Source: Panacibacter microcysteis (GTDB lineage Bacteria; Bacteroidota; Bacteroidia; Chitinophagales; Chitinophagaceae). Taken from it: a stretch of 64,000 bases of DNA. Both the position numbers and the translations under genes were made by a program. Under the pieces are notes generated by a model that was given only the letters and a program-made list of their open reading frames with translations, was not told where the DNA came from and ran no database searches. Below, one piece after another: positions 1-64,000 of the stretch. The stretch covers positions 340,422 through 404,421 of the forward strand of contig NZ_JADWYR010000003.1 in NCBI RefSeq assembly GCF_015831355.1, written 5' to 3'. Numbering within the stretch: the stretch's first letter is position 1; the number at the start of each line of letters is the position of its first letter.

Positions 1-189
1 CATGCAGGCGGCAACTGGGGTACGCCATACAGGGGTTACAGGATCGTGGAAGTTTTAAAAACAGGTGCAATCGTTACTTACCAGATAAACCCGGTTCTAA
101 AAACTTCTGTTAACAACAACAGGATTGTATAGCTGTAACGTAAACAAAGAGACCGGCGCCGCAGGCGCCGGTCTCTTTGTTTTATAACT

Positions 190-1368
190 TTACACATAAC
201 TCAGCCACCATTGGTCATGCGTGGCCTTGTACCTGTTAAACCATTTACAGGGAAAATACAGCGCAGCAATTACACAAAACCAGATCAGGTATACAACTGG
301 TAAGCCGTAACCAAAATGCAGCGGCCTGAAGTTGAAGGGAATATTGGGATCAACAATATCTTTTGAAGTACAACCAGACCAGTAAAACAAAACTACCAGC
401 AGCGTATGAATAAGAAAGAAATGTAGCACGTAATAAAAGAAAGGAACTCTTCCATACACCATCAATATTTTAGCAAGCCTGTTCTGCGCGGTTTCAGTAA
501 GTGCCAGAACGATAAGCGCCGGCCCAAGTGTCATACACACGTACATGAGCGATGGCGGGTATTTTGTTGTATTCAGGAAAGATAAGAAAGTCAGCATGCC
601 GTCTTTTTGTACCGTCCATGGTGCCGGATCTCCATACATGTTTACCAGTCGCAGTAATATAAAGACCAATGTAACTGCTATGCCGGAAACAAAGATCAGG
701 TACCTTCTTCTTTTGGCTTCGTACTCCTGTTTATATATGGTTCCAAAAGCATAGCCGAGCAGCATGACACCTGTCCATGGCAGCGCTGTATAAAACATCA
801 GGATCGCCCTGCTACCACCTAACGGGATGAAGTTAAAACCGGATGCGATACTGGCTTTGAGGATAGCAGCGCCGGCGCCATCAGCTAACTTGATATAATC
901 AAAAATGTTGTGACCAAGCACCAGCAGCAGGCCTGTAATGGTTATAACAGTGATGGAAGTTCTTGTCAGTACCCCCAGGATAATCATACTAAAACCGATT
1001 GCCCATATAACCTGCAAAAATATTTTGTTATAAAAAGGATCGTATGAAAGGGCAAATGTTATAACCACTACTTCTACCAGTATAAGCCACAGGCCTCGTT
1101 TTATAAGAAATGCACTGAGTTCTTTTGTTGTTTTTCGCCGGCCTGCAATAAAGGCCGATATGCCGGAAAGAAATACAAATGTTGGTGCACAGAAATGGGT
1201 GATCCACCGCGTAAAGAAAAGAGCGGGAGTGGTTGTGGCAAGATTGGTTGGGGTATCATCCATACCATGAATATGGAAGAAATCTCTTACATGATCCAAT
1301 GCCATGATCAGCATTACAATACCTCTGAGAATATCAATTGAATGGATGCGTTGTTTTGTTGCCTGCAT
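190..1368 (-). CDS. DUF1624-like polytopic membrane protein (heparan-alpha-glucosaminide N-acetyltransferase-like), paralog 1
   Basis: 392-aa ORF, multiple predicted TM helices, N-terminal motif IDILRG...MALDHVRDFFH; about 60% identical to the adjacent ORF. Confidence 0.7.
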   Translation of the reverse strand: MQATKQRIHSIDILRGIVMLIMALDHVRDFFHIHGMDDTPTNLATTTPALFFTRWITHFCAPTFVFLSGISAFIAGRRKTTKELSAFLIKRGLWLILVEVVVITFALSYDPFYNKIFLQVIWAIGFSMIILGVLTRTSITVITITGLLLVLGHNIFDYIKLADGAGAAILKASIASGFNFIPLGGSRAILMFYTALPWTGVMLLGYAFGTIYKQEYEAKRRRYLIFVSGIAVTLVFILLRLVNMYGDPAPWTVQKDGMLTFLSFLNTTKYPPSLMYVCMTLGPALIVLALTETAQNRLAKILMVYGRVPFFYYVLHFFLIHTLLVVLFYWSGCTSKDIVDPNIPFNFRPLHFGYGLPVVYLIWFCVIAALYFPCKWFNRYKATHDQWWLSYV

Positions 1369-1454
1369 GAAAGGGTGTTGAAAAAGAAAGATAAAAATTA
1401 TTATTATTGATCATGATAAAATATCTGCGAAGGTCGCTGTTGATTAACGAAAAA

Positions 1455-1510
1455 GGCGTTGAAGTGAGTGACACAACGAAGCTCAATAGCACTACCGCAG
1501 CCGGCTGAAA
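1455..1510 (-). repeat. Interspersed repeat R01 (degenerate, B-type core)
   Basis: GTTGTGTCACTCACTTC on the minus strand at 1464-1477 plus arm-like flank; between tandem DUF1624 paralogs. Confidence 0.5.
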
Positions 1511-1515
1511 AAAAA

Positions 1516-2709
1516 TTATATATAGCTCAGCCACCACTGCCGGTGTGTTGCACGGTAGCGGTTAAACCACTTACATGGCCAGTACAGTACTACAACCACG
1601 ATGATCCATACAAGATAAACCACCCACAGATCGAAGCCGTACTTAACAGGCCTGAACAGGAACGGTAAGTTGGGATCAATGATTTCATGTACACCATGCC
1701 CGGAAGCAAAAAATGCAATTACACAAAAAAGATGGATCAGGTAAAAGTGCAACACATAATATAAAAATGGTACGCGGCCATAAGTGATAAGTATGGCTGA
1801 CACCCTGTTTTGCACATGCCCGATCAATGATAATACGATGAGTGCCGGCCCGATCGTCATGCACAGGTATAGTAGTGATGCGGGGTACTTCGTTGTGTTG
1901 ACAAATGAGAAAATTGTATAAAGTACCGATGTTTGCGCAGCCCACGGTTTGGGATCTCCATACCCGTTGATAAAACGTAATACAACAAACAATAATGTTG
2001 TTGCAATGCCAAGAGTCATTAATGCCTGTTTTCTTTTTCCTGCTGTTACCTGCGGCAGAAAATATTTACCTGCCGCATAGCCCAGCAGCATTACGCCTGT
2101 CCATGGCAGTATAGCATACACATCGAGAAAGCCTCTTTGCGCTGTGTAAGGAAAAAAAGCAAATGCACCTTTAAAAAGGATGGTGTAAACCACATATGCA
2201 GGCCCCTCCTGCGGAGGCTGTATGTAATCAATTATGTTATGGCCCGCTGTAATTATAAGACCGGTTATAAAAATCACCGGCAGTGATGTTCTTACCAGTA
2301 AACCAAGAATGATCATGCTGCAGCCAATTGCCCATATGACCTGCAAAATAAAAACGTTGTAAAGCGGGTTAAACGTCCAGCCAAGCGTAATTACAATCAA
2401 TTCCACAAACACCAGCCACAGGCCTCTTTTAATAAGGAAGATACTGTGCTCTTTGGTTGTTTTTTTCTGCCCTGCAAGAAATGCTGATGTGCCGGACAGG
2501 AAGAGAAACACGGGTGCGCAGAAATGTGTTATCCACCTGGTGAAGAACAACAACGGTGTGGTGGTGGCAAGATTGGTGGGGTCATCGTCAAATGCATGAA
2601 TATGGAAAAAATCTCTTACATGATCCAGCGCCATAATGATCATTACAGCACCACGCAGTATATCTATTGAGACGATCCTTTTGGCTGGCTGGTTGCCTGG
2701 GTTACTCAT
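1516..2709 (-). CDS. DUF1624-like polytopic membrane protein, paralog 2 (tandem duplicate)
   Basis: 397-aa ORF colinear with 190..1368 and sharing its motifs. Confidence 0.7.
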   Translation of the reverse strand: MSNPGNQPAKRIVSIDILRGAVMIIMALDHVRDFFHIHAFDDDPTNLATTTPLLFFTRWITHFCAPVFLFLSGTSAFLAGQKKTTKEHSIFLIKRGLWLVFVELIVITLGWTFNPLYNVFILQVIWAIGCSMIILGLLVRTSLPVIFITGLIITAGHNIIDYIQPPQEGPAYVVYTILFKGAFAFFPYTAQRGFLDVYAILPWTGVMLLGYAAGKYFLPQVTAGKRKQALMTLGIATTLLFVVLRFINGYGDPKPWAAQTSVLYTIFSFVNTTKYPASLLYLCMTIGPALIVLSLIGHVQNRVSAILITYGRVPFLYYVLHFYLIHLFCVIAFFASGHGVHEIIDPNLPFLFRPVKYGFDLWVVYLVWIIVVVVLYWPCKWFNRYRATHRQWWLSYI

Positions 2710-2825
2710 ACAAATCAGTTGGTCAGGTAAGGTATATATTTTTTTATTATTCCAACAGGCAAAATGTTAATATGCACCAAGCATGTGCTAATAAACAATG
2801 AGTTTGTAACTTTACAAATAGTAAT

Positions 2826-3926
2826 TTGGCGCTTACTAACGAATCACTATTTCTTCACTTCCAATTGTTTGTCATGGCGAATGTATTTGAGTTTTTATAC
2901 AATGAGGTGGTTTCCTTTTTTAGTATTGGTGGCGTTATAGAGATGGTAAAAAAAGGCGATTACAGCAAGCTGCATACGTTAGACGGTGTAATATCTGTAG
3001 TAGTACCTTTTGTGCCATTCCTGTTACTGATTGAAATTATCCGCGCTGCATTTTATAAGAAGTTTAAAGTAGATGATTACCGCGTGCCGTTTTTCATATT
3101 CATTGCAAACAGGCTTATCTCAAGAGTTATTTCGGTTGCTGCGGTGGCTTTCTGTATCGGCCTTTTTGAAAAGTTCGCCATTTTTAAAACATCGTTTACC
3201 TGGTACTGGTTTATCTATGGATATGTTGTTTGGGAGCTGGCGCATTTCGTATATCATTTCCTGGCACATAAGGTTAGAATATTGTGGTGCTTACACTCCA
3301 CGCACCATGCGCCGGAGCAGATGAATTTATCAGTAACCTATGCGCATTTTTTCCTGGAGGCACCGTACGCAGATTTTATAAGAACATCTATTTGCATTCT
3401 ACTGGGTGTAAATCCGCCATTGTTATTTTTTATCATGTTCATAGATGGCACATGGGGCGGTTTTATACATGTAGGGGAGAATATTATAAAAAACGGCAGG
3501 CTTGGTTTTCTTAACCGTTTTATTTTAACGCCGTCACATCACCGGGTGCACCATGCAAAAAATGTGCAATACATGGATACCAATTTTTGCAACCTTCTCA
3601 ATATTTGGGACAGGGCTTTTGGCACATACCAGGATGAAAAAAGAGAGTTGCCCATTCAGTACGGCATTACAAGAAAGATTAACCCGCGCAATTTCTGGGA
3701 TGTTTACTTTGGTGAAATTTATTATTTGTTCATCGACATGAAAAATGCACCCGGGCTGAAGAATAAACTTCTTTACATGATTATGCCGCCGGGCTGGAGC
3801 CACACAGGCGATCACAAAACCTCAAAAGTGGCCAAACAAAAACTGGCAGAAGACGAGGTGAAAGGAGAACATGAGACCATTTACGTATCCACAGGCAATG
3901 CCGAAAAAGAAGCAGCAGTTGTTTAA
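2826..3926 (+). CDS. Fatty acid hydroxylase / sterol desaturase family membrane protein
   Basis: Histidine boxes HFLAHK, HSTHH and HHRVHH; membrane helices; start codon uncertain. Confidence 0.6.
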   Translation: MALTNESLFLHFQLFVMANVFEFLYNEVVSFFSIGGVIEMVKKGDYSKLHTLDGVISVVVPFVPFLLLIEIIRAAFYKKFKVDDYRVPFFIFIANRLISRVISVAAVAFCIGLFEKFAIFKTSFTWYWFIYGYVVWELAHFVYHFLAHKVRILWCLHSTHHAPEQMNLSVTYAHFFLEAPYADFIRTSICILLGVNPPLLFFIMFIDGTWGGFIHVGENIIKNGRLGFLNRFILTPSHHRVHHAKNVQYMDTNFCNLLNIWDRAFGTYQDEKRELPIQYGITRKINPRNFWDVYFGEIYYLFIDMKNAPGLKNKLLYMIMPPGWSHTGDHKTSKVAKQKLAEDEVKGEHETIYVSTGNAEKEAAVV

Positions 3927-3952
3927 TACTAATGTTACGGGCATAGCCCTTC

Positions 3953-4016
3953 GTGGCATCGCCTGTTGTGTCACTCACTTGTACAATAGTATTTTATGGC
4001 GGCTGCAGCGATCACA
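3953..4016 (+). repeat. Interspersed repeat R02 (B-type core)
   Basis: GGCATCGCCTG + TTGTGTCACTCACTTGTAC (3966-3984) + TTTTATGGCGGCTGCAGCG; 27 bp after stop of 2826..3926. Confidence 0.8.
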
Positions 4017-4207
4017 GGCAGATAGCGCTGCGGCTGTGCCACACCGGGAGCATGTAACCTGTGGTTGCAAACAGCAATGGTTAATACCGTGAACACAGGC
4101 AGTGCTTCACATACAAAATTCAACGCATATATTTCGCCACAAACGTCTCAATGGTAAAGCAGCACGCATAAAATTGTCATAAGCTGTTTAGCTTTTATCT
4201 TTATTGC

Positions 4208-4999
4208 ATGTTCCGGATTAAAGACCAGTTACAGCGCATTGTTACTTTAGTGCATCATCCACCACGCAGTATTGTCTCACTCGTTCCTTCGCAAACAGAG
4301 CTGTTATTCGATCTTGGCCTTGATAAAGAAGTGGCAGGTATTACAAAATTTTGCGTGCATCCCGAACAGTGGTTCAGGCAAAAGCAACGGGTAGGTGGTA
4401 CAAAAAATGTGGACATTGCAAAAGTAAAAGCCCTTCAACCGGACCTTATTATTGCAAACAAAGAAGAGAATGTGAAAGAACAGGTAGAGGCGCTCTCGGC
4501 TTTTGCACCGGTATGGATCAGTGATGTAAACACACTCGTCGATGCACTGGCTATGATCAATACTATCGGTGCCATTACGGCACGGGAAACACGGGCAGCA
4601 GAGATCACCACACGCATTAGTCAATTTTTTAAACAGCCAGTTGGTAACGATCGTAAGATTCGTGTATGTTACCTCATTTGGAAAGACCCCTACATGACTG
4701 TTGGTGGAGATACGTTTATCAGTGATATGCTGGCATATTGTGGTTTCGAAAATGTTTGCGTTGCAAAAAATCGCTACCCTGTTATTACTGTGGCAGAGAT
4801 AAAGGATTTAAACCCTGCAGTGGTTTTACTCTCATCTGAACCCTTCCCGTTCAAAGAAAAACATATTGATGAACTAAAACATGTATTGCCTGGTGTAAAG
4901 GTTATGCTGGCAGATGGTGAAATGTTTAGCTGGTATGGCAGCAGGCTTTTGTATGCTGCTGATTACTTCAGGAAGTTGCGGACAGTGCTTAGTGACTGA
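4208..4999 (+). CDS. Periplasmic binding protein, BtuF/TroA-like (helical backbone metal receptor)
   Basis: 263-aa ORF; composition typical of cobalamin/iron-siderophore ABC substrate-binding proteins. Confidence 0.55.
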   Translation: MFRIKDQLQRIVTLVHHPPRSIVSLVPSQTELLFDLGLDKEVAGITKFCVHPEQWFRQKQRVGGTKNVDIAKVKALQPDLIIANKEENVKEQVEALSAFAPVWISDVNTLVDALAMINTIGAITARETRAAEITTRISQFFKQPVGNDRKIRVCYLIWKDPYMTVGGDTFISDMLAYCGFENVCVAKNRYPVITVAEIKDLNPAVVLLSSEPFPFKEKHIDELKHVLPGVKVMLADGEMFSWYGSRLLYAADYFRKLRTVLSD

Positions 5000-5006
5000 T
5001 ACCGGG

Positions 5007-5084
5007 GGCTGCAGTCGCGTTAACATTCCGGCGTACAAGAGTGCGACGCAACGATGCTGATGAGCGGTCAAATGCCTGGCTCAT
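5007..5084 (-). repeat. Interspersed repeat R03 (A-type core, reverse)
   Basis: GTACAAGAGTGCGACGCAA at 5033-5051 with ATGAGCCAGGC-type arm on minus strand. Confidence 0.8.
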
Positions 5085-5183
5085 ATTTTTCTTTACAAAT
5101 TTTAGCAATTTAATAAAGCACATCATTAAGCTATACCGTTTTTTATCAGTCACTTTACTACACATTTAAACAAAAGACAGGTT

Positions 5184-5558
5184 ATGAAAAAAATATGCTC
5201 AGTAGTACTCGTTGTGGCTTTATCGTTTTTTGCTTTGAGCGCATCTGCGCAAGGCGGCGGCCAGAAAGGCCAGATGAAAGAGGCCATGAGACAGCGGTTG
5301 AAAGATTCGCTCAATCTTTCTGACGTAATGATAGATTCGGTAGTGGCGATAAGACAGGAAATGCAGCCTAAAATGAGGGCTGTTATGACCGATCAATCCC
5401 TGCAGGAAGGCGATAAGCGCACCAGGATGGAGGCTATGAAAAAGGAAATGTACGAGCGTTTAAAAAATGCCGGGCTAACAGCCGAACAGGTGAAGAAAAT
5501 GAAGGAAATGGATGAGCGAATGAGAGAACAAATGAAAGAGCGCAAGCCTGCAAACTAA
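5184..5558 (+). CDS. Small secreted Lys/Glu/Met-rich hypothetical protein
   Basis: Signal peptide MKKICSVVLVVALSFFALSASA, low-complexity mature part, followed by a terminator. Confidence 0.5.
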   Translation: MKKICSVVLVVALSFFALSASAQGGGQKGQMKEAMRQRLKDSLNLSDVMIDSVVAIRQEMQPKMRAVMTDQSLQEGDKRTRMEAMKKEMYERLKNAGLTAEQVKKMKEMDERMREQMKERKPAN

Positions 5559-5562
5559 AAAA

Positions 5563-5592
5563 AAGAAAACCGTCTTTTACGACGGTTTTTTT
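5563..5592. terminator. Bidirectional rho-independent terminator
   Basis: AAAACCGTC-TTTTA-CGACGGTTTTTTT hairpin with A/T tracts on both sides, between convergent ORF and tRNA. Confidence 0.7.
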
Positions 5593-5596
5593 GTGA

Positions 5597-5668
5597 GCGG
5601 AAGACGGGACTCGAACCCGCTGCCTACAGCTTGGGAAGCTGTCGCTCTACCAGGTGAGCTACTTCCGC
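5597..5668 (-). tRNA. tRNA-Gly (anticodon CCC)
   Basis: Hand-folded cloverleaf: acceptor GCGGAAG/CTTCCGC, D-arm GCTC..GAGC, anticodon loop TTCCCAA, T-loop TTCGAGT. Confidence 0.8.
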
Positions 5669-5682
5669 GGTAGTATGCTAAT

Positions 5683-5994
5683 TTAATCAATAAGTTCTTC
5701 ATATGCGCTTCTCAGTTCGTTGTATGCGTGATTATCTTTCGCCGTTCTTGCAGCAGTCATGCCTTTCTCATACCATGCAACAGCGTTTTCTTTTTCGCCC
5801 AGTTCTTCGAGCAGTTTTCCCAACTGGTAATAAGAGCCAACGTAAGACGGATCTTTTGTAAGAATATCTTCAAAAAGCTTTCTCGCCATGGCATCGTCAT
5901 TCATTTTCCTGAACTCCAGTGCAAGTGCGTGTTTCAGAAAATTATCATCAGGAGATTTCTCCAGGTAAGCCTGTAATTTTTCTATACGGTTCAT
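5683..5994 (-). CDS. Tetratricopeptide-repeat protein
   Basis: 103-aa ORF with TPR-like helical repeats (YYQLGKLLEELGEKENAVAWYEKG). Confidence 0.55.
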   Translation of the reverse strand: MNRIEKLQAYLEKSPDDNFLKHALALEFRKMNDDAMARKLFEDILTKDPSYVGSYYQLGKLLEELGEKENAVAWYEKGMTAARTAKDNHAYNELRSAYEELID

Positions 5995-6010
5995 ACATCA
6001 AAAATACTGT

Positions 6011-6049
6011 AAAAAAGAAGCGCCGTATGTATGAGCGGCGCTTCTTTAA
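6011..6049. terminator. Rho-independent terminator (serves sulfatase gene on minus strand)
   Basis: AAGAAGCGCCG...CGGCGCTTCTT hairpin; T-tract on minus strand. Confidence 0.65.
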
Positions 6050-6069
6050 GGAATAATATTCTGGCAGTA

Positions 6070-8274
6070 TTAATGCTGTATAATAAATTTCATCCGGCTG
6101 TGATTGACATCTTCTGTTATGTAGAGATAGTAAACACCCGAGGTAAGTGACAACAGATCGAGACTAAAGGTGTTTGCACCTTTGCTGCTGCTGCGTTTTT
6201 GGGTGAACAATGTTTTGCCTGCCAGGTCTGTCACCTGCAGGTTAATGTCCCGGTTGGTCAGGGCTGTATATTGTACATTGATCACACCTTTGGATGGATT
6301 TGGGTACAACGTGTGAGCCATGGGTTGTACAGTTGTTGTTACTGCGTTACTGCCAACAGCCGACAATGCTGTTGCAGGACAGGAATTGGTAACCTTTGTA
6401 ACGCCGGAAGTGCTGCTGCACCCAGCTTTGGTATTGGTTGCAACCACCCGGTAATTCCCCACCAGTTTTGCTGTAAACGAGATGCCCGTTGCACCGGCAA
6501 TATCTACATTGCCCCTGCTCCATTGATAAGCAGAGTTTGGCAACGGGTTACTAACGGTAAGTAAAACAGAATCTGTGATACAAATATCAAGGCTGCCGGT
6601 AGGTGCTATTTTTGGTAAAACCTTTCCTTCATCAATTATCTCGTTACAGTTATCATCTAAGCCATTGCAGGTCTTTTCTGCAGCGCCCGGGTTTACAGAA
6701 GCTTTTGTATCGTTACAGTCGCCCGGTGTTGACACATACCCTTTGTGGGCAAAATATGCAATAATGGTGTCTGCTCTTGTGCCGTATGTATCGCCATCTG
6801 CATCCCTGTAAAATGTTTTTGTCTTATACTTTGGTGGTTTTGCCCCCTGCCAGTTATTCACTAATAAATTACGCATGGTATCCAACACACCTGCATATTG
6901 GGGGTTGGTAACAAGATTGGTAAATTCATCAGGGTCATTAATGATGTCGTAGAGTTCTTCTCCATCTACACCCCATGAGTTATAATGGTATTGAGTTGTT
7001 CTTACCGCATCGGAAAGTGTAGTGTCGCTGCTGCCTTGCCTGTCAACCCTTCTTACCTGTGCAAAGGCTGCGGCTTTCCAGCGCACATTTTGCCTGTCAA
7101 GCAACGGTACCAGGCTCGAACCTTCCTGGTCTGCAGGTATGGGCAGGCTGCAAAGTTCTGCGAGAGTCGCGTATAGGTCAACCAATTCGACCGGGCTGTT
7201 GTGAATGCCTGCAGGCTTACCCGGCGCGCATACCACGAGCGGAACTCTTAACGCTCCTTCAAACAGTGTTTGTTTAAACCAAAGGCCGTTGTGCTCGCCT
7301 GTTTGTATGCCATGATCACTTGTAAATACTACCACGGTATTCTTCCACGCATCTTCGGTGTCCAGTTCGTCCATTACCTTACCGATCAAATCATCCACCT
7401 GTGTTATTTCGGCGTAGTATGCATGCCTTATGTTGCGCCACTCATCCGGGGGATATTGTTCCAGGCTTTTCAGCGCCGGTAGCGGTATGTCGTCTGCGTC
7501 GTTTACCGGGGTATTGGGCAGCGTAATGTTGCCAGACCCGTTTCCGTATACGTTTGTTTTAGTGCCTGCAAGGTCTACAGGCAATAATTGCTGTGTTGCA
7601 GCATCGCCAATTTTGTTCCATGCAGACAGAATGGGATCAAATTCATTGTGCGCTTCCAGGCCCAGTGCGTAGAAATAGGGTTTGCCTGTTCCGGGTTGCT
7701 GCATATGCCTGATCATAGCTGTTGTAAATACGCCGCTCCTCGTGTCTTCCACTATTTTGCGGGATGTATCTACCCACCATTTGGGCGAGCCGCCAATACC
7801 GGAAATGCCATCTCCCGAAACGCTGTCGTAGTAATAGTTCCAGGCTATTTCTTCTTCGTGCCCACAGGTCATTTTCCCAAATTTGGCAGTATAATAGCCA
7901 AGGCTTTGAAAGTACTCCGGTAAAAATTTATAATCGGCGCCCAGTTTTACACGAATACTGGTGCCATTGTTTAGTACGCCGGTAGAGTTTGGTCTTTTGC
8001 CGCTAAGGAGTGTTGCCCGGCTTGGGCTGCACAGCGCGTATTGGCAATACACCTGTTTAAACATTGTGCCGTGTTCCATGAGCCGGTAGAAATTAGGTGT
8101 AGGCACGTCGCTGTTGCCGTATGCCTCAAATACGGCCCCAAGATCATCTACTACGATAAAAATAACATTGGGCTTTTGTTGTGCACGCAGCAAAGATGAG
8201 AAAAGCAGAAGCGACAGTACAAATGTTAGTTGGGTAAGTGTTTTGGTCATAATACAATTATTTGGTGTGTCCAC
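6070..8274 (-). CDS. Sulfatase (formylglycine-dependent) with T9SS C-terminal sorting domain
   Basis: Signal peptide; DDLG...CSPSRATLLSG sulfatase signature; C-terminal beta-rich domain ending ...KFIIQH typical of Por/T9SS CTD. Confidence 0.8.
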   Translation of the reverse strand: MDTPNNCIMTKTLTQLTFVLSLLLFSSLLRAQQKPNVIFIVVDDLGAVFEAYGNSDVPTPNFYRLMEHGTMFKQVYCQYALCSPSRATLLSGKRPNSTGVLNNGTSIRVKLGADYKFLPEYFQSLGYYTAKFGKMTCGHEEEIAWNYYYDSVSGDGISGIGGSPKWWVDTSRKIVEDTRSGVFTTAMIRHMQQPGTGKPYFYALGLEAHNEFDPILSAWNKIGDAATQQLLPVDLAGTKTNVYGNGSGNITLPNTPVNDADDIPLPALKSLEQYPPDEWRNIRHAYYAEITQVDDLIGKVMDELDTEDAWKNTVVVFTSDHGIQTGEHNGLWFKQTLFEGALRVPLVVCAPGKPAGIHNSPVELVDLYATLAELCSLPIPADQEGSSLVPLLDRQNVRWKAAAFAQVRRVDRQGSSDTTLSDAVRTTQYHYNSWGVDGEELYDIINDPDEFTNLVTNPQYAGVLDTMRNLLVNNWQGAKPPKYKTKTFYRDADGDTYGTRADTIIAYFAHKGYVSTPGDCNDTKASVNPGAAEKTCNGLDDNCNEIIDEGKVLPKIAPTGSLDICITDSVLLTVSNPLPNSAYQWSRGNVDIAGATGISFTAKLVGNYRVVATNTKAGCSSTSGVTKVTNSCPATALSAVGSNAVTTTVQPMAHTLYPNPSKGVINVQYTALTNRDINLQVTDLAGKTLFTQKRSSSKGANTFSLDLLSLTSGVYYLYITEDVNHSRMKFIIQH

Positions 8275-8717
8275 ATGCGTGGTAAATAAGATGCAGTCAT
8301 CATAGGTATAGAAAGATGGAGGTATTGAACAGTTGGTTGCTTAAACAGAGAAACTCTTAACAGGAAAACTTTTGTTCAGGAAAAATTGTGCCATTCATGT
8401 GCGTATCAGCCTGCAGTCAACATGTACGGGTAAGGAACAGTAAAATCTTTCTTTCGGGTATCGTTGTTTTGCAGGCTTTACGATTGTTACATAGGCAAGA
8501 TATAAATTCCCGTTGTAAATTAAAAACCGGGCACAAGGTTATTTGAAGCAGACATAGCATAGATCACGTTTAACCGGGTTGTAAAAAAATATTGAGTAAT
8601 GTTTGCAGGCAGCATAAAACTGTTTTTGCAACGTAAACCAAATAACAGATTTGATCGTTTTTTCACGGCTTGTAACTTGTTTCATTTACTCCTATCTTCG
8701 CAACCAAATTTTACAGT

Positions 8718-9929
8718 ATGAACCTACATGAATACCAGGCAAAAGAACTGCTGAAAAAATACAATGTGCCCGTACAGGAAGGCATTGCGGTGGATAATGT
8801 AATGAGCGCCGAAGAAGCGTATCGCCAGATTAAAACACAAACAGGAAACAATTTTGCCGTGGTTAAAGCCCAGATTCATGCGGGTGGCCGTGGTAAAGGT
8901 AAAATAGAGGGCACTGAACAGCGCGGTGTAGCCGTGGCAAAGAGCCTTGAAGATATCAGCAGCATTGCCAAAAATATTTTAGGTCATACATTGGTAACCA
9001 TTCAAACAGGTGCTGCGGGTAAAAAGGTAAACAAGATACTGGTAGCACAGGATGTGTATTATCCCGGTCCAAACCCTGTAAAAGAATTTTACCTGTCTAT
9101 CCTTCTCGATCGTGCAAAAGGACAAAATGTAATTATGTACAGTACAGAAGGCGGAATGGATATTGAAGAAGTTGCGCACAGCACACCTGAGAAAATTTAT
9201 AAAGAATGGGTACACCCGGGTGGTGGCCTGCAGGGTTTCCAGGCAAGAAAGATTGCCTTCAACCTCGGTCTTAGCGGCGAGGCTTTTAAAAACTGTGTAA
9301 AGTTTGTAACCAACCTGTACAACGCGTATGTGGGGCTCGATTGCTCCATGCTTGAGATTAACCCGCTTTTCAAAACAAGTGATGAGAAGATAATTGCGGT
9401 TGACTGTAAAATGAATCTTGATGAGAATGCATTGATGCGTCACCCGGATCTTGCAGCAATGAGAGATATTACAGAAGAAGACCCTACAGAAGTAGAAGCA
9501 GGTCAGTTTAACCTCAACTTTGTAAAACTTGATGGTAATGTTGGCTGTATGGTAAACGGCGCAGGCCTGGCCATGGCTACGATGGATATGATCAAACTGA
9601 GTGGCGGAGAGCCTGCCAACTTTCTTGATGTAGGCGGTACCGCAAATGCGCAAACGGTAGAAGCCGGTTTCCGCATAATCATGAAAGACCCAAATGTAAA
9701 AGCCATCCTCATCAACATTTTTGGCGGTATTGTGCGTTGCGACAGGGTTGCGGCCGGTGTTATTGAAGCATATAACAAACTGGGCAATATCAACATTCCT
9801 ATCATTGTTCGTTTACAGGGCACCAATGCAGCAGAAGCAAAGAAGCTTATAGATGAAAGTGGTCTTAAAGTACAGAGTGCAATTCAGTTAAGCGAAGCTG
9901 CTGACCTCGTTAAAAATGCAGTTGCTTAG
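8718..9929 (+). CDS. sucC: Succinyl-CoA synthetase (ADP-forming) beta subunit
   Basis: MNLHEYQAKELLKKY... ATP-grasp N-terminus and CoA-ligase C-terminus, highly conserved. Confidence 0.9.
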   Translation: MNLHEYQAKELLKKYNVPVQEGIAVDNVMSAEEAYRQIKTQTGNNFAVVKAQIHAGGRGKGKIEGTEQRGVAVAKSLEDISSIAKNILGHTLVTIQTGAAGKKVNKILVAQDVYYPGPNPVKEFYLSILLDRAKGQNVIMYSTEGGMDIEEVAHSTPEKIYKEWVHPGGGLQGFQARKIAFNLGLSGEAFKNCVKFVTNLYNAYVGLDCSMLEINPLFKTSDEKIIAVDCKMNLDENALMRHPDLAAMRDITEEDPTEVEAGQFNLNFVKLDGNVGCMVNGAGLAMATMDMIKLSGGEPANFLDVGGTANAQTVEAGFRIIMKDPNVKAILINIFGGIVRCDRVAAGVIEAYNKLGNINIPIIVRLQGTNAAEAKKLIDESGLKVQSAIQLSEAADLVKNAVA

Positions 9930-9949
9930 TTAATCATATTTTTTTATCG

Positions 9950-9983
9950 AAACTCCTGCAATTTTTGCGGGAGTTTTTTTTAT
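9950..9983 (+). terminator. Rho-independent terminator of sucC
   Basis: ACTCCTGCAATTTTTGCGGGAGT hairpin followed by TTTTTTTTAT; the repeat element starts immediately after. Confidence 0.7.
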
Positions 9984-10068
9984 GTACCCGGCAGCAGTGC
10001 TGCTATTAAACTTTGGTTGCGTCGCACGCTTGTACTGCATATCATTATGCAGCAAGGTGCTACCGGCG
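9984..10068 (+). repeat. Interspersed repeat R04 (A-type core), full length
   Basis: GTACCCGGCAGCAG...TTGCGTCGCACGCTTGTAC (10017-10035)...TATGCAGCAAGG; starts at sucC terminator T-tract. Confidence 0.85.
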
Positions 10069-10177
10069 TAAGCTTTTTACAACCATTTTATTTGCGGTGT
10101 TGCAAAACTTAATAAAGAAGAGTGATCATAAGGAAGTGGGAGGAAAGCGCAACGAAAAGATGCCATAAAAACCATCA

Positions 10178-10235
10178 GTACAAGTGAGTGACACAACCGG
10201 CGATGCCATGAAAAACGATTGCCGGTTACAAAAAC
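10178..10235 (-). repeat. Interspersed repeat R05 (B-type core, reverse)
   Basis: GTACAAGTGAGTGACACAA at 10178-10196 + CCGGCGATGCCATGAAAAA; abuts stop codon of 10236..10895 (minus). Confidence 0.85.
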
Positions 10236-10895
10236 TTACTGCATCAGGTTTAAATGCAGCTCGCCAAAATTTTGTAATGATGAAATCCTGAGATCTGCAA
10301 TAACCCATTTCTCACTCTTTTGCTGGCTGAAATGTGGCACCACCACGCATTTCATGCGGGCTGCTTTTACGGCAATAAGACCGGGAAATGAATCTTCGAA
10401 ACAAATACATTCCAGCGGGTCTGCATTTAATGCAAGGGCACAATCCAGGTAAACCTGTGGGTGTGGCTTGCCATGGGGTAAGTTTTCTGCCGACGCCTTT
10501 GCCTGCACAAACTGTTGCAGACCGCACATTTCAATAGCCTTATCAATCATACCCAGCGGTGAAGAAGATGCAATGCCTATTTTAAAACCGCGCTCATGAA
10601 AGAAGCGGAAGATGTACGGCACGCCCGGCATAACTCTGCCTTTCTGTTCTATTTTTTCAATTACTTTTTCGAAGATCAGTTTTTCTGCACGGGCATGTTC
10701 TGCATCGCCCAGGTTGAAATGCTGAAACCACCATTGCACAAATTCTTTTGTACGCAAACCTGTAGTGGAATGATATTGTTCTTCAGAAAGGGAAACGCCG
10801 TACATCCTGAAAACTTCTGCTGCTGCTTCGTTCCAGAGTGGTTCGCTGTCGATCAAAAGTCCGTCCATATCGAAAATAGCCGTATTCAGTTGCAT
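10236..10895 (-). CDS. HAD-IA family hydrolase (beta-phosphoglucomutase-like)
   Basis: FDMDGLLIDSE motif I and HAD motifs II-IV. Confidence 0.7.
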   Translation of the reverse strand: MQLNTAIFDMDGLLIDSEPLWNEAAAEVFRMYGVSLSEEQYHSTTGLRTKEFVQWWFQHFNLGDAEHARAEKLIFEKVIEKIEQKGRVMPGVPYIFRFFHERGFKIGIASSSPLGMIDKAIEMCGLQQFVQAKASAENLPHGKPHPQVYLDCALALNADPLECICFEDSFPGLIAVKAARMKCVVVPHFSQQKSEKWVIADLRISSLQNFGELHLNLMQ

Positions 10896-10931
10896 GGGCA
10901 GTTGTATGGTTGCTGTAAACTGGTATTGGTG

Positions 10932-11861
10932 TTAAGCGCTAAAGTTGCTGAGGCTTGAAATGATGCATTCGTATGTTTCTTCGTCGCTCAGTTCCTTCGG
11001 TTTAAAAGGCTCGCCAATAACCTGCTCGTATAATTCTATGTAGCGTTTGGAGATGGTGTCAACCCATTCATCAGTCATGTCAGGCACTGTTTGCCCTTCC
11101 TTGCCCATAAAGTTGTTGGCAATAAGCCATTCGCGTACAAACTCTTTGCTAAGTTGCTTCTGGCGTTCGCCTTTTTGCTGGCGTTCTTCATAACCATCTG
11201 CATAGAAATAGCGCGATGAATCGGGTGTATGAATTTCATCCATCAAAACAATCTGGTCTTTCAGTTTGCCAAATTCGTATTTCGTATCCACGAGTATAAG
11301 GCCGCGTTTGGCAGCAATTTCTTTACCCCTGGCAAAAAGAGCCAAAGTGTATTTGCAAAGCGTTTCCCACTCATCTTTTGTTGCAAGGCCACCGGCGATA
11401 ATTTCTTCTGCTGAGATGTCTTCATCGTGGCCTTCAGAAGCTTTTGTGGAAGGCGTTATAATAGGAGAGGGGAAAAAGTCGTTTTCTTTTAGACCTTCCG
11501 GCATTTGTACACCGCAAAGTGTTCTTTTGCCAGCGTTGTAGGTGCGCCATGCATGCCCCGTAAGGTTGCCACGCACGACCATTTCAATTTTGAATGGTTC
11601 GCATTTTTTGCCGATGGCAACATTGGGCGCAGGGGTGGCGTATAACCAGTTTTGACAAATATCCTGGGTGGCCCCCAGCATGTAAGCAGCTATTTGATTT
11701 AAAACCTGTCCTTTATAAGGTATCGGTCTTGGTAAAATAACATCGAAGGCAGAAATACGGTTGCTCGCTATCATTACCAGCCATTGATTATTAATAGTAT
11801 AAACGTCTCTTACTTTTCCTTTATAAAAGGAGGTTTGGTGAGGGAATGTAAAGTTTGCCAT
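10932..11861 (-). CDS. purC: Phosphoribosylaminoimidazole-succinocarboxamide (SAICAR) synthase
   Basis: 309-aa long-form Pur[10 protein letters not shown]...SAFDVIL motifs. Confidence 0.85.
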
Positions 11862-12011
11862 GTGCCAAAATTATCTCTTTATGGGTTTACAGCATGGTAT
11901 TACAGATTAAATAGCGTAATTTATCTGCACAAATGTGGACAATAAAAATTTTACGAGAAAAATAACAATTGTTATCATTGCCTGTTCAACTTAATTTAAA
12001 CTAACATCCTC

Positions 12012-14936
12012 ATGAGAAAGAGTCAGTGCATTCCAGTGATTTGCTTTGTCGCCCTGTTAATCAGTTTTAAAAGTTTTGCTCAAACAACAACAGTATCAGG
12101 AAAGATTTTAAACAGCACTACCAAGGAATCTGTTTCCGCGGTATCTGTCGTTATCAAAGGTTCAGCAATAGGTGCATATACCGATGACAAGGGAAACTTT
12201 AAATTTACTACTTCACAAAAGCCTCCGTTTACATTAGTGGTAAGCGCTATCAGCTTTGAAACAAAAGAAGTGGAATACAACGGGGGAGAAGTTACTGTAG
12301 AATTAAATGTTTCTTATGCACTTGGCCAGGATATCGTGGTAGCTGCAACCAAATTACCGCAAAGAATAATGGAAGCACCGGTTTCAATAGAGCGTGTTAA
12401 CGCATCAACTATAAGAAACACGCCGGGTGCCAGTTATTATGATGCATTGAATAACTTAAAAGGTGTTGACATTACAACATCCAGCTATACTTTTAAAACA
12501 GTTAGTACAAGAGGGTTTAATGGCAGCGGTAATTTACGTTTCAACCAATTGGTAGATGGTATGGACAACGCGGCACCAAGCCTTAATTTTTCTGTGGGTA
12601 ATGTGATCGGGCTTTCTGAACTGGATGTTGATAATATGGAATTGTTGTCCGGTGCATCTTCTGCACTCTATGGTTCGGGGGGCATGAACGGTACGTTGCT
12701 TGTATCCAGTAAAGATCCTTTTAAATACCAGGGTGTAAGTTTCCAAATCAAGCAGGGAGTAAACCATATTAATGATTCAAGACATAATGCTGCACCTTTT
12801 TATGACTGGAGTTTCAGATGGGGTAAAAAGGTGTCAGAAAAATTCGCGTTTAAAGTGGGCGCCGAATATATAAAGGCAAATGACTGGCAGGCAAATGACA
12901 GCACCAATCTTTTGCGTAACAACGTTTTAAGTAAAATAGATCCAAACGGTGGAACGAGAGCTTCAGATCCAAATTATGATGGTGTAAATATTTTCGGTGA
13001 TGAAGCAAGCGCTGGACTTAAAAGTTTTGCACAAGTTGCGGTCTTTCAAGGTGTTCCTACATTGCCACCAGGTACAACGGATTTGTTGAATCAGTTAATT
13101 AGTTCCATGCCTTATACGGATGTTAAAGCTACTCTCGCAGCGAATCCTGCTACTGCTCCTTTAAATGCTTTCCTTCCATTTTATGCAGGATATTTTGGTC
13201 CGTCATTAAATCCTGCTCAGTATAAGGACGTATATGGTGCTCAGGCTGTAAGTCGCACAGGCTATCAGGAAAAAGATATTGTAGATTACGATGCTAAAAA
13301 CCTCAAATTTAATGCTGGATTATATTTTAACATTACCCCATCTACTCAAATGTCGTTAACAGCCAATTGGGGGTCAGGGACAAGTGTTTATACTGGAGCA
13401 GACAGGTATTCATTAAAAAACTTCAGGATTGGACAGTATAAATTTGAGATAAAAAACCCAAACTGGCTGTTTAGAGCATACACAACACAGGAGAACTCTG
13501 GCGACTCGTATGCTTCAACGTTAACCGCACTATCTATAAATAATGCCTGGAAGGCAAACTCTGTCTGGTTTCAACAATATACTGCTGTTTATACTGATGC
13601 TGTATTATCCGGACTGCCTTCAGCACAAGCACATACTACAGCTAGGGGCTATGCGGATCAAGGTAGATTCGCACCCGGCTCCAAAGAATTCCAGGATGCG
13701 TTTAATAAAGCAACCACTACATCAATAGGAGAGGGTGGCTCTCAGTTTAAAGATAAATCAGGCGTTTACCATTTTGAAGGGCAGTATAATCTTACCCCAT
13801 ATATAAAGGTGATAGATGTTTTGGTTGGGGCAAGTTATCGGTGGTACGATCTTAAATCTAACGGCACTATTTTCGCAGACGATCCCGACAGCCTTGGGTC
13901 CATAAAAATTTCAGAGGTTGGTGCATTTATGCAGTTGCAGAAATCACTGCTGAAAGATGTTCTCAAGTTGTCTGCTTCCGGAAGATTTGATAAAAATCAA
14001 AACTTTGAAGGCCGGTTCACTCCCCGCATAACGGCGTCTGTAAAAGTTGCTAAAGACAATCACATCAGGCTTTCTTATCAACAAGCCTATCGGTTTCCTA
14101 CAAACCAGGATCAGTGGATCAATCTCAGAACACCAGGCAGTATCCTGATAGGTTGCTTACCAGGCTTTAATGACTATTATAAATTCTCTACTTCAAATCC
14201 CGTATTTTCCGCACAGAGCGTGGTTAATTACCGGGCAGCCTACGCCCAAACCGGTGTTGCCGATCCTACATTGCTGGAACGTGTGCAGTTAAAAACGGTT
14301 GTTCCGGAATCGATGCAGTCTTTTGAAATCGGTTATCGCGGTATCATCGCCAAAAAACTTTTGATAGACGCTTATTTTTATACCAGCAAGTATAAAAACT
14401 TTATAGGAAGAGAAGCAGTAGCAGGTGGCCAAAGTATGAGCGAGGCCGCTACTTACGGCGAACTGCTGAGTCCGTTTACTTCGACGAATTACTCTTTCGT
14501 TAAAAACAGTCCTACACCTGTAAAAGCAACCGGCTGGGGTTTTGGAGCTGAGTACTCTGCGGGTAAAGGTTATACCATTAAAGGCAATGTTTATGGAGAT
14601 CAGCTGCAGGACGTACCGGAAGATTTTGTAACGTTCTTCAACACACCTAAGATTCGTTACAACCTTGGTTTTGGTAATGCAAATGTTTACAAAGGCCTTG
14701 GCTTTAACGTACTTTATAAATGGCAGGACGATGTAAGTTGGGAAGGTACATTCGGTTCCGGTACCATACCATCTTTTGGTACGATGGACCTTTTACTGAG
14801 TTATAAACTCGGCAAAAGCAAAAACCTTGTCAAGCTGGGTGCTACAAACCTTTTCAACAATTATTACCGCAACGCATTTGGTAATCCTTACATAGGCGGA
14901 TTATACTATGTAAGTTTTGGATACAATGTATTTTGA
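12012..14936 (+). CDS. TonB-dependent outer-membrane receptor with N-terminal carboxypeptidase-regulatory-like domain
   Basis: Signal peptide, CarbopepD_reg-like region (VSGKILNSTT...DDKGNFKF), plug and barrel, terminal aromatic F. Confidence 0.8.
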   Translation: MRKSQCIPVICFVALLISFKSFAQTTTVSGKILNSTTKESVSAVSVVIKGSAIGAYTDDKGNFKFTTSQKPPFTLVVSAISFETKEVEYNGGEVTVELNVSYALGQDIVVAATKLPQRIMEAPVSIERVNASTIRNTPGASYYDALNNLKGVDITTSSYTFKTVSTRGFNGSGNLRFNQLVDGMDNAAPSLNFSVGNVIGLSELDVDNMELLSGASSALYGSGGMNGTLLVSSKDPFKYQGVSFQIKQGVNHINDSRHNAAPFYDWSFRWGKKVSEKFAFKVGAEYIKANDWQANDSTNLLRNNVLSKIDPNGGTRASDPNYDGVNIFGDEASAGLKSFAQVAVFQGVPTLPPGTTDLLNQLISSMPYTDVKATLAANPATAPLNAFLPFYAGYFGPSLNPAQYKDVYGAQAVSRTGYQEKDIVDYDAKNLKFNAGLYFNITPSTQMSLTANWGSGTSVYTGADRYSLKNFRIGQYKFEIKNPNWLFRAYTTQENSGDSYASTLTALSINNAWKANSVWFQQYTAVYTDAVLSGLPSAQAHTTARGYADQGRFAPGSKEFQDAFNKATTTSIGEGGSQFKDKSGVYHFEGQYNLTPYIKVIDVLVGASYRWYDLKSNGTIFADDPDSLGSIKISEVGAFMQLQKSLLKDVLKLSASGRFDKNQNFEGRFTPRITASVKVAKDNHIRLSYQQAYRFPTNQDQWINLRTPGSILIGCLPGFNDYYKFSTSNPVFSAQSVVNYRAAYAQTGVADPTLLERVQLKTVVPESMQSFEIGYRGIIAKKLLIDAYFYTSKYKNFIGREAVAGGQSMSEAATYGELLSPFTSTNYSFVKNSPTPVKATGWGFGAEYSAGKGYTIKGNVYGDQLQDVPEDFVTFFNTPKIRYNLGFGNANVYKGLGFNVLYKWQDDVSWEGTFGSGTIPSFGTMDLLLSYKLGKSKNLVKLGATNLFNNYYRNAFGNPYIGGLYYVSFGYNVF

Positions 14937-14966
14937 TTTTTTTCTGCTGTTGCTTGCTTTGCTAAT

Positions 14967-14997
14967 GCCCTTCACATTCGTGAGGGGCTTTTTTTTG
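14967..14997 (+). terminator. Rho-independent terminator (first of two tandem)
   Basis: GCCCTTCAC-ATT-CGTGAGGGGC followed by TTTTTTTT; a second hairpin AGCCACGATAAGACTATCGCGGCT with T-tract at 15056-15086. Confidence 0.7.
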
Positions 14998-15280
14998 TGT
15001 AGTAAATACCTGTTTATTGTGGCGAAAAACAAATTTTACTTAGGTGCAAAAAAATAGCCACGATAAGACTATCGCGGCTTTTTTCAACCCTAAACCCTTA
15101 AAAAACTGCTGTAAGATAAGTTTACCCGCCAACATATGCAAGAAGTTTTTTTATTTGACCACATAAGCATAAAAAAATACAGGTAACTGCCAATAATGAA
15201 GCAGTAGAAGGCACTGTGTTTTGCAGCAACACCTCATTTTATTTCATTGCATTACCTTTGCCAAAATTTTCCTGAGCGAG

Positions 15281-15691
15281 ATGGTTTACCTCACAAGATT
15301 AGAACACTTTAACGCCGCACATAAACTTTACAATCCAAAGTGGAGTAAAGAAAAGAATGAAGAAATGTTTGGCCCATGTGCCAATGAAAACTGGCATGGT
15401 CACAACTTCGACCTGTTTGTAACAATCAAAGGAGAACCCGATGCTGACACGGGTTTCCTGATGGATGTAAAGAAGCTCAAGGTTATTATAAAAGAACATG
15501 TAATTGCAAAAGTGGACCATAAAAATCTCAACCTCGATGTTGCATTCCTTGCTGATAAAATGTGTAGTACAGAAAATCTTGCCATAGGAATATGGAACCA
15601 GTTAACTCCTCATTTACCCGCCAATGTACAGTTGCACTGTATAAAGTTGTATGAAACACCCCGTATTTACGTAGAATATTATGGTGACTAA
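15281..15691 (+). CDS. 6-pyruvoyl/6-carboxy-tetrahydropterin synthase (PTPS/QueD family), paralog 1
   Basis: CxxxHGH motif (CANENWHGHNF); start moved to internal Met (MVYLTRLEHFNAAHK). Confidence 0.75.
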   Translation: MVYLTRLEHFNAAHKLYNPKWSKEKNEEMFGPCANENWHGHNFDLFVTIKGEPDADTGFLMDVKKLKVIIKEHVIAKVDHKNLNLDVAFLADKMCSTENLAIGIWNQLTPHLPANVQLHCIKLYETPRIYVEYYGD

Positions 15692-15781
15692 ACTTTTTAA
15701 CGTTCGCCCTGTTATTAGTGGCACTTGAAGAAATAAGGAAATTAACTGCAGGTAAAACAGTAATTCCTTAATTTAAATATT

Positions 15782-16195
15782 ATGAGCAGAAAAGTAGCAG
15801 TATACAGGAAGGAGCATTTCAATGCAGCGCACAGGTTGCACAACGCTGCGTGGAGCAATGAAATGAATGACAAAGTGTTTGGCAAATGCAACAACCCTAA
15901 CTATCACGGGCATAATTATGAACTGGAAGTAAAAGTTACCGGCGAACCAAACCCCGATACAGGCTATGTGATCGATATGAAAGAACTCAGCAACATCATC
16001 AACACACATGTGCTGGAAAGATTTGACCATAAAAACCTCAATCTCGATACTGCCGAATTCAAAACGCTGAACCCGACAGCAGAAAATATTGTAATGGTTA
16101 TTTACGACTTGTTGCGTGCCAGGATCGATACACGCTTCGATCTGCAGGTGCGGCTGTACGAAACACCACGCAACTTTGTTGAATTCCCGGTTTGA
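15782..16195 (+). CDS. 6-pyruvoyl/6-carboxy-tetrahydropterin synthase (PTPS/QueD family), paralog 2
   Basis: CNNPNYHGHNYEL motif; about 55% identical to paralog 1. Confidence 0.8.
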   Translation: MSRKVAVYRKEHFNAAHRLHNAAWSNEMNDKVFGKCNNPNYHGHNYELEVKVTGEPNPDTGYVIDMKELSNIINTHVLERFDHKNLNLDTAEFKTLNPTAENIVMVIYDLLRARIDTRFDLQVRLYETPRNFVEFPV

Positions 16196-16244
16196 CAGTG
16201 ATGAAACGCACTTGCATTGTAAACAGCTTTCCACGTTAAACGCT

Positions 16245-16312
16245 GATACACCCGGAAGAGCTGATGCATGATACGGTGTACAAGAGTGCGACGCAACAGG
16301 TGCTTAATACTT
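16245..16312 (-). repeat. Interspersed repeat R06 (A-type, reverse)
   Basis: GTACAAGAGTGCGACGCAA at 16278-16296; creates a spurious N-terminal extension of folE. Confidence 0.8.
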
Positions 16313-16348
16313 ATTCAAAAGTCTGGCTCACAAAAAATAAAAACTACA

Positions 16349-16948
16349 ATGGGTTACACAAAAAAAGAAACATACGATGAGCAGGTTACAGAAAACCTGG
16401 TGGTTAATTATAAAAATATACTGGAATTGATTGGCGAAGATGCTGACCGTGAAGGGCTGCTGAAAACGCCGGAGCGCATTGCAAAGGCCATGCAGTATTT
16501 AACGCAGGGCTATTCTCTAAATGCGGTTGATATCCTTAACTCTGCCAAATTTCATGAGCCTATCAGCGAGATGGTTATTGTAAAAGACATTGAAATATAC
16601 AGTATGTGCGAACACCATATGTTGCCATTCATTGGCAAGGCGCACGTAGCCTATATTCCAAACGGATGGATTACGGGTTTAAGTAAGATTGCACGTGTGG
16701 TAGATGTGTTTGCACGAAGGCTGCAGGTGCAGGAGCGTTTAACCGTGCAGGTAATGGACGCCATTCGCGAAAGCCTTAACCCGCTTGGCGTTGCGGTTGT
16801 TATAGAAGCCAAACATTTGTGTATGATGATGCGTGGCGTGCAAAAGCAAAACTCTGTTACTACCACTTCAGCATTTTATGGTGAGTTTGAAAAAGATACC
16901 ACGCGCAGCGAGTTTGTAAAGCTCATCAGTGCAGATCTTAGCAGGTAA
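16349..16948 (+). CDS. folE: GTP cyclohydrolase I
   Basis: Conserved FolE core ([11 protein letters not shown]...); the annotated N-terminal extension [11 protein letters not shown] is translated from repeat copy R06 and is rejected. Confidence 0.85.
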
Positions 16949-16968
16949 TGTTACAGGCATTGGCACAT

Positions 16969-17032
16969 GTGGCATCGCCTGTTGTGTCACTCACTTGTGC
17001 GTTCCGTTTATGTGGCAACTGTAGCGATCAGG
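16969..17032 (+). repeat. Interspersed repeat R07 (B-type)
   Basis: GGCATCGCCTG + TTGTGTCACTCACTTGTGC (16982-17000) + TTTATGTGGCAACTGTAGCG; 21 bp after folE stop. Confidence 0.8.
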
Positions 17033-17074
17033 TCACCAGTCCACGCAAGATGATGTTTAACTGAAATATTCAAC

Positions 17075-17103
17075 AAGGGATGCGAGTGCTATCCCTTTTT
17101 TAT
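17075..17103 (+). terminator. Rho-independent terminator after folE
   Basis: GGGATGCGAGTGCTATCCC followed by TTTTTTATT. Confidence 0.65.
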
Positions 17104-17257
17104 TGCCCCATTAATTTTGAAAGCAGGTGTAACCAGTGCTTGCATGTGCTGCGATCACCGCAAATTTTACCTGCAAAAATCCCGGATTGTACAACCATTA
17201 CCTCATTCATTGTTTATACCATTAACCTGTTTATTTTTGACCACTTAATAATGATAT

Positions 17258-18151
17258 ATGAGTAAACACGCATTTGTATTTCCCGGCCAGGGCGCACAGT
17301 TCAGCGGCATGGGAAAAAACCTGTACGAAAGCAATGAAAATGCTAAGCAGTTATTTGAGCAGGCCAACGATATACTGGGTTTTCGCATAAGTGAGATCAT
17401 GTTTACCGGTACAGATGAACAGCTAAAACAAACCAACGTAACACAGCCTGCAGTTTTTCTCCATTCTGTTATAGCCTACAAAACCATCGGTGGCGCTTCG
17501 CCCGATATGGTTGCAGGTCACTCACTCGGTGAATTTTCTGCGCTCGTAGCCAACAATACATTAAGTTTCGAAGATGCGTTAAAGCTGGTAAGCATACGGG
17601 CAGGCGCCATGCAAAAAGCCTGCGATGTTGCACCTTCTACCATGGCGGCTGTATTGGCATTGGACGATGTAAAAGTGGAAGAGATTTGTGCAGCCGTGCA
17701 GGCAGAAACAGGCGAGGTAGTTGTTGCTGCAAATTATAACTGCCCGGGTCAGCTTGTAATAAGCGGCTCTGTAAAAGGTATTGAAATAGCCTGCGACAGA
17801 ATGAAGGCTGCAGGTGCAAAGAGAGCGTTGGTATTACCTGTAGGCGGTGCTTTCCATTCCCCTCTTATGGCACCGGCCAGGGAAGAACTGGCTGCAGCTA
17901 TTCAGAATACGCATTTTAATGAGCCTTCCTGCCCGGTGTACCAGAATGTAGTTGCAAGGGCAGTTTCTTCGGCCGCAGAAATTAAAACAAACCTTATTGA
18001 CCAGCTTACCGGCGCAGTAAAATGGACGCAGAGTGTACAGGCAATGGTTGCAGACGGGGCCACTCAATTTACAGAAGTTGGTCCAGGTAAAGTTTTACAG
18101 GGCCTGATCCTTAAAATTGATAAAACTGTGCAGGTTACCGGGGTTAGTTAA
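17258..18151 (+). CDS. fabD: Malonyl-CoA:ACP transacylase
   Basis: FPGQGAQ...GHSLGE active-site motifs. Confidence 0.85.
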   Translation: MSKHAFVFPGQGAQFSGMGKNLYESNENAKQLFEQANDILGFRISEIMFTGTDEQLKQTNVTQPAVFLHSVIAYKTIGGASPDMVAGHSLGEFSALVANNTLSFEDALKLVSIRAGAMQKACDVAPSTMAAVLALDDVKVEEICAAVQAETGEVVVAANYNCPGQLVISGSVKGIEIACDRMKAAGAKRALVLPVGGAFHSPLMAPAREELAAAIQNTHFNEPSCPVYQNVVARAVSSAAEIKTNLIDQLTGAVKWTQSVQAMVADGATQFTEVGPGKVLQGLILKIDKTVQVTGVS

Positions 18152-18175
18152 CGGGTTATTGAAAACATATTGTGC

Positions 18176-18208
18176 AAAAGCCTGCGTAAGCGGGCTTTTG
18201 CTTTTTTA
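18176..18208 (+). terminator. Rho-independent terminator of fabD
   Basis: AAAAGCCTGCGTAAGCGGGCTTTTGCTTTTTT. Confidence 0.65.
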
Positions 18209-18406
18209 TTGCTTTAAATTTTTTTGCGATCTGTTTAGTGAAAAGAAAAATAATTAAATAAATCGCGGTTTTGTTTGATATTTTTTATCATGGCTTAAAA
18301 AATTTTCAATTTCATCCTGTTTCAAATCATTTAAATTGCAAACAGAGACGTACCCTGGATAACCAGTTTATGCCCCTGTAATAATTTTAAACCAAAACCA
18401 AATCAA

Positions 18407-21082
18407 ATGAGAAGACTTCTACTCCTGTCATTAGTATGTGGAGGATTTACAGCATCCGTACATGCTCAGAATGATAAGGACTTATGGAAACAGGCTACTG
18501 AGTCATCGCTTAGCCAGCAAGCAAAAACTGCATTCAACAAGCACTTTAAACCAGCAGATTTTCGCTTTTTCAGGTTGCAGGAGGCGGAACTAAAAAGCAA
18601 TCTGCTAAACACATTGTCTGAGAAAGCGATCCCGGTTTCAAAATCGTCAAAGACCATCTCCGTTCCAAATGCAGAAGGCAGGTTTGAACAATTCCGCATC
18701 ACTGAATCTTCTGTAATGGCTCCGAAACTAGCTGCAAAATATCCGGGTATCAAAACTTACATTGGCCAGGGTATTGATGACAAAACCGCATCAATATATT
18801 TTGATGTTACACCTTCAGGCTTTCACGCAATGGTGGTATCTGCTACAAAACCTACTTACTATATAAACCCTGCCGATAAAGCAAACAGTGTTTATGTGGT
18901 AAATGCAAGAAACGAGGCAGACAGGTCTGCAGGTTTTAAATGCGAGATGGATAAAGCGGTAGCAGCTTCGTTAGGTAATACAGCAAGGTCATCAGCTTTA
19001 ACCGGCAATGCAGATGATGGCAAACTTCGTACATATGACCTTGCACTTTGTGTAAACGGTGAATTTTCCCAATTCTTCCTGGATGGTACAGAAACGAGCG
19101 ACGCACAAAGAATTGCAAAGGTGATGGATGTACTTACTACATGCATCGTAAGAGCCAATGCAGTATATGAAAGAGATTTTGGTGCAAGGCTGCAATATGT
19201 TGCAGATGAAGATACACTCGTGTTTCTCGATCCTGCAACCGATCCATGGCCAACAAAACCACCATTGTTTGGTTCTTCCTGGAACTCGAAAACGCAACAA
19301 ACAATTGACGAACGCATTGGAAGTGGTAATTACGATGTAGGTCACCTGCTTGGTAAAGTACCAACCTTTGGTGATAACAACGGTAATGCAGGCTGTATTG
19401 GCTGTGTTTGTACCAACTCGTCCAAAGGCAGCGGTTTTACTGCCTATTACGATCCTTCACTTATCGAATACATGGTCATAGACTACTGGACACATGAAAT
19501 GGGTCACCAGTTTGGCGCCAACCATACATTTACTTACAGCAATGAAGGCTCCGGCGCAAACATCGAACCAGGCAGCGGCTCTACCATCATGGGCTATGCA
19601 GGTATTACCGGCAGCACCGATGTACAGGCGCATTCAGATGACCTCTTTAGCGTGGTAAGCATTGCACAGGTTTCTAACTATACAAAAACAGGTAATGGTA
19701 GTACATGCCCGGTTACAGTAAATACAGGCAATACTGCACCAACTGCCAATGCAGGTGCAAACTATACCATACCAAAATCAACACCTTTTGCTTTAACGGG
19801 CGCTGGTGCTGACGTAAACGGCGGCGATGCACTCACTTATATTTGGGAGCAGGTTGATGTTTTTGAAGGTGGCACTTCTAATAAATTCCCTTCTGCCACT
19901 TCAACAACAGGCCCCGTATTCCGCGTATATAACGACAGCATTTTGCCGGTAAGAGTTTTCCCGGCATTGCCAACAATACTCGCCGGGCAAACCACTTCTA
20001 CCTGGGAAGCTTTACCTTCTGTAGCGCGTGATCTTAACTTCCGCTTTACAGTAAGAGACAACCATGTAGGCGGTGGTAACAACATGAGCGATGAAATGAC
20101 CGTAACTGTGGCTGCAACTGCTGGTCCGTTTGTGGTTACACAGCCAAACACAAATGTTAGCTGGAATGGTGGTACGCAACAAACCATTACCTGGGACGTG
20201 GCAGGTACCAATGCTGCCCCAATCAATTGTGCGAATGTAAAGATCAGCCTCTCTACAGACGGCGGTCTTAATTTCAATACCGTACTGGCTGCAAATACTG
20301 CTAATGATGGAAGTGAGGTGGTAACATTACCCAATGTAACCAGCAGCACCTGCCGTATAAAAGTAGAGGCTGTTGGCAATATCTTCTTCGATATTTCCAA
20401 TGCAAATTTTGCTATTGGCGGTACAGGTCCTTCATGCCTTGGCCAGTACGATACAAACAACAACAACAAAGCGGCCAATGGTGCAGTAATTCCATTCAAC
20501 ACAGATGTGTATGGCAATATAAGCGTGGCAGGTGATAAAGACTTTTATCGTTTTACTGTAACAAATGGCGGTACTGTTTCCATCACACTTACTAACCTGC
20601 CGATCAACTGTGATCTTGCGCTCATCAACAGTGCCAATACAATTGTTGGGCAATCTAAAAATGCAGGCACAGCAAATGAAACAATCAATACAACATTAAC
20701 ACCGGGCAACTATGCTGTACGCGTAACTGCTAAAAACAGTGCATTTGACGCGGCTAATTGTTATGTATTGAAAGTAACAACAGGTACTGCATCACGTAGT
20801 GTAAATGCGGCAGTCAATGAAGCAATAACCCTGAATAATGGTGGTGCGGTAAAAGTCTATCCAAACCCGGTTACTTCCTTCCTGTACATCAATCTACCGG
20901 CCTCTTCTGTTAAGCACGAAGTAAGGGTGTATGATGTAAACGGTGTGGCTGTTGCAGCACTAAGTGCAAACACACATACTGCTAAAATTGACCTGTCTAA
21001 AGTAAGCGCAGGCGTTTATTTTGTAAAGGTTACAGACAATACCGGCAAAGTAGTGTATACTTCAAGGATTGTAAAAGAATAA
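18407..21082 (+). CDS. Secreted zinc metalloprotease (HExxHxxGxxH zincin) with pre-peptidase/Ig-like domains and T9SS C-terminal sorting domain
   Basis: Signal peptide, HEMGHQFGANH zinc-binding motif, C-terminal VKVYPNPV...KIDLSKVSAGVYFVKV...RIVKE T9SS CTD. Confidence 0.75.
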   Translation: MRRLLLLSLVCGGFTASVHAQNDKDLWKQATESSLSQQAKTAFNKHFKPADFRFFRLQEAELKSNLLNTLSEKAIPVSKSSKTISVPNAEGRFEQFRITESSVMAPKLAAKYPGIKTYIGQGIDDKTASIYFDVTPSGFHAMVVSATKPTYYINPADKANSVYVVNARNEADRSAGFKCEMDKAVAASLGNTARSSALTGNADDGKLRTYDLALCVNGEFSQFFLDGTETSDAQRIAKVMDVLTTCIVRANAVYERDFGARLQYVADEDTLVFLDPATDPWPTKPPLFGSSWNSKTQQTIDERIGSGNYDVGHLLGKVPTFGDNNGNAGCIGCVCTNSSKGSGFTAYYDPSLIEYMVIDYWTHEMGHQFGANHTFTYSNEGSGANIEPGSGSTIMGYAGITGSTDVQAHSDDLFSVVSIAQVSNYTKTGNGSTCPVTVNTGNTAPTANAGANYTIPKSTPFALTGAGADVNGGDALTYIWEQVDVFEGGTSNKFPSATSTTGPVFRVYNDSILPVRVFPALPTILAGQTTSTWEALPSVARDLNFRFTVRDNHVGGGNNMSDEMTVTVAATAGPFVVTQPNTNVSWNGGTQQTITWDVAGTNAAPINCANVKISLSTDGGLNFNTVLAANTANDGSEVVTLPNVTSSTCRIKVEAVGNIFFDISNANFAIGGTGPSCLGQYDTNNNNKAANGAVIPFNTDVYGNISVAGDKDFYRFTVTNGGTVSITLTNLPINCDLALINSANTIVGQSKNAGTANETINTTLTPGNYAVRVTAKNSAFDAANCYVLKVTTGTASRSVNAAVNEAITLNNGGAVKVYPNPVTSFLYINLPASSVKHEVRVYDVNGVAVAALSANTHTAKIDLSKVSAGVYFVKVTDNTGKVVYTSRIVKE

Positions 21083-21102
21083 ACACACACATGAGAACCA
21101 TA

Positions 21103-21142
21103 AAAAAAGGCTGTCCGGTTTCGGATGGCCTTTTTCTTTTTT
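21103..21142 (+). terminator. Rho-independent terminator after metalloprotease gene
   Basis: GGCTGTCCGG-TT-TCGGATGGCC followed by TTTTTCTTTTTT. Confidence 0.6.
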
Positions 21143-21183
21143 GCGTTGGCTGTGCCCTGAAACTGAAGCCCAATAGGTGTTTT

Positions 21184-21214
21184 GCAGATGAACGGATTGC
21201 GACGCAACGATGCC
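21184..21214 (-). repeat. Interspersed repeat R08 (partial, C-type)
   Basis: GCAGATGAACGGATTGCGACGCAACGATGCC, matching the GGCATC..GTTGCGTCGCAATCC.TTCATCTGC variant seen at 27759. Confidence 0.6.
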
Positions 21215-21251
21215 CAACCAGGGTGATTAGCTGGTATCCATATTTTTTTTT

Positions 21252-21332
21252 GAACCAGGCACCATTGCTACTGTAAAGCGTTCCTTGCGTCGCACTCTTG
21301 TGCTGCATATCAATATTCAGCAAGGCACGATC
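21252..21332 (+). repeat. Interspersed repeat R09 (A-type), full length
   Basis: GAACCAGGCACCATTGCTACTGTAAAGC...TTGCGTCGCACTCTTGTGC (21285-21303)...TATCAATATTCAGCAAGG; preceded by a T10 tract. Confidence 0.85.
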
Positions 21333-21379
21333 AGCGTGTGTTTTTGGGTACTTAATTTCATGCGCACATATACCGGCAA

Positions 21380-21418
21380 AATAAAAAGCGTTGGCCAAAG
21401 GTGGGCAACGCTTTTCAA
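21380..21418 (-). terminator. Rho-independent terminator for 21440..22267 (minus)
   Basis: AAAAGCGTTGGCC...GGGCAACGCTTTT with T-tract on minus strand. Confidence 0.6.
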
Positions 21419-21439
21419 ATAACAGTAAAGTTGTACAAA

Positions 21440-22267
21440 CTAAAAATCTGAATAAGTAGTCGGGCGTAAAAAGATAATATCGATGTGCTGTACATTTTTT
21501 TGGTACTCGGGTTTTGCGGAAAGTTGCTTCCATTCCGCGTCTTCACCAAAAGATTTCCAATGTGCATCTCTGTCGGCCATATTTTCGAAAGTGGTCATGT
21601 ACATCAGGTTGGGCATTTTAGAACCGGCAACAACTTCGCCATAAAAAACGGCATTGAAGTTAAGTCGTTTAAAAAGCGGCACCTCACCACCTTCGTTGAA
21701 CATGTGTACTTTGTTGGCAAATATTTTTTCTGTGGCACTCTCGTAACTGCGTAATTCATATACTCTTTCATTTGCTGCAGCTTTCAGTTGTGGTAATTGC
21801 ATTTTTGGCGCCATAGAAAATGCATAAATGATGATTGTCTCGAGTCTTGTATACGGCGGGTTGTCATACACAGCGTTGATGTAGCTGGTGCCGGCAGCCT
21901 GGTAAGATTTGTCGTTTTTTACATCAGCATCAACGCCGGCCATGTCTTTTAAAGATTTAAATGGCATAAACATGTAAAGTTGTTTATCCGCGGCTGTGTC
22001 ATTGGCAAGCGGTTTAAAAACACCTACGTCTGCAACCTTTTGCCTGTGTAGGGCGGGCAGCAATGCGTTTTCGAGATACTGATCGAGTTGTTTTTCCTGG
22101 TCTGCAGTTTTATAATGGTAGATTACTATCTTATAATATTCGCGGTCAGGATTTTTTTGGGCCGATGCACTATTGCAAACCACGAAAGACATACAAAGCA
22201 GTACAGTGGCAAAGCAGCATATTTTTTTCATAAAGAGACAATTGAAGTAAGGTGCTAAAATTAACAA
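21440..22267 (-). CDS. Secreted hypothetical protein
   Basis: 275 aa, signal peptide MKKICCFATVLLCMSFVVCNSASA. Confidence 0.5.
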   Translation of the reverse strand: MLILAPYFNCLFMKKICCFATVLLCMSFVVCNSASAQKNPDREYYKIVIYHYKTADQEKQLDQYLENALLPALHRQKVADVGVFKPLANDTAADKQLYMFMPFKSLKDMAGVDADVKNDKSYQAAGTSYINAVYDNPPYTRLETIIIYAFSMAPKMQLPQLKAAANERVYELRSYESATEKIFANKVHMFNEGGEVPLFKRLNFNAVFYGEVVAGSKMPNLMYMTTFENMADRDAHWKSFGEDAEWKQLSAKPEYQKNVQHIDIIFLRPTTYSDF

Positions 22268-22500
22268 ACATTGATGGTAATAACCGGGCAGGTAGAAATT
22301 TGTTCATCATTGGCTACTTTAATACTTTTAGCCGCAGAAATAACAACCACCGCTTCTTTGATGCAACCAGTTATGGCAGTAAGCAGCCGCAGGGCACAAA
22401 AAAGTTTCGGCATTTGTAATTTTTATTCGTAATTGACTAAGACATTTATTACTTTAATATCAATTCTTTTATAATACCACCTAAAATAAACCAATTCTAT

Positions 22501-25071
22501 ATGCAAATAAGATCGTTTGCCTTGTGCGCGGTACTCGGCAGTACATGCTTTATGTTACAGGCGCAGGTAAAAAAGCCCGCATCTGCAAAACCAAAAATAA
22601 TTATTGATTCTGCTGCTGCAAAGAGAGATTCCATTTGGTCTTCTACGATCAAAGACAAAAAGAAAATCGGGGGCTTATTTACATTGTACCAGGATACCGT
22701 AACCGGCACATTGCAGCTGTATATTAAAAAAGACCAGGTTGGCAAAGAATTTATTTATCAGAGCTTTTCATTAGGCGGGCCCGGCAGTTTGTTCCTCAAT
22801 CAAAACATGCTGAGAGAAACATGGGTATTTAAAATAAGGAAGACTTACAACCGGCTTGATTTTATGCGGTGTAATACCAACTTTTATTACGATCCCGGGA
22901 ATGCAGTAAGTAAAGCCGCCAACGTTGATGTAAGCGATGCGGTGTTTTATGCAGACAAAGTAGTGGCAGAAGATTCACTCGGTTATCTTGTAAATGCAGA
23001 TGGCTTGTTTATCGGCGAGAAGCTTGATCCGGTAAAGCCAAACTTTCCACCCAATATACCACCCGGGGTTTTATTTAATGTAGGAAGCCTTGTACCGGAT
23101 AAATCCGGCTATGAGAAGATCCGCTCGTTTCCTGAAAATACAGATGTGATTGTTTCCCTGGCTTACGATAATCCCGCACCCATGAATTATGGTGATAAAT
23201 CGATTACAGATGCACGGTATGTGCGGGTAAAAATGCAGCATAGTTTTATTGAAATGCCGCAGAACGATTATAAGCCACGTTTTGATGACCCGCGGATAGG
23301 TTTCTTTACGCAGGAGCAGGATGACATGACCTCTACAAAAGCCACGCCTTACCATGATCTCATTAACCGCTGGAACCTCGTAAAGAAAGATCCCAATGCG
23401 GCGATAAGTGAACCCGTAAAACCAATAGTGTGGTGGGTGGAGAATACTACGCCCGTTGAATTACGGCAGGTTATTTTAGACGCAGGTAACAAATGGAATC
23501 TCGCATTTGAAAAGGCAGGTTTCAAAAACGCCGTGGTAATGAAGCTGATGCCCGATACAGCAACATGGGACCCGGCAGATATACGCTATAACGTAATCCG
23601 TTGGGTTTCTTCAGACCTGGGCTATGCTATTGGTCCGAGCTTTGTTAACCCGAGAACAGGTGAAATTTTGGGTTCTGATATTACTATCGATTACGGTTTT
23701 ATGGGAGGTATAGACAGGGAGCAGGATTTATTTAAACCAACTGGTTTCCCTGCATTGAGCAGGAAGGAAATGCTGCCGGCAAATGTGCGCAATCATTTTA
23801 TGGGTTGTGACATGCTCAAGGGTTTGCAAATGCAATATGGGGCAGGCGTAGCCATGGTGGAATGTTTTGATACTGCTCCGGAAGAGCTGGTAACCTTGAA
23901 AGAGCAATTCTTTACCGAACTGGTATTGCATGAAATGGGCCATACTATGGGGCTCAACCACAATATGAAATCAAGCCAGATGCTGAGCCCTGCCGAACTG
24001 AACGATAAAAGTATTACGAGGAAATATGGTGTAACGGGCTCTGTAATGGATTATTCAACCGTAAATGCCGCACTTGACCGCAGCAAGCAGGGAGATTATT
24101 ATACAACCGTTCCCGGGCCGTATGATGACTGGGCTATTGAATATGGTTACCGGCAATTTACCCCTGCAGAAGAGAATGCAGGTTTGCAAAAAATATTAAG
24201 CCGCAGCACCGAGCCTAAATTAATTTTTGGAAACGATGCAGATATTGCTTTTCCCGGCGGAGGTATTGACCCGCGTGTAACAACCTGGGATATGAGTAAT
24301 GATATGGTTACCTACAGCGCTAACCGTTTTCAGCTTGTAAACGAATTAATGGGCAAAGTAAAAGATAAGTACGCCGTACCCGGCGCTTCGTACGCAAGCA
24401 TGAGGCGTAGCTACAACATGTTATTCGGTCAGCGGTATTCTATGGCACTCCCGCTGGCAATGTATGTAGGTGGCGTTTACGTAGACAGAAGCTTTGTAGG
24501 CCAGGATGCTTCCGCGGTGCCATTTACGCCTGTACCTGCCGATTACCAGAAAAAGGCAATGGAGGTTTTGAATACCTATGTATTTGCGCCCGCTGCATTT
24601 GATGCAGATACTTACCTGATTCCTTACCTGCAAATGCAGCGCCGTGGGTATAATTTCTTTGGTAATCCCGAAGACCCGAAACCGGATAAAAATGTTTTCT
24701 TCTTACAAACGGCAGTACTGGAAGAAATACTGGATGCTTCAACACTGGCAAGGGCAAACCGTACAACACTTTACGGCAATACATACGCGCCTGCAAACAT
24801 ATTGAATGACCTTACTGCTAACATCTTTGATGCTGACCTGAAAGGCGATGTAAATCTTTACCGGCAAAACCTGCAAACCGCATACGTTACCATGCTGGCA
24901 AAGATTATTAATAAAGGAGATGATTATGATGATGCTTCGAAAGCCGCTGCTCTTGGTGCAATAAAAAATGTAAAGGATAAACTGGCGAAAGCCGCTGCAG
25001 GTAATGAGCAAACAAAGGCACATCGTGCAAACCTGCAATTTCTGATAGACAAGGCTTTGGTTATTAAGTAG
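22501..25071 (+). CDS. Zinc-dependent metalloprotease (DUF5117/DUF5118-type, HEMGHxxGLxHN)
   Basis: Signal peptide, VLHEMGHTMGLNHN zinc motif, family common in Bacteroidota. Confidence 0.7.
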   Translation: MQIRSFALCAVLGSTCFMLQAQVKKPASAKPKIIIDSAAAKRDSIWSSTIKDKKKIGGLFTLYQDTVTGTLQLYIKKDQVGKEFIYQSFSLGGPGSLFLNQNMLRETWVFKIRKTYNRLDFMRCNTNFYYDPGNAVSKAANVDVSDAVFYADKVVAEDSLGYLVNADGLFIGEKLDPVKPNFPPNIPPGVLFNVGSLVPDKSGYEKIRSFPENTDVIVSLAYDNPAPMNYGDKSITDARYVRVKMQHSFIEMPQNDYKPRFDDPRIGFFTQEQDDMTSTKATPYHDLINRWNLVKKDPNAAISEPVKPIVWWVENTTPVELRQVILDAGNKWNLAFEKAGFKNAVVMKLMPDTATWDPADIRYNVIRWVSSDLGYAIGPSFVNPRTGEILGSDITIDYGFMGGIDREQDLFKPTGFPALSRKEMLPANVRNHFMGCDMLKGLQMQYGAGVAMVECFDTAPEELVTLKEQFFTELVLHEMGHTMGLNHNMKSSQMLSPAELNDKSITRKYGVTGSVMDYSTVNAALDRSKQGDYYTTVPGPYDDWAIEYGYRQFTPAEENAGLQKILSRSTEPKLIFGNDADIAFPGGGIDPRVTTWDMSNDMVTYSANRFQLVNELMGKVKDKYAVPGASYASMRRSYNMLFGQRYSMALPLAMYVGGVYVDRSFVGQDASAVPFTPVPADYQKKAMEVLNTYVFAPAAFDADTYLIPYLQMQRRGYNFFGNPEDPKPDKNVFFLQTAVLEEILDASTLARANRTTLYGNTYAPANILNDLTANIFDADLKGDVNLYRQNLQTAYVTMLAKIINKGDDYDDASKAAALGAIKNVKDKLAKAAAGNEQTKAHRANLQFLIDKALVIK

Positions 25072-25093
25072 TATTCATTACATATGATAATAG

Positions 25094-25125
25094 AAAGCCC
25101 GGCTTTATTAGCCGGGCTTTTATAA
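25094..25125 (+). terminator. Rho-independent terminator
   Basis: AAAGCCCGGCTTTATTAGCCGGGCTTTTATAATT. Confidence 0.6.
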
Positions 25126-25158
25126 TTGTTACTGTAACGCTTAACTGTTTGCTTTAGT

Positions 25159-25258
25159 GCGCCGGCCGCTGCTGACTATTGAACCGAAAGTACAAGTGTG
25201 CGACGCAACAGGCGATGCCATAAAATACAGTTGCCGGGTACCAAAAAATCAAACCAGT
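25159..25258 (-). repeat. Interspersed repeat R10 (A-type variant, reverse), full length
   Basis: GTACAAGTGTGCGACGCAA at 25190-25208, CAGGCGATGCCATAAAATAC arm; abuts stop of CBS gene (minus). Confidence 0.85.
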
Positions 25259-25259
25259 T

Positions 25260-26636
25260 CTATTTGGCCAGGCTTTGTATAACGTCGTAGCGCGTTACAA
25301 TGTGATAATCTCCTTTGTCATCTTTGGCAAGCACGGCACCATTCTCTTTGGTTATAAGACTGCCCAGGCGCTCTACGGGTGTATCAAAAGCCACAACAGG
25401 GTAGGGCGGTTCTATAACGCTTTGTATTGACGCCGTTTTTATTTCGGGGTTATTAAAAACCTTTTTGAATAACCCATTTTCACTAACTGCGCCAACCGGC
25501 CCATTACCATTCATTACCGGCACCTGATCAATATCGTACTTTTTCATTAACTCCACTGCTTCTGCAACTGTGTGTGTTGGCTGCACAGTTACCAGTTTCT
25601 TCCCGGCCCTGCTGTTAACGATGTCTTTAAATGTTTTTACGTCAAGAAAACCTCGTTCCATCATCCATTGATCGTTGTAGATCTTTGCCACATAGCGGCT
25701 TCCATGATCGTGGAAAATGCAAACTACCACATCATCTTTTTTCAGGCGCTCTTTTAATTGCATTAAGCCCTGCAGGCAACTGCCGGCACTGTAGCCAATA
25801 AAAATACCCTCTTCTTTGGCAATGCGCCTTGCCATTACAGCGCCGTCTTTGTCTGTTACCTGCTCAAAATGATCTATTACAGACATGTCGTAATTCTGCG
25901 GTACAAAGTCCTCTCCAAAACCTTCACTGATGTACGGGTGCACCTGGCTCATGTCCACCTCGCCGGTCTGGTAATATTTGGTGAGCAAAGAGCCGTACAC
26001 ATCAATTGCCCAAACCTGTATGCCAGGATTTTTTTCTTTGAGGTACATTGCGGTGCCTGTAACTGTGCCACCGGTTCCGGCAGTACATAGCAGGTGTGTT
26101 ATTTTACCTTCTGTCTGTTGCCATATTTCAGGGCCTGTAGTTTCGTAATGTGCCACGCGGTTGGCCAGGTTGTCGTACTGGTTGCAGAGGTAAGCGTTGG
26201 GAATTTCTTTTTCAAGCCTTCTTGCTACAGAGTAATAGCTGCGCGGGTCATCGGGCTCTACGTTGGTAGGGCACACGATTACTTCTGCGCCTACAGCCTT
26301 CAGAATATCCATTTTTTCTTTACTCTGTTTATCTGTGGTGGTAAAAATGCATTTATAACCCTTTACACATGCCGCAAGTGCCAGTCCCATGCCTGTATTG
26401 CCGCTGGTGCATTCAATAATGGTTCCGCCTGGTTTAAGCTTGCCTTCCTGCTCAGCCACTTCTACCATTTTTAATGCCATACGATCTTTGATGGAATTGC
26501 CCGGGTTGAAGTAGTCTACCTTGGCAAGTATGGTACCTGGTATATCTTTTACAACTTTGTTTAACTTAATAAGCGGAGTGTTTCCAATGGTTTCTAAAAT
26601 ATTATTGAGCCACATACTAACAAGTGTTTGCCGCAA
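25260..26636 (-). CDS. Cystathionine beta-synthase-like PLP enzyme (CysK/CysM fold plus C-terminal CBS-domain pair)
   Basis: PLP-binding lysine region NPGNSIKDR; C-terminal tandem CBS domains. Confidence 0.75.
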   Translation of the reverse strand: MRQTLVSMWLNNILETIGNTPLIKLNKVVKDIPGTILAKVDYFNPGNSIKDRMALKMVEVAEQEGKLKPGGTIIECTSGNTGMGLALAACVKGYKCIFTTTDKQSKEKMDILKAVGAEVIVCPTNVEPDDPRSYYSVARRLEKEIPNAYLCNQYDNLANRVAHYETTGPEIWQQTEGKITHLLCTAGTGGTVTGTAMYLKEKNPGIQVWAIDVYGSLLTKYYQTGEVDMSQVHPYISEGFGEDFVPQNYDMSVIDHFEQVTDKDGAVMARRIAKEEGIFIGYSAGSCLQGLMQLKERLKKDDVVVCIFHDHGSRYVAKIYNDQWMMERGFLDVKTFKDIVNSRAGKKLVTVQPTHTVAEAVELMKKYDIDQVPVMNGNGPVGAVSENGLFKKVFNNPEIKTASIQSVIEPPYPVVAFDTPVERLGSLITKENGAVLAKDDKGDYHIVTRYDVIQSLAK

Positions 26637-26710
26637 AAGTAAGGGTTTTGTATTGTATGGAAGAACGAAGGAAAAAAGGCATTAATGAACCCGGCATTTG
26701 AATGATGATT

Positions 26711-26775
26711 GAGCTGTTGTTGCGTCGCACTCTTGTACTGCAGCAAAAAGCCCGGCACCCTGTAGCGCAACAACG
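26711..26775 (+). repeat. Interspersed repeat R11 (A-type)
   Basis: TTGCGTCGCACTCTTGTAC at 26720-26738 flanked by GTTGTTGCG / CGCAACAAC inverted repeat; upstream of CBS gene. Confidence 0.8.
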
Positions 26776-27203
26776 TAATGGATTACTATTTTGGGCAGTT
26801 AAAGAAGGTGACCCTTTTTACAGTAATCGCTATACCGGTATAGACTAAACCGCGGTTTTTGTAGTACAAACCGTGACAAGTTGTAGTAATACTTAACATT
26901 CTGCACAAATGTTTATAAAAACAGGCATAAATAATAAATAACATACTTATATTTAAGGAGCAGAACTAATTATCGTAAACGATTGCTCCCCAAGCGTATG
27001 AACAAGCAACTAACAACGGACAATGCTTTTTCATTCAGGATATTGAAAAGGCATTTGAATGAAGATGGATTTTCTACCAGGCAGAAGAGTACAAATCCGC
27101 TTTATTCTTACAGAAATTTATTGTGGTTTTCTTTAGGCTATTGTGCACTTTTAGTGTCAGCGGTACTGGCTATTATTACGTAGTTGTGTAAACGATTGCG
27201 TAA

Positions 27204-27659
27204 TTAGCGGCAGCCTGTTTTTCTTTTTGTATCGATCAGGTACTGTATTTTCCAGTTGCCATTGATCCTTACAAGCTGGTAAGAGTCTGCGCCGCAATGG
27301 CTAAAGTTACCTTTGTAGTAAAATTCGTATGGCGTCCATGCAACAGCGAGGGCGCCATCTGTTTTTATTACATCAAACCTTATCCGTTCATCAGCATCTC
27401 CTTTCTTAATGGCAGCAATGGCATCTGCAAATGCTTTTACTGTTTCATTGGCTATGGTGGTGTTACCATCTTTTACATGTACAGATTGTAATATGGCACT
27501 ATCTGTAAAACAGGCCGTGAGTGCTTTGGCATCTGCGTTACGCATAGCTTCAAAAAAGTTGTTGATCACGGTTTTGATTGAATCTTCTGTTGTTGTCTGA
27601 GATTTTGCTGAAAACGCAAAACTGAAAACACCAACCAGCAGCAGCAGTTTTTTTTGCAT
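27204..27659 (-). CDS. NTF2/SnoaL-like fold secreted protein
   Basis: 151 aa, signal peptide, DUF4440/SnoaL-like composition. Confidence 0.5.
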   Translation of the reverse strand: MQKKLLLLVGVFSFAFSAKSQTTTEDSIKTVINNFFEAMRNADAKALTACFTDSAILQSVHVKDGNTTIANETVKAFADAIAAIKKGDADERIRFDVIKTDGALAVAWTPYEFYYKGNFSHCGADSYQLVRINGNWKIQYLIDTKRKTGCR

Positions 27660-27711
27660 AAAGAATTTTGGAACAAAATAGTATTATTATTTGCGAATGA
27701 TGCACCATTCA

Positions 27712-27748
27712 TAAAAAAGCCATCCCGGAGGATGGCTGTAATTTTTTT
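27712..27748. terminator. Bidirectional terminator hairpin
   Basis: AAAAAAGCCATCCCGGAGGATGGCTGTAATTTTTTT, A-tract and T-tract flanking a perfect stem. Confidence 0.65.
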
Positions 27749-27758
27749 GATGCCATTT

Positions 27759-27823
27759 GTACTGCAGATGAAAGGATTGCGACGCAACAGGTGATGCCAT
27801 GAAAAACTGCTGCCGGTATTACT
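27759..27823 (-). repeat. Interspersed repeat R12 (C-type, reverse)
   Basis: GTACTGCAGATGAAAGGATTGCGACGCAACAGGTGATGCCATGAAAAACTGCTGCCGGTA; 10 bp after stop of 27833..29284 (minus). Confidence 0.75.
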
Positions 27824-27832
27824 ACAAAACAA

Positions 27833-29284
27833 TTACATGTAACCAAGAATTTTAAGCATGCTCTGCGCTGTTTGTTCTTTTGCATACACCCAGTCTACCA
27901 GTTTGCCATTTTTGTCGTGGCCAACAATGATATGTTTGGGTGAAGGTATTAGACAGTGTTTAATGCCTCCGTAACCACTGATTTGGTCCTGGTACGCACC
28001 GGTATGAAAAAAACCAACGTACAACGGCTCTTTATCGTCAGACTGTGTATTGCTTATGCCGTAAGGCTGTGGTTTGCCATTGTTTTCAGAGATCTTAGGC
28101 AAAAACACTTCGTTGATGTGTTCTTCTGAATCATAATAATCGTGACTATCGCAGGTGATGCCCCCCAGTACTACGCGCTGATATTCGTTTTCCCATTTGT
28201 TGATCGGCAGCATCAGGAATTTTTCTCCAATGCCCCAGGTATCTGGTAGTGTGGTTATGAAAGAAGAATCTATCATGTACCATGTTTCCCGATCGTTTTG
28301 TACTTTCTGGGCAATAACACTATATATGTGTGCCATGCTTTCTCCAACTGTGTAGCTGCCAAACTCTGTATATATATTTGGCATAGGTACGTTGGCTTTT
28401 TTGCATGCTTTTTTAATGTTGCCAACAATTTCATTGATCATGAACTGGTAATCATACTCAAAACCCAGTGAGTGTTTTATAGGAAAACCGCCACCGATGT
28501 TTATAGAATCGAGTTCGGGACAAATCTTCTTTAGCTGGCAATAAAGGTTGATGATTTTATTAAGCTCACTCCAGTAATAGATATCATCTTTAATGCCTTT
28601 ATTGAGGAATATATGCAGCATTTTGAGCTGAAACTTATTCTCGTACCCTTCTATGTTGTCTACATAAAACTCGAGGATATCTTTGGCCCTTATACCCAAA
28701 CGTGAAGTATAGAACGGAAAAGTAGGCTCTTCCTCCGCAGCTATTCGTATACCCAGTTTAAACGGCTGTCTCACGCTTCTTTTATAAGCATTCAGTTCGT
28801 CTTTATTATCCAGTACCGGGATAACATTTTTAAAGCCGGAGTTGATAAGTTTGGCAATTCTTGAAGTATAGCTTTTCTGTTTAAAGCCGTTGCAGATAAT
28901 AAAGGTTTCTTTATTGATCTTTTTACGCTGGTAGAGCTTGTTAATGATCTCAATATCGTAGGCGTAAGATGTTTCGAGGTGTATCTCGTGTTTCAGTGCT
29001 TCTTCAACCACGAAAGAGAAATGCGAACTTTTGGTACAATAACAGTAAAAATATTTGCCATCGTATTTATGCTTTTTCATTGCATCGGCAAACATTCGTT
29101 TTGCTTTATTTATCTGCATACCTATTTTGGGTAAATAAGTAAGCTTCATCGGGGTGCCGTATTTCTCTATCAGTGCCTTAAGATCAAGGTCGTTGAACTC
29201 AAGATAGTTATTGTCTCCAATATCAAAGCCTTCCTGTGGAAAGTGAAAGGTTTGCTTCACCAGCGAGGTGTAAGAATTGTTCAT
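27833..29284 (-). CDS. Type III PLP-dependent decarboxylase (arginine/ornithine/lysine decarboxylase family, alanine-racemase fold)
   Basis: 483 aa; N-terminal TIM-barrel and C-terminal beta domain pattern; GGG motif. Confidence 0.6.
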   Translation of the reverse strand: MNNSYTSLVKQTFHFPQEGFDIGDNNYLEFNDLDLKALIEKYGTPMKLTYLPKIGMQINKAKRMFADAMKKHKYDGKYFYCYCTKSSHFSFVVEEALKHEIHLETSYAYDIEIINKLYQRKKINKETFIICNGFKQKSYTSRIAKLINSGFKNVIPVLDNKDELNAYKRSVRQPFKLGIRIAAEEEPTFPFYTSRLGIRAKDILEFYVDNIEGYENKFQLKMLHIFLNKGIKDDIYYWSELNKIINLYCQLKKICPELDSINIGGGFPIKHSLGFEYDYQFMINEIVGNIKKACKKANVPMPNIYTEFGSYTVGESMAHIYSVIAQKVQNDRETWYMIDSSFITTLPDTWGIGEKFLMLPINKWENEYQRVVLGGITCDSHDYYDSEEHINEVFLPKISENNGKPQPYGISNTQSDDKEPLYVGFFHTGAYQDQISGYGGIKHCLIPSPKHIIVGHDKNGKLVDWVYAKEQTAQSMLKILGYM

Positions 29285-29413
29285 CCCTTCGGGTTAGTTA
29301 TTACAGTAAAGAAAAAATTTGAACGCACAAAAATAAACGTTTGATATTATCACAAAATAAAAAAAACCGGGAGCGTTGAACTACCGGTTTATATGTAATA
29401 ATATCATATTATG

Positions 29414-29758
29414 TTACTTAACAGATGCAACCAGCGCTTTAAAGCTTTCCGGTTCGTTCATGGCAAGATCTGCAAGCATTTTACGGTTAATATCCAGGCC
29501 TTTTACATTTAGCTTGTTGATAAACTCGCTGTAAGTAATTCCTTCTTCTCTTACTGCTGCGTTTATACGGGCAATCCATAACTGGCGGTATTCACGTTTT
29601 TTCAGTTTACGGCCAACGTAGCTATAGGTTTGTCCTTTTTCTACAATGTTTTTCGCAACTGTATATACATTTTTACGCTTGCCATAAAAACCTTTGGCTT
29701 GCTTTAGAATTCTTTTTCTTCTTGCCCTTGAAGCAACGGCATTTTTTGAACGAGGCAT
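29414..29758 (-). CDS. rplT: 50S ribosomal protein L20
   Basis: [26 protein letters not shown]... near-universal L20 sequence. Confidence 0.95.
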
Positions 29759-29839
29759 GTTTACTTATTTAGACTGGCCAAAGGGTGCAACACCCTTCTT
29801 CCAAAATGATTTAAAATTGTTGAATTTCTTACTGGCTGT

Positions 29840-30037
29840 TTATTTAAGACGCAATAAACGCATAACAAAATCTTTGTTTGCAGGTCCTACAACACCATCT
29901 TTTCTAAGCGCTCTTTTGCGTTTTTTAGACTTTTTAGTAAGAATGTGACGTTTAAAAGCTTTTTGGAAGGTGATCTCGCCTGTGCCTGTCACCTTGAAGC
30001 GCTTTTTTGCGCTGGAGTTTGTTTTTACTTTTGGCAT
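29840..30037 (-). CDS. rpmI: 50S ribosomal protein L35
   Basis: [20 protein letters not shown]... typical L35. Confidence 0.9.
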
Positions 30038-30854
30038 GTTTAATAATCTTGTCGATTACTCCCTGCCGGCGGTCCCTTTCTGCAGAGACACTTGTTGAGC
30101 CATACGGGAAATGGGCGGCAAAAGTAGGAATAAATTTATTTATTGCCAATGTTTTGCGCAAATTTCTGTTTATAAGCCTTTAACATACCTCTCCGGTAAA
30201 GCCATATATAAATTCAGGGCATGGAAAATCTACGATAATGGTAGGCATTAACAGATCTGCAACAACGTTTAAAAAGCTATATTGCCTTTCCTACCGCATA
30301 TTTACCTTTTAACCAACTACTTTTTGCCGCTCATAATACATACTTTACCACTTGTGAAACCGCAAGTCCCGCTTGTACCGTATAGGCCCATGGAAATATT
30401 CAAACTCGATATATCTTTACTCAATCAAACCAAACAGGAGCAAGCTCCAACGTAAAATGATCAAAAAATTTCTGGATACTCTTTTTGCAAATTTCAGGCA
30501 AAGAGTTAAACCACCGGAAATCTCCAGCCTGTAATATTTCCTACACAGTAAAGATTCTGCCGACACGCAAAGCGCAAAACGCACAACGTATTTTTTCAAA
30601 CCAAGATTTACAGATCATGAAACCAATCATTCTGGTGATCCTGGGTGCTGGTATCGTTATGCACCTGGTACACCACAACGATCATACACATAATACTGCT
30701 ATCAGAATGGAAGGTAAAACACAACCGCAGCAACCTCCGCTTACCGAAATGATCAATGATTCGGCAACAAGAGTAAGCGAAGCCACATTGTCAATACCGC
30801 AACTGCCTTAATGCTGATGATACACTTCACAATGGCGTGTATATACTTTGCTTT

Positions 30855-30880
30855 TGCATGCGTCGCCACTATTGTATGGA
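30855..30880 (+). repeat. Interspersed repeat R13 (degenerate core only)
   Basis: TTGCATGCGTCGCCACTATTGTATGG resembles TTGCGTCGCACTCTTGTAC. Confidence 0.4.
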
Positions 30881-30926
30881 ATAGTGCCCTCGTACTAAAG
30901 GCATGCGTGTAGTACATAACGGTTTC

Positions 30927-31000
30927 GCATATGCTGCATGCAGTACTGCTGTACAAGAGTGCGACGCAACCAAAGCTTAATGCTTTTATTGCAGCCTGGC
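30927..31000 (-). repeat. Interspersed repeat R14 (A-type, reverse), full length
   Basis: GTACAAGAGTGCGACGCAA at 30951-30969; minus strand reads CCAGGCTGCAATAAAAGCATTAAGC...core...TGCATGCAGCATATGC. Confidence 0.85.
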
Positions 31001-31040
31001 TACAAAAAATTAACACTTAAAACAATAAAAAACAACAATT

Positions 31041-32960
31041 ATGAATGCTTATGATTTTGTTACAAACTACTGGTGGATACTGGTGCTTGTATTGTCGCTC
31101 TTATTTTACAAATTTATTCTGAGGGTCTTTTTTGGTATGGTCATCGTACCGGAAAACAGGATTGGGCTTGTTACTAAAAAATTCGTGTTGGTAGGAGCCA
31201 ACAGGGAGTTGCCGGACGGGCGTATCATTGCTACGAAAGGTGAAGCAGGCTTCCAGGCTAAAACACTGGCGCCGGGCTTGTATTGGGGTATGTGGCCTTG
31301 GCAATATGGCGTAGATATGCAGCCTTTTACGGTGGTGCCGGAAGGCAAAATCGGCCTTGTACTGTCAAACGATGGTGCTGAACTACCAACCGGTAATATT
31401 CTTGCGCGCAAAGTGGCTTGTGATAACTTCCAGGATACAGAAGCCTTTTTAAATAATGGCGGTCAGAAAGGCCGGCAAACCCACCTGCTTACGCCGGGTA
31501 CTTATCGTATCAACACATTTGCTTTTACTATTACTATTGCAGACATGAGTATCATTCATGAGAATATGCTCGGCATTGTTACAACGCTGGATGGTGCGCC
31601 TATACAGGCAGGGCAAATTGCGGGTAAGCATATAGAAGGCCACAATAACTTCCAGGATATTGATGCATTCCTTGGCAACCATGGTAGCAGGGGTTTGCAG
31701 CCGCAGGTAATACTGGCAGGTTCTTACTATATAAACCCGTGGGCTGTGCAGATAGAAGAAATTCCAATGACTGATGTACCAATCGGCCACGTTGGTGTAG
31801 TAATATCTTATATAGGGGAGGACGGTACCGATGTAACAGGTGAATCTTTCAAACACGGTAATATTGTCACAAAAGGTTTCCGTGGTGTATGGATGGAACC
31901 GCTTGGGCCGGGTAAATACCCCATTAACAAATACACAATGAAGGTAGAAATGGTTCCAACAACAAATCTTGTGTTGAACTGGGCCAATGCACGGAGTGAA
32001 GCGCATTCGCTTGATAAAAATCTCTCTACTATCACAGTACGTTCCAAAGACGGCTTCCCTTTTAACCTTGATGTGGCGCAGATCATACATATACCCGCAA
32101 ACGAAGCCCCTAAAGTAATTGCACGTTTTGGTAGCATGAATAACCTGGTAAGCCAGGTGCTTGAGCCAACGATTGGTAACTACTTTCGTAACAGTGCGCA
32201 GGATAGTGATGTGATCTCTTTCTTGAGCACCAGAAAAGAAAGACAACAGGCCGCAAGGGAGCATATTAAAACAGTATTGGACGAGTATAACGTTAACGCG
32301 GTAGATACATTGATAGGTGATATCGTTCCCCCGGAAGCTTTGATGAAAACATTAACTGACAGAAAGATTGCAGAAGAAGAACAAAAGACTTACCAGACAC
32401 AACGCATGGCGCAGGAGCAAAGACAGGGCATGGAAAAAGAAACCGCCATTGCAGATATGCAGAAAGAGATCGTAAAAGCACAACAGAGCGTGGAAATATC
32501 TCAGCGTACTGCAGATGCAACCGTTAAGAAAGCAGAAGGTGACGCCACAAGTTTAAAACTGCAGGTAGATGCAGAAGCAACCGCAACAAAAATGCGCGCC
32601 AATGCAGAAGCTGAAGCAACAAAAATGAGAGCCGCAGCACAGGCAGAAGCTACCAAGCTCAACGCATCTGCCGATGCGGAAAAAATCAGTAAAACCGGTT
32701 TGGCAGAAGCTGAAAAAATTATGGCAATTGGTAAGTCAACAGCCGAAGCTTACGAACTACAGGTAAAGGCCATGGGTGGTGATAATTTTACAAAGTTCAA
32801 GATCACCGAAGAGATTGGTAAGGGCAACATAAAGATCATCCCGGATCTTATTGTAAGCGGCGGTAGCGGAAGCGATGGCAGCCTGAGTGGTTTAATGGGT
32901 TTGCAATTACTGCAAATGATACAGGATAAGAAAAACAGTGCTGTAGAAAACAGCAACTAA
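31041..32960 (+). CDS. Flotillin / SPFH (band-7) domain membrane protein with Ala/Glu-rich C-terminal repeats
   Basis: N-terminal TM anchor, SPFH domain, C-terminal EAEATKMRA-type repeats. Confidence 0.75.
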   Translation: MNAYDFVTNYWWILVLVLSLLFYKFILRVFFGMVIVPENRIGLVTKKFVLVGANRELPDGRIIATKGEAGFQAKTLAPGLYWGMWPWQYGVDMQPFTVVPEGKIGLVLSNDGAELPTGNILARKVACDNFQDTEAFLNNGGQKGRQTHLLTPGTYRINTFAFTITIADMSIIHENMLGIVTTLDGAPIQAGQIAGKHIEGHNNFQDIDAFLGNHGSRGLQPQVILAGSYYINPWAVQIEEIPMTDVPIGHVGVVISYIGEDGTDVTGESFKHGNIVTKGFRGVWMEPLGPGKYPINKYTMKVEMVPTTNLVLNWANARSEAHSLDKNLSTITVRSKDGFPFNLDVAQIIHIPANEAPKVIARFGSMNNLVSQVLEPTIGNYFRNSAQDSDVISFLSTRKERQQAAREHIKTVLDEYNVNAVDTLIGDIVPPEALMKTLTDRKIAEEEQKTYQTQRMAQEQRQGMEKETAIADMQKEIVKAQQSVEISQRTADATVKKAEGDATSLKLQVDAEATATKMRANAEAEATKMRAAAQAEATKLNASADAEKISKTGLAEAEKIMAIGKSTAEAYELQVKAMGGDNFTKFKITEEIGKGNIKIIPDLIVSGGSGSDGSLSGLMGLQLLQMIQDKKNSAVENSN

Positions 32961-32973
32961 ATTATGTTATAAT

Positions 32974-33002
32974 ACCACGGCAATTGTGCCGTGGTTTTTT
33001 TA
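32974..33002 (+). terminator. Rho-independent terminator of flotillin gene
   Basis: ACCACGGCAATTGTGCCGTGGT followed by TTTTTTTAT; repeat R15 starts directly after. Confidence 0.7.
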
Positions 33003-33060
33003 TGTACCGGGCTGCATTGCTACTATGAAGCGTCTGTTGCGTCGCACACTTCAACACTGG
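33003..33060 (+). repeat. Interspersed repeat R15 (A-type, 3' end truncated)
   Basis: TGTACCGGGCTGCATTGCTACTATGAAGC...TTGCGTCGCACACTTCAAC (33037-33055); starts at flotillin terminator T-tract. Confidence 0.8.
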
Positions 33061-33552
33061 AAAAAATAATGAGCAACGCGAAGAACAAAGCGAATTTTTT
33101 TAGTTGACAGAATCCTTATGTCGTAGTTGTACACTCACTCCTTATTGATGATAGTTGGCAGGGAAAAATGGTACAGAAAATATTGTAACAGCGCTGATAT
33201 ATTTATTTTTTTACTATCAATAACATGGTGTGGTAACGTATAATGTTTTACATACGTATACACTACATATTCATGTGGAAACGATGGAAACTTTTACGGA
33301 ATACTGCATGGTCCGTTATATCTATAAATTGCTGAAACACACACTGCACCTGAATTATAAGAAAAAGAAAGGATTTGTACTGCTCACCAAAAAGTGTAAG
33401 TGTAAACCAGTATTGTGACAAATATCATTTTGAATTGATGGTTATTATTGTATTTTTACACCCATAAAGTGTATGATCCTATACCTATCTGATAATCCGT
33501 ATTTTTTAATCAATTAAAACTCAAAGTTTTCAACTGGCCTAAATAAAAACTT

Positions 33553-35550
33553 ATGGAAACTACAAAACAAAAACTAATGTTGGCCCTTGTGGCAGTGATT
33601 GTTCTTTTTTCTGTTTCCTGGATAAAGAACGAAAACAAAAAAACTGACACTCCCGGTTCTGCTTACGACGCAATTTCTTCAACCGCACAAAACCTTGCAC
33701 TCGAAACATTTAGTAAAGATTTCTACGACGAAGAAGCTATTTTCAATTTTGCAGGTAAAAGAAAAAGAGTTCCACCTGCAGATGATGTAATGGTGCAAAG
33801 AATTCCGGGAGATAATTTACACCTGCTGGTAATGGCCGTGTACCCGTATGGAAAATTTCATGAGCCGTTTGTGAAAATAAATAACGCTGGAGAGGAAGTT
33901 ACACTGACAGACGACGGTAAGGGTGTAGATAAAGTTGCAGGTGATGGCATTTATACTGCCAAAATATTTACAGATGTAAAAGAATTCAGAAAGCAGGCAA
34001 TTGCCATGCTGAAAGAAACAATAAAAAATAACTGGGAACCTTTGTTTACCGACAGGGAACTTAATTATAGCACCTTGTGTGAACAAAACCCTTTTAGTGA
34101 GGCAAAATTTGATGGTAATGAAGCGGTGTCAATAGGTAACCTTACCGCTGCCGAAGCAGGCACTGTAAAAGCACTTGACAAAGTAAGGGCAAATAGTATT
34201 TTTCTTACAGATCTTTCAGTAGTTGAAAATCCGACACGCACCTGGAACAGTTGTGCGCAAACAGGTAACGTTGATGGCCCATGGACTTTCAAAACATTAA
34301 TGAAGAATCTTGCCACCCAAACGCCTTCCCAGCCCGCAACAGACCAGCGTGTTTCTGATTTTGTAAAAGGCTGGTTAAATAACTGGGCTGTGCAAAAGAT
34401 CATCAATGAAGATACCGTTGCTGCAAGAACACTGGTGAATGACAAAATCCTGAATCCATGGCTGGCAAAAAGCCTTGCGGCCGGTAACCCGTCAGGATTT
34501 CTTGATATGCGCTTTGCACCATTTAAACTAACTGCTATCGTTAACCGTTTCGATCTTCGTGAAAGAGCAAGAGGAATTCCTGCAGGTGAAGGAAGGTTTA
34601 TTTTCTGCCTTGTAAATGCTGATTGTAATGCTGCTGAGAACTTCAACATTATTTTTGAATACGGTATTCCTAAACCAGATGTTTGTGATTCCTTGAGAAG
34701 CTGGGCAAAGAAGTGGTACGATCTGAAAGATTTAACCCTGGGTTCTGAAGAATACCTGAATGCATTACAGGCAATCACCAACCAATTCACTTTATGTGGA
34801 AGTAATCCGGCCAGGACAAACCAGAGCAGTCTTAATTCAATAAGATCAAATGAAAGAGCGCTTGCAAACACCAACCCTCCGCGTTGGGAACTTAGAGAAT
34901 TTGGTTTAAACGGAACTGGTCTTGCACTAACGCAACGTGCTGTTGCACAGGTACCGGCTGACAGGTATAATGCGCAGGTAGACAATGCTGAAGTACGCAG
35001 GATGGCAAAATTTGTTAATGAAAATTCTGCGGGTATAAATATTGATGATTATGATGTGCCGGCTATATACGATGGATTTCCTTTATTGGGCGGAAAATCA
35101 ACCATACTGGACACACCCGTTGGCCAGCCTACCAGGCCATACCATTGGGATGGTACAGAAGGTGATCCCCAGGCCGACGCCTTTATTGATCTGACTATTA
35201 CAAGACATATTTTCTCGAGAAATGCATGTTCTGGTTGCCACGCTGGTGAGGTGCAAACCTTCTTTACGCATGTGGATCCTGTATTTTTTGGCACAAAAGC
35301 TACGCTCTCAGGATTTTTAACCGGTACTGCCGGAAGAGGTGGCGCAGTAGATGCTGATGGTATACCTGACAACGATAAGTTTAAGGTAAAAGATGCCGCA
35401 GCCAGGGGCAATGGTACAGAACGTTTTCACGTATTTAATGATATCAAAAGAAGAGCTACAGATCTTAAACAGGTTGCTACTTCTACATGCGGAACCGCAT
35501 TTTCTTTAAGAGATGAACTGATGTTTCATCCCGTAGGAGCAGTGCATTAA
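33553..35550 (+). CDS. Membrane-anchored hypothetical protein (665 aa) with a single CxxCH motif
   Basis: N-terminal TM/signal anchor; no recognisable family by eye; CSGCH near C-terminus; preceded by a 490-bp AT-rich region. Confidence 0.55.
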   Translation: METTKQKLMLALVAVIVLFSVSWIKNENKKTDTPGSAYDAISSTAQNLALETFSKDFYDEEAIFNFAGKRKRVPPADDVMVQRIPGDNLHLLVMAVYPYGKFHEPFVKINNAGEEVTLTDDGKGVDKVAGDGIYTAKIFTDVKEFRKQAIAMLKETIKNNWEPLFTDRELNYSTLCEQNPFSEAKFDGNEAVSIGNLTAAEAGTVKALDKVRANSIFLTDLSVVENPTRTWNSCAQTGNVDGPWTFKTLMKNLATQTPSQPATDQRVSDFVKGWLNNWAVQKIINEDTVAARTLVNDKILNPWLAKSLAAGNPSGFLDMRFAPFKLTAIVNRFDLRERARGIPAGEGRFIFCLVNADCNAAENFNIIFEYGIPKPDVCDSLRSWAKKWYDLKDLTLGSEEYLNALQAITNQFTLCGSNPARTNQSSLNSIRSNERALANTNPPRWELREFGLNGTGLALTQRAVAQVPADRYNAQVDNAEVRRMAKFVNENSAGINIDDYDVPAIYDGFPLLGGKSTILDTPVGQPTRPYHWDGTEGDPQADAFIDLTITRHIFSRNACSGCHAGEVQTFFTHVDPVFFGTKATLSGFLTGTAGRGGAVDADGIPDNDKFKVKDAAARGNGTERFHVFNDIKRRATDLKQVATSTCGTAFSLRDELMFHPVGAVH

Positions 35551-35575
35551 TAATTTTTTGTATTCCTTGATTGTG

Positions 35576-35610
35576 GCCGGCATCAATTATTTGATGCCGG
35601 CTTTTTTTTC
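35576..35610 (+). terminator. Rho-independent terminator
   Basis: GCCGGCATCAA-TTAT-TTGATGCCGGC followed by TTTTTTTTC. Confidence 0.75.
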
Positions 35611-35649
35611 AGTGCATGCCCCGTAACACTGCCGCCTAAACAGAACGCT

Positions 35650-35722
35650 ACAGATGCCATAAATGAGGAACCATGAACCGAGCGTGGCAACAGGCGATGC
35701 CAAAAGATATAATGCCGGCTAC
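35650..35722 (-). repeat. Interspersed repeat R16 (decayed copy, core lost)
   Basis: Retains CAACAGGCGATGCCAAAAG and CATGAACC / CATAAATG arm motifs but not the core. Confidence 0.4.
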
Positions 35723-35823
35723 CCCCTGCTTATTGATGTTTATTGAATGAACATTGCTATACTATCAACGGCCTTTAGCCTTAAATCCCTATCTTCGCAG
35801 CCTCAAAAAAAGTTCTTTCCTGA

Positions 35824-36759
35824 ATGATTAGCAGAAGAAACATACGTGTAAAAGTAATGCAGGAACTGTACGCGTTACAATCAAGAGAAGTAGATGGGGT
35901 GCAGGAAAAGGCTAACCCCGTGGAAGCTTTGAAGAAAAGCCTTGATCTTACCACAGACCTGTTTGTTTACCTACTTTATTTTATTACAGAAGTTGCCCGC
36001 TACGCGGAAAAAGATGCGAAATTAAGAGCATCGAGAAACCTTCCCAGCTTTGCAGACAAGAATGTAAACACGCGAATTGCCGGTAACGAGTTGCTGTGGC
36101 GTATTTTGGAAAACGAGTCTTTCAAAAAAGAAATCGCTGGCAAAACGATTGCATTTGAGGATACGGAAGACATGACCAGGAAGATATATCTTGATCTTGC
36201 ATCTTCCGAAAATTATAAGCATTATATACTGGCGGAAAGTCGTGATAAAAAGGCTGAAAAAGATATCATTGTTTTTATTTTCACTAACCTGATGCTGCCG
36301 AATGAATCTTTTGTACAACATATTGAAGAGCATTTTGCCAATTGGGATGATGATGCAGAAATGATAGACCAGTTAATGATGAGCTACCTGCAACGCCCCG
36401 GCTCATACAACCTGCAGCAGATGGTGGGAGAAGAGAAATGGAAATTTGCAAAAGACCTTTTGGTTACTGCTTTTAATAAAAGAGCTTACACACTTGAGCT
36501 GATTAAACCCAAACTAAAAAACTGGGATTCTGACAGGATTGCTGCGCTGGATATGATACTGATGCAGATGGGAGTTTGCGAGTTCTTGTACTTTGAAACG
36601 ATTCCCCCAAAAGTAACCATTAACGAATACATCGATATTGCAAAAGAATACAGTACCCAGCAAAGCGGCCAGTTTATCAACGGCATTCTCGATAGTATAC
36701 ACAAAGACCTGGTAGCCGAGAATAAAATTCATAAAATTGATTTCAAACAAAAAGCCTGA
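35824..36759 (+). CDS. nusB: Transcription antitermination factor NusB (long Bacteroidota form)
   Basis: NusB-like helical domain at C-terminus; conserved nusB-DUF1573-yajC gene order. Confidence 0.7.
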   Translation: MISRRNIRVKVMQELYALQSREVDGVQEKANPVEALKKSLDLTTDLFVYLLYFITEVARYAEKDAKLRASRNLPSFADKNVNTRIAGNELLWRILENESFKKEIAGKTIAFEDTEDMTRKIYLDLASSENYKHYILAESRDKKAEKDIIVFIFTNLMLPNESFVQHIEEHFANWDDDAEMIDQLMMSYLQRPGSYNLQQMVGEEKWKFAKDLLVTAFNKRAYTLELIKPKLKNWDSDRIAALDMILMQMGVCEFLYFETIPPKVTINEYIDIAKEYSTQQSGQFINGILDSIHKDLVAENKIHKIDFKQKA

Positions 36760-36798
36760 TGTAACGAAAAACTTACATTTGCGCTCTAAAATGAATAT

Positions 36799-37257
36799 AT
36801 GAAACGGGTTTTGTTTTTTCTTCCCTTGCTGTTGATTACCCTTGTTTATGCCTGCAATTCGGGAAGTGCCAATGACGCAGATAAAACTGCGCCAAATAAT
36901 ATTGCCACAGATTCAGCCAATTTTACAACCGTACAATGGTTAGATACAGCAGTAAATTTTGGCACAGTTAAAAAGGGTGAAAAGGTGAAGATAAAGTACA
37001 CCTGTACCAATACCGGTACAAAACCAATGTTTATTTATTACGTACGCCCGGGCTGCGGTTGTACGGTAGCAGACTATACAAAAGAAGCCATACTGCCCGG
37101 TAAAAACGGTGAAGTAAAGGCGGAGTTTGACAGTAACCATGGCAGTGCCGGAGATATACACAAATCAATTATTGTACAAACAAACACAACAAACCCATCG
37201 CCACGGCTCACTTTTTCGGGTGTGGTATTAGATGTTGACAGCACCAGGAAAGGGTAG
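36799..37257 (+). CDS. DUF1573 domain lipoprotein
   Basis: Lipoprotein signal (LVYAC), DUF1573-like beta-sandwich pattern, conserved neighbour of yajC. Confidence 0.6.
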   Translation: MKRVLFFLPLLLITLVYACNSGSANDADKTAPNNIATDSANFTTVQWLDTAVNFGTVKKGEKVKIKYTCTNTGTKPMFIYYVRPGCGCTVADYTKEAILPGKNGEVKAEFDSNHGSAGDIHKSIIVQTNTTNPSPRLTFSGVVLDVDSTRKG

Positions 37258-37283
37258 TTATACCATAACAATCTAAACACATA

Positions 37284-37640
37284 ATGATGAATCTTTTGAA
37301 CACAGTTCTTTTAATGGCGCCACCTTCAGGTCAGGCAGGAGATCAAAGCCCATTGCCAACTTTTTTGATGATGGGGGCCATTATTCTTGTTTTCTGGTTA
37401 TTTATGATTCGGCCGCAGGCAAAAAAAGCCAAAGACCAAAAGAAGTATATTGAAAACATGCAGAAAGGAGACAGGGTTGTAACAATTGCCGGCATACATG
37501 GCAAGATCAATAAGGTAAATGATGATGGTACCATTGATCTTGAAACAAGTCCTGGCAGCTATATCAAGATTGAAAAATCTGCCATCAGCCTTGAGTGGAC
37601 GCAGAATATTAACAAGCCCGCTGCTGCAGAAAAAAAGTAA
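37284..37640 (+). CDS. yajC: Preprotein translocase subunit YajC
   Basis: Single TM followed by QAKKAKDQKKYIENMQKGDRVVTIAGIHGKI, characteristic of YajC. Confidence 0.75.
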   Translation: MMNLLNTVLLMAPPSGQAGDQSPLPTFLMMGAIILVFWLFMIRPQAKKAKDQKKYIENMQKGDRVVTIAGIHGKINKVNDDGTIDLETSPGSYIKIEKSAISLEWTQNINKPAAAEKK

Positions 37641-37659
37641 CAACATACACGATATAAAA

Positions 37660-37690
37660 AGGGAGATCGGAAACGGTCTCCTTTTTTTAT
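37660..37690 (+). terminator. Rho-independent terminator of yajC
   Basis: GGGAGATCGGAAACGGTCTCC followed by TTTTTTTATTTGG; repeat R17 starts directly after. Confidence 0.7.
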
Positions 37691-37781
37691 TTGGTAGTCT
37701 GCAGTAGTAATTTATGGCATCGCCTGTTGTGTCACTCACTTGTACTGCAGGTTTTCATGGCGGCTGCAGCGTTGCGGGTAG
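37691..37781 (+). repeat. Interspersed repeat R17 (B-type), full length
   Basis: TTGGTAGTCTGCAGTAG...TTTATGGCATCGCCTG + TTGTGTCACTCACTTGTAC (37727-37745) + TGCAGGTTTTCATGGCGGCTGCAGCG; starts at yajC terminator T-tract. Confidence 0.85.
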
Positions 37782-37940
37782 TTCTATTCTTCCCGCAATT
37801 CTAAAGTGCAGTATATTATCTTTTTCGAACAGGTAATTAAGTCTGTTTTGCTAAGCTTCTAACCTTGCCTCAATTTTTTTCAATAACGATAGCAGAACGT
37901 TAATAAAAAAAGCTTTTAAAAAGCTTGTTTTTTAGCAAAT

Positions 37941-37974
37941 GAAAAAGGAAGCGCCAAAGCGCTTCCTTTTTCAT
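37941..37974 (-). terminator. Rho-independent terminator of 37989..38789
   Basis: AAGGAAGCGCCAAAGCGCTTCCTT with T-tract on minus strand. Confidence 0.7.
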
Positions 37975-37988
37975 TTGGGATTTGTCTA

Positions 37989-38789
37989 CTACTTTGTTGA
38001 TAATCTTTTTATTTCTTTATCTGTAAGAACCCGGTTAAAAATTCTCACTTCATCCATGTAACCTTCAAAATATAATGGATCTTGTGACCACCACACTCCC
38101 AGGCGAAGAGGTTCTGCCTGGCAAACCGGGCTAGAAACTTTGGGCTGAGAGCCCACTAAAACGCCATTTAAATACATTTTCTGTTCGTTGTCGTTAAAAG
38201 TTACAGCAATATGGTTCCATTTATTAAGTTCGAAGTTTGTATTGCTGTTTATTGTTGTATTCCAGTCCCAGTCCCACGGTGAATTGCAGTAACCCTCTTT
38301 TTTTGTATTAAACTGAATTGGGTCGGCATTAGCCTGCTCTATTACCAGTACCAAAGAAGCGTTCCAATCAGGTGATGTGTAAGGAATATCGTGTGTAATT
38401 TTGCTGAATAGCAACTGTCTGTTTGATGTTGTTGCGTAAAAATCCATAGAAACTGTCATTTCTGTTAAGCCAACAAAATCTGCTTCCGGCACTTCGATGT
38501 AAGTATTCGAGGCAGCAAAAGAAGCTGCTTTGGAGGGTCTTCCAAATCTGTCTGTAACAAAGGAAATGTTACCTACAAGAGCGCCATGATTATTATGACC
38601 GCTTTTGTCTTTCAGGTTTGAGTTGAAAGGATAGTAACAAAGGAGCGAAGAATCATTAAGCCTCGCATCAATTAAGTCCTCTTGAGATGTGGAAACCAGG
38701 GCATTTTCAGTTTTCTGGACATAGTCTTTTTGACAAGATTGCATCAATGTTAAAACAGCAATGCAAGAAACAATTAGGTTTGTTTTCAT
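37989..38789 (-). CDS. LamG/concanavalin-A-like lectin domain lipoprotein
   Basis: Lipoprotein signal (LMQSC); LamG-like beta-sandwich sequence. Confidence 0.55.
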   Translation of the reverse strand: MKTNLIVSCIAVLTLMQSCQKDYVQKTENALVSTSQEDLIDARLNDSSLLCYYPFNSNLKDKSGHNNHGALVGNISFVTDRFGRPSKAASFAASNTYIEVPEADFVGLTEMTVSMDFYATTSNRQLLFSKITHDIPYTSPDWNASLVLVIEQANADPIQFNTKKEGYCNSPWDWDWNTTINSNTNFELNKWNHIAVTFNDNEQKMYLNGVLVGSQPKVSSPVCQAEPLRLGVWWSQDPLYFEGYMDEVRIFNRVLTDKEIKRLSTK

Positions 38790-38936
38790 TTTTTAAAGAT
38801 TTAGTTTTTAAAAATAAAGAAATTTCGCCAAAGATAACTGCTCTGTACCATTTTAAGAAAGGATGCTAAAGCGTTTGCCATTTAACCTTCCGTTAGCTTT
38901 TGTGTAAGTAGTTTTAAGCCACCCAACAATGCTTAT

Positions 38937-39488
38937 ATGCCAAAGCTTATTGTAGTCTTACTTATCACATTTTTATCAAAAGAGGCTTATGCTCAACACG
39001 ATTTTCTTTTGCTGAAAAAGCGTAATAAAACTATTGCATCTTATTACGTGGACAACATCATTACATTTCGTACCGCTGGTGGCAGATGGGTAGACGCATA
39101 CATAAATGATATTAAAAATGATACCCTGTTCCTGAAGGAGTTTGAAATAGTTCCATATGTGAGTAGCTGGGGTATGCCTGCGACGGATACGTTATGGCGT
39201 AACAGGATGAAAATAACAACCAAAGATATGGCGGCTTTTCCGAGAAGAAGCCAGTCTGTCAACTATATAAAAGACGGCACTTTGTTGCAGGTGGCGAGTG
39301 GCGGTTACATGTTGTTGAATGTGATCAATACATTGTCAGATGGAGATGCATTGTTTGAAGATAATAATGGTTTGCGCCTTGGTATTGCTGCCGCTGTTTT
39401 TGCCGTGGGAACATTCATGCATAAATCCCGATCTCCGGTTATAGAGATCGGGAAAAAATACAGGCTTCAATATGTGCAAATGAAATGA
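38937..39488 (+). CDS. Secreted hypothetical protein
   Basis: 183 aa, signal peptide. Confidence 0.45.
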   Translation: MPKLIVVLLITFLSKEAYAQHDFLLLKKRNKTIASYYVDNIITFRTAGGRWVDAYINDIKNDTLFLKEFEIVPYVSSWGMPATDTLWRNRMKITTKDMAAFPRRSQSVNYIKDGTLLQVASGGYMLLNVINTLSDGDALFEDNNGLRLGIAAAVFAVGTFMHKSRSPVIEIGKKYRLQYVQMK

Positions 39489-39517
39489 TCTTTTGCAATG
39501 CTATGGACATGCACTTT

Positions 39518-39600
39518 AATACCCGCATAGCCCAATATGGTTATACTGTACAAGAGTGCGACGCAACAGCTGTTTAATTGCAGTACTGCAGCTGGCACCA
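39518..39600 (-). repeat. Interspersed repeat R18 (A-type, reverse)
   Basis: GTACAAGAGTGCGACGCAA at 39548-39566; lies 36 bp past uvrA stop (minus). Confidence 0.8.
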
Positions 39601-39635
39601 AAATAAATTGTATGAACAGCTAACGGGTAATGTTG

Positions 39636-42467
39636 CTACAGGAATTTCGCGGTATAACTTTCTTTTACTTTCCTCAGATCTGCGGGTTTGCCGGCAAATA
39701 CAAGATTGCCGCCTGCATCGCCTGCTTCCGGTCCAAGATCGATGATCCAGTCTGCATTTTTAATAACATCTGTGTTATGCTCAATAACAATAATGGAATG
39801 CCCCTGCTCTATAAGGGCATTAAACGAAGCAAGAAGCTTATTGATATCGTGAAAATGTAAACCGGTCGTTGGTTCGTCAAACACAAACAGCACGTGGCCG
39901 CTTGCTTTGCCTTTGCCAAGAAATGAAGCCAGTTTTACACGTTGCGCCTCGCCGCCGCTCAATGTATCGCTGCTCTGGCCAAGCTTTACATAGCCGAGAC
40001 CAACATCCTGCAATGGTTGTAACGCTTTGGCAAGTGTTTTCTCTTCTTTAAAAAATTCGATGGAGTCATCTACGCTTAATTCGAGAACGTCGTAAATACT
40101 TTTACCATTGTATTGTACTTCCAATACTTCGTCTTTGAATTTTTTACCGCCACAGACTTCGCATGTAAGGTGTACATCTGCAAGGAACTGCATTTCTACA
40201 ACCTGTTCACCTTCGCCTTTGCACGCATCGCAACGGCCACCATCTACGTTGAAGGAAAAATGCTTTGGCTGAAAGCCACGGATTTTTGAAAGTGGCTGGC
40301 TTGCAAATAAGTCGCGTATCTGGTCGTATGCTTTTATGTATGTTACAGGGTTGCTGCGCGATGATTTACCGATGGGGTTCTGGTCAACCAGTTCTACCTG
40401 TGTGATGTAGTCAACATCACCTGTAATTGCTTTATGAAAGCCTACTTTATCAGCAAAATCTCCTTTCAGTTTTTTAAGCGCGGGATAAAGGATTTGTTTT
40501 ACAAGGGTAGTTTTACCGCTTCCGCTAACGCCGCTTACCACGCAAAGCATATTAAGCGGAAACTCGACCGTAACATCTTTCAGGTTGTTGTGCCTTGCAT
40601 TTTCAACACGAATGTACCGGTTATACCTGCGGTTCACTTTTGGCAAACTTACCTCAAGCTCTCCTTTTAAATATTTGCCGGTAAGGCTTTTGCTATTTGA
40701 AACGATTTCATCGTAGTTGCCGGCTGCAATTACTTCACCGCCCAGATGCGATGCAAGTGGTCCCATATCTATAATATGATCTGCTTCGCGCATCATCAGT
40801 TCATCGTGTTCTACCACCACCACTGTGTTGCCTGCATCACGTAGTTGCTTTAATACATGTATCAGCCTTTCTGTATCTCTTGAATGAAGTCCGATAGATG
40901 GTTCGTCTAGTATATAAAGCGAGTTGGTAAGGTTGCTGCCAAGACTGCGTGTTAGCTGAATGCGCTGGCTTTCACCACCGCTCAATGAATTAGCGAGCCG
41001 GTTTAGTGTAAGATAACCGAGACCAACATCAATAAGTGTTTGCAAACGTTGATGAATTTCAATTAATATTCTTTTGGCCACCTGCTGATCATGTTCTGAA
41101 AGGCTAAGGTTATTAAACCATTGCTTCAGGTCGCGGGTTTGTTCCTGGCAAAGTTCGCCAATGTGTTTGCCTCCCACTTTTACGTATAAAGCTTCTTTGC
41201 GCAAGCGGTATCCATGGCAGTCATGGCAAATTGTTCTGCCTCTGTAACGGCTTAGCAACACCCTGTACTGCACTTTGTACAGGTTTTGCTCCACCTCTTT
41301 GAAGAAATCATGAATACCGTACACGGTTCCTTTGCCGTGCCATAAGAGCTGGTATTGCGCAGGTGTAAGGTCTGCAACAGGTTTGTGGATGGGAAAATCT
41401 ATGGCTTTGGCTCCCTTCACAAACTGCTCTTTCCACCAGCCGAGTTTTTCACCTTTCCATGGCGCCACGGCACCTTCGTATATACTTAGTCTCCTGTCGG
41501 GAATTACGAGGTCGTCATCTATACCAAGCACCTGGCTAAAGCCTTCACAGGTTGGGCATGCACCAAATGGATTGTTGAATGAAAAAAGATTTGGAACGGG
41601 TTCTTCAAATTGAATACCATCAAGCTCAAACTTATTGCTGAAGTGCAGTGTTTCTTTGCCCTGGATTTGCAGAAACATTTCACCTTCGCCTTCATAAAAA
41701 GCGGTGCCAACTGAGTCTGACAGCCGGTGAATATCATCTTCGTCAAATGCTTTTTTGGCAATGCGGTCTACAAGTATATATGGCTGCTGGTTCTCGGCAT
41801 TCAGTTTTTCGAGAAGCTGTTGATCGTTTAATTCCAACAGTTCTTCAATTCTTTCGGGCTGATCGCTGATGTAAAGCCTGGAGAAACCTTTTTGGGTAAG
41901 TATATTGAGGTCTTCCCTGATATCACGTTTTGTATGTTGCCTGAACGGAACGAGGATAATTACTCTTTCGCCGTCAGGAAGTTTTTGTATGGCATTGATT
42001 ACATCGGCAACATCATCTTTACGTACTTCCCTGCCACTGACAGGCGAAATGGTTTTACCTGCACGTGCAAAGAGCAGCCTCAGGTAATCGTAAATTTCCG
42101 TCATGCTGCCAACAGTGCTCCGCGGTGTTCTTGTAATTACCTTTTGCTCAATGGCAATGGCCGGGCATAAACCTTTTATATAGTCAATATCAGGTTTTAC
42201 CATGCGGCTCATAAATTGCCTCGCGTATGCGCTAAGGCTTTCTGCATAGCGGCGCTGACCTTCAGCAAAAAGAGTGTCTATCGTAAGTGAAGACTTGCCA
42301 CTGCCTGAAACACCTGTAACAACGATGAATTTATTTCTTGGAAATGATACAGTTATATCTTTAAGATTGTGTACACGTGCACCTTTAACCACAATATCAT
42401 TGGTAGCTTCTTTCTCCTGCTTTTTCCTGCTCTTCTTTGGTGTTGCTATGATATTACTATCGCTCAT
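39636..42467 (-). CDS. uvrA: Excinuclease ABC subunit A
   Basis: Two ABC ATPase modules (GVSGSGKS twice), zinc-finger CxxC pairs, 943 aa. Confidence 0.9.
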   Translation of the reverse strand: MSDSNIIATPKKSRKKQEKEATNDIVVKGARVHNLKDITVSFPRNKFIVVTGVSGSGKSSLTIDTLFAEGQRRYAESLSAYARQFMSRMVKPDIDYIKGLCPAIAIEQKVITRTPRSTVGSMTEIYDYLRLLFARAGKTISPVSGREVRKDDVADVINAIQKLPDGERVIILVPFRQHTKRDIREDLNILTQKGFSRLYISDQPERIEELLELNDQQLLEKLNAENQQPYILVDRIAKKAFDEDDIHRLSDSVGTAFYEGEGEMFLQIQGKETLHFSNKFELDGIQFEEPVPNLFSFNNPFGACPTCEGFSQVLGIDDDLVIPDRRLSIYEGAVAPWKGEKLGWWKEQFVKGAKAIDFPIHKPVADLTPAQYQLLWHGKGTVYGIHDFFKEVEQNLYKVQYRVLLSRYRGRTICHDCHGYRLRKEALYVKVGGKHIGELCQEQTRDLKQWFNNLSLSEHDQQVAKRILIEIHQRLQTLIDVGLGYLTLNRLANSLSGGESQRIQLTRSLGSNLTNSLYILDEPSIGLHSRDTERLIHVLKQLRDAGNTVVVVEHDELMMREADHIIDMGPLASHLGGEVIAAGNYDEIVSNSKSLTGKYLKGELEVSLPKVNRRYNRYIRVENARHNNLKDVTVEFPLNMLCVVSGVSGSGKTTLVKQILYPALKKLKGDFADKVGFHKAITGDVDYITQVELVDQNPIGKSSRSNPVTYIKAYDQIRDLFASQPLSKIRGFQPKHFSFNVDGGRCDACKGEGEQVVEMQFLADVHLTCEVCGGKKFKDEVLEVQYNGKSIYDVLELSVDDSIEFFKEEKTLAKALQPLQDVGLGYVKLGQSSDTLSGGEAQRVKLASFLGKGKASGHVLFVFDEPTTGLHFHDINKLLASFNALIEQGHSIIVIEHNTDVIKNADWIIDLGPEAGDAGGNLVFAGKPADLRKVKESYTAKFL

Positions 42468-42690
42468 GAATTTTAGTTGAATTTAATTTTTCGAAAGCGC
42501 AATTTAATTTAGTTCTTCACAATTATTTTACAATTTGCATACAATTAAAATCAATATTCTATATAACTTCACAAACCACACAAAATAGCCTATCGCATAA
42601 ATTTTTACCCATCGCCACTTACTGTCCAAGAAAAACCGAAAAAACGTACTTTAAGCGGCATGCTTGAAATCCAACAAAAGCATATTTATT

Positions 42691-43272
42691 ATGAGAAAGT
42701 TTAACGAATTCTCCGACACCGAGCTAGTGCTCGCATTCCAGGATGGCAATTCCTATGCACTGGAGGCCCTTATCAACCGCTATAAGGACAAATTGTTCAG
42801 TTCAATCCAATTTATTGTGAAAGACAAGTATCTGGCGGAAGATCTTTTCCAGGAAACATTTGTACGTATCATCGACACGTTGCGCAGCAAACGCTACAAT
42901 GAAGAAGGTAAATTCCTTCCATGGGCAATGCGTATTGCACACAACCTTTGTGTGGATTACTTCCGCAAGGTGAAACGAACACCCACTATTGTTACCGGCG
43001 ACAACAAAGATGTATTTGATGTAATCGTTGTGGTTAACGAAAACGCTGAGCAGAAAATAATTAAAAAACAAGGTTACGACCGTATGCACCAAATGCTTTC
43101 AGCATTGCCTGAAGAGCAGCGCGAAGTAATTGTATTACGCCACTTTGGTGATATGAGTTTTAAAGATATCGCAGCAGTTACTAACTGCAGCATAAACACT
43201 GCCCTTGGCAGAATGCGTTACGGTTTAATAAACCTGCGCAAAATGATGCTGGAAAAACAAGTTAGTATCTAA
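42691..43272 (+). CDS. RNA polymerase sigma-70 family (ECF-type) sigma factor
   Basis: Region 2 and region 4 HTH (EVIVLRHFGDMSFKDIAAV); start set to MRKFNEF. Confidence 0.7.
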   Translation: MRKFNEFSDTELVLAFQDGNSYALEALINRYKDKLFSSIQFIVKDKYLAEDLFQETFVRIIDTLRSKRYNEEGKFLPWAMRIAHNLCVDYFRKVKRTPTIVTGDNKDVFDVIVVVNENAEQKIIKKQGYDRMHQMLSALPEEQREVIVLRHFGDMSFKDIAAVTNCSINTALGRMRYGLINLRKMMLEKQVSI

Positions 43273-43513
43273 CAACAGATGCAGGCAACATTATTGTCAT
43301 TCTGTGATGCAAATATGTACCACCGCTTGTCATAGCATATAAGTATTTCAGAATGACAGCCTATGTCTAACGTAAAGCTCTTCTTTTGAAGGGCTTTCTT
43401 TTTTACGGGTCATGAATACATCACATAGTGTATACGCCACACTTTTTATTTTCGACCGGTTCTTTTTCGCAATATTTTTTTAATCTTGTTTATCCAACGA
43501 TAAATAACCAGCC

Positions 43514-44086
43514 ATGAGTAACGACCTAATCCTTCAGATCAGCAACCGCATAAAAGAAAAAAGAAAAGAACAGAAAATAACACTGCAGGAACTGGCAGCG
43601 GAAGTGGGCGTTACCAAAGGCCTGATCTCGCAGATAGAGAATAGCCGCACGGTTCCCTCACTTACAGTGTTACTCAGCATCATAAAATCCCTGCATGTAG
43701 ATCTGAATGATTTTTTTGACAAGCTGGATACATCATCCAGCAACGAGCCGCTTATTATCAGGGCCGGCGAGATATCTACCATAGAAAAAGAATACACCAA
43801 AGGCACCCATTATTTTCGCATCACTTCTTTCAAGCACCAGGGCAAACTCGTAGACGTAGTGTTGTACAAGCAGGAGAAAACGGCAAGAAAAGGCTATGTA
43901 TCTACACAGGCGCATGAATTTGATTACATGCTGAAAGGTAAAATGCAGTACACAATAGAAGGAAAAAAGTATGTGCTGGAGGCCGGCGATTCCTTCTACT
44001 ACGATGCCCGCAAAGAACACCACACCAAGTGCTTAAGTGAAGAGCCCTTTGAAATGCTGGTCGTTTATTTTTTTGACGAAGAATAA
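43514..44086 (+). CDS. XRE-family HTH transcriptional regulator with C-terminal cupin domain
   Basis: N-terminal HTH_XRE (ITLQELAAEVGVTKGLISQIENSR) plus cupin barrel. Confidence 0.75.
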   Translation: MSNDLILQISNRIKEKRKEQKITLQELAAEVGVTKGLISQIENSRTVPSLTVLLSIIKSLHVDLNDFFDKLDTSSSNEPLIIRAGEISTIEKEYTKGTHYFRITSFKHQGKLVDVVLYKQEKTARKGYVSTQAHEFDYMLKGKMQYTIEGKKYVLEAGDSFYYDARKEHHTKCLSEEPFEMLVVYFFDEE

Positions 44087-44092
44087 TTTTTT

Positions 44093-44172
44093 GGGCCAGG
44101 GCAGCATTGCTACTATCAGGCTTTTCTTGCGTCGCACTCTTGTACACCAAAACACTATGCAGCATAGTGCAC
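44093..44172 (+). repeat. Interspersed repeat R19 (A-type), full length
   Basis: GGGCCAGGGCAGCATTGCTACTATCAGGC...TTGCGTCGCACTCTTGTAC (44127-44145)...CTATGCAGCATAGTGC; 6 bp after XRE-cupin stop and its T-tract. Confidence 0.85.
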
Positions 44173-44354
44173 CTCCGTTAATTTTTTCACTCATCATCCT
44201 GCTCATGATTAGCGCTATACCCGCCTGAAATTGCCAACTGTTGATTTATGCATAAACACGGGCAGCAAAGCCTGTATGTCACTTTTTCATCAGGTATTCA
44301 TAAACAGCTTTGCCTGCAGAAAAAATAGTTTAGTAATACTGAACATTTTAAGCA

Positions 44355-44440
44355 TGGTGCGCAGGCCGGGCTGAACAATGTTCTGAACGTACAAGTGAGT
44401 GACACAACAGGAGCTGAAGCCAGTAATACAGCCGGTTTTC
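44355..44440 (-). repeat. Interspersed repeat R20 (B-type, reverse)
   Basis: GTACAAGTGAGTGACACAA at 44389-44407; minus strand reads CCGGCTGTATTACTGGCTTCAGC...core. Confidence 0.8.
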
Positions 44441-44609
44441 AAATTTTTCCTCTTAGTATAAGAAAAACATTTCTGAGTATAGTATTTATAAAATTATTAA
44501 ATTGTTAAGCAGTAAAAGTTTACAATTACTTTACTATTTGTTAATGATTGCTTGTGACATATGGAGGGATGGATAAATAATTTCGCCACCAATTAACCAA
44601 ATTAACGTT

Positions 44610-47600
44610 ATGAAGCAGCATTTTAACCACGTATTGAAAGGATGCATGATTTTATTTGTATCCTTTTTTTTATTGCTGCATGCCAGCGCCCAAAGCATGC
44701 AGTTGAAAGGCCGTATTACAGATGCAACAACGAAACAAGCGGTTGCATCAGCTACGGTTGAAAACACCAACACAAAGAAATCTGTGTTGACAGACAATGA
44801 CGGAAATTTCAGCATTGCTGTAAATAAGGGAGATGTGCTAACGGTAATTTTTATCGGCTACCAATCGAAATCGGTTACAGTACAGGACGAAAGCTTTATT
44901 ACAATTGAAATTGCTGCAACAGACAATCAGTTGAATGACGTTGTTGTAACCGCTCTTGGTGTTAAAAAAGAAACCAAAAGACTGGGTTACTCAATACAGG
45001 AAGTAAAAGGTGAAGACCTGATAAAAGCAAGAGATCAAAACCCTATAACAGGGTTAACAGGTAAAGTTGCCGGTCTTTCTGTAGGCGCATCTGCAGAAAT
45101 GCTCAGAAAGCCTACCGTTATCCTGCGTGGTAATGAAATAACATTGTACGTGGTAGATGGTGTGCCGGTTAGTTCAGACACCTGGAATATAAGCCCGGAT
45201 GACATTGAAACGTACACGGTGTTAAAAGGTCCTGCTGCTGCTGCATTGTATGGCAGCCGTGCACAATACGGCGCCATTCTCATCACAACCAAAAAAGGGT
45301 TGAAGCGTAAGGGGTTTACGGTAGAGCTAAACTCAACGAATTCTATGGACAAAGGTTTTCTTGCATTTCCAAGGCTGCAGGATGAGTATGGCCCGGGAGA
45401 AAACCAGATGTATGCCTTTGGCAACGGTAAGGGTGGTGGCCTTTTTGATAATGATTATGATGTGTGGGGACCGCGTTTTGATGGCCGACTTTTGCCACAA
45501 TACGATGGTAAGTATGATCCCAATACAACATATACCACAACTTTCCCCGGCGGTTATCAATACACCGGAAATATAGAGCCAACACCATGGGTGGCTCGCG
45601 GCAAAAACAACCTCGATAATTTTCTTAGAACTGGTTTTCAAACAACTAACAATGTAGCATTAAGCGCTACAGGCGATAATTATAATCTTCGTTTTTCATT
45701 GTCGCACTCTTACCAGCAGAGCATGATTCCAAATATGGAATTAAACATAACCAACTTTAATATGTATGGGTCGTACAATGTAAGCAAGCGTTTAAAAATA
45801 GATGCAAACCTAAACTTTAATAAACAGTATACGCCCAACTACCCGGATGTGGATTATGGTCCAAACAGCCTGATCTACAATGTCGCAATTTGGACGGGTG
45901 CCGATTGGGACGTAACCGCGCCTGATATTAAAGGCATGTGGCAGGCTGGTAAAGTTGGTACACAGTCTGTGTTTGCAGAATACCAGCGTTATCACAATCC
46001 ATGGTTTATGGTTAATGAATGGTTGCGTGGACACTATAAGAGTGATATCTACGGATATGTATCTGGTAATTATAAAATAGACGACCACCTGAATGTAAAC
46101 CTGCGCACACAGATTTCAACTTACAACCTGTTGCGTACAGAAAAAATGCCCTTTTCCGCACACCCTTATGGCAGAGAAGGCAATATGGGAGATTACAGGG
46201 AAGATAGGAGAGACCTGTTTGAAAACAATACAGACCTGCAGTTAAACTACAATTATACTGTTGCAAACTTTTTAAACCTCTCAGGCCTTGTGGGCGGTAA
46301 TGCAAGATTGTTTAGTTACAATTCAAACTGGGCTTCAACTGACTACCTGAACATTCCCAATGTGTACAGCTTTAGTAACTCTCTAAACCCTATACAGGCC
46401 AGTAGTTTCAACGCTGATATGCGGGTATACAGCGCCTATTATTCCCTGGATGCATCGCTGGGGAAATATGCTACAATTTCTGTTACCGGCCGTGTAGATA
46501 AGTCTTCTGCTTTACCTAAAGGCAACAACAGTTATTTTTACCCGAGCGTATCTGTTTCTTCTGTAATATCCGATTATGTGAAAATGCCTGAGGTTATTTC
46601 TTTCTTAAAGGTAAGAGGTTCTTATGCTGCGGTACATGGCGATGCAACTTCCGCAACTGTTGGTACTGCACCATTTAATTCTATAACAGCCTTTGGTACG
46701 AGCCCATCCGGTAACTCTTTGTATGATTATCCGCTGGACTATGGTAATAATTACACGTCACCTTACGGTGGCCCGGATTATTCGCTTGTTGCTTTATATA
46801 ATACCAGTAAACCATATAATAATCAAACTGCCGCATACTATACAGGTAACCTTTATGATCCTAATATTAAAACTTTCAACCGTGTAAGTTATGAAGGTGG
46901 TGTGGACATGAAGTTTTTAAAAAACCGTCTCGGTCTTTCCGGTACTTACTTCCAATATGTTGACGGTCCGAGAATATTGCAGAATCCTATTTCATCTTCA
47001 ACCGGCTACAGTTATTACTACCTGAATGCGTTAACAACAAAGAAGACCGGTTACGAAATTTCTTTAACAGGTACACCTGTAAAAACCAAGAATTTCACCT
47101 GGAATACATTGATAAACTGGAGCACCTACCAGGACAAATACGCAGAGCTGCCACCCGGACAAACCACCTATAATACATTCTTTCGCGAGGGCGATAGGGT
47201 AGATGCATTTTATAGCAGCGCATTTGTAAAAACCGCAGATGGACAAATCATATTTGACCAGGCTGGTAAGCCACTGGTTAACCCTGTATCACAGTTCCTG
47301 GGTTACCTGAATGCAGATTTTAGCTGGAGTTTTTACAACAGTGTAAGCTGGAAAAATCTTTCAGTTGGTTTCCAGTTTGATGGTCGTGTGGGTGGTGTAA
47401 CTACAGACTACATGCACAACAAAACCATGCGTGGCGGAAGAAATATCGAAACTATACAAGGTGCTTTTGGCGCGGCAAGATTATCAGATGATAACAATGC
47501 AGGCAACCCCGACTATCTTGGTATTTACGTAGGAGAGGGTGTAACTGTAAGCAACAATACCGCTATCAATTTTGATTCCGAAACAGGTGAAATATTGAAT

Positions 47601-47936
47601 TATAAAGACCTTCAATTTGCACCTAATTCGCAGGTTTCTCTTGTGCAGGATTACATAAGTAAATATTACAATGTAAGTGAAGCCAACCTTATGAGTAAAA
47701 CATATGCCAAGCTGCGTGAGGTTACGATCACTTACAATTTCCCACAACAATGGCTGCAGAAGAGTTTTATCAGCAGATTAAGTGTTTCGCTTGTAGGCCG
47801 TAATCTTTTATACTTCTACAAAGACAAAAGATTCAAAGATGTTGATCTAGACCAATATAATTACAGTACTGGTGGTACAGACCTTCAATCGCCCACAATG
47901 CGCAGGTATGGTTTAAATATCAACGTAGTATTTTAA
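44610..47936 (+). CDS. SusC-family TonB-dependent outer-membrane transporter
   Basis: Signal peptide, CarbopepD_reg-like domain, TonB box/plug, SusC conserved N-terminal motif, C-terminal aromatic residue. Confidence 0.85.
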   Translation: MKQHFNHVLKGCMILFVSFFLLLHASAQSMQLKGRITDATTKQAVASATVENTNTKKSVLTDNDGNFSIAVNKGDVLTVIFIGYQSKSVTVQDESFITIEIAATDNQLNDVVVTALGVKKETKRLGYSIQEVKGEDLIKARDQNPITGLTGKVAGLSVGASAEMLRKPTVILRGNEITLYVVDGVPVSSDTWNISPDDIETYTVLKGPAAAALYGSRAQYGAILITTKKGLKRKGFTVELNSTNSMDKGFLAFPRLQDEYGPGENQMYAFGNGKGGGLFDNDYDVWGPRFDGRLLPQYDGKYDPNTTYTTTFPGGYQYTGNIEPTPWVARGKNNLDNFLRTGFQTTNNVALSATGDNYNLRFSLSHSYQQSMIPNMELNITNFNMYGSYNVSKRLKIDANLNFNKQYTPNYPDVDYGPNSLIYNVAIWTGADWDVTAPDIKGMWQAGKVGTQSVFAEYQRYHNPWFMVNEWLRGHYKSDIYGYVSGNYKIDDHLNVNLRTQISTYNLLRTEKMPFSAHPYGREGNMGDYREDRRDLFENNTDLQLNYNYTVANFLNLSGLVGGNARLFSYNSNWASTDYLNIPNVYSFSNSLNPIQASSFNADMRVYSAYYSLDASLGKYATISVTGRVDKSSALPKGNNSYFYPSVSVSSVISDYVKMPEVISFLKVRGSYAAVHGDATSATVGTAPFNSITAFGTSPSGNSLYDYPLDYGNNYTSPYGGPDYSLVALYNTSKPYNNQTAAYYTGNLYDPNIKTFNRVSYEGGVDMKFLKNRLGLSGTYFQYVDGPRILQNPISSSTGYSYYYLNALTTKKTGYEISLTGTPVKTKNFTWNTLINWSTYQDKYAELPPGQTTYNTFFREGDRVDAFYSSAFVKTADGQIIFDQAGKPLVNPVSQFLGYLNADFSWSFYNSVSWKNLSVGFQFDGRVGGVTTDYMHNKTMRGGRNIETIQGAFGAARLSDDNNAGNPDYLGIYVGEGVTVSNNTAINFDSETGEILNYKDLQFAPNSQVSLVQDYISKYYNVSEANLMSKTYAKLREVTITYNFPQQWLQKSFISRLSVSLVGRNLLYFYKDKRFKDVDLDQYNYSTGGTDLQSPTMRRYGLNINVVF

Positions 47937-47998
47937 TTACCTGCAGTCGTTAAAAGCAAATACCAAAAAACCTGATTCATTCGAAAACGAATAATACA

Positions 47999-49579
47999 AT
48001 GAAAAAATATTTGAATATACTGGTTACAGCTTTAATTATACAGCTTGCACTAACCGGTTGTAAAAAAAGTTTTGATGATCTGTATCAAAACCCGAATAAA
48101 CCCACATCCGTTCCTGCATCATTGTTGCTGAATGGCATCTTGAACGATATGTATGACGGACCGGGTAGCATGTACGAACGTTGGTGCCAATACTATTGCA
48201 TTAACTATGATTATTACGGCAATAACCGTTACGATTTTGGCTCTGGTGCAGACTATTATGCCACGCTAAAAAACGTAACGAAAATGGAGCAGGAAGCATT
48301 GAGTGCAGGTCTTCCTGAGGTTAACCCATACGGTGCAATGGCTAAATTTTTCAAGGCTTATCTCTTTACAAAAATGAGTCTTGAAATGGGAGATATACCC
48401 ATGACTGAAGCATTGCAGGGTTTAAATAACCTTACGCCGGCATATGATGCACAAAAGGTCGTATTTCAAAAATCGTTTGCATGGCTCGATAGTGCAAACA
48501 ATGAGCTCGCTTCAATGATTGCCACAGGCGAAACAATGTCCGGTGATATTTACTTCGGTAATAATCTTACAAAGTGGCAGAAAGCTGTCAATACATTACA
48601 CATCAGGTTACTCATCGCCTTAAGCAAAAAAGCCGATGATGCTGAATTAAATATCAAAGGCCAGTTCGGTGCAATTGTAAACGACAGTGAAAAATACCCT
48701 GTAATGGAAGGTGCAGATGATAACTTGCAGTTTATTTACACGCATCCAACAAATGACTACCCCAACAGCCCTGATAGTTATGGTTTTGATGGTTTGCGTT
48801 ACAATATGTCTGCAACATATCTTGGCTTGCTTACTTCGCTCAAAGACCCACGTACATTCATAGTATCAGAGCCCGCAACGGCTTTGGTAGACGGCGGTAA
48901 AAGCCCTACCAGTTACGATGCTTTTGTTGGCGCAAGCCCCGGTGAAGATCTGGGTATCATGTTCAACAAAGCCGGCAATGGTCAATATTCGCAATTAAAC
49001 CGCTGGCGCTATTACCAGACATATACAGCAGAACCATCTATACAGCTTGGCTTTCCTGAATTATGTTTCAACATTGCAGAAGCAATAAACCGCGGCTGGA
49101 TCAGTTCAGGTAAACTTGGTGGCGCAGAAGATTATTACAAAGCCGGTATAAAAGCATCAATGGCTTTTTACGATATTCCTGAAACAGGAGAAATTACTAC
49201 ACATGTTTACGAATCAGGCAGTCCGGGTGGTGGAGATGTTAAATACACCACTTATACTGTTACCGTTAATTTCGATAATTACTACAACCAGGCTACCGTA
49301 AAATATGCAGGCGGTTCAACAGGGCTTGCACAGGTTTTACAGCAGCGTTATCTTGCCTTGTTTCGTCACTCCGGCCTCGAGTCGTATTACACATGGCGCA
49401 GAACAGGAGTGCCTGAATTTACCACTGGACCCGGTACAGGAAACAGTAACAGGATAGCGCTACGCTTTCAATATCCTTATGATGAAAGAACCGCAAATAC
49501 CGCCCACTACGAAGCAGCATTGCAAAACCAGTTTGGTGGTAATGACGACATCAATGGCGAAATGTGGATCATAAAATAA
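47999..49579 (+). CDS. SusD/RagB-family outer-membrane lipoprotein
   Basis: Lipoprotein signal (LTGC), TPR-like SusD fold, immediately downstream of SusC. Confidence 0.8.
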   Translation: MKKYLNILVTALIIQLALTGCKKSFDDLYQNPNKPTSVPASLLLNGILNDMYDGPGSMYERWCQYYCINYDYYGNNRYDFGSGADYYATLKNVTKMEQEALSAGLPEVNPYGAMAKFFKAYLFTKMSLEMGDIPMTEALQGLNNLTPAYDAQKVVFQKSFAWLDSANNELASMIATGETMSGDIYFGNNLTKWQKAVNTLHIRLLIALSKKADDAELNIKGQFGAIVNDSEKYPVMEGADDNLQFIYTHPTNDYPNSPDSYGFDGLRYNMSATYLGLLTSLKDPRTFIVSEPATALVDGGKSPTSYDAFVGASPGEDLGIMFNKAGNGQYSQLNRWRYYQTYTAEPSIQLGFPELCFNIAEAINRGWISSGKLGGAEDYYKAGIKASMAFYDIPETGEITTHVYESGSPGGGDVKYTTYTVTVNFDNYYNQATVKYAGGSTGLAQVLQQRYLALFRHSGLESYYTWRRTGVPEFTTGPGTGNSNRIALRFQYPYDERTANTAHYEAALQNQFGGNDDINGEMWIIK

Positions 49580-49600
49580 GTGTTGTGTTCTCTTAAACCT

Positions 49601-49628
49601 GGCAAAGCCGAGAGGCTTTGCCTTTTTA
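49601..49628 (+). terminator. Rho-independent terminator after SusD
   Basis: GGCAAAGCCGAGAGGCTTTGCC followed by TTTTTAT. Confidence 0.7.
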
Positions 49629-49640
49629 TAATTAATAATA

Positions 49641-49715
49641 TTGAACCGGCTGCATTACTACTATGAAGCATCGTTGTGTCACTCACTTGTACGGCAGTAT
49701 GCACTTCAGCATATG
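49641..49715 (+). repeat. Interspersed repeat R21 (B-type core with A-type arms), full length
   Basis: TTGAACCGGCTGCATTACTACTATGAAGC...TTGTGTCACTCACTTGTAC (49674-49692)...GTATGCACTTCAGCATATGC; follows SusD terminator. Confidence 0.85.
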
Positions 49716-49781
49716 CAAACGGTGTTTGTAAGCAATAGCTTTTCTTAACTATAGAGGCAACAGCTATAAGATATTTCGCCG

Positions 49782-49850
49782 GGGGCTGGCAACTGCTCAA
49801 TATTGTTATGGCGTACAAGAGTGCGACGCAACAGGCGATCAGTAAAGTAC
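49782..49850 (-). repeat. Interspersed repeat R22 (A-type, reverse)
   Basis: GTACAAGAGTGCGACGCAA at 49813-49831 + CAGGCGATC; creates a spurious N-terminus for the AP-family gene. Confidence 0.8.
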
Positions 49851-49877
49851 AAAAGATTGGCTCATAAAATTTATACC

Positions 49878-50951
49878 ATGAAAAAATTATCAGCACTGTT
49901 ATTGTTTATTACCGTACTGTTCAATACATACGCGCAAAGCAAAACCGACAACCTTGTTATTGTAACGCTTGACGGTCTGCGCTGGCAGGAAGTTTTTAAA
50001 GGCGTAGACTCTGCAATCATTGCAAACAAAAAGTTTACCAGCGATTCTGAACAGGTGATAAAAAATTTTTGGAGTGCCGATGCCGAGGGGCGCAGGCAAA
50101 AACTGTTTCCTTTTTTATGGAACACCGTAGCCAGGCACGGGCAATTGCATGGCAACCGCACTAAAGGCAGTAAAGTAAACAATGCCAACCCTTACTGGTT
50201 TTCTTACCCTGGTTACAATGAAATCTTTACCGGCTACCCTGATACTGCTGTAAACTCGAATGATAAAATTGCCAATAAAAACGAAAATGTTTTAGAATTT
50301 ATCAACAGGCAGAAAGGCTATAACGGTAAGGTGGCTGCTTTTGCAACATGGGACGTTTTTCCATACATACTCAACAGCGAAAGAAGTAAAGTGTATGTGA
50401 ATGCAGGTGTAGACAGTTTTCACTTTACATCACCTTCTTTTAAGTTGCTGAACGATATGCAGTTTCTTTCTGCCAAACCCATCGATGTACGCCTTGACGT
50501 AAATACTTATCTTGCTGCCAGGACTTACCTGCAGGAGCATAAGCCAAAAGTGTTGTATATAGCCTTTGATGAAACAGATGATTTTGCACATTCGGGTATG
50601 TACGATCAATATTTAAAAAGTGCGCATGCAGAAGATGCTATGATTGCAGACCTGTGGCAAACGATACAATCGATGCCCGGTTATAAAAATAATACTACAC
50701 TGATCATCACCTGCGATCATGGCCGCGGAGACGCTGTAAAAGAAGAATGGACTTCTCACGGCGATAAGATCCAGGATGCAGGCCAGATATGGTTTGCAGC
50801 CATTGGGCCGCATATAAAGCCTACTGGTGAAGCAGCAACAGACGAATTGTTTTACCAGGCCCAGCTTGCAACAACCATGGCCGCTTTGCTCGGGCTTGAG
50901 TTTAAACCTGCACACCCTGTTATGCAACCATTACAAACGCTTTTAAAATAG
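49878..50951 (+). CDS. Alkaline-phosphatase-superfamily enzyme, NPP/type-I phosphodiesterase-like
   Basis: Signal peptide; LVIVTLDGLRWQ metal-site motif of NPP/AP superfamily; N-terminal extension MLWRTRVRRNRR is derived from repeat R22 and is rejected. Confidence 0.65.
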   Translation: MKKLSALLLFITVLFNTYAQSKTDNLVIVTLDGLRWQEVFKGVDSAIIANKKFTSDSEQVIKNFWSADAEGRRQKLFPFLWNTVARHGQLHGNRTKGSKVNNANPYWFSYPGYNEIFTGYPDTAVNSNDKIANKNENVLEFINRQKGYNGKVAAFATWDVFPYILNSERSKVYVNAGVDSFHFTSPSFKLLNDMQFLSAKPIDVRLDVNTYLAARTYLQEHKPKVLYIAFDETDDFAHSGMYDQYLKSAHAEDAMIADLWQTIQSMPGYKNNTTLIITCDHGRGDAVKEEWTSHGDKIQDAGQIWFAAIGPHIKPTGEAATDELFYQAQLATTMAALLGLEFKPAHPVMQPLQTLLK

Positions 50952-50956
50952 ATGGC

Positions 50957-51529
50957 ATGAACAAACCAGAAACAACAACAAATGAGATCATCACGCTTTT
51001 TGAAAAATATGGTAATGAAGACTATGATGGCGAGCCTGTATCGCAAACATCGCACATGATACAGTGTGCTATGCAGGCCATGGCAGAAGGCGGCGATATG
51101 GAACTTATACTCGGTGCATTCCTGCACGATGTTGGTCACCTGCTAAGGCACGAGCATGCGGTGGAAGAAATGGGTGGTCTCGGTGCAGTGAACCATGAAG
51201 GCATAGGCGGCGAATACCTGCGCCGTAAAGGTTTTACAGAAAGAGTGTGCGCAATGGTGGAAAAACATGTAGATGCAAAACGCTACCTTGTTGCTACAGA
51301 CCCCGGTTACAAAAATAAATTGTCAGAAGCCAGTTGGCAAACGCTCAATATGTGGCAGGGTGGGCCTATGAGCGATGCAGAAGCGGCATTGTTTAAACAA
51401 CACCCTTACTTCGATGATATTATAAAAGTGCGTTTATGGGATGAAGGCGGCAAAGACCATGATATGGTCATGCTGCCGCTTGGTCATTTTCGCAACCTGA
51501 TCAATGAATATTTAAAAGAAAGAAACTGA
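50957..51529 (+). CDS. HD-domain protein, PhnZ-like (phosphonate-degradation HD oxygenase family)
   Basis: 190 aa, HD motif (HMIQCAMQA...FLHDVGHLL), size and motifs match PhnZ / TIGR03276-type HD proteins. Confidence 0.65.
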   Translation: MNKPETTTNEIITLFEKYGNEDYDGEPVSQTSHMIQCAMQAMAEGGDMELILGAFLHDVGHLLRHEHAVEEMGGLGAVNHEGIGGEYLRRKGFTERVCAMVEKHVDAKRYLVATDPGYKNKLSEASWQTLNMWQGGPMSDAEAALFKQHPYFDDIIKVRLWDEGGKDHDMVMLPLGHFRNLINEYLKERN

Positions 51530-52215
51530 TGAAAGATATTAAGCTTGTAGTGTTTGATATTGCAGGAACAACGGTAAAAGATCATGGAGAAATAGCTACC
51601 GCTTTTCACGATGCAATGAAAGAAAGCGGTTACGATATACCGCATGAAAAAATTTACCCGTTAATGGGTTACAAGAAACCCGAAGCAATAAGAATGATGC
51701 TCGAAGAATATGAATCTGATGTGGCTGCAATAACAACAGCTTATATCAATGCTATTCACGACAGGTTTATTGCTCTAATGGTTGCATACTACCGGTCAAC
51801 AGATCAGTTACAGGCATTGCCACATGCAGAAGAGGTCTTTGCCTGGCTGAAAAAGCATGACATCAGGATTGGGCTAGATACCGGATTCTCAACAGATATT
51901 ACCAGTATCATCATCGAAAGACTTGGGTGGCTAAAAGACAACAAGATCGACTATGTTGTTTGTAGTAATGAAGTAGCCGCAGGCAGGCCACAGCCTTACA
52001 TGATTCAAAAAATGATGAAGGCGGCAGGAATTGCTGATGCAAAACAGGTCATTAAGATTGGCGATACAGAAGTCGATATAAACGAGGGTAAAAATGCAGG
52101 TTGCCTCTATACAATTGGTATAACTACCGGCGCGTTTACAAGAGCAGCACTGCAGCCTTATGATCCCGATTTTATAATAGACGATCTTATAGAGCTGATT
52201 GAGATAATACAGTAA
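51529..52215 (+). CDS. HAD-superfamily hydrolase, phosphonatase (PhnX)-like
   Basis: VVFDIAGTTV motif I; overlaps the HD gene stop (ATGA coupling). Confidence 0.65.
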   Translation: MKDIKLVVFDIAGTTVKDHGEIATAFHDAMKESGYDIPHEKIYPLMGYKKPEAIRMMLEEYESDVAAITTAYINAIHDRFIALMVAYYRSTDQLQALPHAEEVFAWLKKHDIRIGLDTGFSTDITSIIIERLGWLKDNKIDYVVCSNEVAAGRPQPYMIQKMMKAAGIADAKQVIKIGDTEVDINEGKNAGCLYTIGITTGAFTRAALQPYDPDFIIDDLIELIEIIQ

Positions 52216-52218
52216 AAT

Positions 52219-52298
52219 TTTGAGCCGGACTGCATTGCTGCTATGTAGCTTTTGTTGCGTCGCACTCTTGTACTGCAACATGTAACGCAGCAATGTTC
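52219..52298 (+). repeat. Interspersed repeat R23 (A-type), full length
   Basis: TTTGAGCCGGACTGCATTGCTGCTATGTAGC...TTGCGTCGCACTCTTGTAC (52255-52273)...TGCAACATGTAACGCAGCAATG; 4 bp after HAD gene stop. Confidence 0.85.
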
Positions 52299-52351
52299 GA
52301 AGCCGTCCCATCTACACCGTCATCATTCTTACCGGTACTCAAAAGCAATCC

Positions 52352-53653
52352 ATGTACACATCAGCATACCTTCAAAAAAAACTTGCCAGTACACCCGCAT
52401 GGGCTTTGTCATTGTATGCAGCATTAACAGCGTTTTGTGTTTATTTCTGTATGTATGCATTCCGGAAACCTTTTACAGCCGCCGGTTTTGAAGGTATCAC
52501 ATACTGGCATATCAACTATAAGGTGTGGCTTGTAACGGCACAGGTTATTGGCTACATGCTTAGTAAATTCTATGGCATCCGTTTTATTTCTGCTATGAAA
52601 GGAGAGAAGCGGGCCATAACAATTATTAAACTCATTCTTAGCGCATGGGCAGCGCTGCTATTGTTTGCTCTTGTGCCTGCACCTTATAACATCGTTTTTT
52701 TATTGCTCAATGGGTTTCCTTTAGGCATGGTTTGGGGCTTGGTTTTTAGCTTCGTGGAAGGCCGGAAGGCTACAGAATTTATGGGGGCAGTGCTATCTAT
52801 CAGTTTTATCTTTTCTTCTGGTGTTGTAAAGTCTGGCGGTAAATCTTTACTCATCAACTGGCATATAAAAGAAACATGGATGCCTTTTTTAACAGGTGGG
52901 TTATTTGTGCTGCCCATGCTTTTGTCGGTATGGCTATTGAATCATATTCCGCCGCCTGACAAAGAAGACGAACGCCACAGAAGTGTAAGACCACCCATGA
53001 CGAAAGAAGAGCGTAAAACTTTTCTTGCAACTTTTTTGCCTGGTATAATCATCATAGTAACCACGTATGTGCTGCTTACCATTCTGCGGGATTTCAGGGA
53101 TAATTTTGCCAACGAACTTTACAAAGAGCTGGGGTATGGCAACGATGCCTCCATATTTACCAAAACAGAGATTCCTGTTTCGTTGATCGTGCTGCTTTGC
53201 ATGAGCTTACTGATACTCGTGAAAAACAACTTCAGGGCATTTTTGGTAAATCATTACATCGTGATGGGTGGTTATGCAACAGCGCTTATTTCAACCCTGT
53301 TGTTTATGGCACATCATTTAGACCCGATTGTTTGGATGACTATGATCGGTACAGGCCTGTATCTTAGTTATGTGCCCTTCAATGCATTGTATTTTGAGCG
53401 CATGATTGCCACATACAGGATAAGAAGTAATGTAGGTTTTATTATGTATATCGCAGATGCATTTGGTTACCTGGGCAGCGTGTTGATTTTAATTGCCAAA
53501 GAGTTTATTGGTGTTCAACTTTCATGGACGAGCTTTTTTACCAATGCTGTTATTGTAGTTACCCTGGCAGGCATAGCAGGTACTGCTATTGCGGCTGTTT
53601 ATTTCAAAAGAAAATATTTATCTATACAACATACCCAAAAGATTTATGGCTAG
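52352..53653 (+). CDS. Polytopic membrane protein, putative transporter (DUF5690-like)
   Basis: About 12 predicted TM helices; conserved position between PhnX-like and FAD oxidoreductase genes. Confidence 0.55.
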   Translation: MYTSAYLQKKLASTPAWALSLYAALTAFCVYFCMYAFRKPFTAAGFEGITYWHINYKVWLVTAQVIGYMLSKFYGIRFISAMKGEKRAITIIKLILSAWAALLLFALVPAPYNIVFLLLNGFPLGMVWGLVFSFVEGRKATEFMGAVLSISFIFSSGVVKSGGKSLLINWHIKETWMPFLTGGLFVLPMLLSVWLLNHIPPPDKEDERHRSVRPPMTKEERKTFLATFLPGIIIIVTTYVLLTILRDFRDNFANELYKELGYGNDASIFTKTEIPVSLIVLLCMSLLILVKNNFRAFLVNHYIVMGGYATALISTLLFMAHHLDPIVWMTMIGTGLYLSYVPFNALYFERMIATYRIRSNVGFIMYIADAFGYLGSVLILIAKEFIGVQLSWTSFFTNAVIVVTLAGIAGTAIAAVYFKRKYLSIQHTQKIYG

Positions 53654-54773
53654 CAAAAACGCAATTGTCATTGGTGCAGGCATAGTTGGTCTTGCAATGG
53701 CCCGAAGCCTGGCCGAAAAAGGATATACAGTAGACGTATTTGAGCGTAATGAAAAAGCAGTTGGCGCATCTGTAAGAAACTTTGGAATGGTTTGGCCCAT
53801 CGGCCAGCCTACTGGTGCTTTGTACGAGCGGGCATTAAGATCCAGGTCAATATGGAAAGCAGTTTGTAAAGGTGCTGGTTTATGGCATAATGAAGTTGGC
53901 AGCCTGCACCTTGCCTATAATGATCTTGAATGGGATGTTTTGCAACAGTTTGCAGCCGTAGAGAACAATGCAAGACCGGTTACTGCGATCGATGTGCCCG
54001 CAACACTCAAAAAAAGTGATGCAGTAAACCCGGTTAATTTAAAAGGCGCGTTGTGGAGTGCAGATGAAATGATTGTCGAATCAAGGGTTGCTATCGAGAA
54101 ACTGCCGGCATACCTCTCCGAAAAATATCGCATCACTTTCCATTTTAATACGGCTGTTAACCGTATAGAATATCCTGCAGTGTACGCAGGCAAAAAGCAA
54201 TGGAAAGCAGATATTATTTACGTATGCAGCGGGCCTGACCTGGAAACATTATACCCTGATGTATTTGCTGCCAATTATTTTACCAAAAGCAAACTACAAA
54301 TGATGCGGCTGACCATGCAGCCGGACGGCTGGCGCATTGGCCCGTCTTTATGCGGTGGATTATCACTCATACACTACAAAGGTTTTCAGTCCGCACCATC
54401 GTTACCTGCGTTAAAGGCTTTCTATGAAGCTAATCTTCCCGATTATATAAAATGGGGTGTTCACGTAATGGTTTCTCAAAACGCCGAAGGTGAACTTACG
54501 ATAGGTGACAGCCACGAGTATGGTTTGGTGTTTGACCCTTTTGATAAAGCCTTTATCAATAACCTGATCATTGATTATATGAAACAGTTTGCGGTGTTTA
54601 AAGACTGGACGATGATACAGAGCTGGCATGGCATTTATCCCAAACGTACCAATGGAGCAATTGATTTTGTTTTTTCACCTGAAAACGGTGTGACCATTGT
54701 AAACGGCCTTGGCGGTAATGGTATGACACTGAGTTTCGGGCTGGCCGAGGAAGTGGTGGGGGCTTCGGTCTGA
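53646..54773 (+). CDS. FAD-dependent oxidoreductase (TIGR03364-like, D-amino-acid-oxidase fold)
   Basis: N-terminal GAGIVGLA dinucleotide-binding motif; start overlaps upstream stop (ATGGCTAG). Confidence 0.7.
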   Translation: MASKNAIVIGAGIVGLAMARSLAEKGYTVDVFERNEKAVGASVRNFGMVWPIGQPTGALYERALRSRSIWKAVCKGAGLWHNEVGSLHLAYNDLEWDVLQQFAAVENNARPVTAIDVPATLKKSDAVNPVNLKGALWSADEMIVESRVAIEKLPAYLSEKYRITFHFNTAVNRIEYPAVYAGKKQWKADIIYVCSGPDLETLYPDVFAANYFTKSKLQMMRLTMQPDGWRIGPSLCGGLSLIHYKGFQSAPSLPALKAFYEANLPDYIKWGVHVMVSQNAEGELTIGDSHEYGLVFDPFDKAFINNLIIDYMKQFAVFKDWTMIQSWHGIYPKRTNGAIDFVFSPENGVTIVNGLGGNGMTLSFGLAEEVVGASV

Positions 54774-54801
54774 CCGTCCCGGTCACACCCGAGTCGCGCT
54801 A

Positions 54802-55485
54802 CTACGGTTTTACAAACTCCTTCACACTGCCATCACTATAAGCAACTATGGCTTTGGCAGCCATGTTGATAAACAAACCATTTTCCACTACACCGGGAAT
54901 ATTATTCAATTGCTGTTGCAACAATGCGGGGTTGTCAATTTGTTCAAAGTGGCAATCAAGAATGTAATGCCCATGATCGGATATAAAAATACCGTCCTGT
55001 TTTTGGCGCAAAACAATATTACTGCAACCAAGTTGTGCAATATGTTTTTGGGTTTGCCGCCAGGCAAATGTTATCACTTCAACAGGTAGCGGAAATTTAC
55101 CCAGGTTTTGTACAAGCTTGCTTTCATCTGCAATGATGATGTTTTGTACGGAAGCTGCTGCAACAATTTTTTCCTGCAACAATGCACCTCCACCGCCTTT
55201 GATAAGATTTAGCGAAGGGTCAATTTCATCTGCGCCGTCTATTGTCAGATCCAGTTGCGCCACATCATTCAGGTCTACAAGCGGAATGTTTAATGAACGT
55301 GCCAGTTGCGCAGTTTGCGCAGAAGTTGGCACGCCTGTTATGTGCAAACCTTCCTTTGTTTTATTGGCCAGGGTATGTATAAAATAATAAACGGTGGACC
55401 CAGTGCCGATACCAATGGTCATTCCGTCTTCCACCAGGGTAGCAGCGTATTCGCCGGCCTTTTGTTTTGCTATATCGTTACTCAT
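54802..55485 (-). CDS. rpiA: Ribose-5-phosphate isomerase A
   Basis: GIGTGSTV and DGADE motifs. Confidence 0.85.
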   Translation of the reverse strand: MSNDIAKQKAGEYAATLVEDGMTIGIGTGSTVYYFIHTLANKTKEGLHITGVPTSAQTAQLARSLNIPLVDLNDVAQLDLTIDGADEIDPSLNLIKGGGGALLQEKIVAAASVQNIIIADESKLVQNLGKFPLPVEVITFAWRQTQKHIAQLGCSNIVLRQKQDGIFISDHGHYILDCHFEQIDNPALLQQQLNNIPGVVENGLFINMAAKAIVAYSDGSVKEFVKP

Positions 55486-55553
55486 GTAAGTTGATGTAAG
55501 TGTAAAGTCTCTATGATTTTCTGAAAATGTATGTACCGCTGGTTGTTAATACA

Positions 55554-55634
55554 GCCGCATCGTTGCTGCATAGCGATATACAGTACAAGAGTGCGACGCA
55601 ACAGGAGGTGAATGCTTATGCTGCAGCCTGGCCC
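55554..55634 (-). repeat. Interspersed repeat R24 (A-type, reverse), full length
   Basis: GTACAAGAGTGCGACGCAA at 55583-55601; minus strand reads GGCCAGGCTGCAGCATAAGCATTCACC...core...TATATCGCTATGCAGCAACG; about 10 bp after GH13 stop. Confidence 0.85.
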
Positions 55635-55645
55635 ATCATCATTTC

Positions 55646-56926
55646 TTACATATCGGTAGCGTATACCACATATTCCCATGCCTGCAGTTCGAACCGCTCT
55701 GCGTTGTTGAGTGTGTGCTGCAAACCAGAAAAGAGATTGATATAATCCGCATGCAATAATTCATGCTGTACTGCGCATATTACTTTGTCATTGGCCGATA
55801 AATTAAGTATCACAAGCACTTTAGATGCATTGCTTACAAGCAGGTAAGCAAGCACTTTATCATCGGCACCGGTTTGCAATGTGTATAGCTGTGCATGGTT
55901 GTGCAATGCGGGGTTAACATACAGCAGGTGAAAGAGTTTTTTGTAAAAGTCGTGCAGCAGTATATTGGGTTGCCATTCTATGCAGTCTTTCTCAAAGAAT
56001 TTTAACCGCTTGTGGTTGGGTAATTCCTGGCCGCTGTACAGCAACGGCATGCCGGGCCACGTTACAGTAAAAACAGCCATGGCTTTTGCAGCAGCACCAT
56101 ATTTTTCATACTCTGTGCCATTCCAGCTATTTTCATCATGGTTAGAAGTAAAAAACAATTTATTGGCGCCTTTGGGGTATTGGGAGTATTTCAGCAACAC
56201 ATCGCGTTTTGTTTGCAGCGATAAACTTCTTTTTACCATTTCTTCGGTAATGCGCATCCATTCCCAGGCATAAGACACATCAAATACTTTATGGTATTCC
56301 ATTACATCACATTCCGCAAGCCAGAACAATGGTTTTACAGCATCGCATGCAAGCCGTGCATCAACCCAGAAATCAAGCGGTACGAGGTGTGCCATATCGC
56401 ATCGAAAGCCATCAATGTCGCATTCTTTTATCCAGTAAAGCATGGCATCTTTTAACGCTTTACGCATGTCGTTATTCCGGTAATCAAGGTCTATCACATC
56501 TTCCCATCCATTAGGGTCGTAAAATCTGCCAAGTTCATCTTTTAAATACCAGTCAGGGTGTTCTTTAGACCAGTGATGATCCCAGCCTGTATGGTTGGCC
56601 ACCCAGTCTATGATCAGCTTCATACCTGCATTGTGTGCAGCGTGTACAAGATGTTTAAAATCATCAAGTGTACCAAATTCAGGATTGATGGTTGTGTAAC
56701 TGCTGCATGCATAATAACTGCCAAGCGTGCCTTGTCTTTTTTCTTTACTGATGGGCGTAACAGGCATCAGCCATAAAATCTTTACGCCCATATCCTGTAA
56801 GCGTGGTATATGTTTTTCAAATGCCGTGAATGTGCCTTCAGGTGTATATTGCCTGATATTAACCTCGTAAATGTTACTGCCATACATCCATTCTACCCGG
56901 TTAAACAAATCTGCCATAGCCATCAA
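55646..56926 (-). CDS. Glycoside hydrolase family 13 alpha-amylase-like enzyme
   Basis: GFRCDMAHLV and FxxNHD GH13 catalytic regions. Confidence 0.8.
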   Translation of the reverse strand: MMAMADLFNRVEWMYGSNIYEVNIRQYTPEGTFTAFEKHIPRLQDMGVKILWLMPVTPISKEKRQGTLGSYYACSSYTTINPEFGTLDDFKHLVHAAHNAGMKLIIDWVANHTGWDHHWSKEHPDWYLKDELGRFYDPNGWEDVIDLDYRNNDMRKALKDAMLYWIKECDIDGFRCDMAHLVPLDFWVDARLACDAVKPLFWLAECDVMEYHKVFDVSYAWEWMRITEEMVKRSLSLQTKRDVLLKYSQYPKGANKLFFTSNHDENSWNGTEYEKYGAAAKAMAVFTVTWPGMPLLYSGQELPNHKRLKFFEKDCIEWQPNILLHDFYKKLFHLLYVNPALHNHAQLYTLQTGADDKVLAYLLVSNASKVLVILNLSANDKVICAVQHELLHADYINLFSGLQHTLNNAERFELQAWEYVVYATDM

Positions 56927-56990
56927 TTTTATTCGGTTACAAGATAAAGAATCAATAGTTTTAATGTGTATAAGATTTGGTACCGGAATT

Positions 56991-57085
56991 TTTTTTTGTT
57001 AACCGGCTGTTGAATAAGTATGGGGCTGTTGTTGTGTCACTCACTTGTACTGCAGAAGCTTTATGCAGCTTTACGAAGCAGGTTG
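56991..57085 (+). repeat. Interspersed repeat R25 (B-type)
   Basis: TTTTTTTTGTTAACCGGCTGTTG...TTGTGTCACTCACTTGTAC (57032-57050)...TGCAGAAGCTTTATGCAGC; between divergent genes. Confidence 0.75.
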
Positions 57086-57130
57086 GCACCTTTGCACCAT
57101 ACTTTATCCTGCACCTCAAACACAAACATC

Positions 57131-58042
57131 ATGCAACAATACAACCGTAGAAAATTTATACAGCAAACAACAGGTTTGTTGGGCGCCGCATTTGCAGGTT
57201 CTCTTATGGGTTTTACAGCAAAAGACATCTTACTTTCTTTTTCTACACTCGGCTGTCCCGACTGGGGGTTTGAACAAATTACCAACTTTGCCCAGAGCAA
57301 CAGTTTCAACGGCCTTGAAGTAAGAGGCATACTCAGGGAGATGGATCTTACCAAAAGCCCTGTTTTCAGCAAGGCCAATATTGCTGCAACAAAGACAATA
57401 ATGCAGGATAAAAACCTGCGGTTTGTAAACCTTGGCTCATCTGCCACACTGCATTTTAAAGCGGCAGCAGACAGGCAGAAAAATATAGACGAGGGCAAAC
57501 GGTTTATAGATCTTGCGCATGCAATAGATTGCCCTTACATACGTGTATTTCCGAATAACTTTCCAAAAGAGCAGGAGAAGCAGGAGACCATAGAACTTAT
57601 TACAGATGGCTTGGCAACACTTGCTACTTACGCCAAAGGCAGCAACGTTACGGTACTTATGGAAACACATGGAGATATGGTGTGGGTTGCAGATATTCTA
57701 AGCATAATGAAAAATGCATCAGGTGCACATGCAGCACTTATCTGGGATGTAGCGAATATGTGGAATATTACCAAAGAACCGCCTGCAGAAGTATATCCTA
57801 AACTAAAACCCTATATAAAGCACACGCATATTAAAGACAATACACTTGATAATGATAAGATTTCGTACACACTCATGGGAAAAGGTGTAGTGCCCATTTT
57901 TGAAGCAATAGACCTGTTGCACAAAGACGATTATAAAGGTTACTACAGCTTTGAATGGGAGAAACTCTGGCATCCTGAAATTGATGCTCCGGAGATTGCC
58001 ATTGCAGATTATGCAAAAACGATGCAGGCGCATTTTGGTTAA
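57131..58042 (+). CDS. Sugar phosphate isomerase/epimerase (xylose-isomerase-like TIM barrel) with Tat signal
   Basis: RRKFIQ twin-arginine motif; TIM-barrel family; upstream extension MGLLLCHSLV... overlaps repeat R25 and is rejected. Confidence 0.65.
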   Translation: MQQYNRRKFIQQTTGLLGAAFAGSLMGFTAKDILLSFSTLGCPDWGFEQITNFAQSNSFNGLEVRGILREMDLTKSPVFSKANIAATKTIMQDKNLRFVNLGSSATLHFKAAADRQKNIDEGKRFIDLAHAIDCPYIRVFPNNFPKEQEKQETIELITDGLATLATYAKGSNVTVLMETHGDMVWVADILSIMKNASGAHAALIWDVANMWNITKEPPAEVYPKLKPYIKHTHIKDNTLDNDKISYTLMGKGVVPIFEAIDLLHKDDYKGYYSFEWEKLWHPEIDAPEIAIADYAKTMQAHFG

Positions 58043-61000
58043 TCTTTCGGCAACATAAGCTGTTGCAGTATTCTTATGTTGGCATCCTTTGCTGGCAAAT
58101 CAGCATCGTTCGTTGTTTGGCCTTCAAAAGTTTGTGCAGCCCAGGCAAGGCTTTTATTACCGGGATATTTTTTTACCTGCTCATTCAGCCATTGTACCGC
58201 TTTTGTATGGTCGCCTTTTTTTTCATAAGCCCATGCAGTAACCAGGGCATTGGCGGGTAAAAAGTTGCGGACAGTATTGTCTACAAGCGGCATAAATGCA
58301 ATTATTTTTTGCAATAATGCAGCTGTGTCTTTTGCATGGTTTTTAGTATAACATATGTACTGCATCCAGTCTTCCAGCCGGGTGTCTATATCATCATCGT
58401 AAGGTTTACCCACACCGAGATTCTCAGGCCATTTTCTTGCATCATTGATAAAAGTCAGTGCCTTTGTGTATGCGTGTTGATTCATAGCCGCTATTGCCTG
58501 CATCAGTTTTGCTTCCCTGTACAGTTCCCGTCCGTCTGTAGCGCCTTCAAAGGGAATGATATTTAGTTTGCTCAACAATACATCAACTTCTTTATACTTT
58601 TTATTCAGTAGTAATGTTTTGGCGTAAAGCATACCGATGATATAATTACCAGGGTGTGATTTGTAGTACGGTTCAACCAGGCTCAATGCTTCTGCCGGTT
58701 TATTGTGTGTTATGTAATATTCTCCGACCAGTTTATAATAGCGCCAGTGTTTATCCAGCGATAATGCTTTTTGCAGGTCTTGCAGGCTTTGCACCGTATC
58801 GTCTTTAAATATCGCGGCACGTGTTGCATACAACGGAGCAAAGGTGCTTTCATTGCCGCACTCCTGTAACAGTTTTTTACATTCGGCCACCCTGTTTCTG
58901 TCTTTGTAAATAAGTGCAAGGTGGTATTTTAATATCCAGTCCTGCTGTTGCTTTAATAACTGCTCCAGCACTGCACCGGTTTCCGATCTGAAGGGAAATG
59001 CAAGATTTGCATTGATCGTGCTGCAGTCAACCTTTGAATTGCTTAAGAATGCGAGCCAGTAACTGCTTTCGGCGTTTGCAGTACTTAATGAAAACACTTT
59101 GCCGGCGTCTTCTGTAAAGCCTGCATTGTAATACCATATACCTAGCTCTGCATAGGTTTCGTGTGGTAGTTCATTTTTCACAGATTGTAAAAATTGTTGT
59201 CTGTCGTTTTCATTGCCAAACCAGAGGTATTTTTCAAAACCTGCAAAATGATTCAATGGATCGAGGATAAGGATCGTATTGAGTTGTTGCATGGCTTTTT
59301 CACGGTTACCCTCCTTTCTGTATGCCAGCGCCTGTAGTTGTAAGGCATCCATATTGTAGCGGTTATAGTCAATAGCTCTGGTGGCATACCAGAGACTTTT
59401 CTCAACGTTTTGCTCTTTTAGATGAAGCCTGCTGAGTGCAGTGTAAGCAGCGCTTCTGTATTCACTTGAAAGGGTGGCTATGTCAAAACCATCTTTGGCA
59501 TCTGCTGTGTGGCCTAATGCTGCATTTGCAAGTCCATAATAGTAGTTTGCGTCACCGGCATGTGTATCGATACTTAATGCCTTACGTGCATATTCAAGCG
59601 CTTCTTTATAACGCATACTACGATACATCAACGCTGTCATGTTTACCAGAGATGGAAAATAGTTGTGGTCTTTTTCAAGACTCGCCAATAACTTTTCCTC
59701 TGCATCTGCGTAATATTTTTGATCTATGTATTCTTTACCCTGTAAGCATAAACCATACGTTGAGTTCCAGTCAAAGTCTTTTGGCGTTTCTACAGGCCTG
59801 CTTAAGTTATTTGCAACAGGATCACTTTCGTGCACCATTTTTGTTTTCCCCAGTGTTGCTATTAATTTATCTGCATCGGCAGTTAGTTTAATTGAATCTG
59901 CAAATACCTGTAAAGGTTGTAGTTTAATTTGTTTTGAATATATAACATTGCCCGCCTGTTTTATGTTTATAACATCATCAATCATGGCAACAGGGGAGAA
60001 GTAAACCTTCAACCAACCATCTTCATAAGTAACATTCAACGCCCCATATTCATTAGCCTCTACAAAGCCGTTTATTTTCATTACCGGGTACCAGTACTCG
60101 GTCCATGTATCCGTTGCATAAGGTGCAAAGCTTAAATGTTTAAATGGTGTAAATGTGCTGCCGGCCGAGTTCTGATTGAACAACCTGCCAGACTGTACTT
60201 CCACATATTGTCCGTCTGTGTCAGTAAGTAGTTTATCCCAAATCATACCCTGGCGCGACAAGCCCCAGATCCATATTTTCTTGCCGGCTTTATCATCATG
60301 ATTACCTACCCGGGCCATTCCATAATCATCGTTGTGCCAGTAAGCACCAAAGAAGTTTGTGTATTTGCCAAACACATGGTAAGATTTGTAGCCGCCGAAG
60401 TTGTTCTCTTCGTACCAGGAAATCTTTTTTCCGTTTGTTTTATTAATGGGCCAATTGGCGTATTCGCCTTCATGGCCAATATACTTTGTGCCGGGGTAAA
60501 CAAATTCCAGATTGCCTGCTGCTTTCAGGCCGGCATTCATCCAGTGGTAATAAGGTTGTTCTGTTGGTGTGGAATTGTACCAGTTTACATTCGTGGTAAA
60601 ATATGCCTTGTCTTTGGGTAAATTTACTTCCATGCGCCAGTTGCTGCGTGTCAACAGATCAAGCACGCCAATAATGCAGCTTACACTGCCATCGCTGTTG
60701 GTTTTTGTAATGTAGTCTACAGGCGTTGCGCAGTTGGGCGTGTGGCCAATTATACCAAAGTTGGCTTCCAGTCCGCCGCTTGTCCATGGCCCGCGCATGG
60801 CAACATCCCTGAATTTAATAACATGATTGTTATATAAAAATTCTTTGCCCGTTTTCTTTTCGGTTGCGCTCCAGATTTTACCGCCTATTTCCGGCAGAAT
60901 CATCAGCTTGATATAATCATTTTCCAGTTCAATTACTTTCCATTGTTTTTGTACAGGCGTGTCTGTAAAACCATCAAACCTGAAATATGGATAAACCGGA

Positions 61001-61146
61001 GACAGCAGCGGTATAGGATTGGGATCTGAGAAAGGATATGTGATAAATGGCTTATTGTATTCTCTAATCACTGAAGGTTGTTGCGCCACGGTTATGTGCG
61101 TCATAGAGGCAAGTAAGCAAAACAATAAACATCTTTTCATAAGCAT
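58039..61146 (-). CDS. Large secreted TPR-repeat protein (DUF5107-like)
   Basis: 1035 aa, signal peptide, N-terminal beta-rich domain then many TPR-like repeats. Confidence 0.6.
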   Translation of the reverse strand: MLMKRCLLFCLLASMTHITVAQQPSVIREYNKPFITYPFSDPNPIPLLSPVYPYFRFDGFTDTPVQKQWKVIELENDYIKLMILPEIGGKIWSATEKKTGKEFLYNNHVIKFRDVAMRGPWTSGGLEANFGIIGHTPNCATPVDYITKTNSDGSVSCIIGVLDLLTRSNWRMEVNLPKDKAYFTTNVNWYNSTPTEQPYYHWMNAGLKAAGNLEFVYPGTKYIGHEGEYANWPINKTNGKKISWYEENNFGGYKSYHVFGKYTNFFGAYWHNDDYGMARVGNHDDKAGKKIWIWGLSRQGMIWDKLLTDTDGQYVEVQSGRLFNQNSAGSTFTPFKHLSFAPYATDTWTEYWYPVMKINGFVEANEYGALNVTYEDGWLKVYFSPVAMIDDVINIKQAGNVIYSKQIKLQPLQVFADSIKLTADADKLIATLGKTKMVHESDPVANNLSRPVETPKDFDWNSTYGLCLQGKEYIDQKYYADAEEKLLASLEKDHNYFPSLVNMTALMYRSMRYKEALEYARKALSIDTHAGDANYYYGLANAALGHTADAKDGFDIATLSSEYRSAAYTALSRLHLKEQNVEKSLWYATRAIDYNRYNMDALQLQALAYRKEGNREKAMQQLNTILILDPLNHFAGFEKYLWFGNENDRQQFLQSVKNELPHETYAELGIWYYNAGFTEDAGKVFSLSTANAESSYWLAFLSNSKVDCSTINANLAFPFRSETGAVLEQLLKQQQDWILKYHLALIYKDRNRVAECKKLLQECGNESTFAPLYATRAAIFKDDTVQSLQDLQKALSLDKHWRYYKLVGEYYITHNKPAEALSLVEPYYKSHPGNYIIGMLYAKTLLLNKKYKEVDVLLSKLNIIPFEGATDGRELYREAKLMQAIAAMNQHAYTKALTFINDARKWPENLGVGKPYDDDIDTRLEDWMQYICYTKNHAKDTAALLQKIIAFMPLVDNTVRNFLPANALVTAWAYEKKGDHTKAVQWLNEQVKKYPGNKSLAWAAQTFEGQTTNDADLPAKDANIRILQQLMLPKD

Positions 61147-61208
61147 GTATTGATTGCTGTAAGCTACTCTTTTTCACAGGCAAATCTTTATGCAATCGTT
61201 TGATAGAT

Positions 61209-61270
61209 TTTATGAGCCAGGCTGTATTACTACTATGAAGCTTTCGTTGCATCGCACTCTTGTGCTGAAT
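61209..61270 (+). repeat. Interspersed repeat R26 (A-type variant)
   Basis: ATGAGCCAGGCTGTATTACTACTATGAAGC...TTGCATCGCACTCTTGTGC (61247-61265). Confidence 0.8.
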
Positions 61271-61339
61271 AACTTTATTCAACACATTTACAGTTTGGTT
61301 TTATTTGTTTGTGCCGCTGGAAGATTGCAGATGTAACAC

Positions 61340-61438
61340 CTTCGATCCGCATCGCTGCAGTCGCCATGAAAACCGAACGTACAAGTGAGTGACACAACCG
61401 GCGATGCCATGAAATACTACTGCTGGTATCCAAAAACT
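61340..61438 (-). repeat. Interspersed repeat R27 (B-type, reverse), full length
   Basis: GTACAAGTGAGTGACACAA at 61379-61397 + CCGGCGATGCCATGAAATACTACTGCTGGTATCCAAAAAC; minus-strand copy begins at T-tract of fusA terminator. Confidence 0.85.
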
Positions 61439-61440
61439 AA

Positions 61441-61500
61441 GAATAAAAAATGGTCTGACGGTCTCCGTCAGACCATTAAACAAAAACCCCGCTCATTACT
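61441..61500 (-). terminator. Two tandem rho-independent terminators after fusA
   Basis: CCCCGTTCAGTAATGAGCGGGG-TTTTT and GGTCTGACGGAGACCGTCAGACC-ATTTTTTA on the minus strand; repeat R27 follows directly. Confidence 0.7.
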
Positions 61501-61546
61501 GAACGGGGCTTCCTATCACTTATTACTTAAAACTTATTACTACACG

Positions 61547-63697
61547 CTAGTCTTCAATCTTCACTTTGCCTTTGTTCTTTGCCATCACTTCTTCTGCAAT
61601 GTTGTTTGGTGCAGGTGAATAGTGGCTAAACTCCATGGTAGAAGTTGCACGGCCTGAAGAAAGCGAACGTAACTGTGTTACATAACCAAACATTTCACTC
61701 AATGGAACTTTGGCTTTAATAACCTGTGCATTACCACGGCTATCCATGCCTTCCAGCATACCACGACGACGGTTAAGGTCACCTGTTACATCACCCATGT
61801 ATTGGTCTGGAGTGATAACTTCTACTTTCATGATCGGTTCAAGCAAAGTTGGTTTTGCTTTACGGCCAGCTTCACGGAAACCAGATTTTGCACAAAGTTC
61901 AAAAGACATAGAGTCAGAATCCACATCATGGTAGCTACCATCAAATATGCGGATCTTCATATCTCTTACAGGGTAACCTGCAAGCACACCTGTACTCATA
62001 GAAGTTTCAAAACCTTTCATGATCGCAGGAATGAACTCTTTAGGTATAGAACCACCAAAGATGTCGTTTATAAATTGGAAGTGCTTGCCTTCATTTTCTT
62101 TCAGCCACTCAGCATCAGCAGGTCCTATTTCAAACTGTATGTCGGCGAATTTACCGCGACCACCAGATTGTTTTTTCAGGATCTCACGGTGCGTTATGGT
62201 ATTGGCAAATGCTTCTTTATAAGCAACCTGTGGCGCACCTTGGTTCACTTCTACTTTAAACTCACGTCTCATACGGTCTACGATGATCTCCAGGTGAAGC
62301 TCACCCATACCACGTAAAATTGTTTGACCGGTATCTTCATCTGTATTTACACGCAGTGTAGGATCTTCTTCTACCAGCTTTGCAATGGCCATACCCATTC
62401 TGTCAACGTCTGCCTGTGTTTTAGGCTCAACGGCGATAGCAATTACCGGCTCAGGAATAAACATGTTTTCCAGCGTGATAGGATGGTTTTCATCACACAA
62501 TGTATCACCGGTTTTGATTTCTTTAAAACCTACTGCTGCTGCAATATCACCAGCTTCGATGAAATCGATCGGGTTTTGCTTGTTGGCAAACATTTTCATG
62601 ATACGGCTGATACGCTCTTTCTTGCCACTTCTTACGTTCAATACATAAGAACCGGCATCAAGGTGACCGCTATAACAACGAAAGAACGCCAAACGACCAA
62701 CGAAAGGATCGGTCATAATTTTAAACGCCAACGCTGCGAATGGTTCTTTGGGATCTGGCTTGCGTACCAGTTCTTCACCTGTAGAAGGATCTGTACCTTT
62801 AATGGCTTCAATATCAACAGGAGAAGGCAGGTAGCGGCAAACAGCATCCAGTGCAGTTTGTACACCTTTATTCTTGAAAGATGAACCGCACATCATTGGT
62901 ACAATGCTAAGGTCGATACACGCTTTGCGTATCGCCTCATGCACTTCATTCTCAGAAATAGATGTTGGGTCATCAAAGAATTTCTCTAATAATTTATCAT
63001 CATATTCAGCTACTGCTTCTATCAGGTTTTGCCTCCACTCTTCAGCTTCAGCCTGCATATCTGCCGGAATAGGAATTTCTTTGTAAGTCATACCCTCTGT
63101 AGCATCATCCCATATAATACCTTTCATGGTAATAAGGTCAACAACACCTTTAAAGTTGTCTTCTGCACCAATAGGTAACTGCAATGGAACTGCTTTCGCA
63201 CCCAGCATTTCTTTAACCTGTGCAACTACCATCAGGAAGTCAGCACCGCTGCGGTCCATTTTGTTTACAAAGCCAATACGTGGTACGCTGTAACGGTTAG
63301 CCTGGCGCCAAACTGTTTCAGACTGAGGTTCTACGCCGTCAACTGCTGAGAACAATGCAATAAGGCCATCCAGTACACGCATAGAACGCTCTACCTCAAC
63401 GGTAAAGTCAACGTGGCCGGGAGTATCAATAATATTAAAGTAGTATTTCTTGGTGTCCGGAGTTTGCGTTCCCTTATCGGTAGGGAAAGCCCACTGGCAG
63501 CTTACGGCTGCTGAGGTAATGGTGATACCTCTTTCTTTTTCCTGCTCCATCCAGTCGGTAGTTGCAGCACCTTCATGCACCTCACCAATTCTGTGAATCA
63601 TACCGGTGTAGCGCAGGATACGCTCGGTGGTAGTGGTTTTGCCGGCATCAATGTGAGCGGCGATACCAAAGTTGCGTTGTAATCTGAGATCAGCCAT
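61547..63697 (-). CDS. fusA: Elongation factor G (stand-alone copy, not in str operon)
   Basis: [10 protein letters not shown]1 motif, DTPGH, NKMDR; full 716-aa EF-G architecture. Confidence 0.9.
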
Positions 63698-63867
63698 AAA
63701 AAATGAATATTTTAGTTTTCGGGCGGCAAAGGTAGTAAAATCTCCCAGAAATCAATGTTTTAAACTAAACTTAACACCTTTTGGGGAAAACATTTTTAGC
63801 CGCCTGTTTTACACGGTCGTCTCACCGGATATCACCCGTTAAAAGAATCATGGATCCGGCAATGGAA

Positions 63868-63940
63868 CCCTGTGGCATCGCTTGTTGCGTCGCACCCTTG
63901 TACAGTATAGCCATGGGCATCACATCCGGGTGCAGCGGCG
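63868..63940 (+). repeat. Interspersed repeat R28 (A-type variant)
   Basis: CTGTGGCATCGCTTG + TTGCGTCGCACCCTTGTAC (63885-63903) + AGTATAGCCATGGGCATC...GGTGCAGCGGCG. Confidence 0.8.
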
Positions 63941-64000
63941 TAATAAACACGCTCTTCTTCCTGGTTCGCAGGTCAAAAAGAGCATCGAAAAAGCGTTTTC

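Follow-up and report, generated by a model that had tools for sequence, protein, structure and literature searches.

A dense intergenic repeat family with an asymmetric 19-bp core and alternating orientation in Panacibacter microcysteis

The repeat family in the window

The window, a stretch of 64,000 nucleotides from a contig of the soil bacterium Panacibacter microcysteis, contains sucC, folE, yajC, a SusC/SusD pair, fusA and other genes, between which a real repeat family recurs at a density of about one copy per 2.3 kb (Table 1). All 28 copies listed in a sequence-only reading of this DNA have been located, 24 with a full or near-full core, two of which stop after core position 15, and four with a partial, variant or decayed core. 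Every core position given in that reading carries the A-type or B-type core ascribed to it, and the copies described as partial or decayed at 1464, 21195, 27776, 30855 and 35680 are all real. Searches of the window at up to three mismatches give 15 A-type and 10 B-type matches against a chance expectation of 0.01–0.04, the locus at 25190 being matched by both, and a profile built from 210 copies gives 25 significant matches.

All window copies are intergenic, and stand-alone cores inside genes are absent from the window, every match at up to three mismatches falling within an element. Pfam searches of the window ORFs find no transposase, integrase or RAYT, in agreement with the earlier statement that IS elements and such genes are missing here. 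The same reading held that nearly every intergenic region longer than 100 bp carries a copy, which is overstated: among regions of at least 100 bp, copies occur in 5 of 5 convergent and 15 of 19 tandem regions but in only 1 of 8 divergent ones (56992..57083), or 21 of 32 overall. Several copies lie 3' of an intrinsic terminator that belongs to the upstream gene, with the T-run common to both; those at 10017, 33037, 37727 and 49674 are placed after such a terminator.

The unit is about 80 bp long and consists, in this order, of a T-tract, a CC(R)GC box, a variable 5' arm, the core and a poorly conserved 3' arm. When 210 copies are aligned on the core without gaps, the resulting profile retains information in the T-tract (-39..-32), in CC(R)GC (-29..-25), in the core itself and in ..TTCAGC (+33..+37), indicating that the spacing within the unit is fixed. 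The core is 19 bp long, asymmetric and nearly invariant, TTG[C/T]GTC[G/A]C[A/T]CNCTTGTAC. Among about 240 cores, position 11 is the sole freely varying position, and positions 3 and 7 occur only as C:G (158) or T:A (79), with 4 exceptions; the commonest minor variant is A17G. A third core type (C-type, TTGCGTCGCAATCCKTTCATCTGCA) is common to the partial copies at 21198-21229 and 27778-27819, and a fourth (D-type), present in the partial copy at 35687-35721, recurs in a relative. Copies diverge by about 20–40% in their arms, and the T-tract differs among copies in both length and composition, in many cases coinciding with a terminator T-run. The modular make-up proposed earlier is borne out, core types combining with different arm types into discrete sub-families with shuffled modules.

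Table 1. Copies of the repeat in the window, with strand and gene context
Copy	Position	Strand	Context
B-type core variant (TTGTGTCACTCACTTCAAC), ends after core position 15	1462..1517	-	T-tract abuts stop of gene 1516-2709; orthologous copy in L122
Full, B core	3932..4011	+	begins at stop codon of gene 2826-3926
Full, A core	5012..5084	-	3' arm abuts stop of gene 4208-4999
Full, A core, G at free position 11	9977..10066	+	left half of convergent doublet; T-tract is U-tract of sucC terminator hairpin (about 9950-9982); also after sucC in L122, L019, L125, L185
Full, B core	10156..10237	-	right doublet half; T-tract abuts stop of gene 10236-10895
Full, A core	16263..16337	-	T-tract 13 nt upstream of folE start (16349)
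Full, B core ending GTGC	16949..17030	+	begins at folE stop
Partial, C-type core TTGCGTCGCAATCCGTTCATCTGC	21198..21229	-	
Full, A core ending GTGC	21245..21332	+	
Full, A core, A at position 11	25159..25249	-	after stop of cystathionine beta-synthase-like gene 25260-26636
A core, short 3' arm	26682..26746	+	44 nt upstream of start of gene 25260-26636, divergent orientation; orthologue in L038
Partial, C-type core TTGCGTCGCAATCCTTTCATCTGCAG	27778..27819	-	
Decayed core (TTTTGCATGCGTCGCCACTATTGTATGG)	30852..30879	+	from sequence reading; no nhmmer detection
Full, A core	30914..31010	-	T-tract 32 nt upstream of SPFH/flotillin gene start (31041); 5' cap likewise in L185 and L184
A-type core variant (…CACTTCAAC), ends after core position 15	32997..33051	+	T-tract is U-tract of SPFH gene terminator
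Partial, D-type core TTGCCACGCTCGGTTCA	35687..35721	-	
Full, B core	37687..37767	+	immediately 3' of yajC terminator hairpin
Full, A core	39528..39607	-	after uvrA-like gene 39636-42467
Full, A core	44086..44176	+	left doublet half
Full, B core	44369..44447	-	right doublet half; upstream of SusC/SusD pair
Full, B core	49638..49719	+	left doublet half, after susD
Full, A core	49783..49872	-	T-tract 7 nt upstream of next gene's true start (49878)
Full, A core	52214..52301	+	begins at stop of gene 51529-52215; no counterpart at orthologous site in more distant L116
Full, A core	55565..55636	-	after stop of alpha-amylase gene 55646-56926
Full, B core	56992..57083	+	upstream of Tat-signal gene starting 57131
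Full, A core, 2 mismatches	61207..61293	+	left doublet half
Full, B core	61355..61437	-	right doublet half, after fusA (61547-63697)
A core, C at position 11	63847..63913	+	upstream of fusA, divergent orientation

Folding, coding and promoter tests

The arms had been read as imperfect inverted repeats folding into a long hairpin. This anatomy is rejected because complementarity between the 5' and 3' arms of one copy does not exceed that between arms of different copies (score 10.94 vs 10.91, p = 0.55), RNA folding of 8 copies gives z-scores that range from -2.2 to +1.65 and average close to 0, and RNAalifold on 80 copies finds zero pairs on either strand. No coding frame stays open, each being open in 17–50% of copies, and a unit contains no terminator. 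Copies show no preferred orientation with respect to the genes around them, with 56 sense and 59 antisense copies in tandem gene pairs among 175 copies surveyed. The earlier suggestion of a structured 3'-UTR or small-RNA module is also rejected: copies point either way regardless of gene direction, the TAnnTTTG sequence of the Bacteroidetes -7 box is at background level (3 of 210 copies), and several copies lie past terminators.

Range, age and conservation of the core

Rfam gives nothing at the gathering threshold for the whole window and nothing at E ≤ 10 for the single doublet region searched at that limit, a full-text literature search with an 11-nt core stretch returns unrelated papers only, and a 91-nt copy has zero matches in the PLSDB and INPHARED collections. 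The genome-wide count is not low. The family is undescribed and unnamed and specific to part of the Chitinophagaceae, and its description as lineage-specific and very dense stands. The core is common to many genera of this family with a patchy distribution: three Panacibacter-like loci have 7–13 copies per ~21 kb, one MAG has 2, Sediminibacterium, Filimonas and REEB404 have 0, and the element-free relatives carry no analogous repeat.

In the syntenic relative L122 (78–86% nucleotide identity), all seven copies of window 1–17 kb are found at orthologous sites, and no presence/absence polymorphism is seen in comparisons at 75–99% identity. Six of these copies have a recognisable core in both genomes, and for them identity between the window and L122 is 111/114 (97%) in the core, 81% in CC(R)GC, 74% in the 5' arm, 68% in the T-tract, 61% in the 3' arm and 41–53% in the flanks; the three differences within the core include one at free position 11. 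Judged from these comparisons, the copies are old, stable and vertically inherited. That just one core position varies freely speaks against simple recency and against blanket homogenisation, and it implies selection on individual positions by a reader of the sequence; on this pattern the core is under position-specific purifying selection, and gene conversion among thousands of copies could account for part of its conservation. At one orthologous site a nearly identical 5' arm is kept with a different core, B-type at 10178 in the window and D-type at 11765 in L122, indicating that modules are exchanged.

Alternating orientation and possible modes of action

Neighbouring copies are opposite in orientation in 116 of 136 cases and the same in 20. 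This is also seen among neighbours more than 400 nt apart (92 vs 17) and on IMG/VR contigs (33 vs 10), the latter including L153, a Mu-like prophage in which copies are located between phage genes. The window has 19 of 23 neighbours opposite when strong matches are counted and 26 of 28 after the partial copies are read in, the decayed core at 30852..30879 (+) restoring alternation between 27778(-) and 30951(-). Gene direction has no bearing on the alternation. Among close pairs, 30 are convergent, 1 is divergent and 3 are direct, and the doublets lean to two different core types, 19 of 30 being mixed and none B/B.

An RNA-level element, namely a 3'-UTR or 5'-UTR module, an RNase processing site, a Rho-loading site or a small-RNA gene, would fit the location of 16 of 24 window copies downstream of a gene that runs in the same direction, the core lying 34–52 nt past the stop codon in nine of them. 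In one variant, complementary cores of inverted neighbours would pair in read-through transcripts and bracket genes. Alternation would allow such 19-bp duplexes in any long transcript, same-type cores are mildly enriched in gene-bracketing (-,+) pairs (40 of 57), and A17G would be wobble-compatible. However, sense and antisense copies are equally frequent, the unit lacks a conserved fold, a promoter box and a terminator, its pyrimidine richness is only mild (C-G skew +0.12 in the 5' arm), and the four copies named above lie past the upstream gene's terminator. In addition, neighbours often differ in core type, and a comparison of the two cores predicts mispairs at 3 of 19 positions. We regard an RNA-level action as improbable.

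Uptake signals are orientation-independent, Chi is skewed with replication, and neither alternates. The alternation seen here, a unit of ~80 bp with fixed accessory boxes, which is far larger than either signal, and the confinement of cores to elements make a DUS/USS-like or Chi-like signal, kept by molecular drive and not by per-locus function, very improbable, even though the density is of DUS/USS order, the core types form family-wide "dialects" (A, B, C and D), inverted pairs lie at gene 3' ends, and orthologous sites are conserved while some related genera lack the family. We know of no report of competence in the Chitinophagaceae.

The repeat may instead be an ancient MITE- or REPIN-like element that depends on a transposase, for instance of HUH/Y1 (RAYT-like), IS110-like or DDE type, whose gene lies at another place in the genome and which binds or cleaves the core. 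On this reading the replicative unit would be the convergent doublet, T-runs at gene ends the preferred target, and alternation a by-product of doublet birth or the result of an enzyme that makes direct-repeat neighbours lethal. An identical core despite patchy spread across genera, the shuffled sub-families, the avoidance of divergent promoter regions and the variable T-tracts, whose frequent coincidence with terminator T-runs fits a target preference, are consistent with this, and the copies in the Mu-like prophage indicate that the family entered new DNA at some time. The lean of doublets to different core types resembles the REP heterodimers that have been reported together with a scarcity of head-to-tail dimers (PMC3733652). 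A strict MITE is nevertheless rejected, since a unit has no terminal inverted repeats, no target-site duplication is seen at doublet flanks, and presence/absence polymorphism is missing at 75–99% identity. No transposase is found beside copies in 120 loci, in which genes were crude longest-ORF calls, and the arm divergence among copies speaks against a recent burst. In a decaying selfish family, cores should disappear at the neutral rate, yet here they are far better conserved than the arms, and doublet birth alone does not explain why about 60% of (+,-) intervals hold conserved housekeeping genes. A non-autonomous mobile element is therefore rather unlikely, albeit a serious candidate.

We tentatively favour a REP/BIME-like but non-palindromic DNA recognition element working as inverted pairs. 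The nearly always opposite orientation of neighbours and the lack of a hairpin suggest a DNA site read by a putative protein. The same core in many genera, the all-or-little density and the absence of an analogous repeat from element-free relatives imply a cognate factor, and we infer that such a reader exists; nothing suggestive of one is seen in the window, and no neighbouring gene family recurs across the 120 loci. The core would be the recognition site of this putative sequence-specific trans-acting factor, most likely a DNA-binding or DNA-processing protein, and the T-tract and CC(R)GC box, which lie at constant distances from the core and on the same side of it, would probably assist recognition. 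The reader presumably binds double-stranded DNA; single-stranded DNA or RNA may be what it binds. The element would act at the DNA level, not as folded RNA, and in inversely oriented pairs, so that gene blocks would be capped at both ends with T-tracts facing inward and two capped blocks that meet would bring their caps together as a convergent doublet. Pairing of neighbouring sites through synapsis, looping or insulation would be the reason for alternation. Since close relatives lack the element, any host function would be dispensable, and a selfish origin fits equally well. The REP/BIME-like part of the earlier classification holds for the genomic ecology: like REP/BIME sequences, the Panacibacter repeat avoids divergent promoter regions and forms inverted doublets that lean to two different core types, and unlike them it is not palindromic.

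Architecture of the element

Searches of the window with the two 19-nt cores bore out every position that the sequence-only reading had given for them. At up to three mismatches the A-type core, TTGCGTCGCACTCTTGTAC, has 15 matches and the B-type core, TTGTGTCACTCACTTGTAC, has 10, against a chance expectation of 0.01–0.04, and a single locus, at 25190, is matched by both. A common unit is visible when the 70 nt on either side of every core match are read, and an nhmmer profile built from 210 copies gives 25 significant matches in the window. The five copies described as partial proved genuine at relaxed thresholds and on direct reading; two of them have in common a third core type, C, TTGCGTCGCAATCCKTTCATCTGCA, and one carries a fourth, D, TTGCCACGCTCGGTTCA, which is seen again in a relative. 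The total is 28 copies in 64 kb, all 28 of them intergenic.

A core-anchored, ungapped profile of 210 copies from the window and other genomes contains four conserved blocks (see the table) and no conservation beyond −45 or +41, and so the unit is about 80 bp long with fixed internal spacing. The consensus of about 240 cores is TTG[C/T]GTC[G/A]C[A/T]CNCTTGTAC, in which position 11 tolerates any base and the bases at positions 3 and 7 go together in two combinations, C:G in 158 copies and T:A in 79, with four exceptions. The cores of the tightest doublets, which are two close copies in inverted orientation, lie just 24 nt apart, so the element can do without its 3' arm. A further 3' module, GCTTTTAYCGAAGCG-N-AGAT(T)GAAG, which contains a small GCTT/AAGC stem, lengthens the unit to about 125 nt on 18 copies in other genomes (loci L002, L026, L038, L041, L054, L056, L061, L064, L067, L084, L086, L092, L095, L098, L106 and L109) and is on none of the window copies. 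A copy with a shortened core lies beside an apparent tRNA gene in L125, a locus of another Panacibacter species.

Coordinates of the element's conserved blocks and of individual features
Sequence	Position	Feature	Remark
Core-anchored profile	−39 to −32	T-tract	conserved block
Core-anchored profile	−29 to −25	CC(R)GC	conserved block
Core-anchored profile		19-nt core	conserved block
Core-anchored profile	+33 to +37	..TTCAGC	conserved block
Window	9950-9982	Terminator hairpin, sucC	T-run is the following element's T-tract
Window	32965-32996	Terminator hairpin, SPFH gene	T-run is the following element's T-tract
Window	37662-37690	Terminator hairpin, yajC	T-run is the following element's T-tract
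Window	10156-10237	Copy with B core	orthologue of L122 11765-11807
Window	35687-35721	Partial copy with D core	
Window	16268-16349	Long ORF extending back through an element	true start farther downstream, 16349
Window	49803-49878	Long ORF extending back through an element	true start farther downstream, 49878
Window	57020-57131	Long ORF extending back through an element	true start farther downstream, 57131 (Tat-type RRKFI signal)
Window	26758-27203	Long stretch without a called gene	
Window	29414-29758	rplT	minus strand
Window	29759-30484	Long stretch without a called gene	upstream of rplT
Window	30485-30811	Weak ORF	plus strand
L122	10720-11700	Tandem array of about 1 kb, periods 67 and 156 nt	unrelated repeat GGAGATTGCCACAGCTTTGC...AGTAAAGCTTCGCAATGACGAAA
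L122	11765-11807	Copy with D core	orthologue of window 10156-10237
L125	199-330	Element with shortened core (…CACTTCAAG)	apparent tRNA gene beside it, opposite strand (…GGGACTCGAACCCGCCACC…)
L153	7580-12980	Early region of Mu-like prophage	MuA-like protein of 675 aa, MuB-like AAA+ protein of 323 aa, DUF3164, DnaA-C-like HTH protein

The arms had been read as inverted repeats that fold the unit into a long hairpin, which is not borne out by single-copy folds, RNAalifold, mutual information or an arm-complementarity test. RNA folding of eight copies gives z-scores from −2.2 to +1.65, about zero overall, with differing structures; RNAalifold on 80 copies returns zero consensus pairs on either strand; and mutual information in the anchored alignment reveals neighbour and sub-family effects only. 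Arms of the same copy are as complementary to each other as to arms of other copies (10.94 vs 10.91, p = 0.55), and the same inverted-arm score (p = 0.55) gives no terminal inverted repeats within the unit. At the gathering threshold Rfam finds tRNA-Gly alone in the whole window, and at E ≤ 10 a search of one doublet region returns matches on the sucC terminator and two at chance level (E > 3) that overlap a repeat. An element acting at the level of RNA, such as the structured 3'-UTR or small-RNA module that had been suggested, is quite improbable.

Several other candidate functions were rejected. Some copies yield hydrophobic peptides, but no frame stays open as a small ORF or signal peptide; no reading frame stands out, the best being uninterrupted in 50% of copies. 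The element does not form a promoter of its own, as its T-run plus G is not the Bacteroidetes sigma-A −7 box TAnnTTTG, which occurs in 3 of 210 copies vs 1.3% in control windows, that is, at background. A sigma-54-like TGGCAT-N-TTGC read from the sequence is confined to a single sub-family of arms, where its spacing is incorrect, and the pyrimidine bias is weak for a Rho-loading (rut-like) site. An intrinsic terminator is rejected too: the T-tract comes before the element, not after a G+C-rich hairpin, and the hairpin that lies upstream of the T-tract in about 4 of 24 window copies is the upstream gene's own. Two parts of the core, CTTGTAC and CGTCGCAC, resemble CTTGTAC...CGTCACAC near position 1400 of 16S rRNA; we attribute this resemblance to chance, since the parts come in a permuted order and about one 7-mer match is expected.

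Gene context and alternating orientation

Pfam scans of the window ORFs agree with the sequence-only reading in finding no transposase, integrase or RAYT, and show housekeeping genes only (sucC, folE, fusA, uvrA, rplT, nusB, yajC, a SusC/SusD pair and others). A companion transposase was also rejected as a recurring neighbour, since all-against-all clustering of 870 ORFs from 121 sequences (120 listed loci and the window) yields no recurring neighbour family.

The strand of a copy, + or −, is the orientation in which it reads from T-tract to 3' arm. By crude ORF calls in the fetched loci, this orientation is independent of gene direction within tandem gene pairs (56 sense, 59 antisense), and further copies lie between convergent (37) and divergent (23) genes. 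Among window intergenic regions of at least 100 bp, a copy is present in 5/5 between convergent genes, 15/19 between tandem genes and 1/8 between divergent genes. The T-tract side lies close against a gene end, the 3'-arm side usually being more distant from genes. When the upstream gene is co-directional, the distance from stop codon to core peaks sharply at 40–45 nt, and in several cases the T-tract doubles as the U-tract of that gene's terminator; at L019, a locus from another genome, the sucC hairpin has a different sequence and the element still comes after it. At gene 5' ends the T-tract lies 7–60 nt from the start codon. The three longest ORFs that extend back through an element have their true starts farther downstream, and automatic gene callers may stretch N-termini too far across elements. 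Two window stretches, 26758-27203 and 29759-30484, are long and lack a called gene; the latter probably contains minus-strand rpmI/infC, in preference to the weak plus-strand ORF next to it.

Neighbouring copies alternate in orientation. In the 123 sequences with matches, neighbours are opposite in 116 cases and the same in 20; the counts are 82 vs 16 when the window, L125 and the syntenic relative L122 are left out, and 33 vs 10 in IMG/VR contigs. At a cut-off of E ≤ 1e-3 the orientation string of L125 is -+-+-+-+-+-+. Strong matches in the window alternate in 19 of 23 pairs, and with the partial copies read in the figure is 26 of 28. Counted as one token per intergenic region, 19 of 21 boundaries fit, where independence would give about 53% (own arithmetic, p about 3e-4). 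Three simpler origins of the alternation were rejected. Doublets alone do not account for it, as pairs more than 400 nt apart are still opposite in 92 cases vs 17. If T-runs at gene ends were occupied independently, about 53–60% alternation and many blocks capped at one end would be expected, contrary to observation: gene blocks are either capped at both ends, with T-tracts inward, or capped at neither. Purging of deletion-prone direct repeats fails because next-nearest copies are already direct repeats.

Close pairs, with core-to-core gaps of 24–250 nt, are convergent (+,−) in 30 cases, divergent in 1 and direct in 3. The convergent pairs combine A and B cores in 19/30 and B with B in 0/30, and each such doublet is the junction of two capped blocks; divergent (−,+) pairs are almost never spaced below about 1 kb. 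In the one close comparison, between the window and L122, both (+..−) intervals carry indels and all four (−..+) intervals are conserved, which is a small sample. One of the two holds an extra DUF4846 gene in L122, and the other holds the 1-kb tandem array of an unrelated repeat, which lies precisely between the halves of a doublet that in the window measures 142 nt core to core. Kindred GTCATTGCGAGG..CGAAGCAATC motifs lie beside copies in two loci from other genomes, L034 and L046; the motif GCTTCGCAATGACG is not found in the window.

To our knowledge, alternation of repeat orientation across genes has no earlier description. A full-text literature search found none, and searches on an 11-nt stretch of the core, on Chitinophaga MITEs and on alternating orientation returned nothing relevant.

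Range, persistence and exchange

The SucC protein encoded in the window has the same sequence as SucC of Panacibacter sp. DH6. A scan of 185,579 species genomes with the degenerate core found at least 120 stretches. Among the matches listed, all titles more specific than phylum are Chitinophagaceae, Chitinophagales or Chitinophagia; they include MAGs of Segetibacter, Ferruginibacter, Flavisolibacter, Lacibacter, Niastella and Chitinophaga and the isolates Foetidibacter luteolus and Limnovirga soli. Density was taken from loci chosen around a gene (sucC for most, the SPFH gene for P. ginsenosidivorans) and not around a core, and so is unbiased for the element. Thirteen copies lie in the 21 kb of L125, 13 in 22 kb of P. 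ginsenosidivorans (L185, complete genome CP042435.1), 7 in 20.5 kb of the close relative L122 and 2 in 21 kb of the MAG L129, with none in 21 kb each of Sediminibacterium goheungense, Filimonas zeae and the MAG REEB404. The distribution is patchy across the sampled loci, and no analogous repeat with another core was found in the element-free relatives.

A 91-nt copy has no match among PLSDB plasmids or INPHARED phages. IMG/VR contains 54 stretches with the core, on contigs several of which may be host DNA. One of them, L153 (IMGVR_UViG_2920066549_000002), is a Mu-like prophage, since it encodes MuA-like, MuB-like and DUF3164 proteins, and it has elements between its genes. Its early region contains three in the order +,−,+, every T-tract pointing towards a phage gene end.

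L122 is collinear with window positions 1–19 kb at 78–86% nucleotide identity, and each of the seven copies in this part of the window has its L122 orthologue at the same site and in the same orientation. In the six pairs with recognisable cores, the core is identical at 111/114 positions, followed by CC(R)GC (81%), the 5' arm (74%), the T-tract (68%), the 3' arm (61%) and the flanks (41–53%). About 30–40 core differences would be expected at arm-like rates; three were found, one of them at position 11, which varies freely. That the core stays constant apart from this position while the arms drift speaks for position-specific selection in situ, which would imply a putative trans-acting reader of the core sequence.

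L019, L125 and L185 likewise have a copy behind the sucC terminator, and the SPFH gene of P. ginsenosidivorans is bracketed by copies as in the window. Related IMG/VR contigs at 75–99% identity have all copies in common, site differences appearing solely against the more distant genomes L038 and L116; neither L122 nor these contigs contain an empty site. There is therefore no sign of recent mobility. Reading of the flanks of single copies and of the doublet 10017/10178 found no direct repeats, short duplications being of a kind that old copies could lose, and doublet edges carry a T-run on the left and an A-run on the right, which are inverted and not direct.

Orthologous copies in the window and L122 that carry B and D cores, respectively, have 5' arms identical at 30/33 positions (own count), so core modules are exchanged between copies. 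Given this exchange (the window copy at 10178 and its L122 orthologue), gene conversion probably contributes to the pattern. Shuffled modules, the patchy distribution and the copies in a prophage would also suit an ancient non-autonomous mobile element whose transposase is encoded elsewhere in the genome. Insertion polymorphism and terminal inverted repeats are absent, however, and the cores are not decaying, so that this origin is possible and rather doubtful.

Comparison with known systems

We tentatively favour a DNA-level, REP/BIME-like but non-palindromic element, the core of which would be the recognition site of a putative factor and which would function, or be tolerated, only as inverted neighbours. 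Like the REP/BIME repeats of Enterobacteria and Pseudomonas, it is very abundant and strictly extragenic (7–13 copies per ~21 kb in relatives), concentrated in intergenic regions that include a gene 3' end and scarce between divergently oriented genes, kept within a lineage, and mostly without an adjacent transposase. It also shares their inverted dimers, often of two sub-types, with head-to-tail arrangements nearly absent; REPs are described as forming inverted dimers often of two sub-types, head-to-tail dimers being scarce (PMC3733652). However, a REP is an imperfect palindrome of 20–40 bp with a GTAG or CGTC tag, whereas the present unit is about 80 bp and non-palindromic, with a 19-bp asymmetric core and a T-tract at fixed spacing. 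Folds, RNAalifold and arm complementarity reveal no REP stem-loop, and there is no unpaired tag: the A core has CGTC (GCGTCGC) without an adjacent hairpin and the B core has TGTC. Furthermore, BIMEs alternate inside a cluster, whereas the element alternates across whole genes over kilobase distances. Of the proposed MITE-, REP- or BIME-like nature, the REP/BIME ecology thus stands, whereas the palindrome, the terminal inverted repeats and the insertion polymorphism do not.

As in REPIN–RAYT systems, an inverted doublet recurs as a unit, persistence is long and inheritance vertical, and a single trans-acting enzyme is presumed elsewhere in the genome. The halves of a REPIN are hairpins that pair with each other, whereas here the two halves of a doublet tend to differ in core type, show no evident kinship between their arms in the four window doublets and vary in core gap; most copies, moreover, are single with genes between. 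Pfam scans reveal no RAYT (Y1 HUH transposase) in the window, nor is any gene family recurrent beside copies in the 120 listed loci. MITEs (Correia CREE/NEMIS of Neisseria, ERIC, pneumococcal RUP/BOX) are alike in being intergenic, 80–125 bp long and modular in sub-families, with hundreds to thousands of copies. Unlike them, the element has no terminal inverted repeats and, in the comparisons made, no insertion polymorphism; no target-site duplication was seen at the flanks read, and the constraint is reversed, since MITE ends are constrained whereas here the core is constant and the ends drift. The element fails the REP-defining tests and those for MITE terminal inverted repeats and insertion polymorphism; it also fails the Rfam-family, intrinsic-terminator and Bacteroidetes-promoter tests. 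Its position-specific constraint exceeds that of REPs and MITEs, which would imply a putative reader of the sequence in a family of bacteria that has been little studied.

With the DUS of Neisseria and the USS of Pasteurellaceae the element has in common a similar density, family-wide conservation in several dialects, and the occurrence of inverted pairs after genes. DUS and USS, however, have cores of 9–12 bp that also lie within genes and function independently of orientation, whereas the element is about 80 bp, exclusively intergenic and alternating; every core match at up to three mismatches in the window falls in an intergenic element, and enrichment in coding DNA was not found. A signal of the DUS or Chi type is highly improbable.

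The shufflon of plasmid R64 has seven sfx sites in about 2 kb beside the Rci recombinase gene, and its exon segments are shuffled. By analogy, the element may be said to resemble it formally: sfx is likewise a 19-bp asymmetric repeat with one conserved and one non-conserved side, alternately inverted and separating segments. The element differs in an extrapolated thousands of sites genome-wide that flank housekeeping genes, and in its unrelated sequence; the window encodes no recombinase in Pfam scans, and no inversions are seen against L122 over 20 kb at ~80% identity. It is unlikely, though conceivable, that the 19-bp cores are polar sites of a genome-wide pair-wise DNA system, either a chromosome-wide shufflon or a bacterial analogue of convergent-site domain boundaries. 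A factor at two neighbouring, inversely oriented cores would then synapse or collide with its partner, and housekeeping blocks would be held as capped units, that is, as loops, insulated neighbourhoods or invertible or exchangeable segments. New DNA would collect in a permissive zone between two 3' arms, as the small L122 sample might suggest.

The alternation offers a concrete experimental handle on how interspersed repeats organise bacterial chromosomes, and cultured strains with complete or draft genomes exist (P. ginsenosidivorans Gsoil1550, Foetidibacter luteolus, Limnovirga soli). If the window is typical, a Panacibacter genome would contain roughly 2,000–3,000 copies, about 3–5% of the genome and around a quarter of its intergenic DNA. 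The extrapolation uses two densities, 28 copies per 64 kb in the window and 13 per 22 kb in P. ginsenosidivorans, whose genome measures 5.5 Mb. Copies of the element put short-read assembly and binning at risk, and the 19-mer is a marker for a subset of Chitinophagaceae.

Follow-up and report, generated by a model that had tools for sequence, protein, structure and literature searches.

The 64,000-nucleotide stretch of the Panacibacter microcysteis contig analysed here (the window) raises the question of what the short repeat recurring between its genes is, and why it should lie against their ends. The original prediction was that copies begin at terminator T-tracts or stop codons, mostly in the orientation of the upstream gene. 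Twenty-five copies were found with nhmmer (26 matches to the core pattern), roughly one per 2.5 kb. A dense repeat family with a T-run as its 5′ boundary is real: T reaches a frequency of 57–81% at positions −39 to −33 from the core (228 copies), every junction sequence quoted in the prediction is present, and the gene names it gave are upheld (SucC, the Band_7/SPFH "flotillin", YajC, HAD hydrolase and EF-G).

The unit is polar and approximately 82 nt long, comprising in order a T-run, (A)TG, a CCrGGC box, about 28 variable nucleotides, a 19-nt core and a tail of about 22 nt with the terminal motif TATkCAGC. The core exists in two dialects, A (TTGCGTCGCACTCTTGTAC, containing CGTC) and B (TTGTGTCACTCACTTGTAC, containing TGTC), which occur at a ratio of 2:1, both within one genome. 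Inside it lies a 9-nt palindrome (TGCGTCGCA in A, GTGTCAC in B), and core positions 3 and 7 covary through symmetric changes, being C/G in 152 of the 228 copies, T/A in 74 and mixed in two. By mutual information the A/B differences form a linked subfamily haplotype that extends to a position 36 nt away. The core is constant across genera while the flanking sequence drifts; identity outside the core averages 0.60 among the window copies, with a maximum of 0.81, and near-identical copies are absent. In approximately 70–80% of copies the T-run and the core are separated by a constant interval, and this spacing is the same for copies that face a gene tail and those that face a gene head.

That the conserved ATG opens a small peptide gene was ruled out on reading the sequence, in-frame stops being present in most copies (for example, CTA CTA TGA in those at 33037 and 61247). 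Inspection of the copies against the Bacteroidetes −33/−7, ECF and sigma-54 consensus motifs led us to reject a promoter as well, since spacings and motifs misfit and each candidate motif is confined to some subfamilies of the repeat; a sigma-70-type promoter scan found no excess at the copies.

In the convergent region between sucC and a HAD hydrolase gene (10236-10895, −), the predicted pair of copies facing each other was confirmed. The sucC intrinsic terminator (9949-9981, +) consists of the hairpin GAAACTCCTGCAATTTTTGCGGGAGTTTT and a T-run, which doubles as the edge of a core A copy at 9975-10056 (+; core TTGCGTCGCACGCTTGTAC at 10017). Its tail-to-tail partner is a core B copy at 10157-10238 (−), the T-run of which directly follows the HAD hydrolase stop. 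The order of hairpin, six to eight Ts, (A)TG and element after sucC holds in five lineages; the window's layout of hairpin, T-run, ATG and element recurs in L020, L180, L182 and L177; in L179 there is a hairpin with a T-rich tail and no element. A T-run is likewise common to the Band_7 gene terminator and the core A copy at 32995-33077 (+), and to the yajC terminator and the core B copy at 37685-37766 (+).

Other copies adjoin a stop codon. These are the core B copies at 1436-1517 (−; its 5′ end adjoins the stop of 1516-2709, −), 3924-4005 (+; after 2874-3926, with TAATG in place of the T-run) and 16941-17021 (+; after the GTP cyclohydrolase I gene, whose terminator lies beyond the copy at 17075-17097), a copy with a decayed 3′ core half at 27748-27829 (−; after 27833-29284, −), and the core A copies at 44085-44166 (+; after 43514-44086), 52213-52294 (+; after the HAD gene at 51529-52215) and 55562-55643 (−; after 55646-56923, −). 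The core A copy at 25168-25250 (−) has its 5′ end 9 nt off the stop of 25260-26615 (−). Towards gene starts are directed the 5′ ends of the core A copies at 5012-5091 (−; gene 5184-5558), 16257-16338 (−; GTP cyclohydrolase I gene), 26678-26759 (+; gene 25260-26615, −; with a positional counterpart in L039), 30930-31011 (−; 29 nt upstream of the Band_7 gene start) and 49792-49872 (−; 5 nt from the start codon of 49878-50951). Core B copies at 49633-49713 (+) and 61358-61439 (−) lie just downstream of the susD terminator and the fusA terminators, respectively, which have T-runs of their own. Core A is also present at 39527-39608 (−; downstream of uvrA, −), 61205-61286 (+), 63843-63924 (+; upstream side of fusA, −) and 21243-21324 (+), the last being back-to-back with a degenerate copy at approximately 21167-21249 (−; TTGCGTCGCAATCC) that matches the core pattern only and was missed by nhmmer. 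Two core B copies have positional counterparts in P. ginsenosidivorans (L125), namely 44367-44448 (−), the partner of the copy at 44085, and 56990-57072 (+), whose counterpart has core A. Reading of the sequence further revealed a 5′-edge remnant at 52321-52344 (−; TTTTGAGTACCGGTAAGAATGATG on that strand) whose partner copy is intact in L125, and the short TonB-receptor/susD intergenic region (47937-47998, no strand) appears to preserve no more than the outer edges of a dimer found intact at L125:5411-5555.

Beyond the window, 120 Chitinophagaceae loci yielded 216 copies and IMG/VR contigs a further 86. Copies inside genes are rare (0/25 in the window, 1/216 in the genomic loci and 4/86 in the viral contigs; in total 5/339 over the window, L002-L121, L125 and the viral contigs). 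More than 120 stretches matched the core pattern in a contig scan, every one in a Chitinophagaceae-type genome, which makes the core a sharp taxonomic marker. Panacibacter genomes carry 12–13 copies per 21 kb; L175, L176 and L179 have none in 21 kb each, and the spacers of the same operon in L176 measure 6–48 nt. This patchy distribution across relatives is typical of selfish repeats. One IMG/VR contig with copies is a confirmed phage (integrase, terminase, portal, head and sheath), where they occupy gaps between co-directional genes in either orientation, while a search of plasmids gave no match. A literature search with the core strings returned only unrelated plant work, and the 82-nt intergenic repeat is apparently a family not yet described.

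Placement is non-random with respect to gene ends. Intergenic densities in the window are 4.0 (convergent), 2.9 (tandem) and 0.8 (divergent) copies per kb, and 2.0, 1.6 and 0.9, respectively, in the other loci, which bears out the predicted enrichment in regions containing a gene 3′ end. The adjacency to stop codons is also genuine: 5′ ends fall within 12 nt of a stop in 9/16 cases in the window and 37/93 in the other loci, as against 1/12 and 16/95 for 3′ ends.

The suggestion that the repeat supplies a terminator or 3′-UTR function fared poorly. RNAalifold on 24 copies returned no consensus pairs, the mean MFE z-score of the unit against dinucleotide shuffles was 0.19 (single copies −2.6 to +0.7), duplex tests of real versus permuted arms over all segment pairs gave nothing significant, and neither these nor mutual information detected covarying arms. 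Rfam at gathering threshold found only a tRNA in the whole window, and at E ≤ 10 nothing relevant in 9900-10300. On these grounds the structured RNA or terminator reading was rejected and is largely refuted; lacking conserved secondary structure, the unit is not a terminator, nor does it belong with IS200/IS605-type hairpin elements, and the analogies once drawn to IS200/IS605-type MITEs and group II introns fall away. An intrinsic terminator is a G+C-rich hairpin followed by a U-tract, whereas here the T-run is 5′ of the unit and there is no hairpin; the likeness is limited to the three window copies that share a T-run with a real terminator. Copies also lie inside phage late operons, between co-transcribed genes, in both orientations. 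A structured or protein-bound 3′-UTR module, terminator or small RNA acting in the transcript of the upstream gene is very improbable, even though many copies stand between a stop and a terminator and so must be transcribed (16941-17021 before 17075), and even though their adjacency to stop codons recalls REPs downstream of coding regions; the two orientations are equally common relative to transcription.

Orientation bears directly on the model of the original prediction, in which the element is inserted in fixed orientation directly 3′ of T-tracts, mainly terminator U-tracts, the T-run being the target. The count of about 16 of 25 copies following a gene 3′ end was reproduced (16/24) and is not beyond chance; six of the 16 are in convergent regions, and there a copy comes after a 3′ end whichever way it points. 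In tandem regions, co- and anti-oriented copies number 10 versus 6 in the window (binomial p ≈ 0.45), 60 versus 62 in the 120 other genomic loci and 32 versus 38 in the viral contigs, so that orientation does not follow the upstream gene. A boundary at terminator T-tracts was upheld at 9975, 32995 and 37685 only; most strong terminators of the window are without a copy, the T-tract being shared in only three of approximately 20, and an upstream hairpin is found at only 3–5 of the 25 copies. Nine window copies adjoin stop codons with no hairpin. A T-run of at least five is seen in 51% of copies facing a gene tail and 56% of those facing a gene head, so it is not in general a terminator T-tract, and element-free gene ends have one within 12 nt after the stop at only 7%. 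Close pairs are flanked on the outside by a T-run and an A-run, the symmetry of an inverted repeat as opposed to a duplicated target, and the HAD/DUF5690 spacer of the element-free L176 is 6 nt with no T-run. We therefore regard this model as improbable. What speaks for it, besides the fixed distance of the T-run from the core and the layout after sucC with its element-free parallel in L179, is that in L176 the TonB receptor gene ends in TTT-TAA and susD is preceded by the A-run exactly where the L125 copies start. At these three boundaries (the sucC terminator U-tract, the TonB receptor gene end and the A-run upstream of susD) the T- or A-run has another role or is present in an element-free relative, and a T-rich landing site is thus possible.

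The regularity that does hold is that the T-rich end points at the nearest gene, regardless of the direction of the upstream gene. It is gene-proximal in 21/24 copies in the window and in 127/184 in the other loci; in phage contigs the rule is lost (29/72). Moreover, the orientation of neighbouring copies with genes between them switches far more often than independent placement would give, with 62 alternating against 16 same-orientation neighbours in the genomic loci (−+ 39, +− 23, ++ 8, −− 8).

These two features speak for a host boundary element, in which the core would be a putative DNA site for a conserved Chitinophagaceae protein, such as a nucleoid or topology factor; we consider this unlikely, as we do the attendant proposal that transcription units are framed by copies whose T-rich ends point inward and that phages use the same sites. 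The alternation would bracket gene units on both sides or neither, and an orientation independent of transcription would fit a role at the DNA level. The invariance of the core across genera while flanks drift, the joint change of positions 3 and 7 (152/74/2 mixed) and the retention of counterparts, both between species whose proteins are approximately 80% identical and, after sucC, between genera, point the same way. Against it, relatives with the same operon are entirely without the repeat, which is therefore dispensable; cores decay in place; the polarity rule vanishes in phage contigs; fewer than half of the tandem regions and a quarter of the divergent regions of the window contain a copy; and the A/B differences are linked like a subfamily haplotype that reaches a position 36 nt away. 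In its broadest form, as a family-wide gene-boundary signal with two compatible dialects, putatively protein-bound, retained at genus depth, adopted by phages and not merely selfish, the idea is improbable. It would, if true, explain the alternation of neighbours, the invariant core and the adjacency to stop codons.

Close pairs are almost all arranged tail-to-tail (25, with one head-to-head and none direct), and by dialect comprise 16 AB, nine AA and no BB; among the tightest, 11 of 12 are heterotypic. Tight dimers span approximately 145–200 nt, their two arms usually being of different dialects and about 60–70% alike, and fold through pairing of core A with core B (z −0.6 to −3.4). Single arms make up 16 of the 24 classified window copies.

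The reading we prefer, although we hold it to be no better than an even call, is of an old non-autonomous intergenic repeat of the Chitinophagaceae with a lifestyle like that of REP/BIME/REPIN elements and MITEs and a different anatomy. The tail-to-tail dimer, in which the cores, usually one A and one B, would pair into an imperfect hairpin, may be the replicative or ancestral form, and many single copies may be leftovers of dimers. A trans-acting enzyme reading the core would have spread the repeat into intergenic DNA, possibly beside T-rich tracts. Copies parting a promoter from its gene would then be lost, and in the survivors the T-rich edge would adjoin a stop codon or a terminator, or else the far side of a 5′ region; the depletion of divergent regions fits selection against promoter disruption. 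Two observations are not accounted for by such a selfish element: the alternation of gene-separated neighbours is left unexplained, and tolerance alone does not explain the excess of 5′ over 3′ ends at stop codons (40% versus 17%). The identity of the core across genera and the retained counterparts could equally mean a host function.

REPs form inverted dimers, with direct dimers rare and heterodimers preferred, carry CGTC/TGTC tags and are sited between unidirectional and convergent ORFs (PMC3733652). The present repeat resembles REP/BIME/REPIN families (PMC3733652, PMC3116915) in its high copy number, its intergenic position, enriched in unidirectional and convergent regions and directly after coding regions, its inverted pairing with direct dimers nearly absent and heterodimers preferred, its singletons that look like dimer remnants, and its age and vertical persistence. 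The CGTC (A)/TGTC (B) in its core recalls the REP tag, a weak, 4-nt match inside a non-palindromic unit. A REP unit is an imperfect palindrome of 20–40 bp with a 5–13 bp stem and short loop, whereas our unit is approximately 82 nt and has no stem-loop; unlike REPs, it also has a fixed T-tract edge about 33–39 nt from the core, shares this core among several genera instead of being species-specific, and occurs in a phage genome. REPs are further associated with a RAYT (Y1 transposase) gene that the repeats flank.

A MITE is a non-coding unit of 50–500 bp bounded by terminal inverted repeats, with a target-site duplication and a related autonomous element that has the same ends, and bacterial examples with long ones include Correia/NEMIS, ERIC and RUP. 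The tight dimers, also non-coding and intergenic, look like a MITE whose inverted ends are imperfect, and they form a long hairpin on folding. MITEs common to hosts and phages are reported (PMC11602168), and our repeat is likewise found in both. Unlike MITEs, it has no detected target-site duplication and no known parent insertion sequence, the arms are usually of different dialects and most copies are single arms. With IS200/IS605-derived elements it shares polarity, a short fixed 5′-flank sequence and a target that is not duplicated; both ends of such elements require subterminal hairpins, which the repeat lacks, and the elements show a strand bias with replication, whereas its strands alternate locally.

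Some comparisons weigh against the preferred reading. In a 98% identical strain, all 16 comparable copies are shared with the window and, near-identical copies being absent, nothing here suggests recent activity. The divergence of this strain is 0.66% in the core, 0.80% in the rest of the element and 0.88% in other intergenic DNA; these values make the pair uninformative as to purifying selection. Over a syntenic region at 42–58 kb, each of the seven window copies is matched at the same position in P. ginsenosidivorans, in one case with a decayed core. In support of the preferred reading, a series of decay is seen, with degraded cores and remnants reduced to an edge sitting where a relative has intact copies, and the window sites without L125's extra copies resemble deletion remnants. 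No clean empty site was found, L117 being too diverged to align and L176 and L179 element-free but distant. Comparison of the 5′ flank with the downstream region revealed no excess of common k-mers over permuted pairs, giving no indication of a target-site duplication. Duplications belonging to old copies could have been lost.

Two further readings can be set against these data. A DNA uptake signal favouring self DNA, like DUS or USS, would agree with a short conserved two-dialect core at high density in both orientations, with inverted pairs downstream of genes and with conservation at family level. DUS and USS are, however, signals of 9–12 nt that are also found inside genes, with one dialect per genome, whereas the repeat is a strictly intergenic 82-nt module (5/339 intragenic) with both dialects at 2:1 in one genome and is absent from close relatives. 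Competence is not known in the Chitinophagaceae, and we hold this reading to be extremely unlikely. SINE-like retroposition, with the A-run on the other strand as a 3′ tail, is compatible with the anatomy of the repeat but finds no duplications and no known bacterial mechanism, and is scarcely credible.

Should the description hold, the Chitinophagaceae, a large soil and freshwater family, bear a REP/BIME-like class of repeat without a palindrome. For REPs the hairpin is thought to be what the mobilising enzyme recognises; a repeat with no such hairpin may owe its spread or its reading to another mechanism. The gene-directed polarity, the alternation and the presence in phage late operons offer handles on the choice between parasite and boundary signal. 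The unit fills whole intergenic regions and thus affects predictions of terminators, promoters and small RNAs in these genomes.

Site-specific inversion between inverted copies was considered and rejected, as the window is collinear with both the 98% strain and P. ginsenosidivorans over five brackets. In L177, the approximately 1 kb between paired copies is a tandem repeat and not a gene.

The convergent intergenic region at 9950-10235, flanked by sucC (8718..9929, plus strand) and a HAD hydrolase gene (10236..10895, minus strand), contains two copies of the repeat oriented toward each other, as given in the original prediction. The copy at 9975-10056 (plus strand) starts within the T-run of the sucC terminator (hairpin 9949-9977, then the T-run), while that at 10157-10238 (minus strand) begins right behind the HAD stop codon, TAA being followed by GTTTTTGTAACCGGC. 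The layout of hairpin, T6-8, (A)TG and element is also found after sucC in five loci from elsewhere (L020, L177, L178, L180 and L182), among which the hairpin and the variable parts of the element differ; in L179, a relative, sucC is followed by a hairpin and T-rich tail, and the element is absent.

A core search of the window yielded 26 sites (24 clean, two decayed), and a profile made from the window core sites gave 25 matches there. Aligned on the core, the copies are conserved from approximately -40 to +41, with the consensus tTTTTtTG tac CcgGC ...28 nt... TTGCGTCGCACtCTTGTAC ...TATTCAGC. The core exists in two dialects, A (TTGCGTCGCAC(T/A)CTTGTAC; about two-thirds of copies) and B (TTGTGTCACTCACTTGTAC; about one-third), and its positions 3 and 7 covary strictly (C/G 152, T/A 74, mixed 2). 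When one genome per species was scanned with the core pattern TTGYGTCRCWCWCTTGTAC, at least 120 stretches matched; all those listed are from Chitinophagaceae, Chitinophagales or unclassified Bacteroidota MAGs, the named genera among them being Segetibacter, Ferruginibacter, Flavisolibacter, Lacibacter, Foetidibacter, Limnovirga, Niastella and Chitinophaga. Rfam scans found no family for the repeat, and the only searchable papers in which the core strings occur are two unrelated ones on plants.

Close pairs are tail-to-tail with one exception, and none is direct. Among 25 such pairs, 16 are A/B, nine A/A and none B/B; of the 12 tightest (cores no more than 91 nt apart), 11 are A/B. Tight dimers fold into an imperfect hairpin through pairing of core A with core B (z -0.6 to -3.4). 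In the single unit no secondary structure was detected by any method used: minimum free energy z-scores against dinucleotide shuffles averaged 0.19 over -32..+45 and close to 0 in sub-segments, and ranged from -2.6 to +0.7 in six single copies; RNAalifold predicted 0 pairs from 24 aligned copies; no two segments paired better within one copy than between different copies; and mutual information revealed nothing beyond the haplotype of linked core positions, local subfamily signatures and a link, without complementarity, to a site 36 nt upstream. Since no test detected structure, we reject for the single unit the readings as terminator, structured RNA, IS200/IS605 hairpin and classical REP, and with them the IS200/IS605-type analogy first proposed. 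A second short GTCGAC-rich repeat (cttcggtcgactgttgaccgtcaactgtcgacgg) lies in the loop separating tail-to-tail partners at several loci (L068:~478-660 and ~5957-6140; also the dimers of phage contigs L143 and L171).

Genes were called by codon-usage score, and the gene names of the original prediction were checked, and confirmed, by Pfam. Its copies, junctions and counts are likewise correct: 16 of 24 window copies have their 5′ side pointing toward a gene end (cf. about 16 of 25). Six of the 16 lie in convergent regions, where gene-end facing is automatic. In tandem regions co- and anti-oriented copies number 10 and 6 in the window (p ~0.45, computed by hand from the counts), 60 and 62 in 120 other genomic loci, and 32 and 38 in viral contigs. 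Copy orientation does not follow the upstream gene, contrary to what had been proposed: the bias in the window falls short of significance, and across the family there is none. Proximity to gene ends does hold, and there is a moderate preference for regions containing one, with 4.0 copies per kb in convergent, 2.9 in tandem and 0.8 in divergent intergenic DNA of the window (2.0, 1.6 and 0.9 in the other loci).

The polarity is instead one of distance. In 21 of 24 window copies (p = 0.0003) and 127 of 184 outside the window (p = 3e-7), the gene next to the T-rich 5′ end is closer than the one next to the 3′ end. Measured from the core, stop codons most often end at -39 to -43 (24 of 108 tail-facing copies), so that the T-run starts immediately after the stop; the 5′ end is no more than 12 nt from a stop in 37 of 93 cases, versus 16 of 95 for the 3′ end (chi-square ~12, p ~5e-4, by hand), and only 7% of gene ends without the element have a T-run right after the stop. 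Neighbouring copies with genes between them are in opposite rather than the same orientation, 15 versus 5 in the window, 62 versus 16 in other loci (p = 1.5e-7) and 27 versus 12 in viral contigs, which means that gene units tend to be flanked by a copy on each side, with the T-rich ends facing in, or on neither. The main rival reading, a host boundary element that would putatively be bound by protein, we consider unlikely.

The T-run itself occupies a fixed position, -39..-33 from the core, and is 57-81% T. Runs of at least five T occur in 51% of copies with the 5′ side toward a gene end and 56% of those facing a gene start (control windows, 7%). In three copies of the window, those after sucC, the Band_7 gene and yajC, a hairpin stands immediately 5′ of the T-run; two others (after susD and fusA) are downstream of terminators with separate T-runs. 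Approximately 20 distinct terminators lie in intergenic DNA of the window, and the majority have no copy; strong copy-free ones with T6-T8 occur at 5564, 14989, 18202, 29366 and 35602. The repeat T-run is thus mostly not a terminator's T-tract. Of the original description, the T-rich edge and the abutment on stop codons hold, the edge being shared with a terminator in those three copies only; targeting of terminators does not.

The T-run may be either a pre-existing target sequence at the insertion site or cargo of the element. The sucC terminator supplies such a U-tract, and the comparison originally suggested, with relatives lacking a copy, is partly favourable: element-free L176 retains, exactly where copies start in the P. 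ginsenosidivorans locus L125, both CAAAAAA upstream of susD and the end of the TonB receptor gene, TTT-TAA, in which TTT encodes a conserved C-terminal Phe. However, the HAD/DUF5690 spacer of L176 is 6 nt long without a T-run, dimers have a T-run at one edge and an A-run at the opposite edge (an inverted-repeat symmetry), the run is gained or lost in place between orthologous copies, and copies are under-represented at terminators and over-represented at stop codons.

Identity outside the core averages 0.60 among window copies (maximum 0.81), so no recent burst has occurred. The SucC of the window and that of Panacibacter sp. DH6 are identical, and a metagenome scaffold with 98% DNA identity to the window has 16 of 16 comparable copies in common. 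P. ginsenosidivorans (~80% protein identity) is syntenic with the window over 16 kb, and all seven window copies therein have a counterpart, one with a decayed core and one with A for B; it has three extra copies where the window keeps apparent 5′-edge remnants. Three relatives have zero copies in 21 kb each, and the genes of the corresponding susC-susD-...-DUF5690 operon in L176 are separated by 6-48 nt. Conserved positions and copy-free relatives show the family to be old, patchy and dispensable; in the Panacibacter lineage it has enlarged the intergenic regions. The dialect swap lies at window 56990-57072 (B) and L125:14550-14630 (A), and one copy differs between the related phage contigs L143 (~12018) and L171 (~6421), TGTCGCACTC versus TGTCACTCAC. 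Such differences suggest conversion between dialects or a two-base shift.

The core pattern is present in 49 stretches of IMG/VR contigs, and the profile gave 86 hits there. Contig L130 (IMGVR_UViG_3300020047_016721) encodes an integrase, large terminase, portal, head protease/major head and tail sheath and, judged by gene content, is a bona fide phage or prophage. Its four copies (2466-2548, 4398-4479, 7013-7092 and 13180-13261) lie within the packaging, head and tail module, each occupying the entire gap between co-directional genes; one is between the integrase and terminase genes, and others come directly behind the stop codons of the terminase and portal genes. Copies in viral contigs adjoin genes at both ends, and the polarity rule is absent (29/72). 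This placement argues for mobility or a generic DNA-level role and, together with the missing hairpin, against the suggestion that the element supplies a terminator.

REP units are found after coding regions, where the adjoining genes are unidirectional or convergent; their inverted dimers dominate, direct dimers are nearly absent, heterodimers are favoured without explanation, and CGTC tags sometimes become TGTC (PMC3733652). Our repeat is alike in placement and dimer rules and carries CGTC or TGTC in its core, a 4-nt match that is weak evidence, but is non-palindromic, twice as long, has a fixed T-rich edge and shares its core across genera. Because its behaviour is REP-like and its anatomy is not, we regard it as a new interspersed intergenic repeat outside the REP, MITE and IS200/IS605-derived families. 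The best explanation, in which our confidence is about even, is that it would be an old REPIN/BIME-like non-autonomous repeat with the dimer as the likely unit.

Several further features were observed. Between the two sucC-downstream copies of L177 (SucC 99% identical to that of the window) lies a compound tandem repeat of ~1 kb (10710-11715; periods 67 and 156 nt), where the window spacer is only ~100 nt; its 67-nt unit resembles a hairpin (ATTGCC.CAGCTTTGC ... GTAAAGCTTCGCAAT), and it matches nothing in Pfam or Rfam and is absent from the window. L177 also has, within 3830-4878, an extra DUF4846 gene (270 aa, minus strand) right after a repeat copy, between fatty-acid hydroxylase and periplasmic-binding-protein genes, where the window has a 281-nt spacer (3927-4207). 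Within the TonB-dependent receptor gene (12012..14936), window 13033-13248 and L001:14317-14499, from the 98% identical strain, do not align, the products being 974 and 963 aa (11 residues apart). A 300-nt direct repeat with 67% identity (929-1228 and 2258-2557) is due to two neighbouring acyltransferase paralogues, encoded at 190..1368 and 1516..2709 (Acyl_transf_3/HGSNAT_cat in each). Finally, the GTP cyclohydrolase I gene is preceded by two tandem 6-pyruvoyl-tetrahydropterin synthase paralogues (15281-16195), the second of which a longest-ORF call places on the wrong strand (15773..16234, minus).

Follow-up and report, generated by a model that had tools for sequence, protein, structure and literature searches.

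A putative SusCD-linked locus for scavenging esterified 2-aminoethylphosphonate in Panacibacter and related Bacteroidota

Does the SusC/SusD pair found among aminophosphonate genes in Panacibacter sp. DH6, a soil Bacteroidota of the family Chitinophagaceae, serve carbohydrate uptake or the scavenging of organic phosphorus? Within the 64-kb window analyzed here, the pair belongs to a run of eight genes at positions 43514 to 54773, all on the + strand and with their open reading frames confirmed (Table 1). These encode, in order, an XRE-HTH/cupin regulator, SusC, SusD, an alkaline-phosphatase-superfamily enzyme (APsf), a PhnZ-like HD protein, a PhnX-like HAD protein, a DUF5690 MFS protein, and a TIGR03364 (PbfD) FAD oxidase. 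No CAZyme was found in the cluster by a domain search of the locus and a check of its flanks. Together with family matches, catalytic residues, and conserved SusCD linkage, this supports the original prediction of a polysaccharide-utilization-locus (PUL)-style system for organic phosphorus. Judging from sequence, we consider it likely that this "Pus" (PusCD-like) locus scavenges 2-aminoethylphosphonate (AEP) and its close relatives N-methyl-AEP and (R)-1-hydroxy-AEP (HAEP) from esterified forms.

Table 1. Genes and candidate regulatory elements of the Panacibacter cluster (positions within the window)
Feature	Position	Strand	Evidence
XRE-family HTH + cupin protein, PuuR-like architecture (probable regulator)	43514..44086	+	HTH_3 + Cupin_2
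Operator-like imperfect palindrome TAGTTTAGTAATACTGAACAT	44326..44346	+	Matches cross-family consensus AAGTTTAGTATTGCTAAACA
Degenerate operator-like site GAGTATAGTATTTATAAAATT	44475..44495	+	Aligns with AAGTTTAGTATTTGTAAA(A/T)TT in 8 orthologous Chitinophagaceae loci
Conserved upstream block AAGTTTACAATTACTTTACTATTTGTTAAT	44516..44545	+	Alignment of SusC upstream regions
Bacteroidota -7-like promoter box TAATTTCG	44578..44585	+	Aligns with TAnTTTTG in orthologous loci
SusC-type TonB-dependent outer-membrane transporter (SusC/RagA)	44610..47936	+	TIGR04056
SusD-like surface lipoprotein, lid of SusC	47999..49579	+	PF12771/PF12741, lipobox
Terminator-like hairpin + T-run, directly 3' of susD	49601..49632	+	
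Secreted (periplasmic) alkaline-phosphatase-superfamily enzyme, APsf	49878..50951 (ORF from 49803)	+	PF01663
PhnZ-like HD-domain di-iron oxygenase	50957..51529	+	TIGR03276
PhnX-like HAD hydrolase (phosphonoacetaldehyde hydrolase-like)	51529..52215	+	TIGR03351
DUF5690 MFS-fold putative inner-membrane transporter	52352..53653	+	DUF5690
PbfD-type FAD-dependent aminophosphonate oxidase	53646..54773 (ORF from 53589)	+	TIGR03364

Profile searches placed the catabolic proteins in the families predicted for them rather than among generic HD proteins, beta-PGM, or glycine oxidases. The FAD enzyme, which carries the motif GAGIVGLA, passed the curated TIGR03364 cutoff (411 versus 285 bits). This is the PbfD family, homologues of which oxidize AEP and N-methyl-AEP to phosphonoacetaldehyde (PMC10590968); the assignment as an oxidase thus stood, while its description as a proposed activity is outdated. 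PbfD2 of Mariniblastus fucicola, whose gene cluster includes phnX and phnZ, has a kcat/KM of 3400 M-1 s-1 for AEP and 13500 for N-methyl-AEP, and characterized PbfD enzymes were inactive on the tested non-phosphonate analogues taurine, beta-alanine, and sarcosine (PMC10590968). The best family for the HD protein was TIGR03276 (Phn-HD), at 197 bits slightly below the curated cutoff of 214.6; it is 44% identical to PhnZ (4MLM; E 2.8e-46) and conserves 14 of the 14 PhnZ metal and substrate residues checked. Similarly, the HAD protein scored best against TIGR03351 (PhnX-like; 192 bits, slightly below the cutoff of 218.9), with 134 bits for TIGR01422, and keeps the DxAGT motif, the Schiff-base Lys (K50), R153, D179, and D183, with Ala in place of His56 of Bacillus cereus PhnX. 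PbfD, PhnX-like, and PhnZ proteins constitute a known catabolic module (Zangelmi 2023, PMC10590968). Since no PhnY*-type dioxygenase was found within the cluster, the PhnZ-like enzyme would have to receive its pre-hydroxylated substrate, (R)-HAEP, directly, a supply already suggested for the listed phnZ-containing clusters (PMC10590968, Table S1 legend). The HD and HAD genes, described earlier as translationally coupled, share one base (TGATG), and the DUF5690 and FAD genes overlap by 8 nt; for the FAD gene, ATG 53646 is the most likely start, in place of 53589. The gap between the APsf and HD genes is 5 nt.

Among the proposed import components, SusC passed the TIGR04056 cutoff in a profile search (449 versus 368 bits) and has the TIGR04057 signature, a Plug domain, and CarbopepD_reg_2, with no STN domain found in the domain search. 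SusD matched PF12771 (SusD-like_2; 203 bits) and PF12741 (129 bits), and its translation contains the lipobox LTGC. For APsf, the most likely start is ATG 49878, not 49803; the resulting N-terminus, MKKLSALLLFITVLFNTYAQS, is a type I signal peptide. The earlier label "NPP-type" holds only loosely. The protein is secreted, contains LDGLR, and exceeds the PF01663 gathering threshold (38.5 versus 23 bits) through a partial match. In structure, however, it comes closest to PafA and PhoK; it constitutes a family of its own and resembles solved enzymes only marginally in sequence (14-21% identity). It has the fold and bimetal site of the NPP/PafA branch (Xac NPP, ENPP6, ENPP7, PafA, and phosphonate monoester hydrolases), with the motifs D...[S/T]xP...TG...N, DxxxH, and DH, although its nucleophile is Ser instead of Thr and it is much shorter (357 aa). 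We propose that APsf is an AEP-ester (phosphonate monoester) hydrolase; given that the nearest structure is the phosphomonoesterase PafA and that sequence similarity is marginal, this substrate is a guess. The glycerophosphocholine diesterase ENPP6 and the alkaline sphingomyelinase ENPP7 make the same head-group-releasing cut as that proposed. The membrane protein belonged, as predicted, to DUF5690 (567 bits, domain search). Its structural model has an MFS fold, with GlpT and phosphate transporters among the top matches, and we propose that it may import AEP across the inner membrane; the fold itself is uninformative on substrate. In other taxa, the neighbor of DUF5690 is a phospholipase C gene in Dyella, where phosphonate genes are often absent, and a PhoD-like phosphatase gene in Chryseolinea.

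A synteny survey anchored on DUF5690 recovered 80 loci, of which 13 contained all eight proteins and 33 contained SusCD and PbfD. The predicted fusion of SusCD to a phosphonate module is therefore a conserved unit; such clustering, seen in dozens of genomes across two families, goes far beyond what chance would produce. The genes are colinear in Chitinophagaceae, but in Sphingobacteriaceae they are rearranged, with Mucilaginibacter and Pseudopedobacter having two divergent operons, [APsf-SusD-SusC-HD] and [XRE-HAD-DUF5690-FAD]. The SusC and SusD proteins of the cluster share 57-65% identity between the families (59-61% for SusC against that of Mucilaginibacter), versus ~30% for unrelated SusC pairs from the same loci. 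Two look-ups anchored on APsf returned the same SusC-SusD-APsf-HD-HAD-DUF5690-FAD block, adjoining a PHO4 phosphate transporter and a PhoU-like gene. Not every related locus has both HAD and HD. The flanking Panacibacter genes are unrelated (UvrA, RpiA, and alpha-amylase, all on the - strand, and an ECF sigma factor), and none was seen beside the cluster in any of the 80 related loci.

Substitutions within this conserved frame point to the cargo. In Limnovirga, Ferruginibacter, and one MAG, SusC-SusD-APsf-PhnZ is followed by PhnA (496 bits), the phosphonoacetaldehyde dehydrogenase PhnY (665 bits), PhnW (485 bits), a sarcosine-oxidase-like FAD enzyme, and DUF5690; replacement of PbfD/PhnX-like by PhnW-PhnY-PhnA suggests that the cargo is 2-AEP. 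The esterase is exchanged as well. PF01663 phosphodiesterases with PA14 domains replace APsf in Chitinophaga and Puia, one related locus has a T9SS-secreted PF01663 enzyme, Mucilaginibacter has an additional phospholipase C (TIGR03396, 820 bits), and Phnomibacter has two beta-propeller/PF04185 phosphoesterases. This swapping of PF01663 enzymes and addition of phospholipase C suggest that the imported AEP is esterified.

We also considered how the locus might be controlled. The probable local regulator, as judged from its domains, scored 51 bits for both HTH_3 and Cupin_2 and just 51.5 bits against the PuuR model (cutoff, 211), and an orthologue lies within the cluster in 28 related loci. A Pho-box search had been suggested for the region upstream of 44610, but no recognizable box was present; the conserved element there is instead the local XRE-cupin operator. 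The palindromic operator-like 12-mer AAGTTTAGTATT has 28 exact copies in 1.44 Mb of locus DNA; 27 of them precede SusC, HAD, or DUF5690 by no more than 150 nt, and the 28th lies in the XRE-APsf gap of locus L011. It tracks the XRE gene, occurring in 24 of 28 XRE-positive loci versus 4 of 26 XRE-negative loci, and in Mucilaginibacter it precedes both operons. The block AAGTTTACAATTACTTTACTATTTGTTAAT is matched once in the 64-kb window; when the regions upstream of SusC were aligned for nine Chitinophagaceae loci, it was nearly invariant in eight and had diverged in the ninth (L010). The Bacteroidota -7 promoter consensus is TAnnTTTG.

Altogether, we envisage a pathway with inferred roles for APsf, DUF5690, and the regulator. 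An AEP ester, for example a phosphonolipid head group such as glycero-AEP or an AEP-decorated glycan, would be caught by SusD and imported through SusC with TonB-derived power. In the periplasm, APsf would cut the R-O-P ester; in chemical terms, this hydrolysis of a phosphonate monoester amounts to a phosphodiesterase or PLC-type cut. The freed AEP would then cross the inner membrane via DUF5690. In the cytoplasm, PbfD would convert AEP or N-methyl-AEP to phosphonoacetaldehyde and ammonia or methylamine, as its homologues do, and the PhnX-like HAD, from its conserved catalytic residues, would release acetaldehyde and phosphate. In a separate branch, the PhnZ-like oxygenase, its active site fully conserved, would turn pre-hydroxylated (R)-HAEP into glycine and phosphate. 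The XRE-cupin protein may control the operons through the conserved palindromic operator, probably with the cupin domain sensing a small-molecule ligand.

It is doubtful, though conceivable, that the locus takes up AEP, N-methyl-AEP, and HAEP in free form and not as conjugates, with SusCD as a high-affinity scavenger and APsf as a general phosphomonoesterase of the periplasm that contributes phosphate scavenging. The PusCD1 ligand, inositol-1-phosphate, is small (bioRxiv 10.64898/2026.09.03.749221), the phosphomonoesterases PafA and PhoK are the closest structures to APsf, and the PHO4 and PhoU-like genes adjoining the Ferruginibacter locus suggest a general phosphate-scavenging neighborhood. 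However, the enzymes that fill the esterase slot elsewhere fit head-group release better than generic phosphatase activity, and APsf stays with phosphonate genes where SusCD is absent (L002, L011, L027, and L028). SusCD might also import something else, as free AEP is small enough for porin passage. The Pfam families of this SusD differ from those of PusD1/PusD2, which counts against the AEP-ester reading.

We regard it as improbable that the target is another aminophosphonate, such as 1-hydroxy-AEP conjugates degraded via hydroxy-phosphonoacetaldehyde as in old TIGRFAM notes, or an organophosphate such as phosphoethanolamine or phosphocholine head groups. That the HAD is "PhnX-like" rather than PhnX proper, without His56, and that Dyella DUF5690 lies beside phospholipase C with no phosphonate genes would fit such a target, whereas the substrate range of characterized PbfD enzymes, the AEP-specific PhnW-PhnY-PhnA of related loci, and the (R)-HAEP-type substrate residues of PhnZ do not. 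Least probable of all, in our judgment, is an ordinary glycan or phosphoester PUL (SusCD and APsf) that merely neighbors an independent cytoplasmic phosphonate operon. A terminator-like hairpin (nine-pair stem, six G-C, followed by TTTTTATAAT) does lie between susD and the enzyme genes and could limit read-through into the latter, and the Sphingobacteriaceae operons divide SusCD-APsf-HD from HAD-DUF5690-FAD. Nevertheless, the linkage outlasts rearrangement across two families, both Mucilaginibacter operons are preceded by copies of the same operator, PhnZ moves with the SusCD operon, and the alpha-amylase gene close by lies on the opposite strand and is not a conserved neighbor of the cluster.

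If AEP esters are the cargo, the locus joins an outer-membrane SusCD importer, a periplasmic esterase, and an uncharacterized inner-membrane transporter to known C-P-cleaving 2-AEP enzymes. The only characterized PusCD-type systems are those for phosphoinositol lipids: PusCD1 and PusCD2 of Flavobacterium johnsoniae import the lipid head groups (PMC8115612; bioRxiv 10.64898/2026.09.03.749221). Co-localization of other PusCD-like pairs with aminophosphonate genes has been mentioned in passing (Lidbury 2020, PMC8115612; Connolly 2026, bioRxiv 10.64898/2026.09.03.749221), so the arrangement remains uncharacterized, as originally supposed, but is not new to the literature. Like the Panacibacter locus, PusCD1/2 are organophosphorus-dedicated SusC/SusD-type pairs with periplasmic phosphoesterases rather than CAZymes. 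Their cargo is GroPI and IP1, whereas that predicted here has a C-P bond that needs cytoplasmic cleavage; their clusters encode PI-PLC, phosphodiesterase, or PhoA enzymes with ECF-sigma/FecR-type regulators instead of XRE-cupin, and PusD1/PusD2 are pf07980/pf14322 proteins.

The pbfD-phnX-phnZ clusters, with listed examples mostly from Proteobacteria and Planctomycetota, share the cytoplasmic trio of TIGR03364 oxidase, phosphonatase, and PhnZ, with PbfD standing in for the transaminase PhnW and also accepting N-methyl-AEP, but SusCD, a secreted AP-superfamily esterase, DUF5690, and XRE-cupin are not described for them (PMC10590968). The oxidative PhnY*/PhnZ pathway has the 2-oxoglutarate dioxygenase PhnY* in addition to a PhnZ with the identical metal and substrate residue set. 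The hydrolytic PhnWX and PhnWYA pathways follow the same logic to the same end products, AEP to phosphonoacetaldehyde to phosphate, with AepXVW, AepP, AepSTU, or PhnCDE as transporters (PMC8316502). Panacibacter has neither an ABC transporter nor a GlpT-like AepP in its cluster; DUF5690, a separate MFS family without literature, occupies the transporter position, and uptake is predicted to start with a TonB-dependent step. Among the sister loci, some house the PhnW-PhnY-PhnA set within this SusCD/APsf/DUF5690 frame.

Eight genes, all on the plus strand, lie between 43514 and 54773. The organization of this cluster was confirmed, and the original prediction that it scavenges organic phosphorus in the manner of a polysaccharide utilization locus (PUL) is supported by gene content, catalytic sites, and modular synteny. 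We read it as a Pus/PUL-style system for aminophosphonates, Pus being the SusC/SusD-type phosphate utilization systems of Flavobacterium. Judged by gene positions and family assignments, the cluster had been described accurately in gene content and families but with two wrong start codons. The HD and HAD genes share a single base at their junction (TGATG), the DUF5690 and FAD genes overlap by 8 nt, 5 nt separates the secreted alkaline-phosphatase-superfamily gene (APsf) from the HD gene, and a strong terminator-like hairpin lies 3′ of susD (49601-49622). The APsf protein shares 100% identity with an NCBI entry from Panacibacter sp. DH6 (Chitinophagaceae), the strain to which the window belongs. 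The flanking genes encode UvrA, an ECF sigma factor, RpiA, and an alpha-amylase; they are unrelated to the cluster and are not kept beside it in other loci.

Genes of the aminophosphonate cluster, replacement genes in sister loci (L numbers denote related loci from other genomes), and copies of a dispersed repeat
Feature	Position	Strand	Evidence or remarks
XRE-HTH + cupin regulator	43514-44086	+	HTH_3 51 bits, Cupin_2 51 bits
SusC	44610-47936	+	TIGR04056 449 bits, cutoff 368
SusD lipoprotein	47999-49579	+	PF12771 203 bits; lipobox LTGC
APsf, secreted alkaline-phosphatase-superfamily enzyme	49878-50951	+	PF01663 38.5 bits, GA 23
HD protein	50957-51529	+	TIGR03276 Phn-HD 197 bits, cutoff 214.6
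HAD hydrolase	51529-52215	+	TIGR03351 PhnX-like 192 bits, cutoff 218.9
DUF5690 membrane protein	52352-53653	+	PF18943 567 bits
FAD oxidoreductase	53646-54773	+	TIGR03364 411 bits, cutoff 285
PhnA/PhnY (phosphonoacetaldehyde dehydrogenase)/PhnW + FAD enzyme	L012:4555-9814, L022:1562-6711, L001:5469-8200		sister loci
19-nt core TTGCGTCGCACTCTTGTAC	5033, 10017, 16278, 21285, 25190, 26720, 30951, 33037, 39548, 44127, 49813, 52255, 55583, 61247, 63885	both	intergenic

Two of the flanking genes were considered as parts of the system and rejected. The downstream alpha-amylase, a candidate PUL CAZyme, is on the opposite strand beyond RpiA and is missing from all related loci. The ECF sigma factor (42664-43272), a candidate regulator, is followed by a terminator-like hairpin, no anti-sigma gene separates it from the XRE gene, SusC carries no STN domain, and the sigma factor is not retained next to the cluster elsewhere.

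The FAD, HAD, and HD proteins constitute a known catabolic module. As predicted, the FAD protein belongs to the TIGR03364 aminophosphonate oxidases: it scores 411.3 bits against a curated cutoff of 285.1 over the full length of the profile (positions 3 to 365 of 365), carries the FAD-binding GxGxxG motif at its N terminus (IGAGIVGLA), and has a DAO fold (PF01266, 128 bits). The TIGR03364 family corresponds to PbfD, two members of which have been demonstrated to oxidize 2-aminoethylphosphonate (AEP) and N-methyl-AEP to phosphonoacetaldehyde (Zangelmi et al. 2023, PMC10590968). The FAD gene shares its operon with the HAD and HD genes, a context that agrees with Table S1 of that study, and the characterized PbfD2 sits in a pbfD-phnX-phnZ cluster (PMC10590968), the same trio as found here. 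Such a module would convert AEP or N-methyl-AEP to phosphonoacetaldehyde and then to acetaldehyde and phosphate.

For the HD protein, a PhnZ-like identity was borne out by its residues but fell short of the family cutoff. TIGR03276 is its best family (197 bits, below 214.6), followed by TmpB at 146 bits and PhnZ1 at 110 bits, and the protein is 44% identical to crystallized PhnZ (4MLM; E value, 2.8e-46). Every residue checked is conserved, including the di-iron ligands H33, H57, D58, H80, H104, and D162 (H34, H58, D59, H80, H104, and D161 in PhnZ), the substrate-positioning residues Y23 and E26 (PhnZ Y24 and E27, amino group) and H61 (PhnZ H62, hydroxyl group), and the equivalents of PhnZ K108, S126, T129, Q133, and R158 (residue roles from PMC7916636). 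Neither the cluster nor the genes flanking it include a PhnY* partner or other 2OG-dioxygenase to supply (R)-1-hydroxy-AEP, and because the cluster has no PhnY* dioxygenase, PhnZ may be available for substrate that arrives already hydroxylated. The HAD protein, proposed to be PhnX-like, presents a similarly mixed picture, with 192 bits against TIGR03351 (cutoff, 218.9) and 134 bits against TIGR01422 (cutoff, 220). Phosphonatase hallmark residues are kept, namely, the DxAGT nucleophile (D10-I-A-G-T), K50 at the position of Schiff-base Lys53 of Bacillus cereus PhnX, and R153, D179, and D183 in place of Arg160, Asp186, and Asp190, all of which we take to have the roles generally assigned to them in that enzyme, but Ala53 occupies the position of cap-domain His56.

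SusC also matches TIGR04057 (47.3 bits versus 46.2) and, as a SusC/RagA-subfamily TonB-dependent transporter, adjoins the SusD-family lipoprotein gene across a 62-nt gap. No CAZyme is encoded in 43514-54773, and an AP-superfamily protein and phosphonate enzymes are present, so the genomic context fits the definition of a Pus system. By Pfam families alone, the SusD protein, which matches only PF12771 and PF12741, is set apart from PusD1 and PusD2, which are pf07980 and pf14322 (PMC8115612). We surveyed synteny in 80 related loci, obtained by scanning one genome per species with DUF5690 as the anchor and mapping the window proteins by tblastn. All eight proteins occur together in 13 of the 80, and SusCD occurs with PbfD in 33. 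Gene order in Chitinophagaceae loci is colinear with that of the window, while Mucilaginibacter and Pseudopedobacter have these genes split between two divergent operons, [APsf-SusD-SusC-HD] and [XRE-HAD-DUF5690-FAD]; the predicted SusCD/phosphonate unit therefore recurs in two families. Between these families, the in-cluster SusC/SusD proteins are 57 to 65% identical, compared with ~30% for unrelated SusC pairs from the same loci, a difference that indicates a dedicated SusCD lineage in these clusters. Two look-ups anchored on APsf recovered the SusC-SusD-APsf-HD-HAD-DUF5690-FAD block in Ferruginibacter as well.

Exchange of modules among sister loci bears on the likely substrate. The loci of Limnovirga soli and of two MAGs, one of them Ferruginibacter, do not encode PbfD and the PhnX-like protein, and the interval from PhnZ to DUF5690 instead encodes PhnA (TIGR02335, 496 bits), PhnY (TIGR03250, 665 bits), and PhnW (TIGR02326, 485 bits), with the SusCD/APsf frame retained. 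Since the canonical, AEP-specific PhnWYA pathway stands in for PbfD and the PhnX-like protein, we infer that AEP is the cargo carried by SusCD, APsf, and DUF5690. The same interval in the PhnW-carrying loci also codes for a sarcosine-oxidase-like FAD enzyme, perhaps a PbfB or PbfC type. The esterase position also varies: in Chitinophaga and Puia it is occupied by phosphodiesterases of PF01663 (98 to 108 bits) that also have CHB_HEX_C and PA14 domains, in one Chitinophagaceae genome a plain TonB receptor accompanies a PF01663 enzyme secreted by the T9SS, Mucilaginibacter has an extra phospholipase C (TIGR03396, 820 bits), and Phnomibacter has two beta-propeller/PF04185 phosphoesterases. That different families fill this position suggests that a secreted enzyme cutting phosphorus esters is the constant requirement. 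In phosphonolipids and phosphonoglycans, AEP is attached by a single P-O-C ester, the cleavage of which directly frees AEP. Some Mucilaginibacter loci (M. rubeus and relatives; L056:7227-9058) have two genes that separate XRE from the HAD-DUF5690-FAD operon, one for a regulator of the AraC family and one for an aldo/keto reductase; the substrate of the reductase might be acetaldehyde or phosphonoacetaldehyde.

Read from the ATG at 49878, APsf begins with a type I signal peptide. It had been described as an NPP-type enzyme, and it does pass the gathering threshold of PF01663, but the match covers only profile positions 77 to 229 of 342, and NPPs as nearest structural neighbors together with a Thr nucleophile were not found. 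Its family, with more than 7,200 homologs at an E value of ≤1e-5, has an invariant bimetal-site pattern (D32, S109-x-P...T118-G119...N126/N128, D234...H238, D280-H281). The other partner, a 12-TM membrane protein tested against DUF5690 (PF18943, MFS clan), gave a full-length Pfam match with an MFS 6+6 fold; among 8,000 candidates scored, more than 7,700 were homologs at an E value of ≤1e-5. Searches of PDB sequences returned marginal similarity for APsf and no match for DUF5690, so fold searches were needed; these assigned both proteins to superfamilies but did not reveal their substrates. APsf is thus a member of the AP superfamily, for which we propose AEP-ester hydrolysis from genomic context. 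Away from phosphonate clusters, DUF5690 adjoins a phospholipase C in Dyella acidisoli (L045:7487-9787) and a PhoD-like phosphatase in Chryseolinea (L073:8713-9777), neighbors that fit a role in taking up small phospho- or phosphono-amine head groups. In most other Dyella DUF5690 loci, no HD, HAD, or FAD homologs were found within 10 kb. DUF5690 differs from the known AEP transporters, of which AepXVW and AepSTU belong to the ABC type and AepP resembles GlpT (PMC8316502), and literature searches on it returned nothing relevant.

Upstream of susC, sequence is strongly conserved in 8 of 9 aligned Chitinophagaceae loci and includes a palindrome-like site and a block, AAGTTTACAATTACTTTACTATTTGTTAAT, ~30 nt before a −7-type TAnnTTTG box. 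We counted 28 exact copies of the 12-mer AAGTTTAGTATT in the 1.44 Mb of locus DNA (~0.2 expected); 27 of them are within the 150 nt preceding SusC, HAD, or DUF5690, and the last, in L011, is in the XRE-APsf gap. In Mucilaginibacter, it makes up the palindrome AAGTTTAGTATTGCTAAACA, which precedes each of the two divergent operons. Of 28 loci with the XRE-cupin gene, 24 contain the motif, versus 4 of 26 loci without the gene. Because its distribution follows that of the XRE-cupin gene, we infer that the XRE-cupin protein is a local regulator and this palindromic motif its predicted operator. The protein scores 51.5 bits against the PuuR equivalog NF007408 (cutoff, 211) and has domain architecture alone in common with it. 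Across loci, the conserved upstream element goes with the presence of the XRE gene and not with a Pho feature; no Bacteroidota Pho-box consensus is given in PMC8115612. No riboswitch or other RNA element was matched in Rfam within 43000-55000 (E value, ≤0.1). Two Ferruginibacter loci (L081:1-3687 and L082:1-3738), in which the motif is missing, have the cluster without the XRE regulator, adjoining divergently transcribed genes for PHO4 (phosphate transporter) and a PhoU-like protein (PhoU_div). In both, a 435- to 441-aa protein without a Pfam match is encoded beside the cluster, and repeated CTTAAC-containing blocks are shared upstream of susC; these might be a different regulatory site.

Natural AEP is mostly bound in lipids and glycans (PMC8316502). 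Known bacterial AEP systems, in contrast, start from free AEP and use ABC or GlpT-like transporters, and literature searches found no description of a bacterial enzyme that frees AEP from its esters. The locus offers candidates for three missing steps, namely, import through the outer membrane, ester cleavage in the periplasm, and passage through the inner membrane by a new transporter family, and makes the release and uptake of bound AEP testable. It occurs in abundant soil and rhizosphere Bacteroidota that do not have the high-affinity ABC systems usual for phosphate and organophosphorus (bioRxiv 10.64898/2026.09.03.749221). Pi-depletion-induced PusCD pairs were defined in Flavobacterium (Lidbury et al. 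2020, PMC8115612), where growth with phosphatidylinositol and with GroPI depends on PusCD1 and PusCD2 (Connolly et al. 2026, bioRxiv 10.64898/2026.09.03.749221), and the locus would carry this newly established concept beyond phosphate esters, to compounds with a C-P bond. The original prediction held that the arrangement was not known to have been characterized; both studies mention in passing that PusCD-like pairs colocalize with aminophosphonate genes, so it has been noticed but not dissected. Literature searches on TIGR03351 and on PhnZ with TonB-dependent transport in Bacteroidota returned nothing relevant. At somewhat less than an even chance, in our tentative judgment, the locus may represent the first TonB-dependent (SusCD) phosphonate uptake, a complete outer membrane-to-cytoplasm route mining AEP bound in phosphonolipids or phosphonoglycans, with the APsf family as AEP-ester hydrolase, DUF5690 as a new aminophosphonate importer family, and the XRE-cupin protein sensing aminophosphonate through the palindromic operator TTTAG-N5-CTAAA. 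If so, three components without an earlier described function would gain one, and for DUF5690 and the large, uncharacterized APsf family that function is now testable.

A second recurrent sequence, the 19-nt core TTGCGTCGCACTCTTGTAC, lies in three of the gaps between cluster genes and was considered as a cluster-specific signal. We rejected it as such since it is a repeat dispersed across the genome; the 64 kb contain 15 copies at ≤3 mismatches, 9 of them exact (0.01 expected by chance), and it was found in L003 and L012 too. Neither an Rfam match nor a conserved RNA structure was found for it. The copies are embedded in a loosely conserved element of ~90 nt that opens with a T-run followed by GAGCCAGGC. 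Elsewhere in the window, a 665-aa open reading frame (33553-35550, plus strand) has no Pfam match at an E value of ≤1e-6. Two T9SS-secreted proteins appear unrelated to the cluster: a reprolysin-like metalloprotease (18407-21082, plus strand) and a sulfatase-family protein (6070-8274, minus strand) that also matches PF01663 and carries a MopE-like metal-binding motif.
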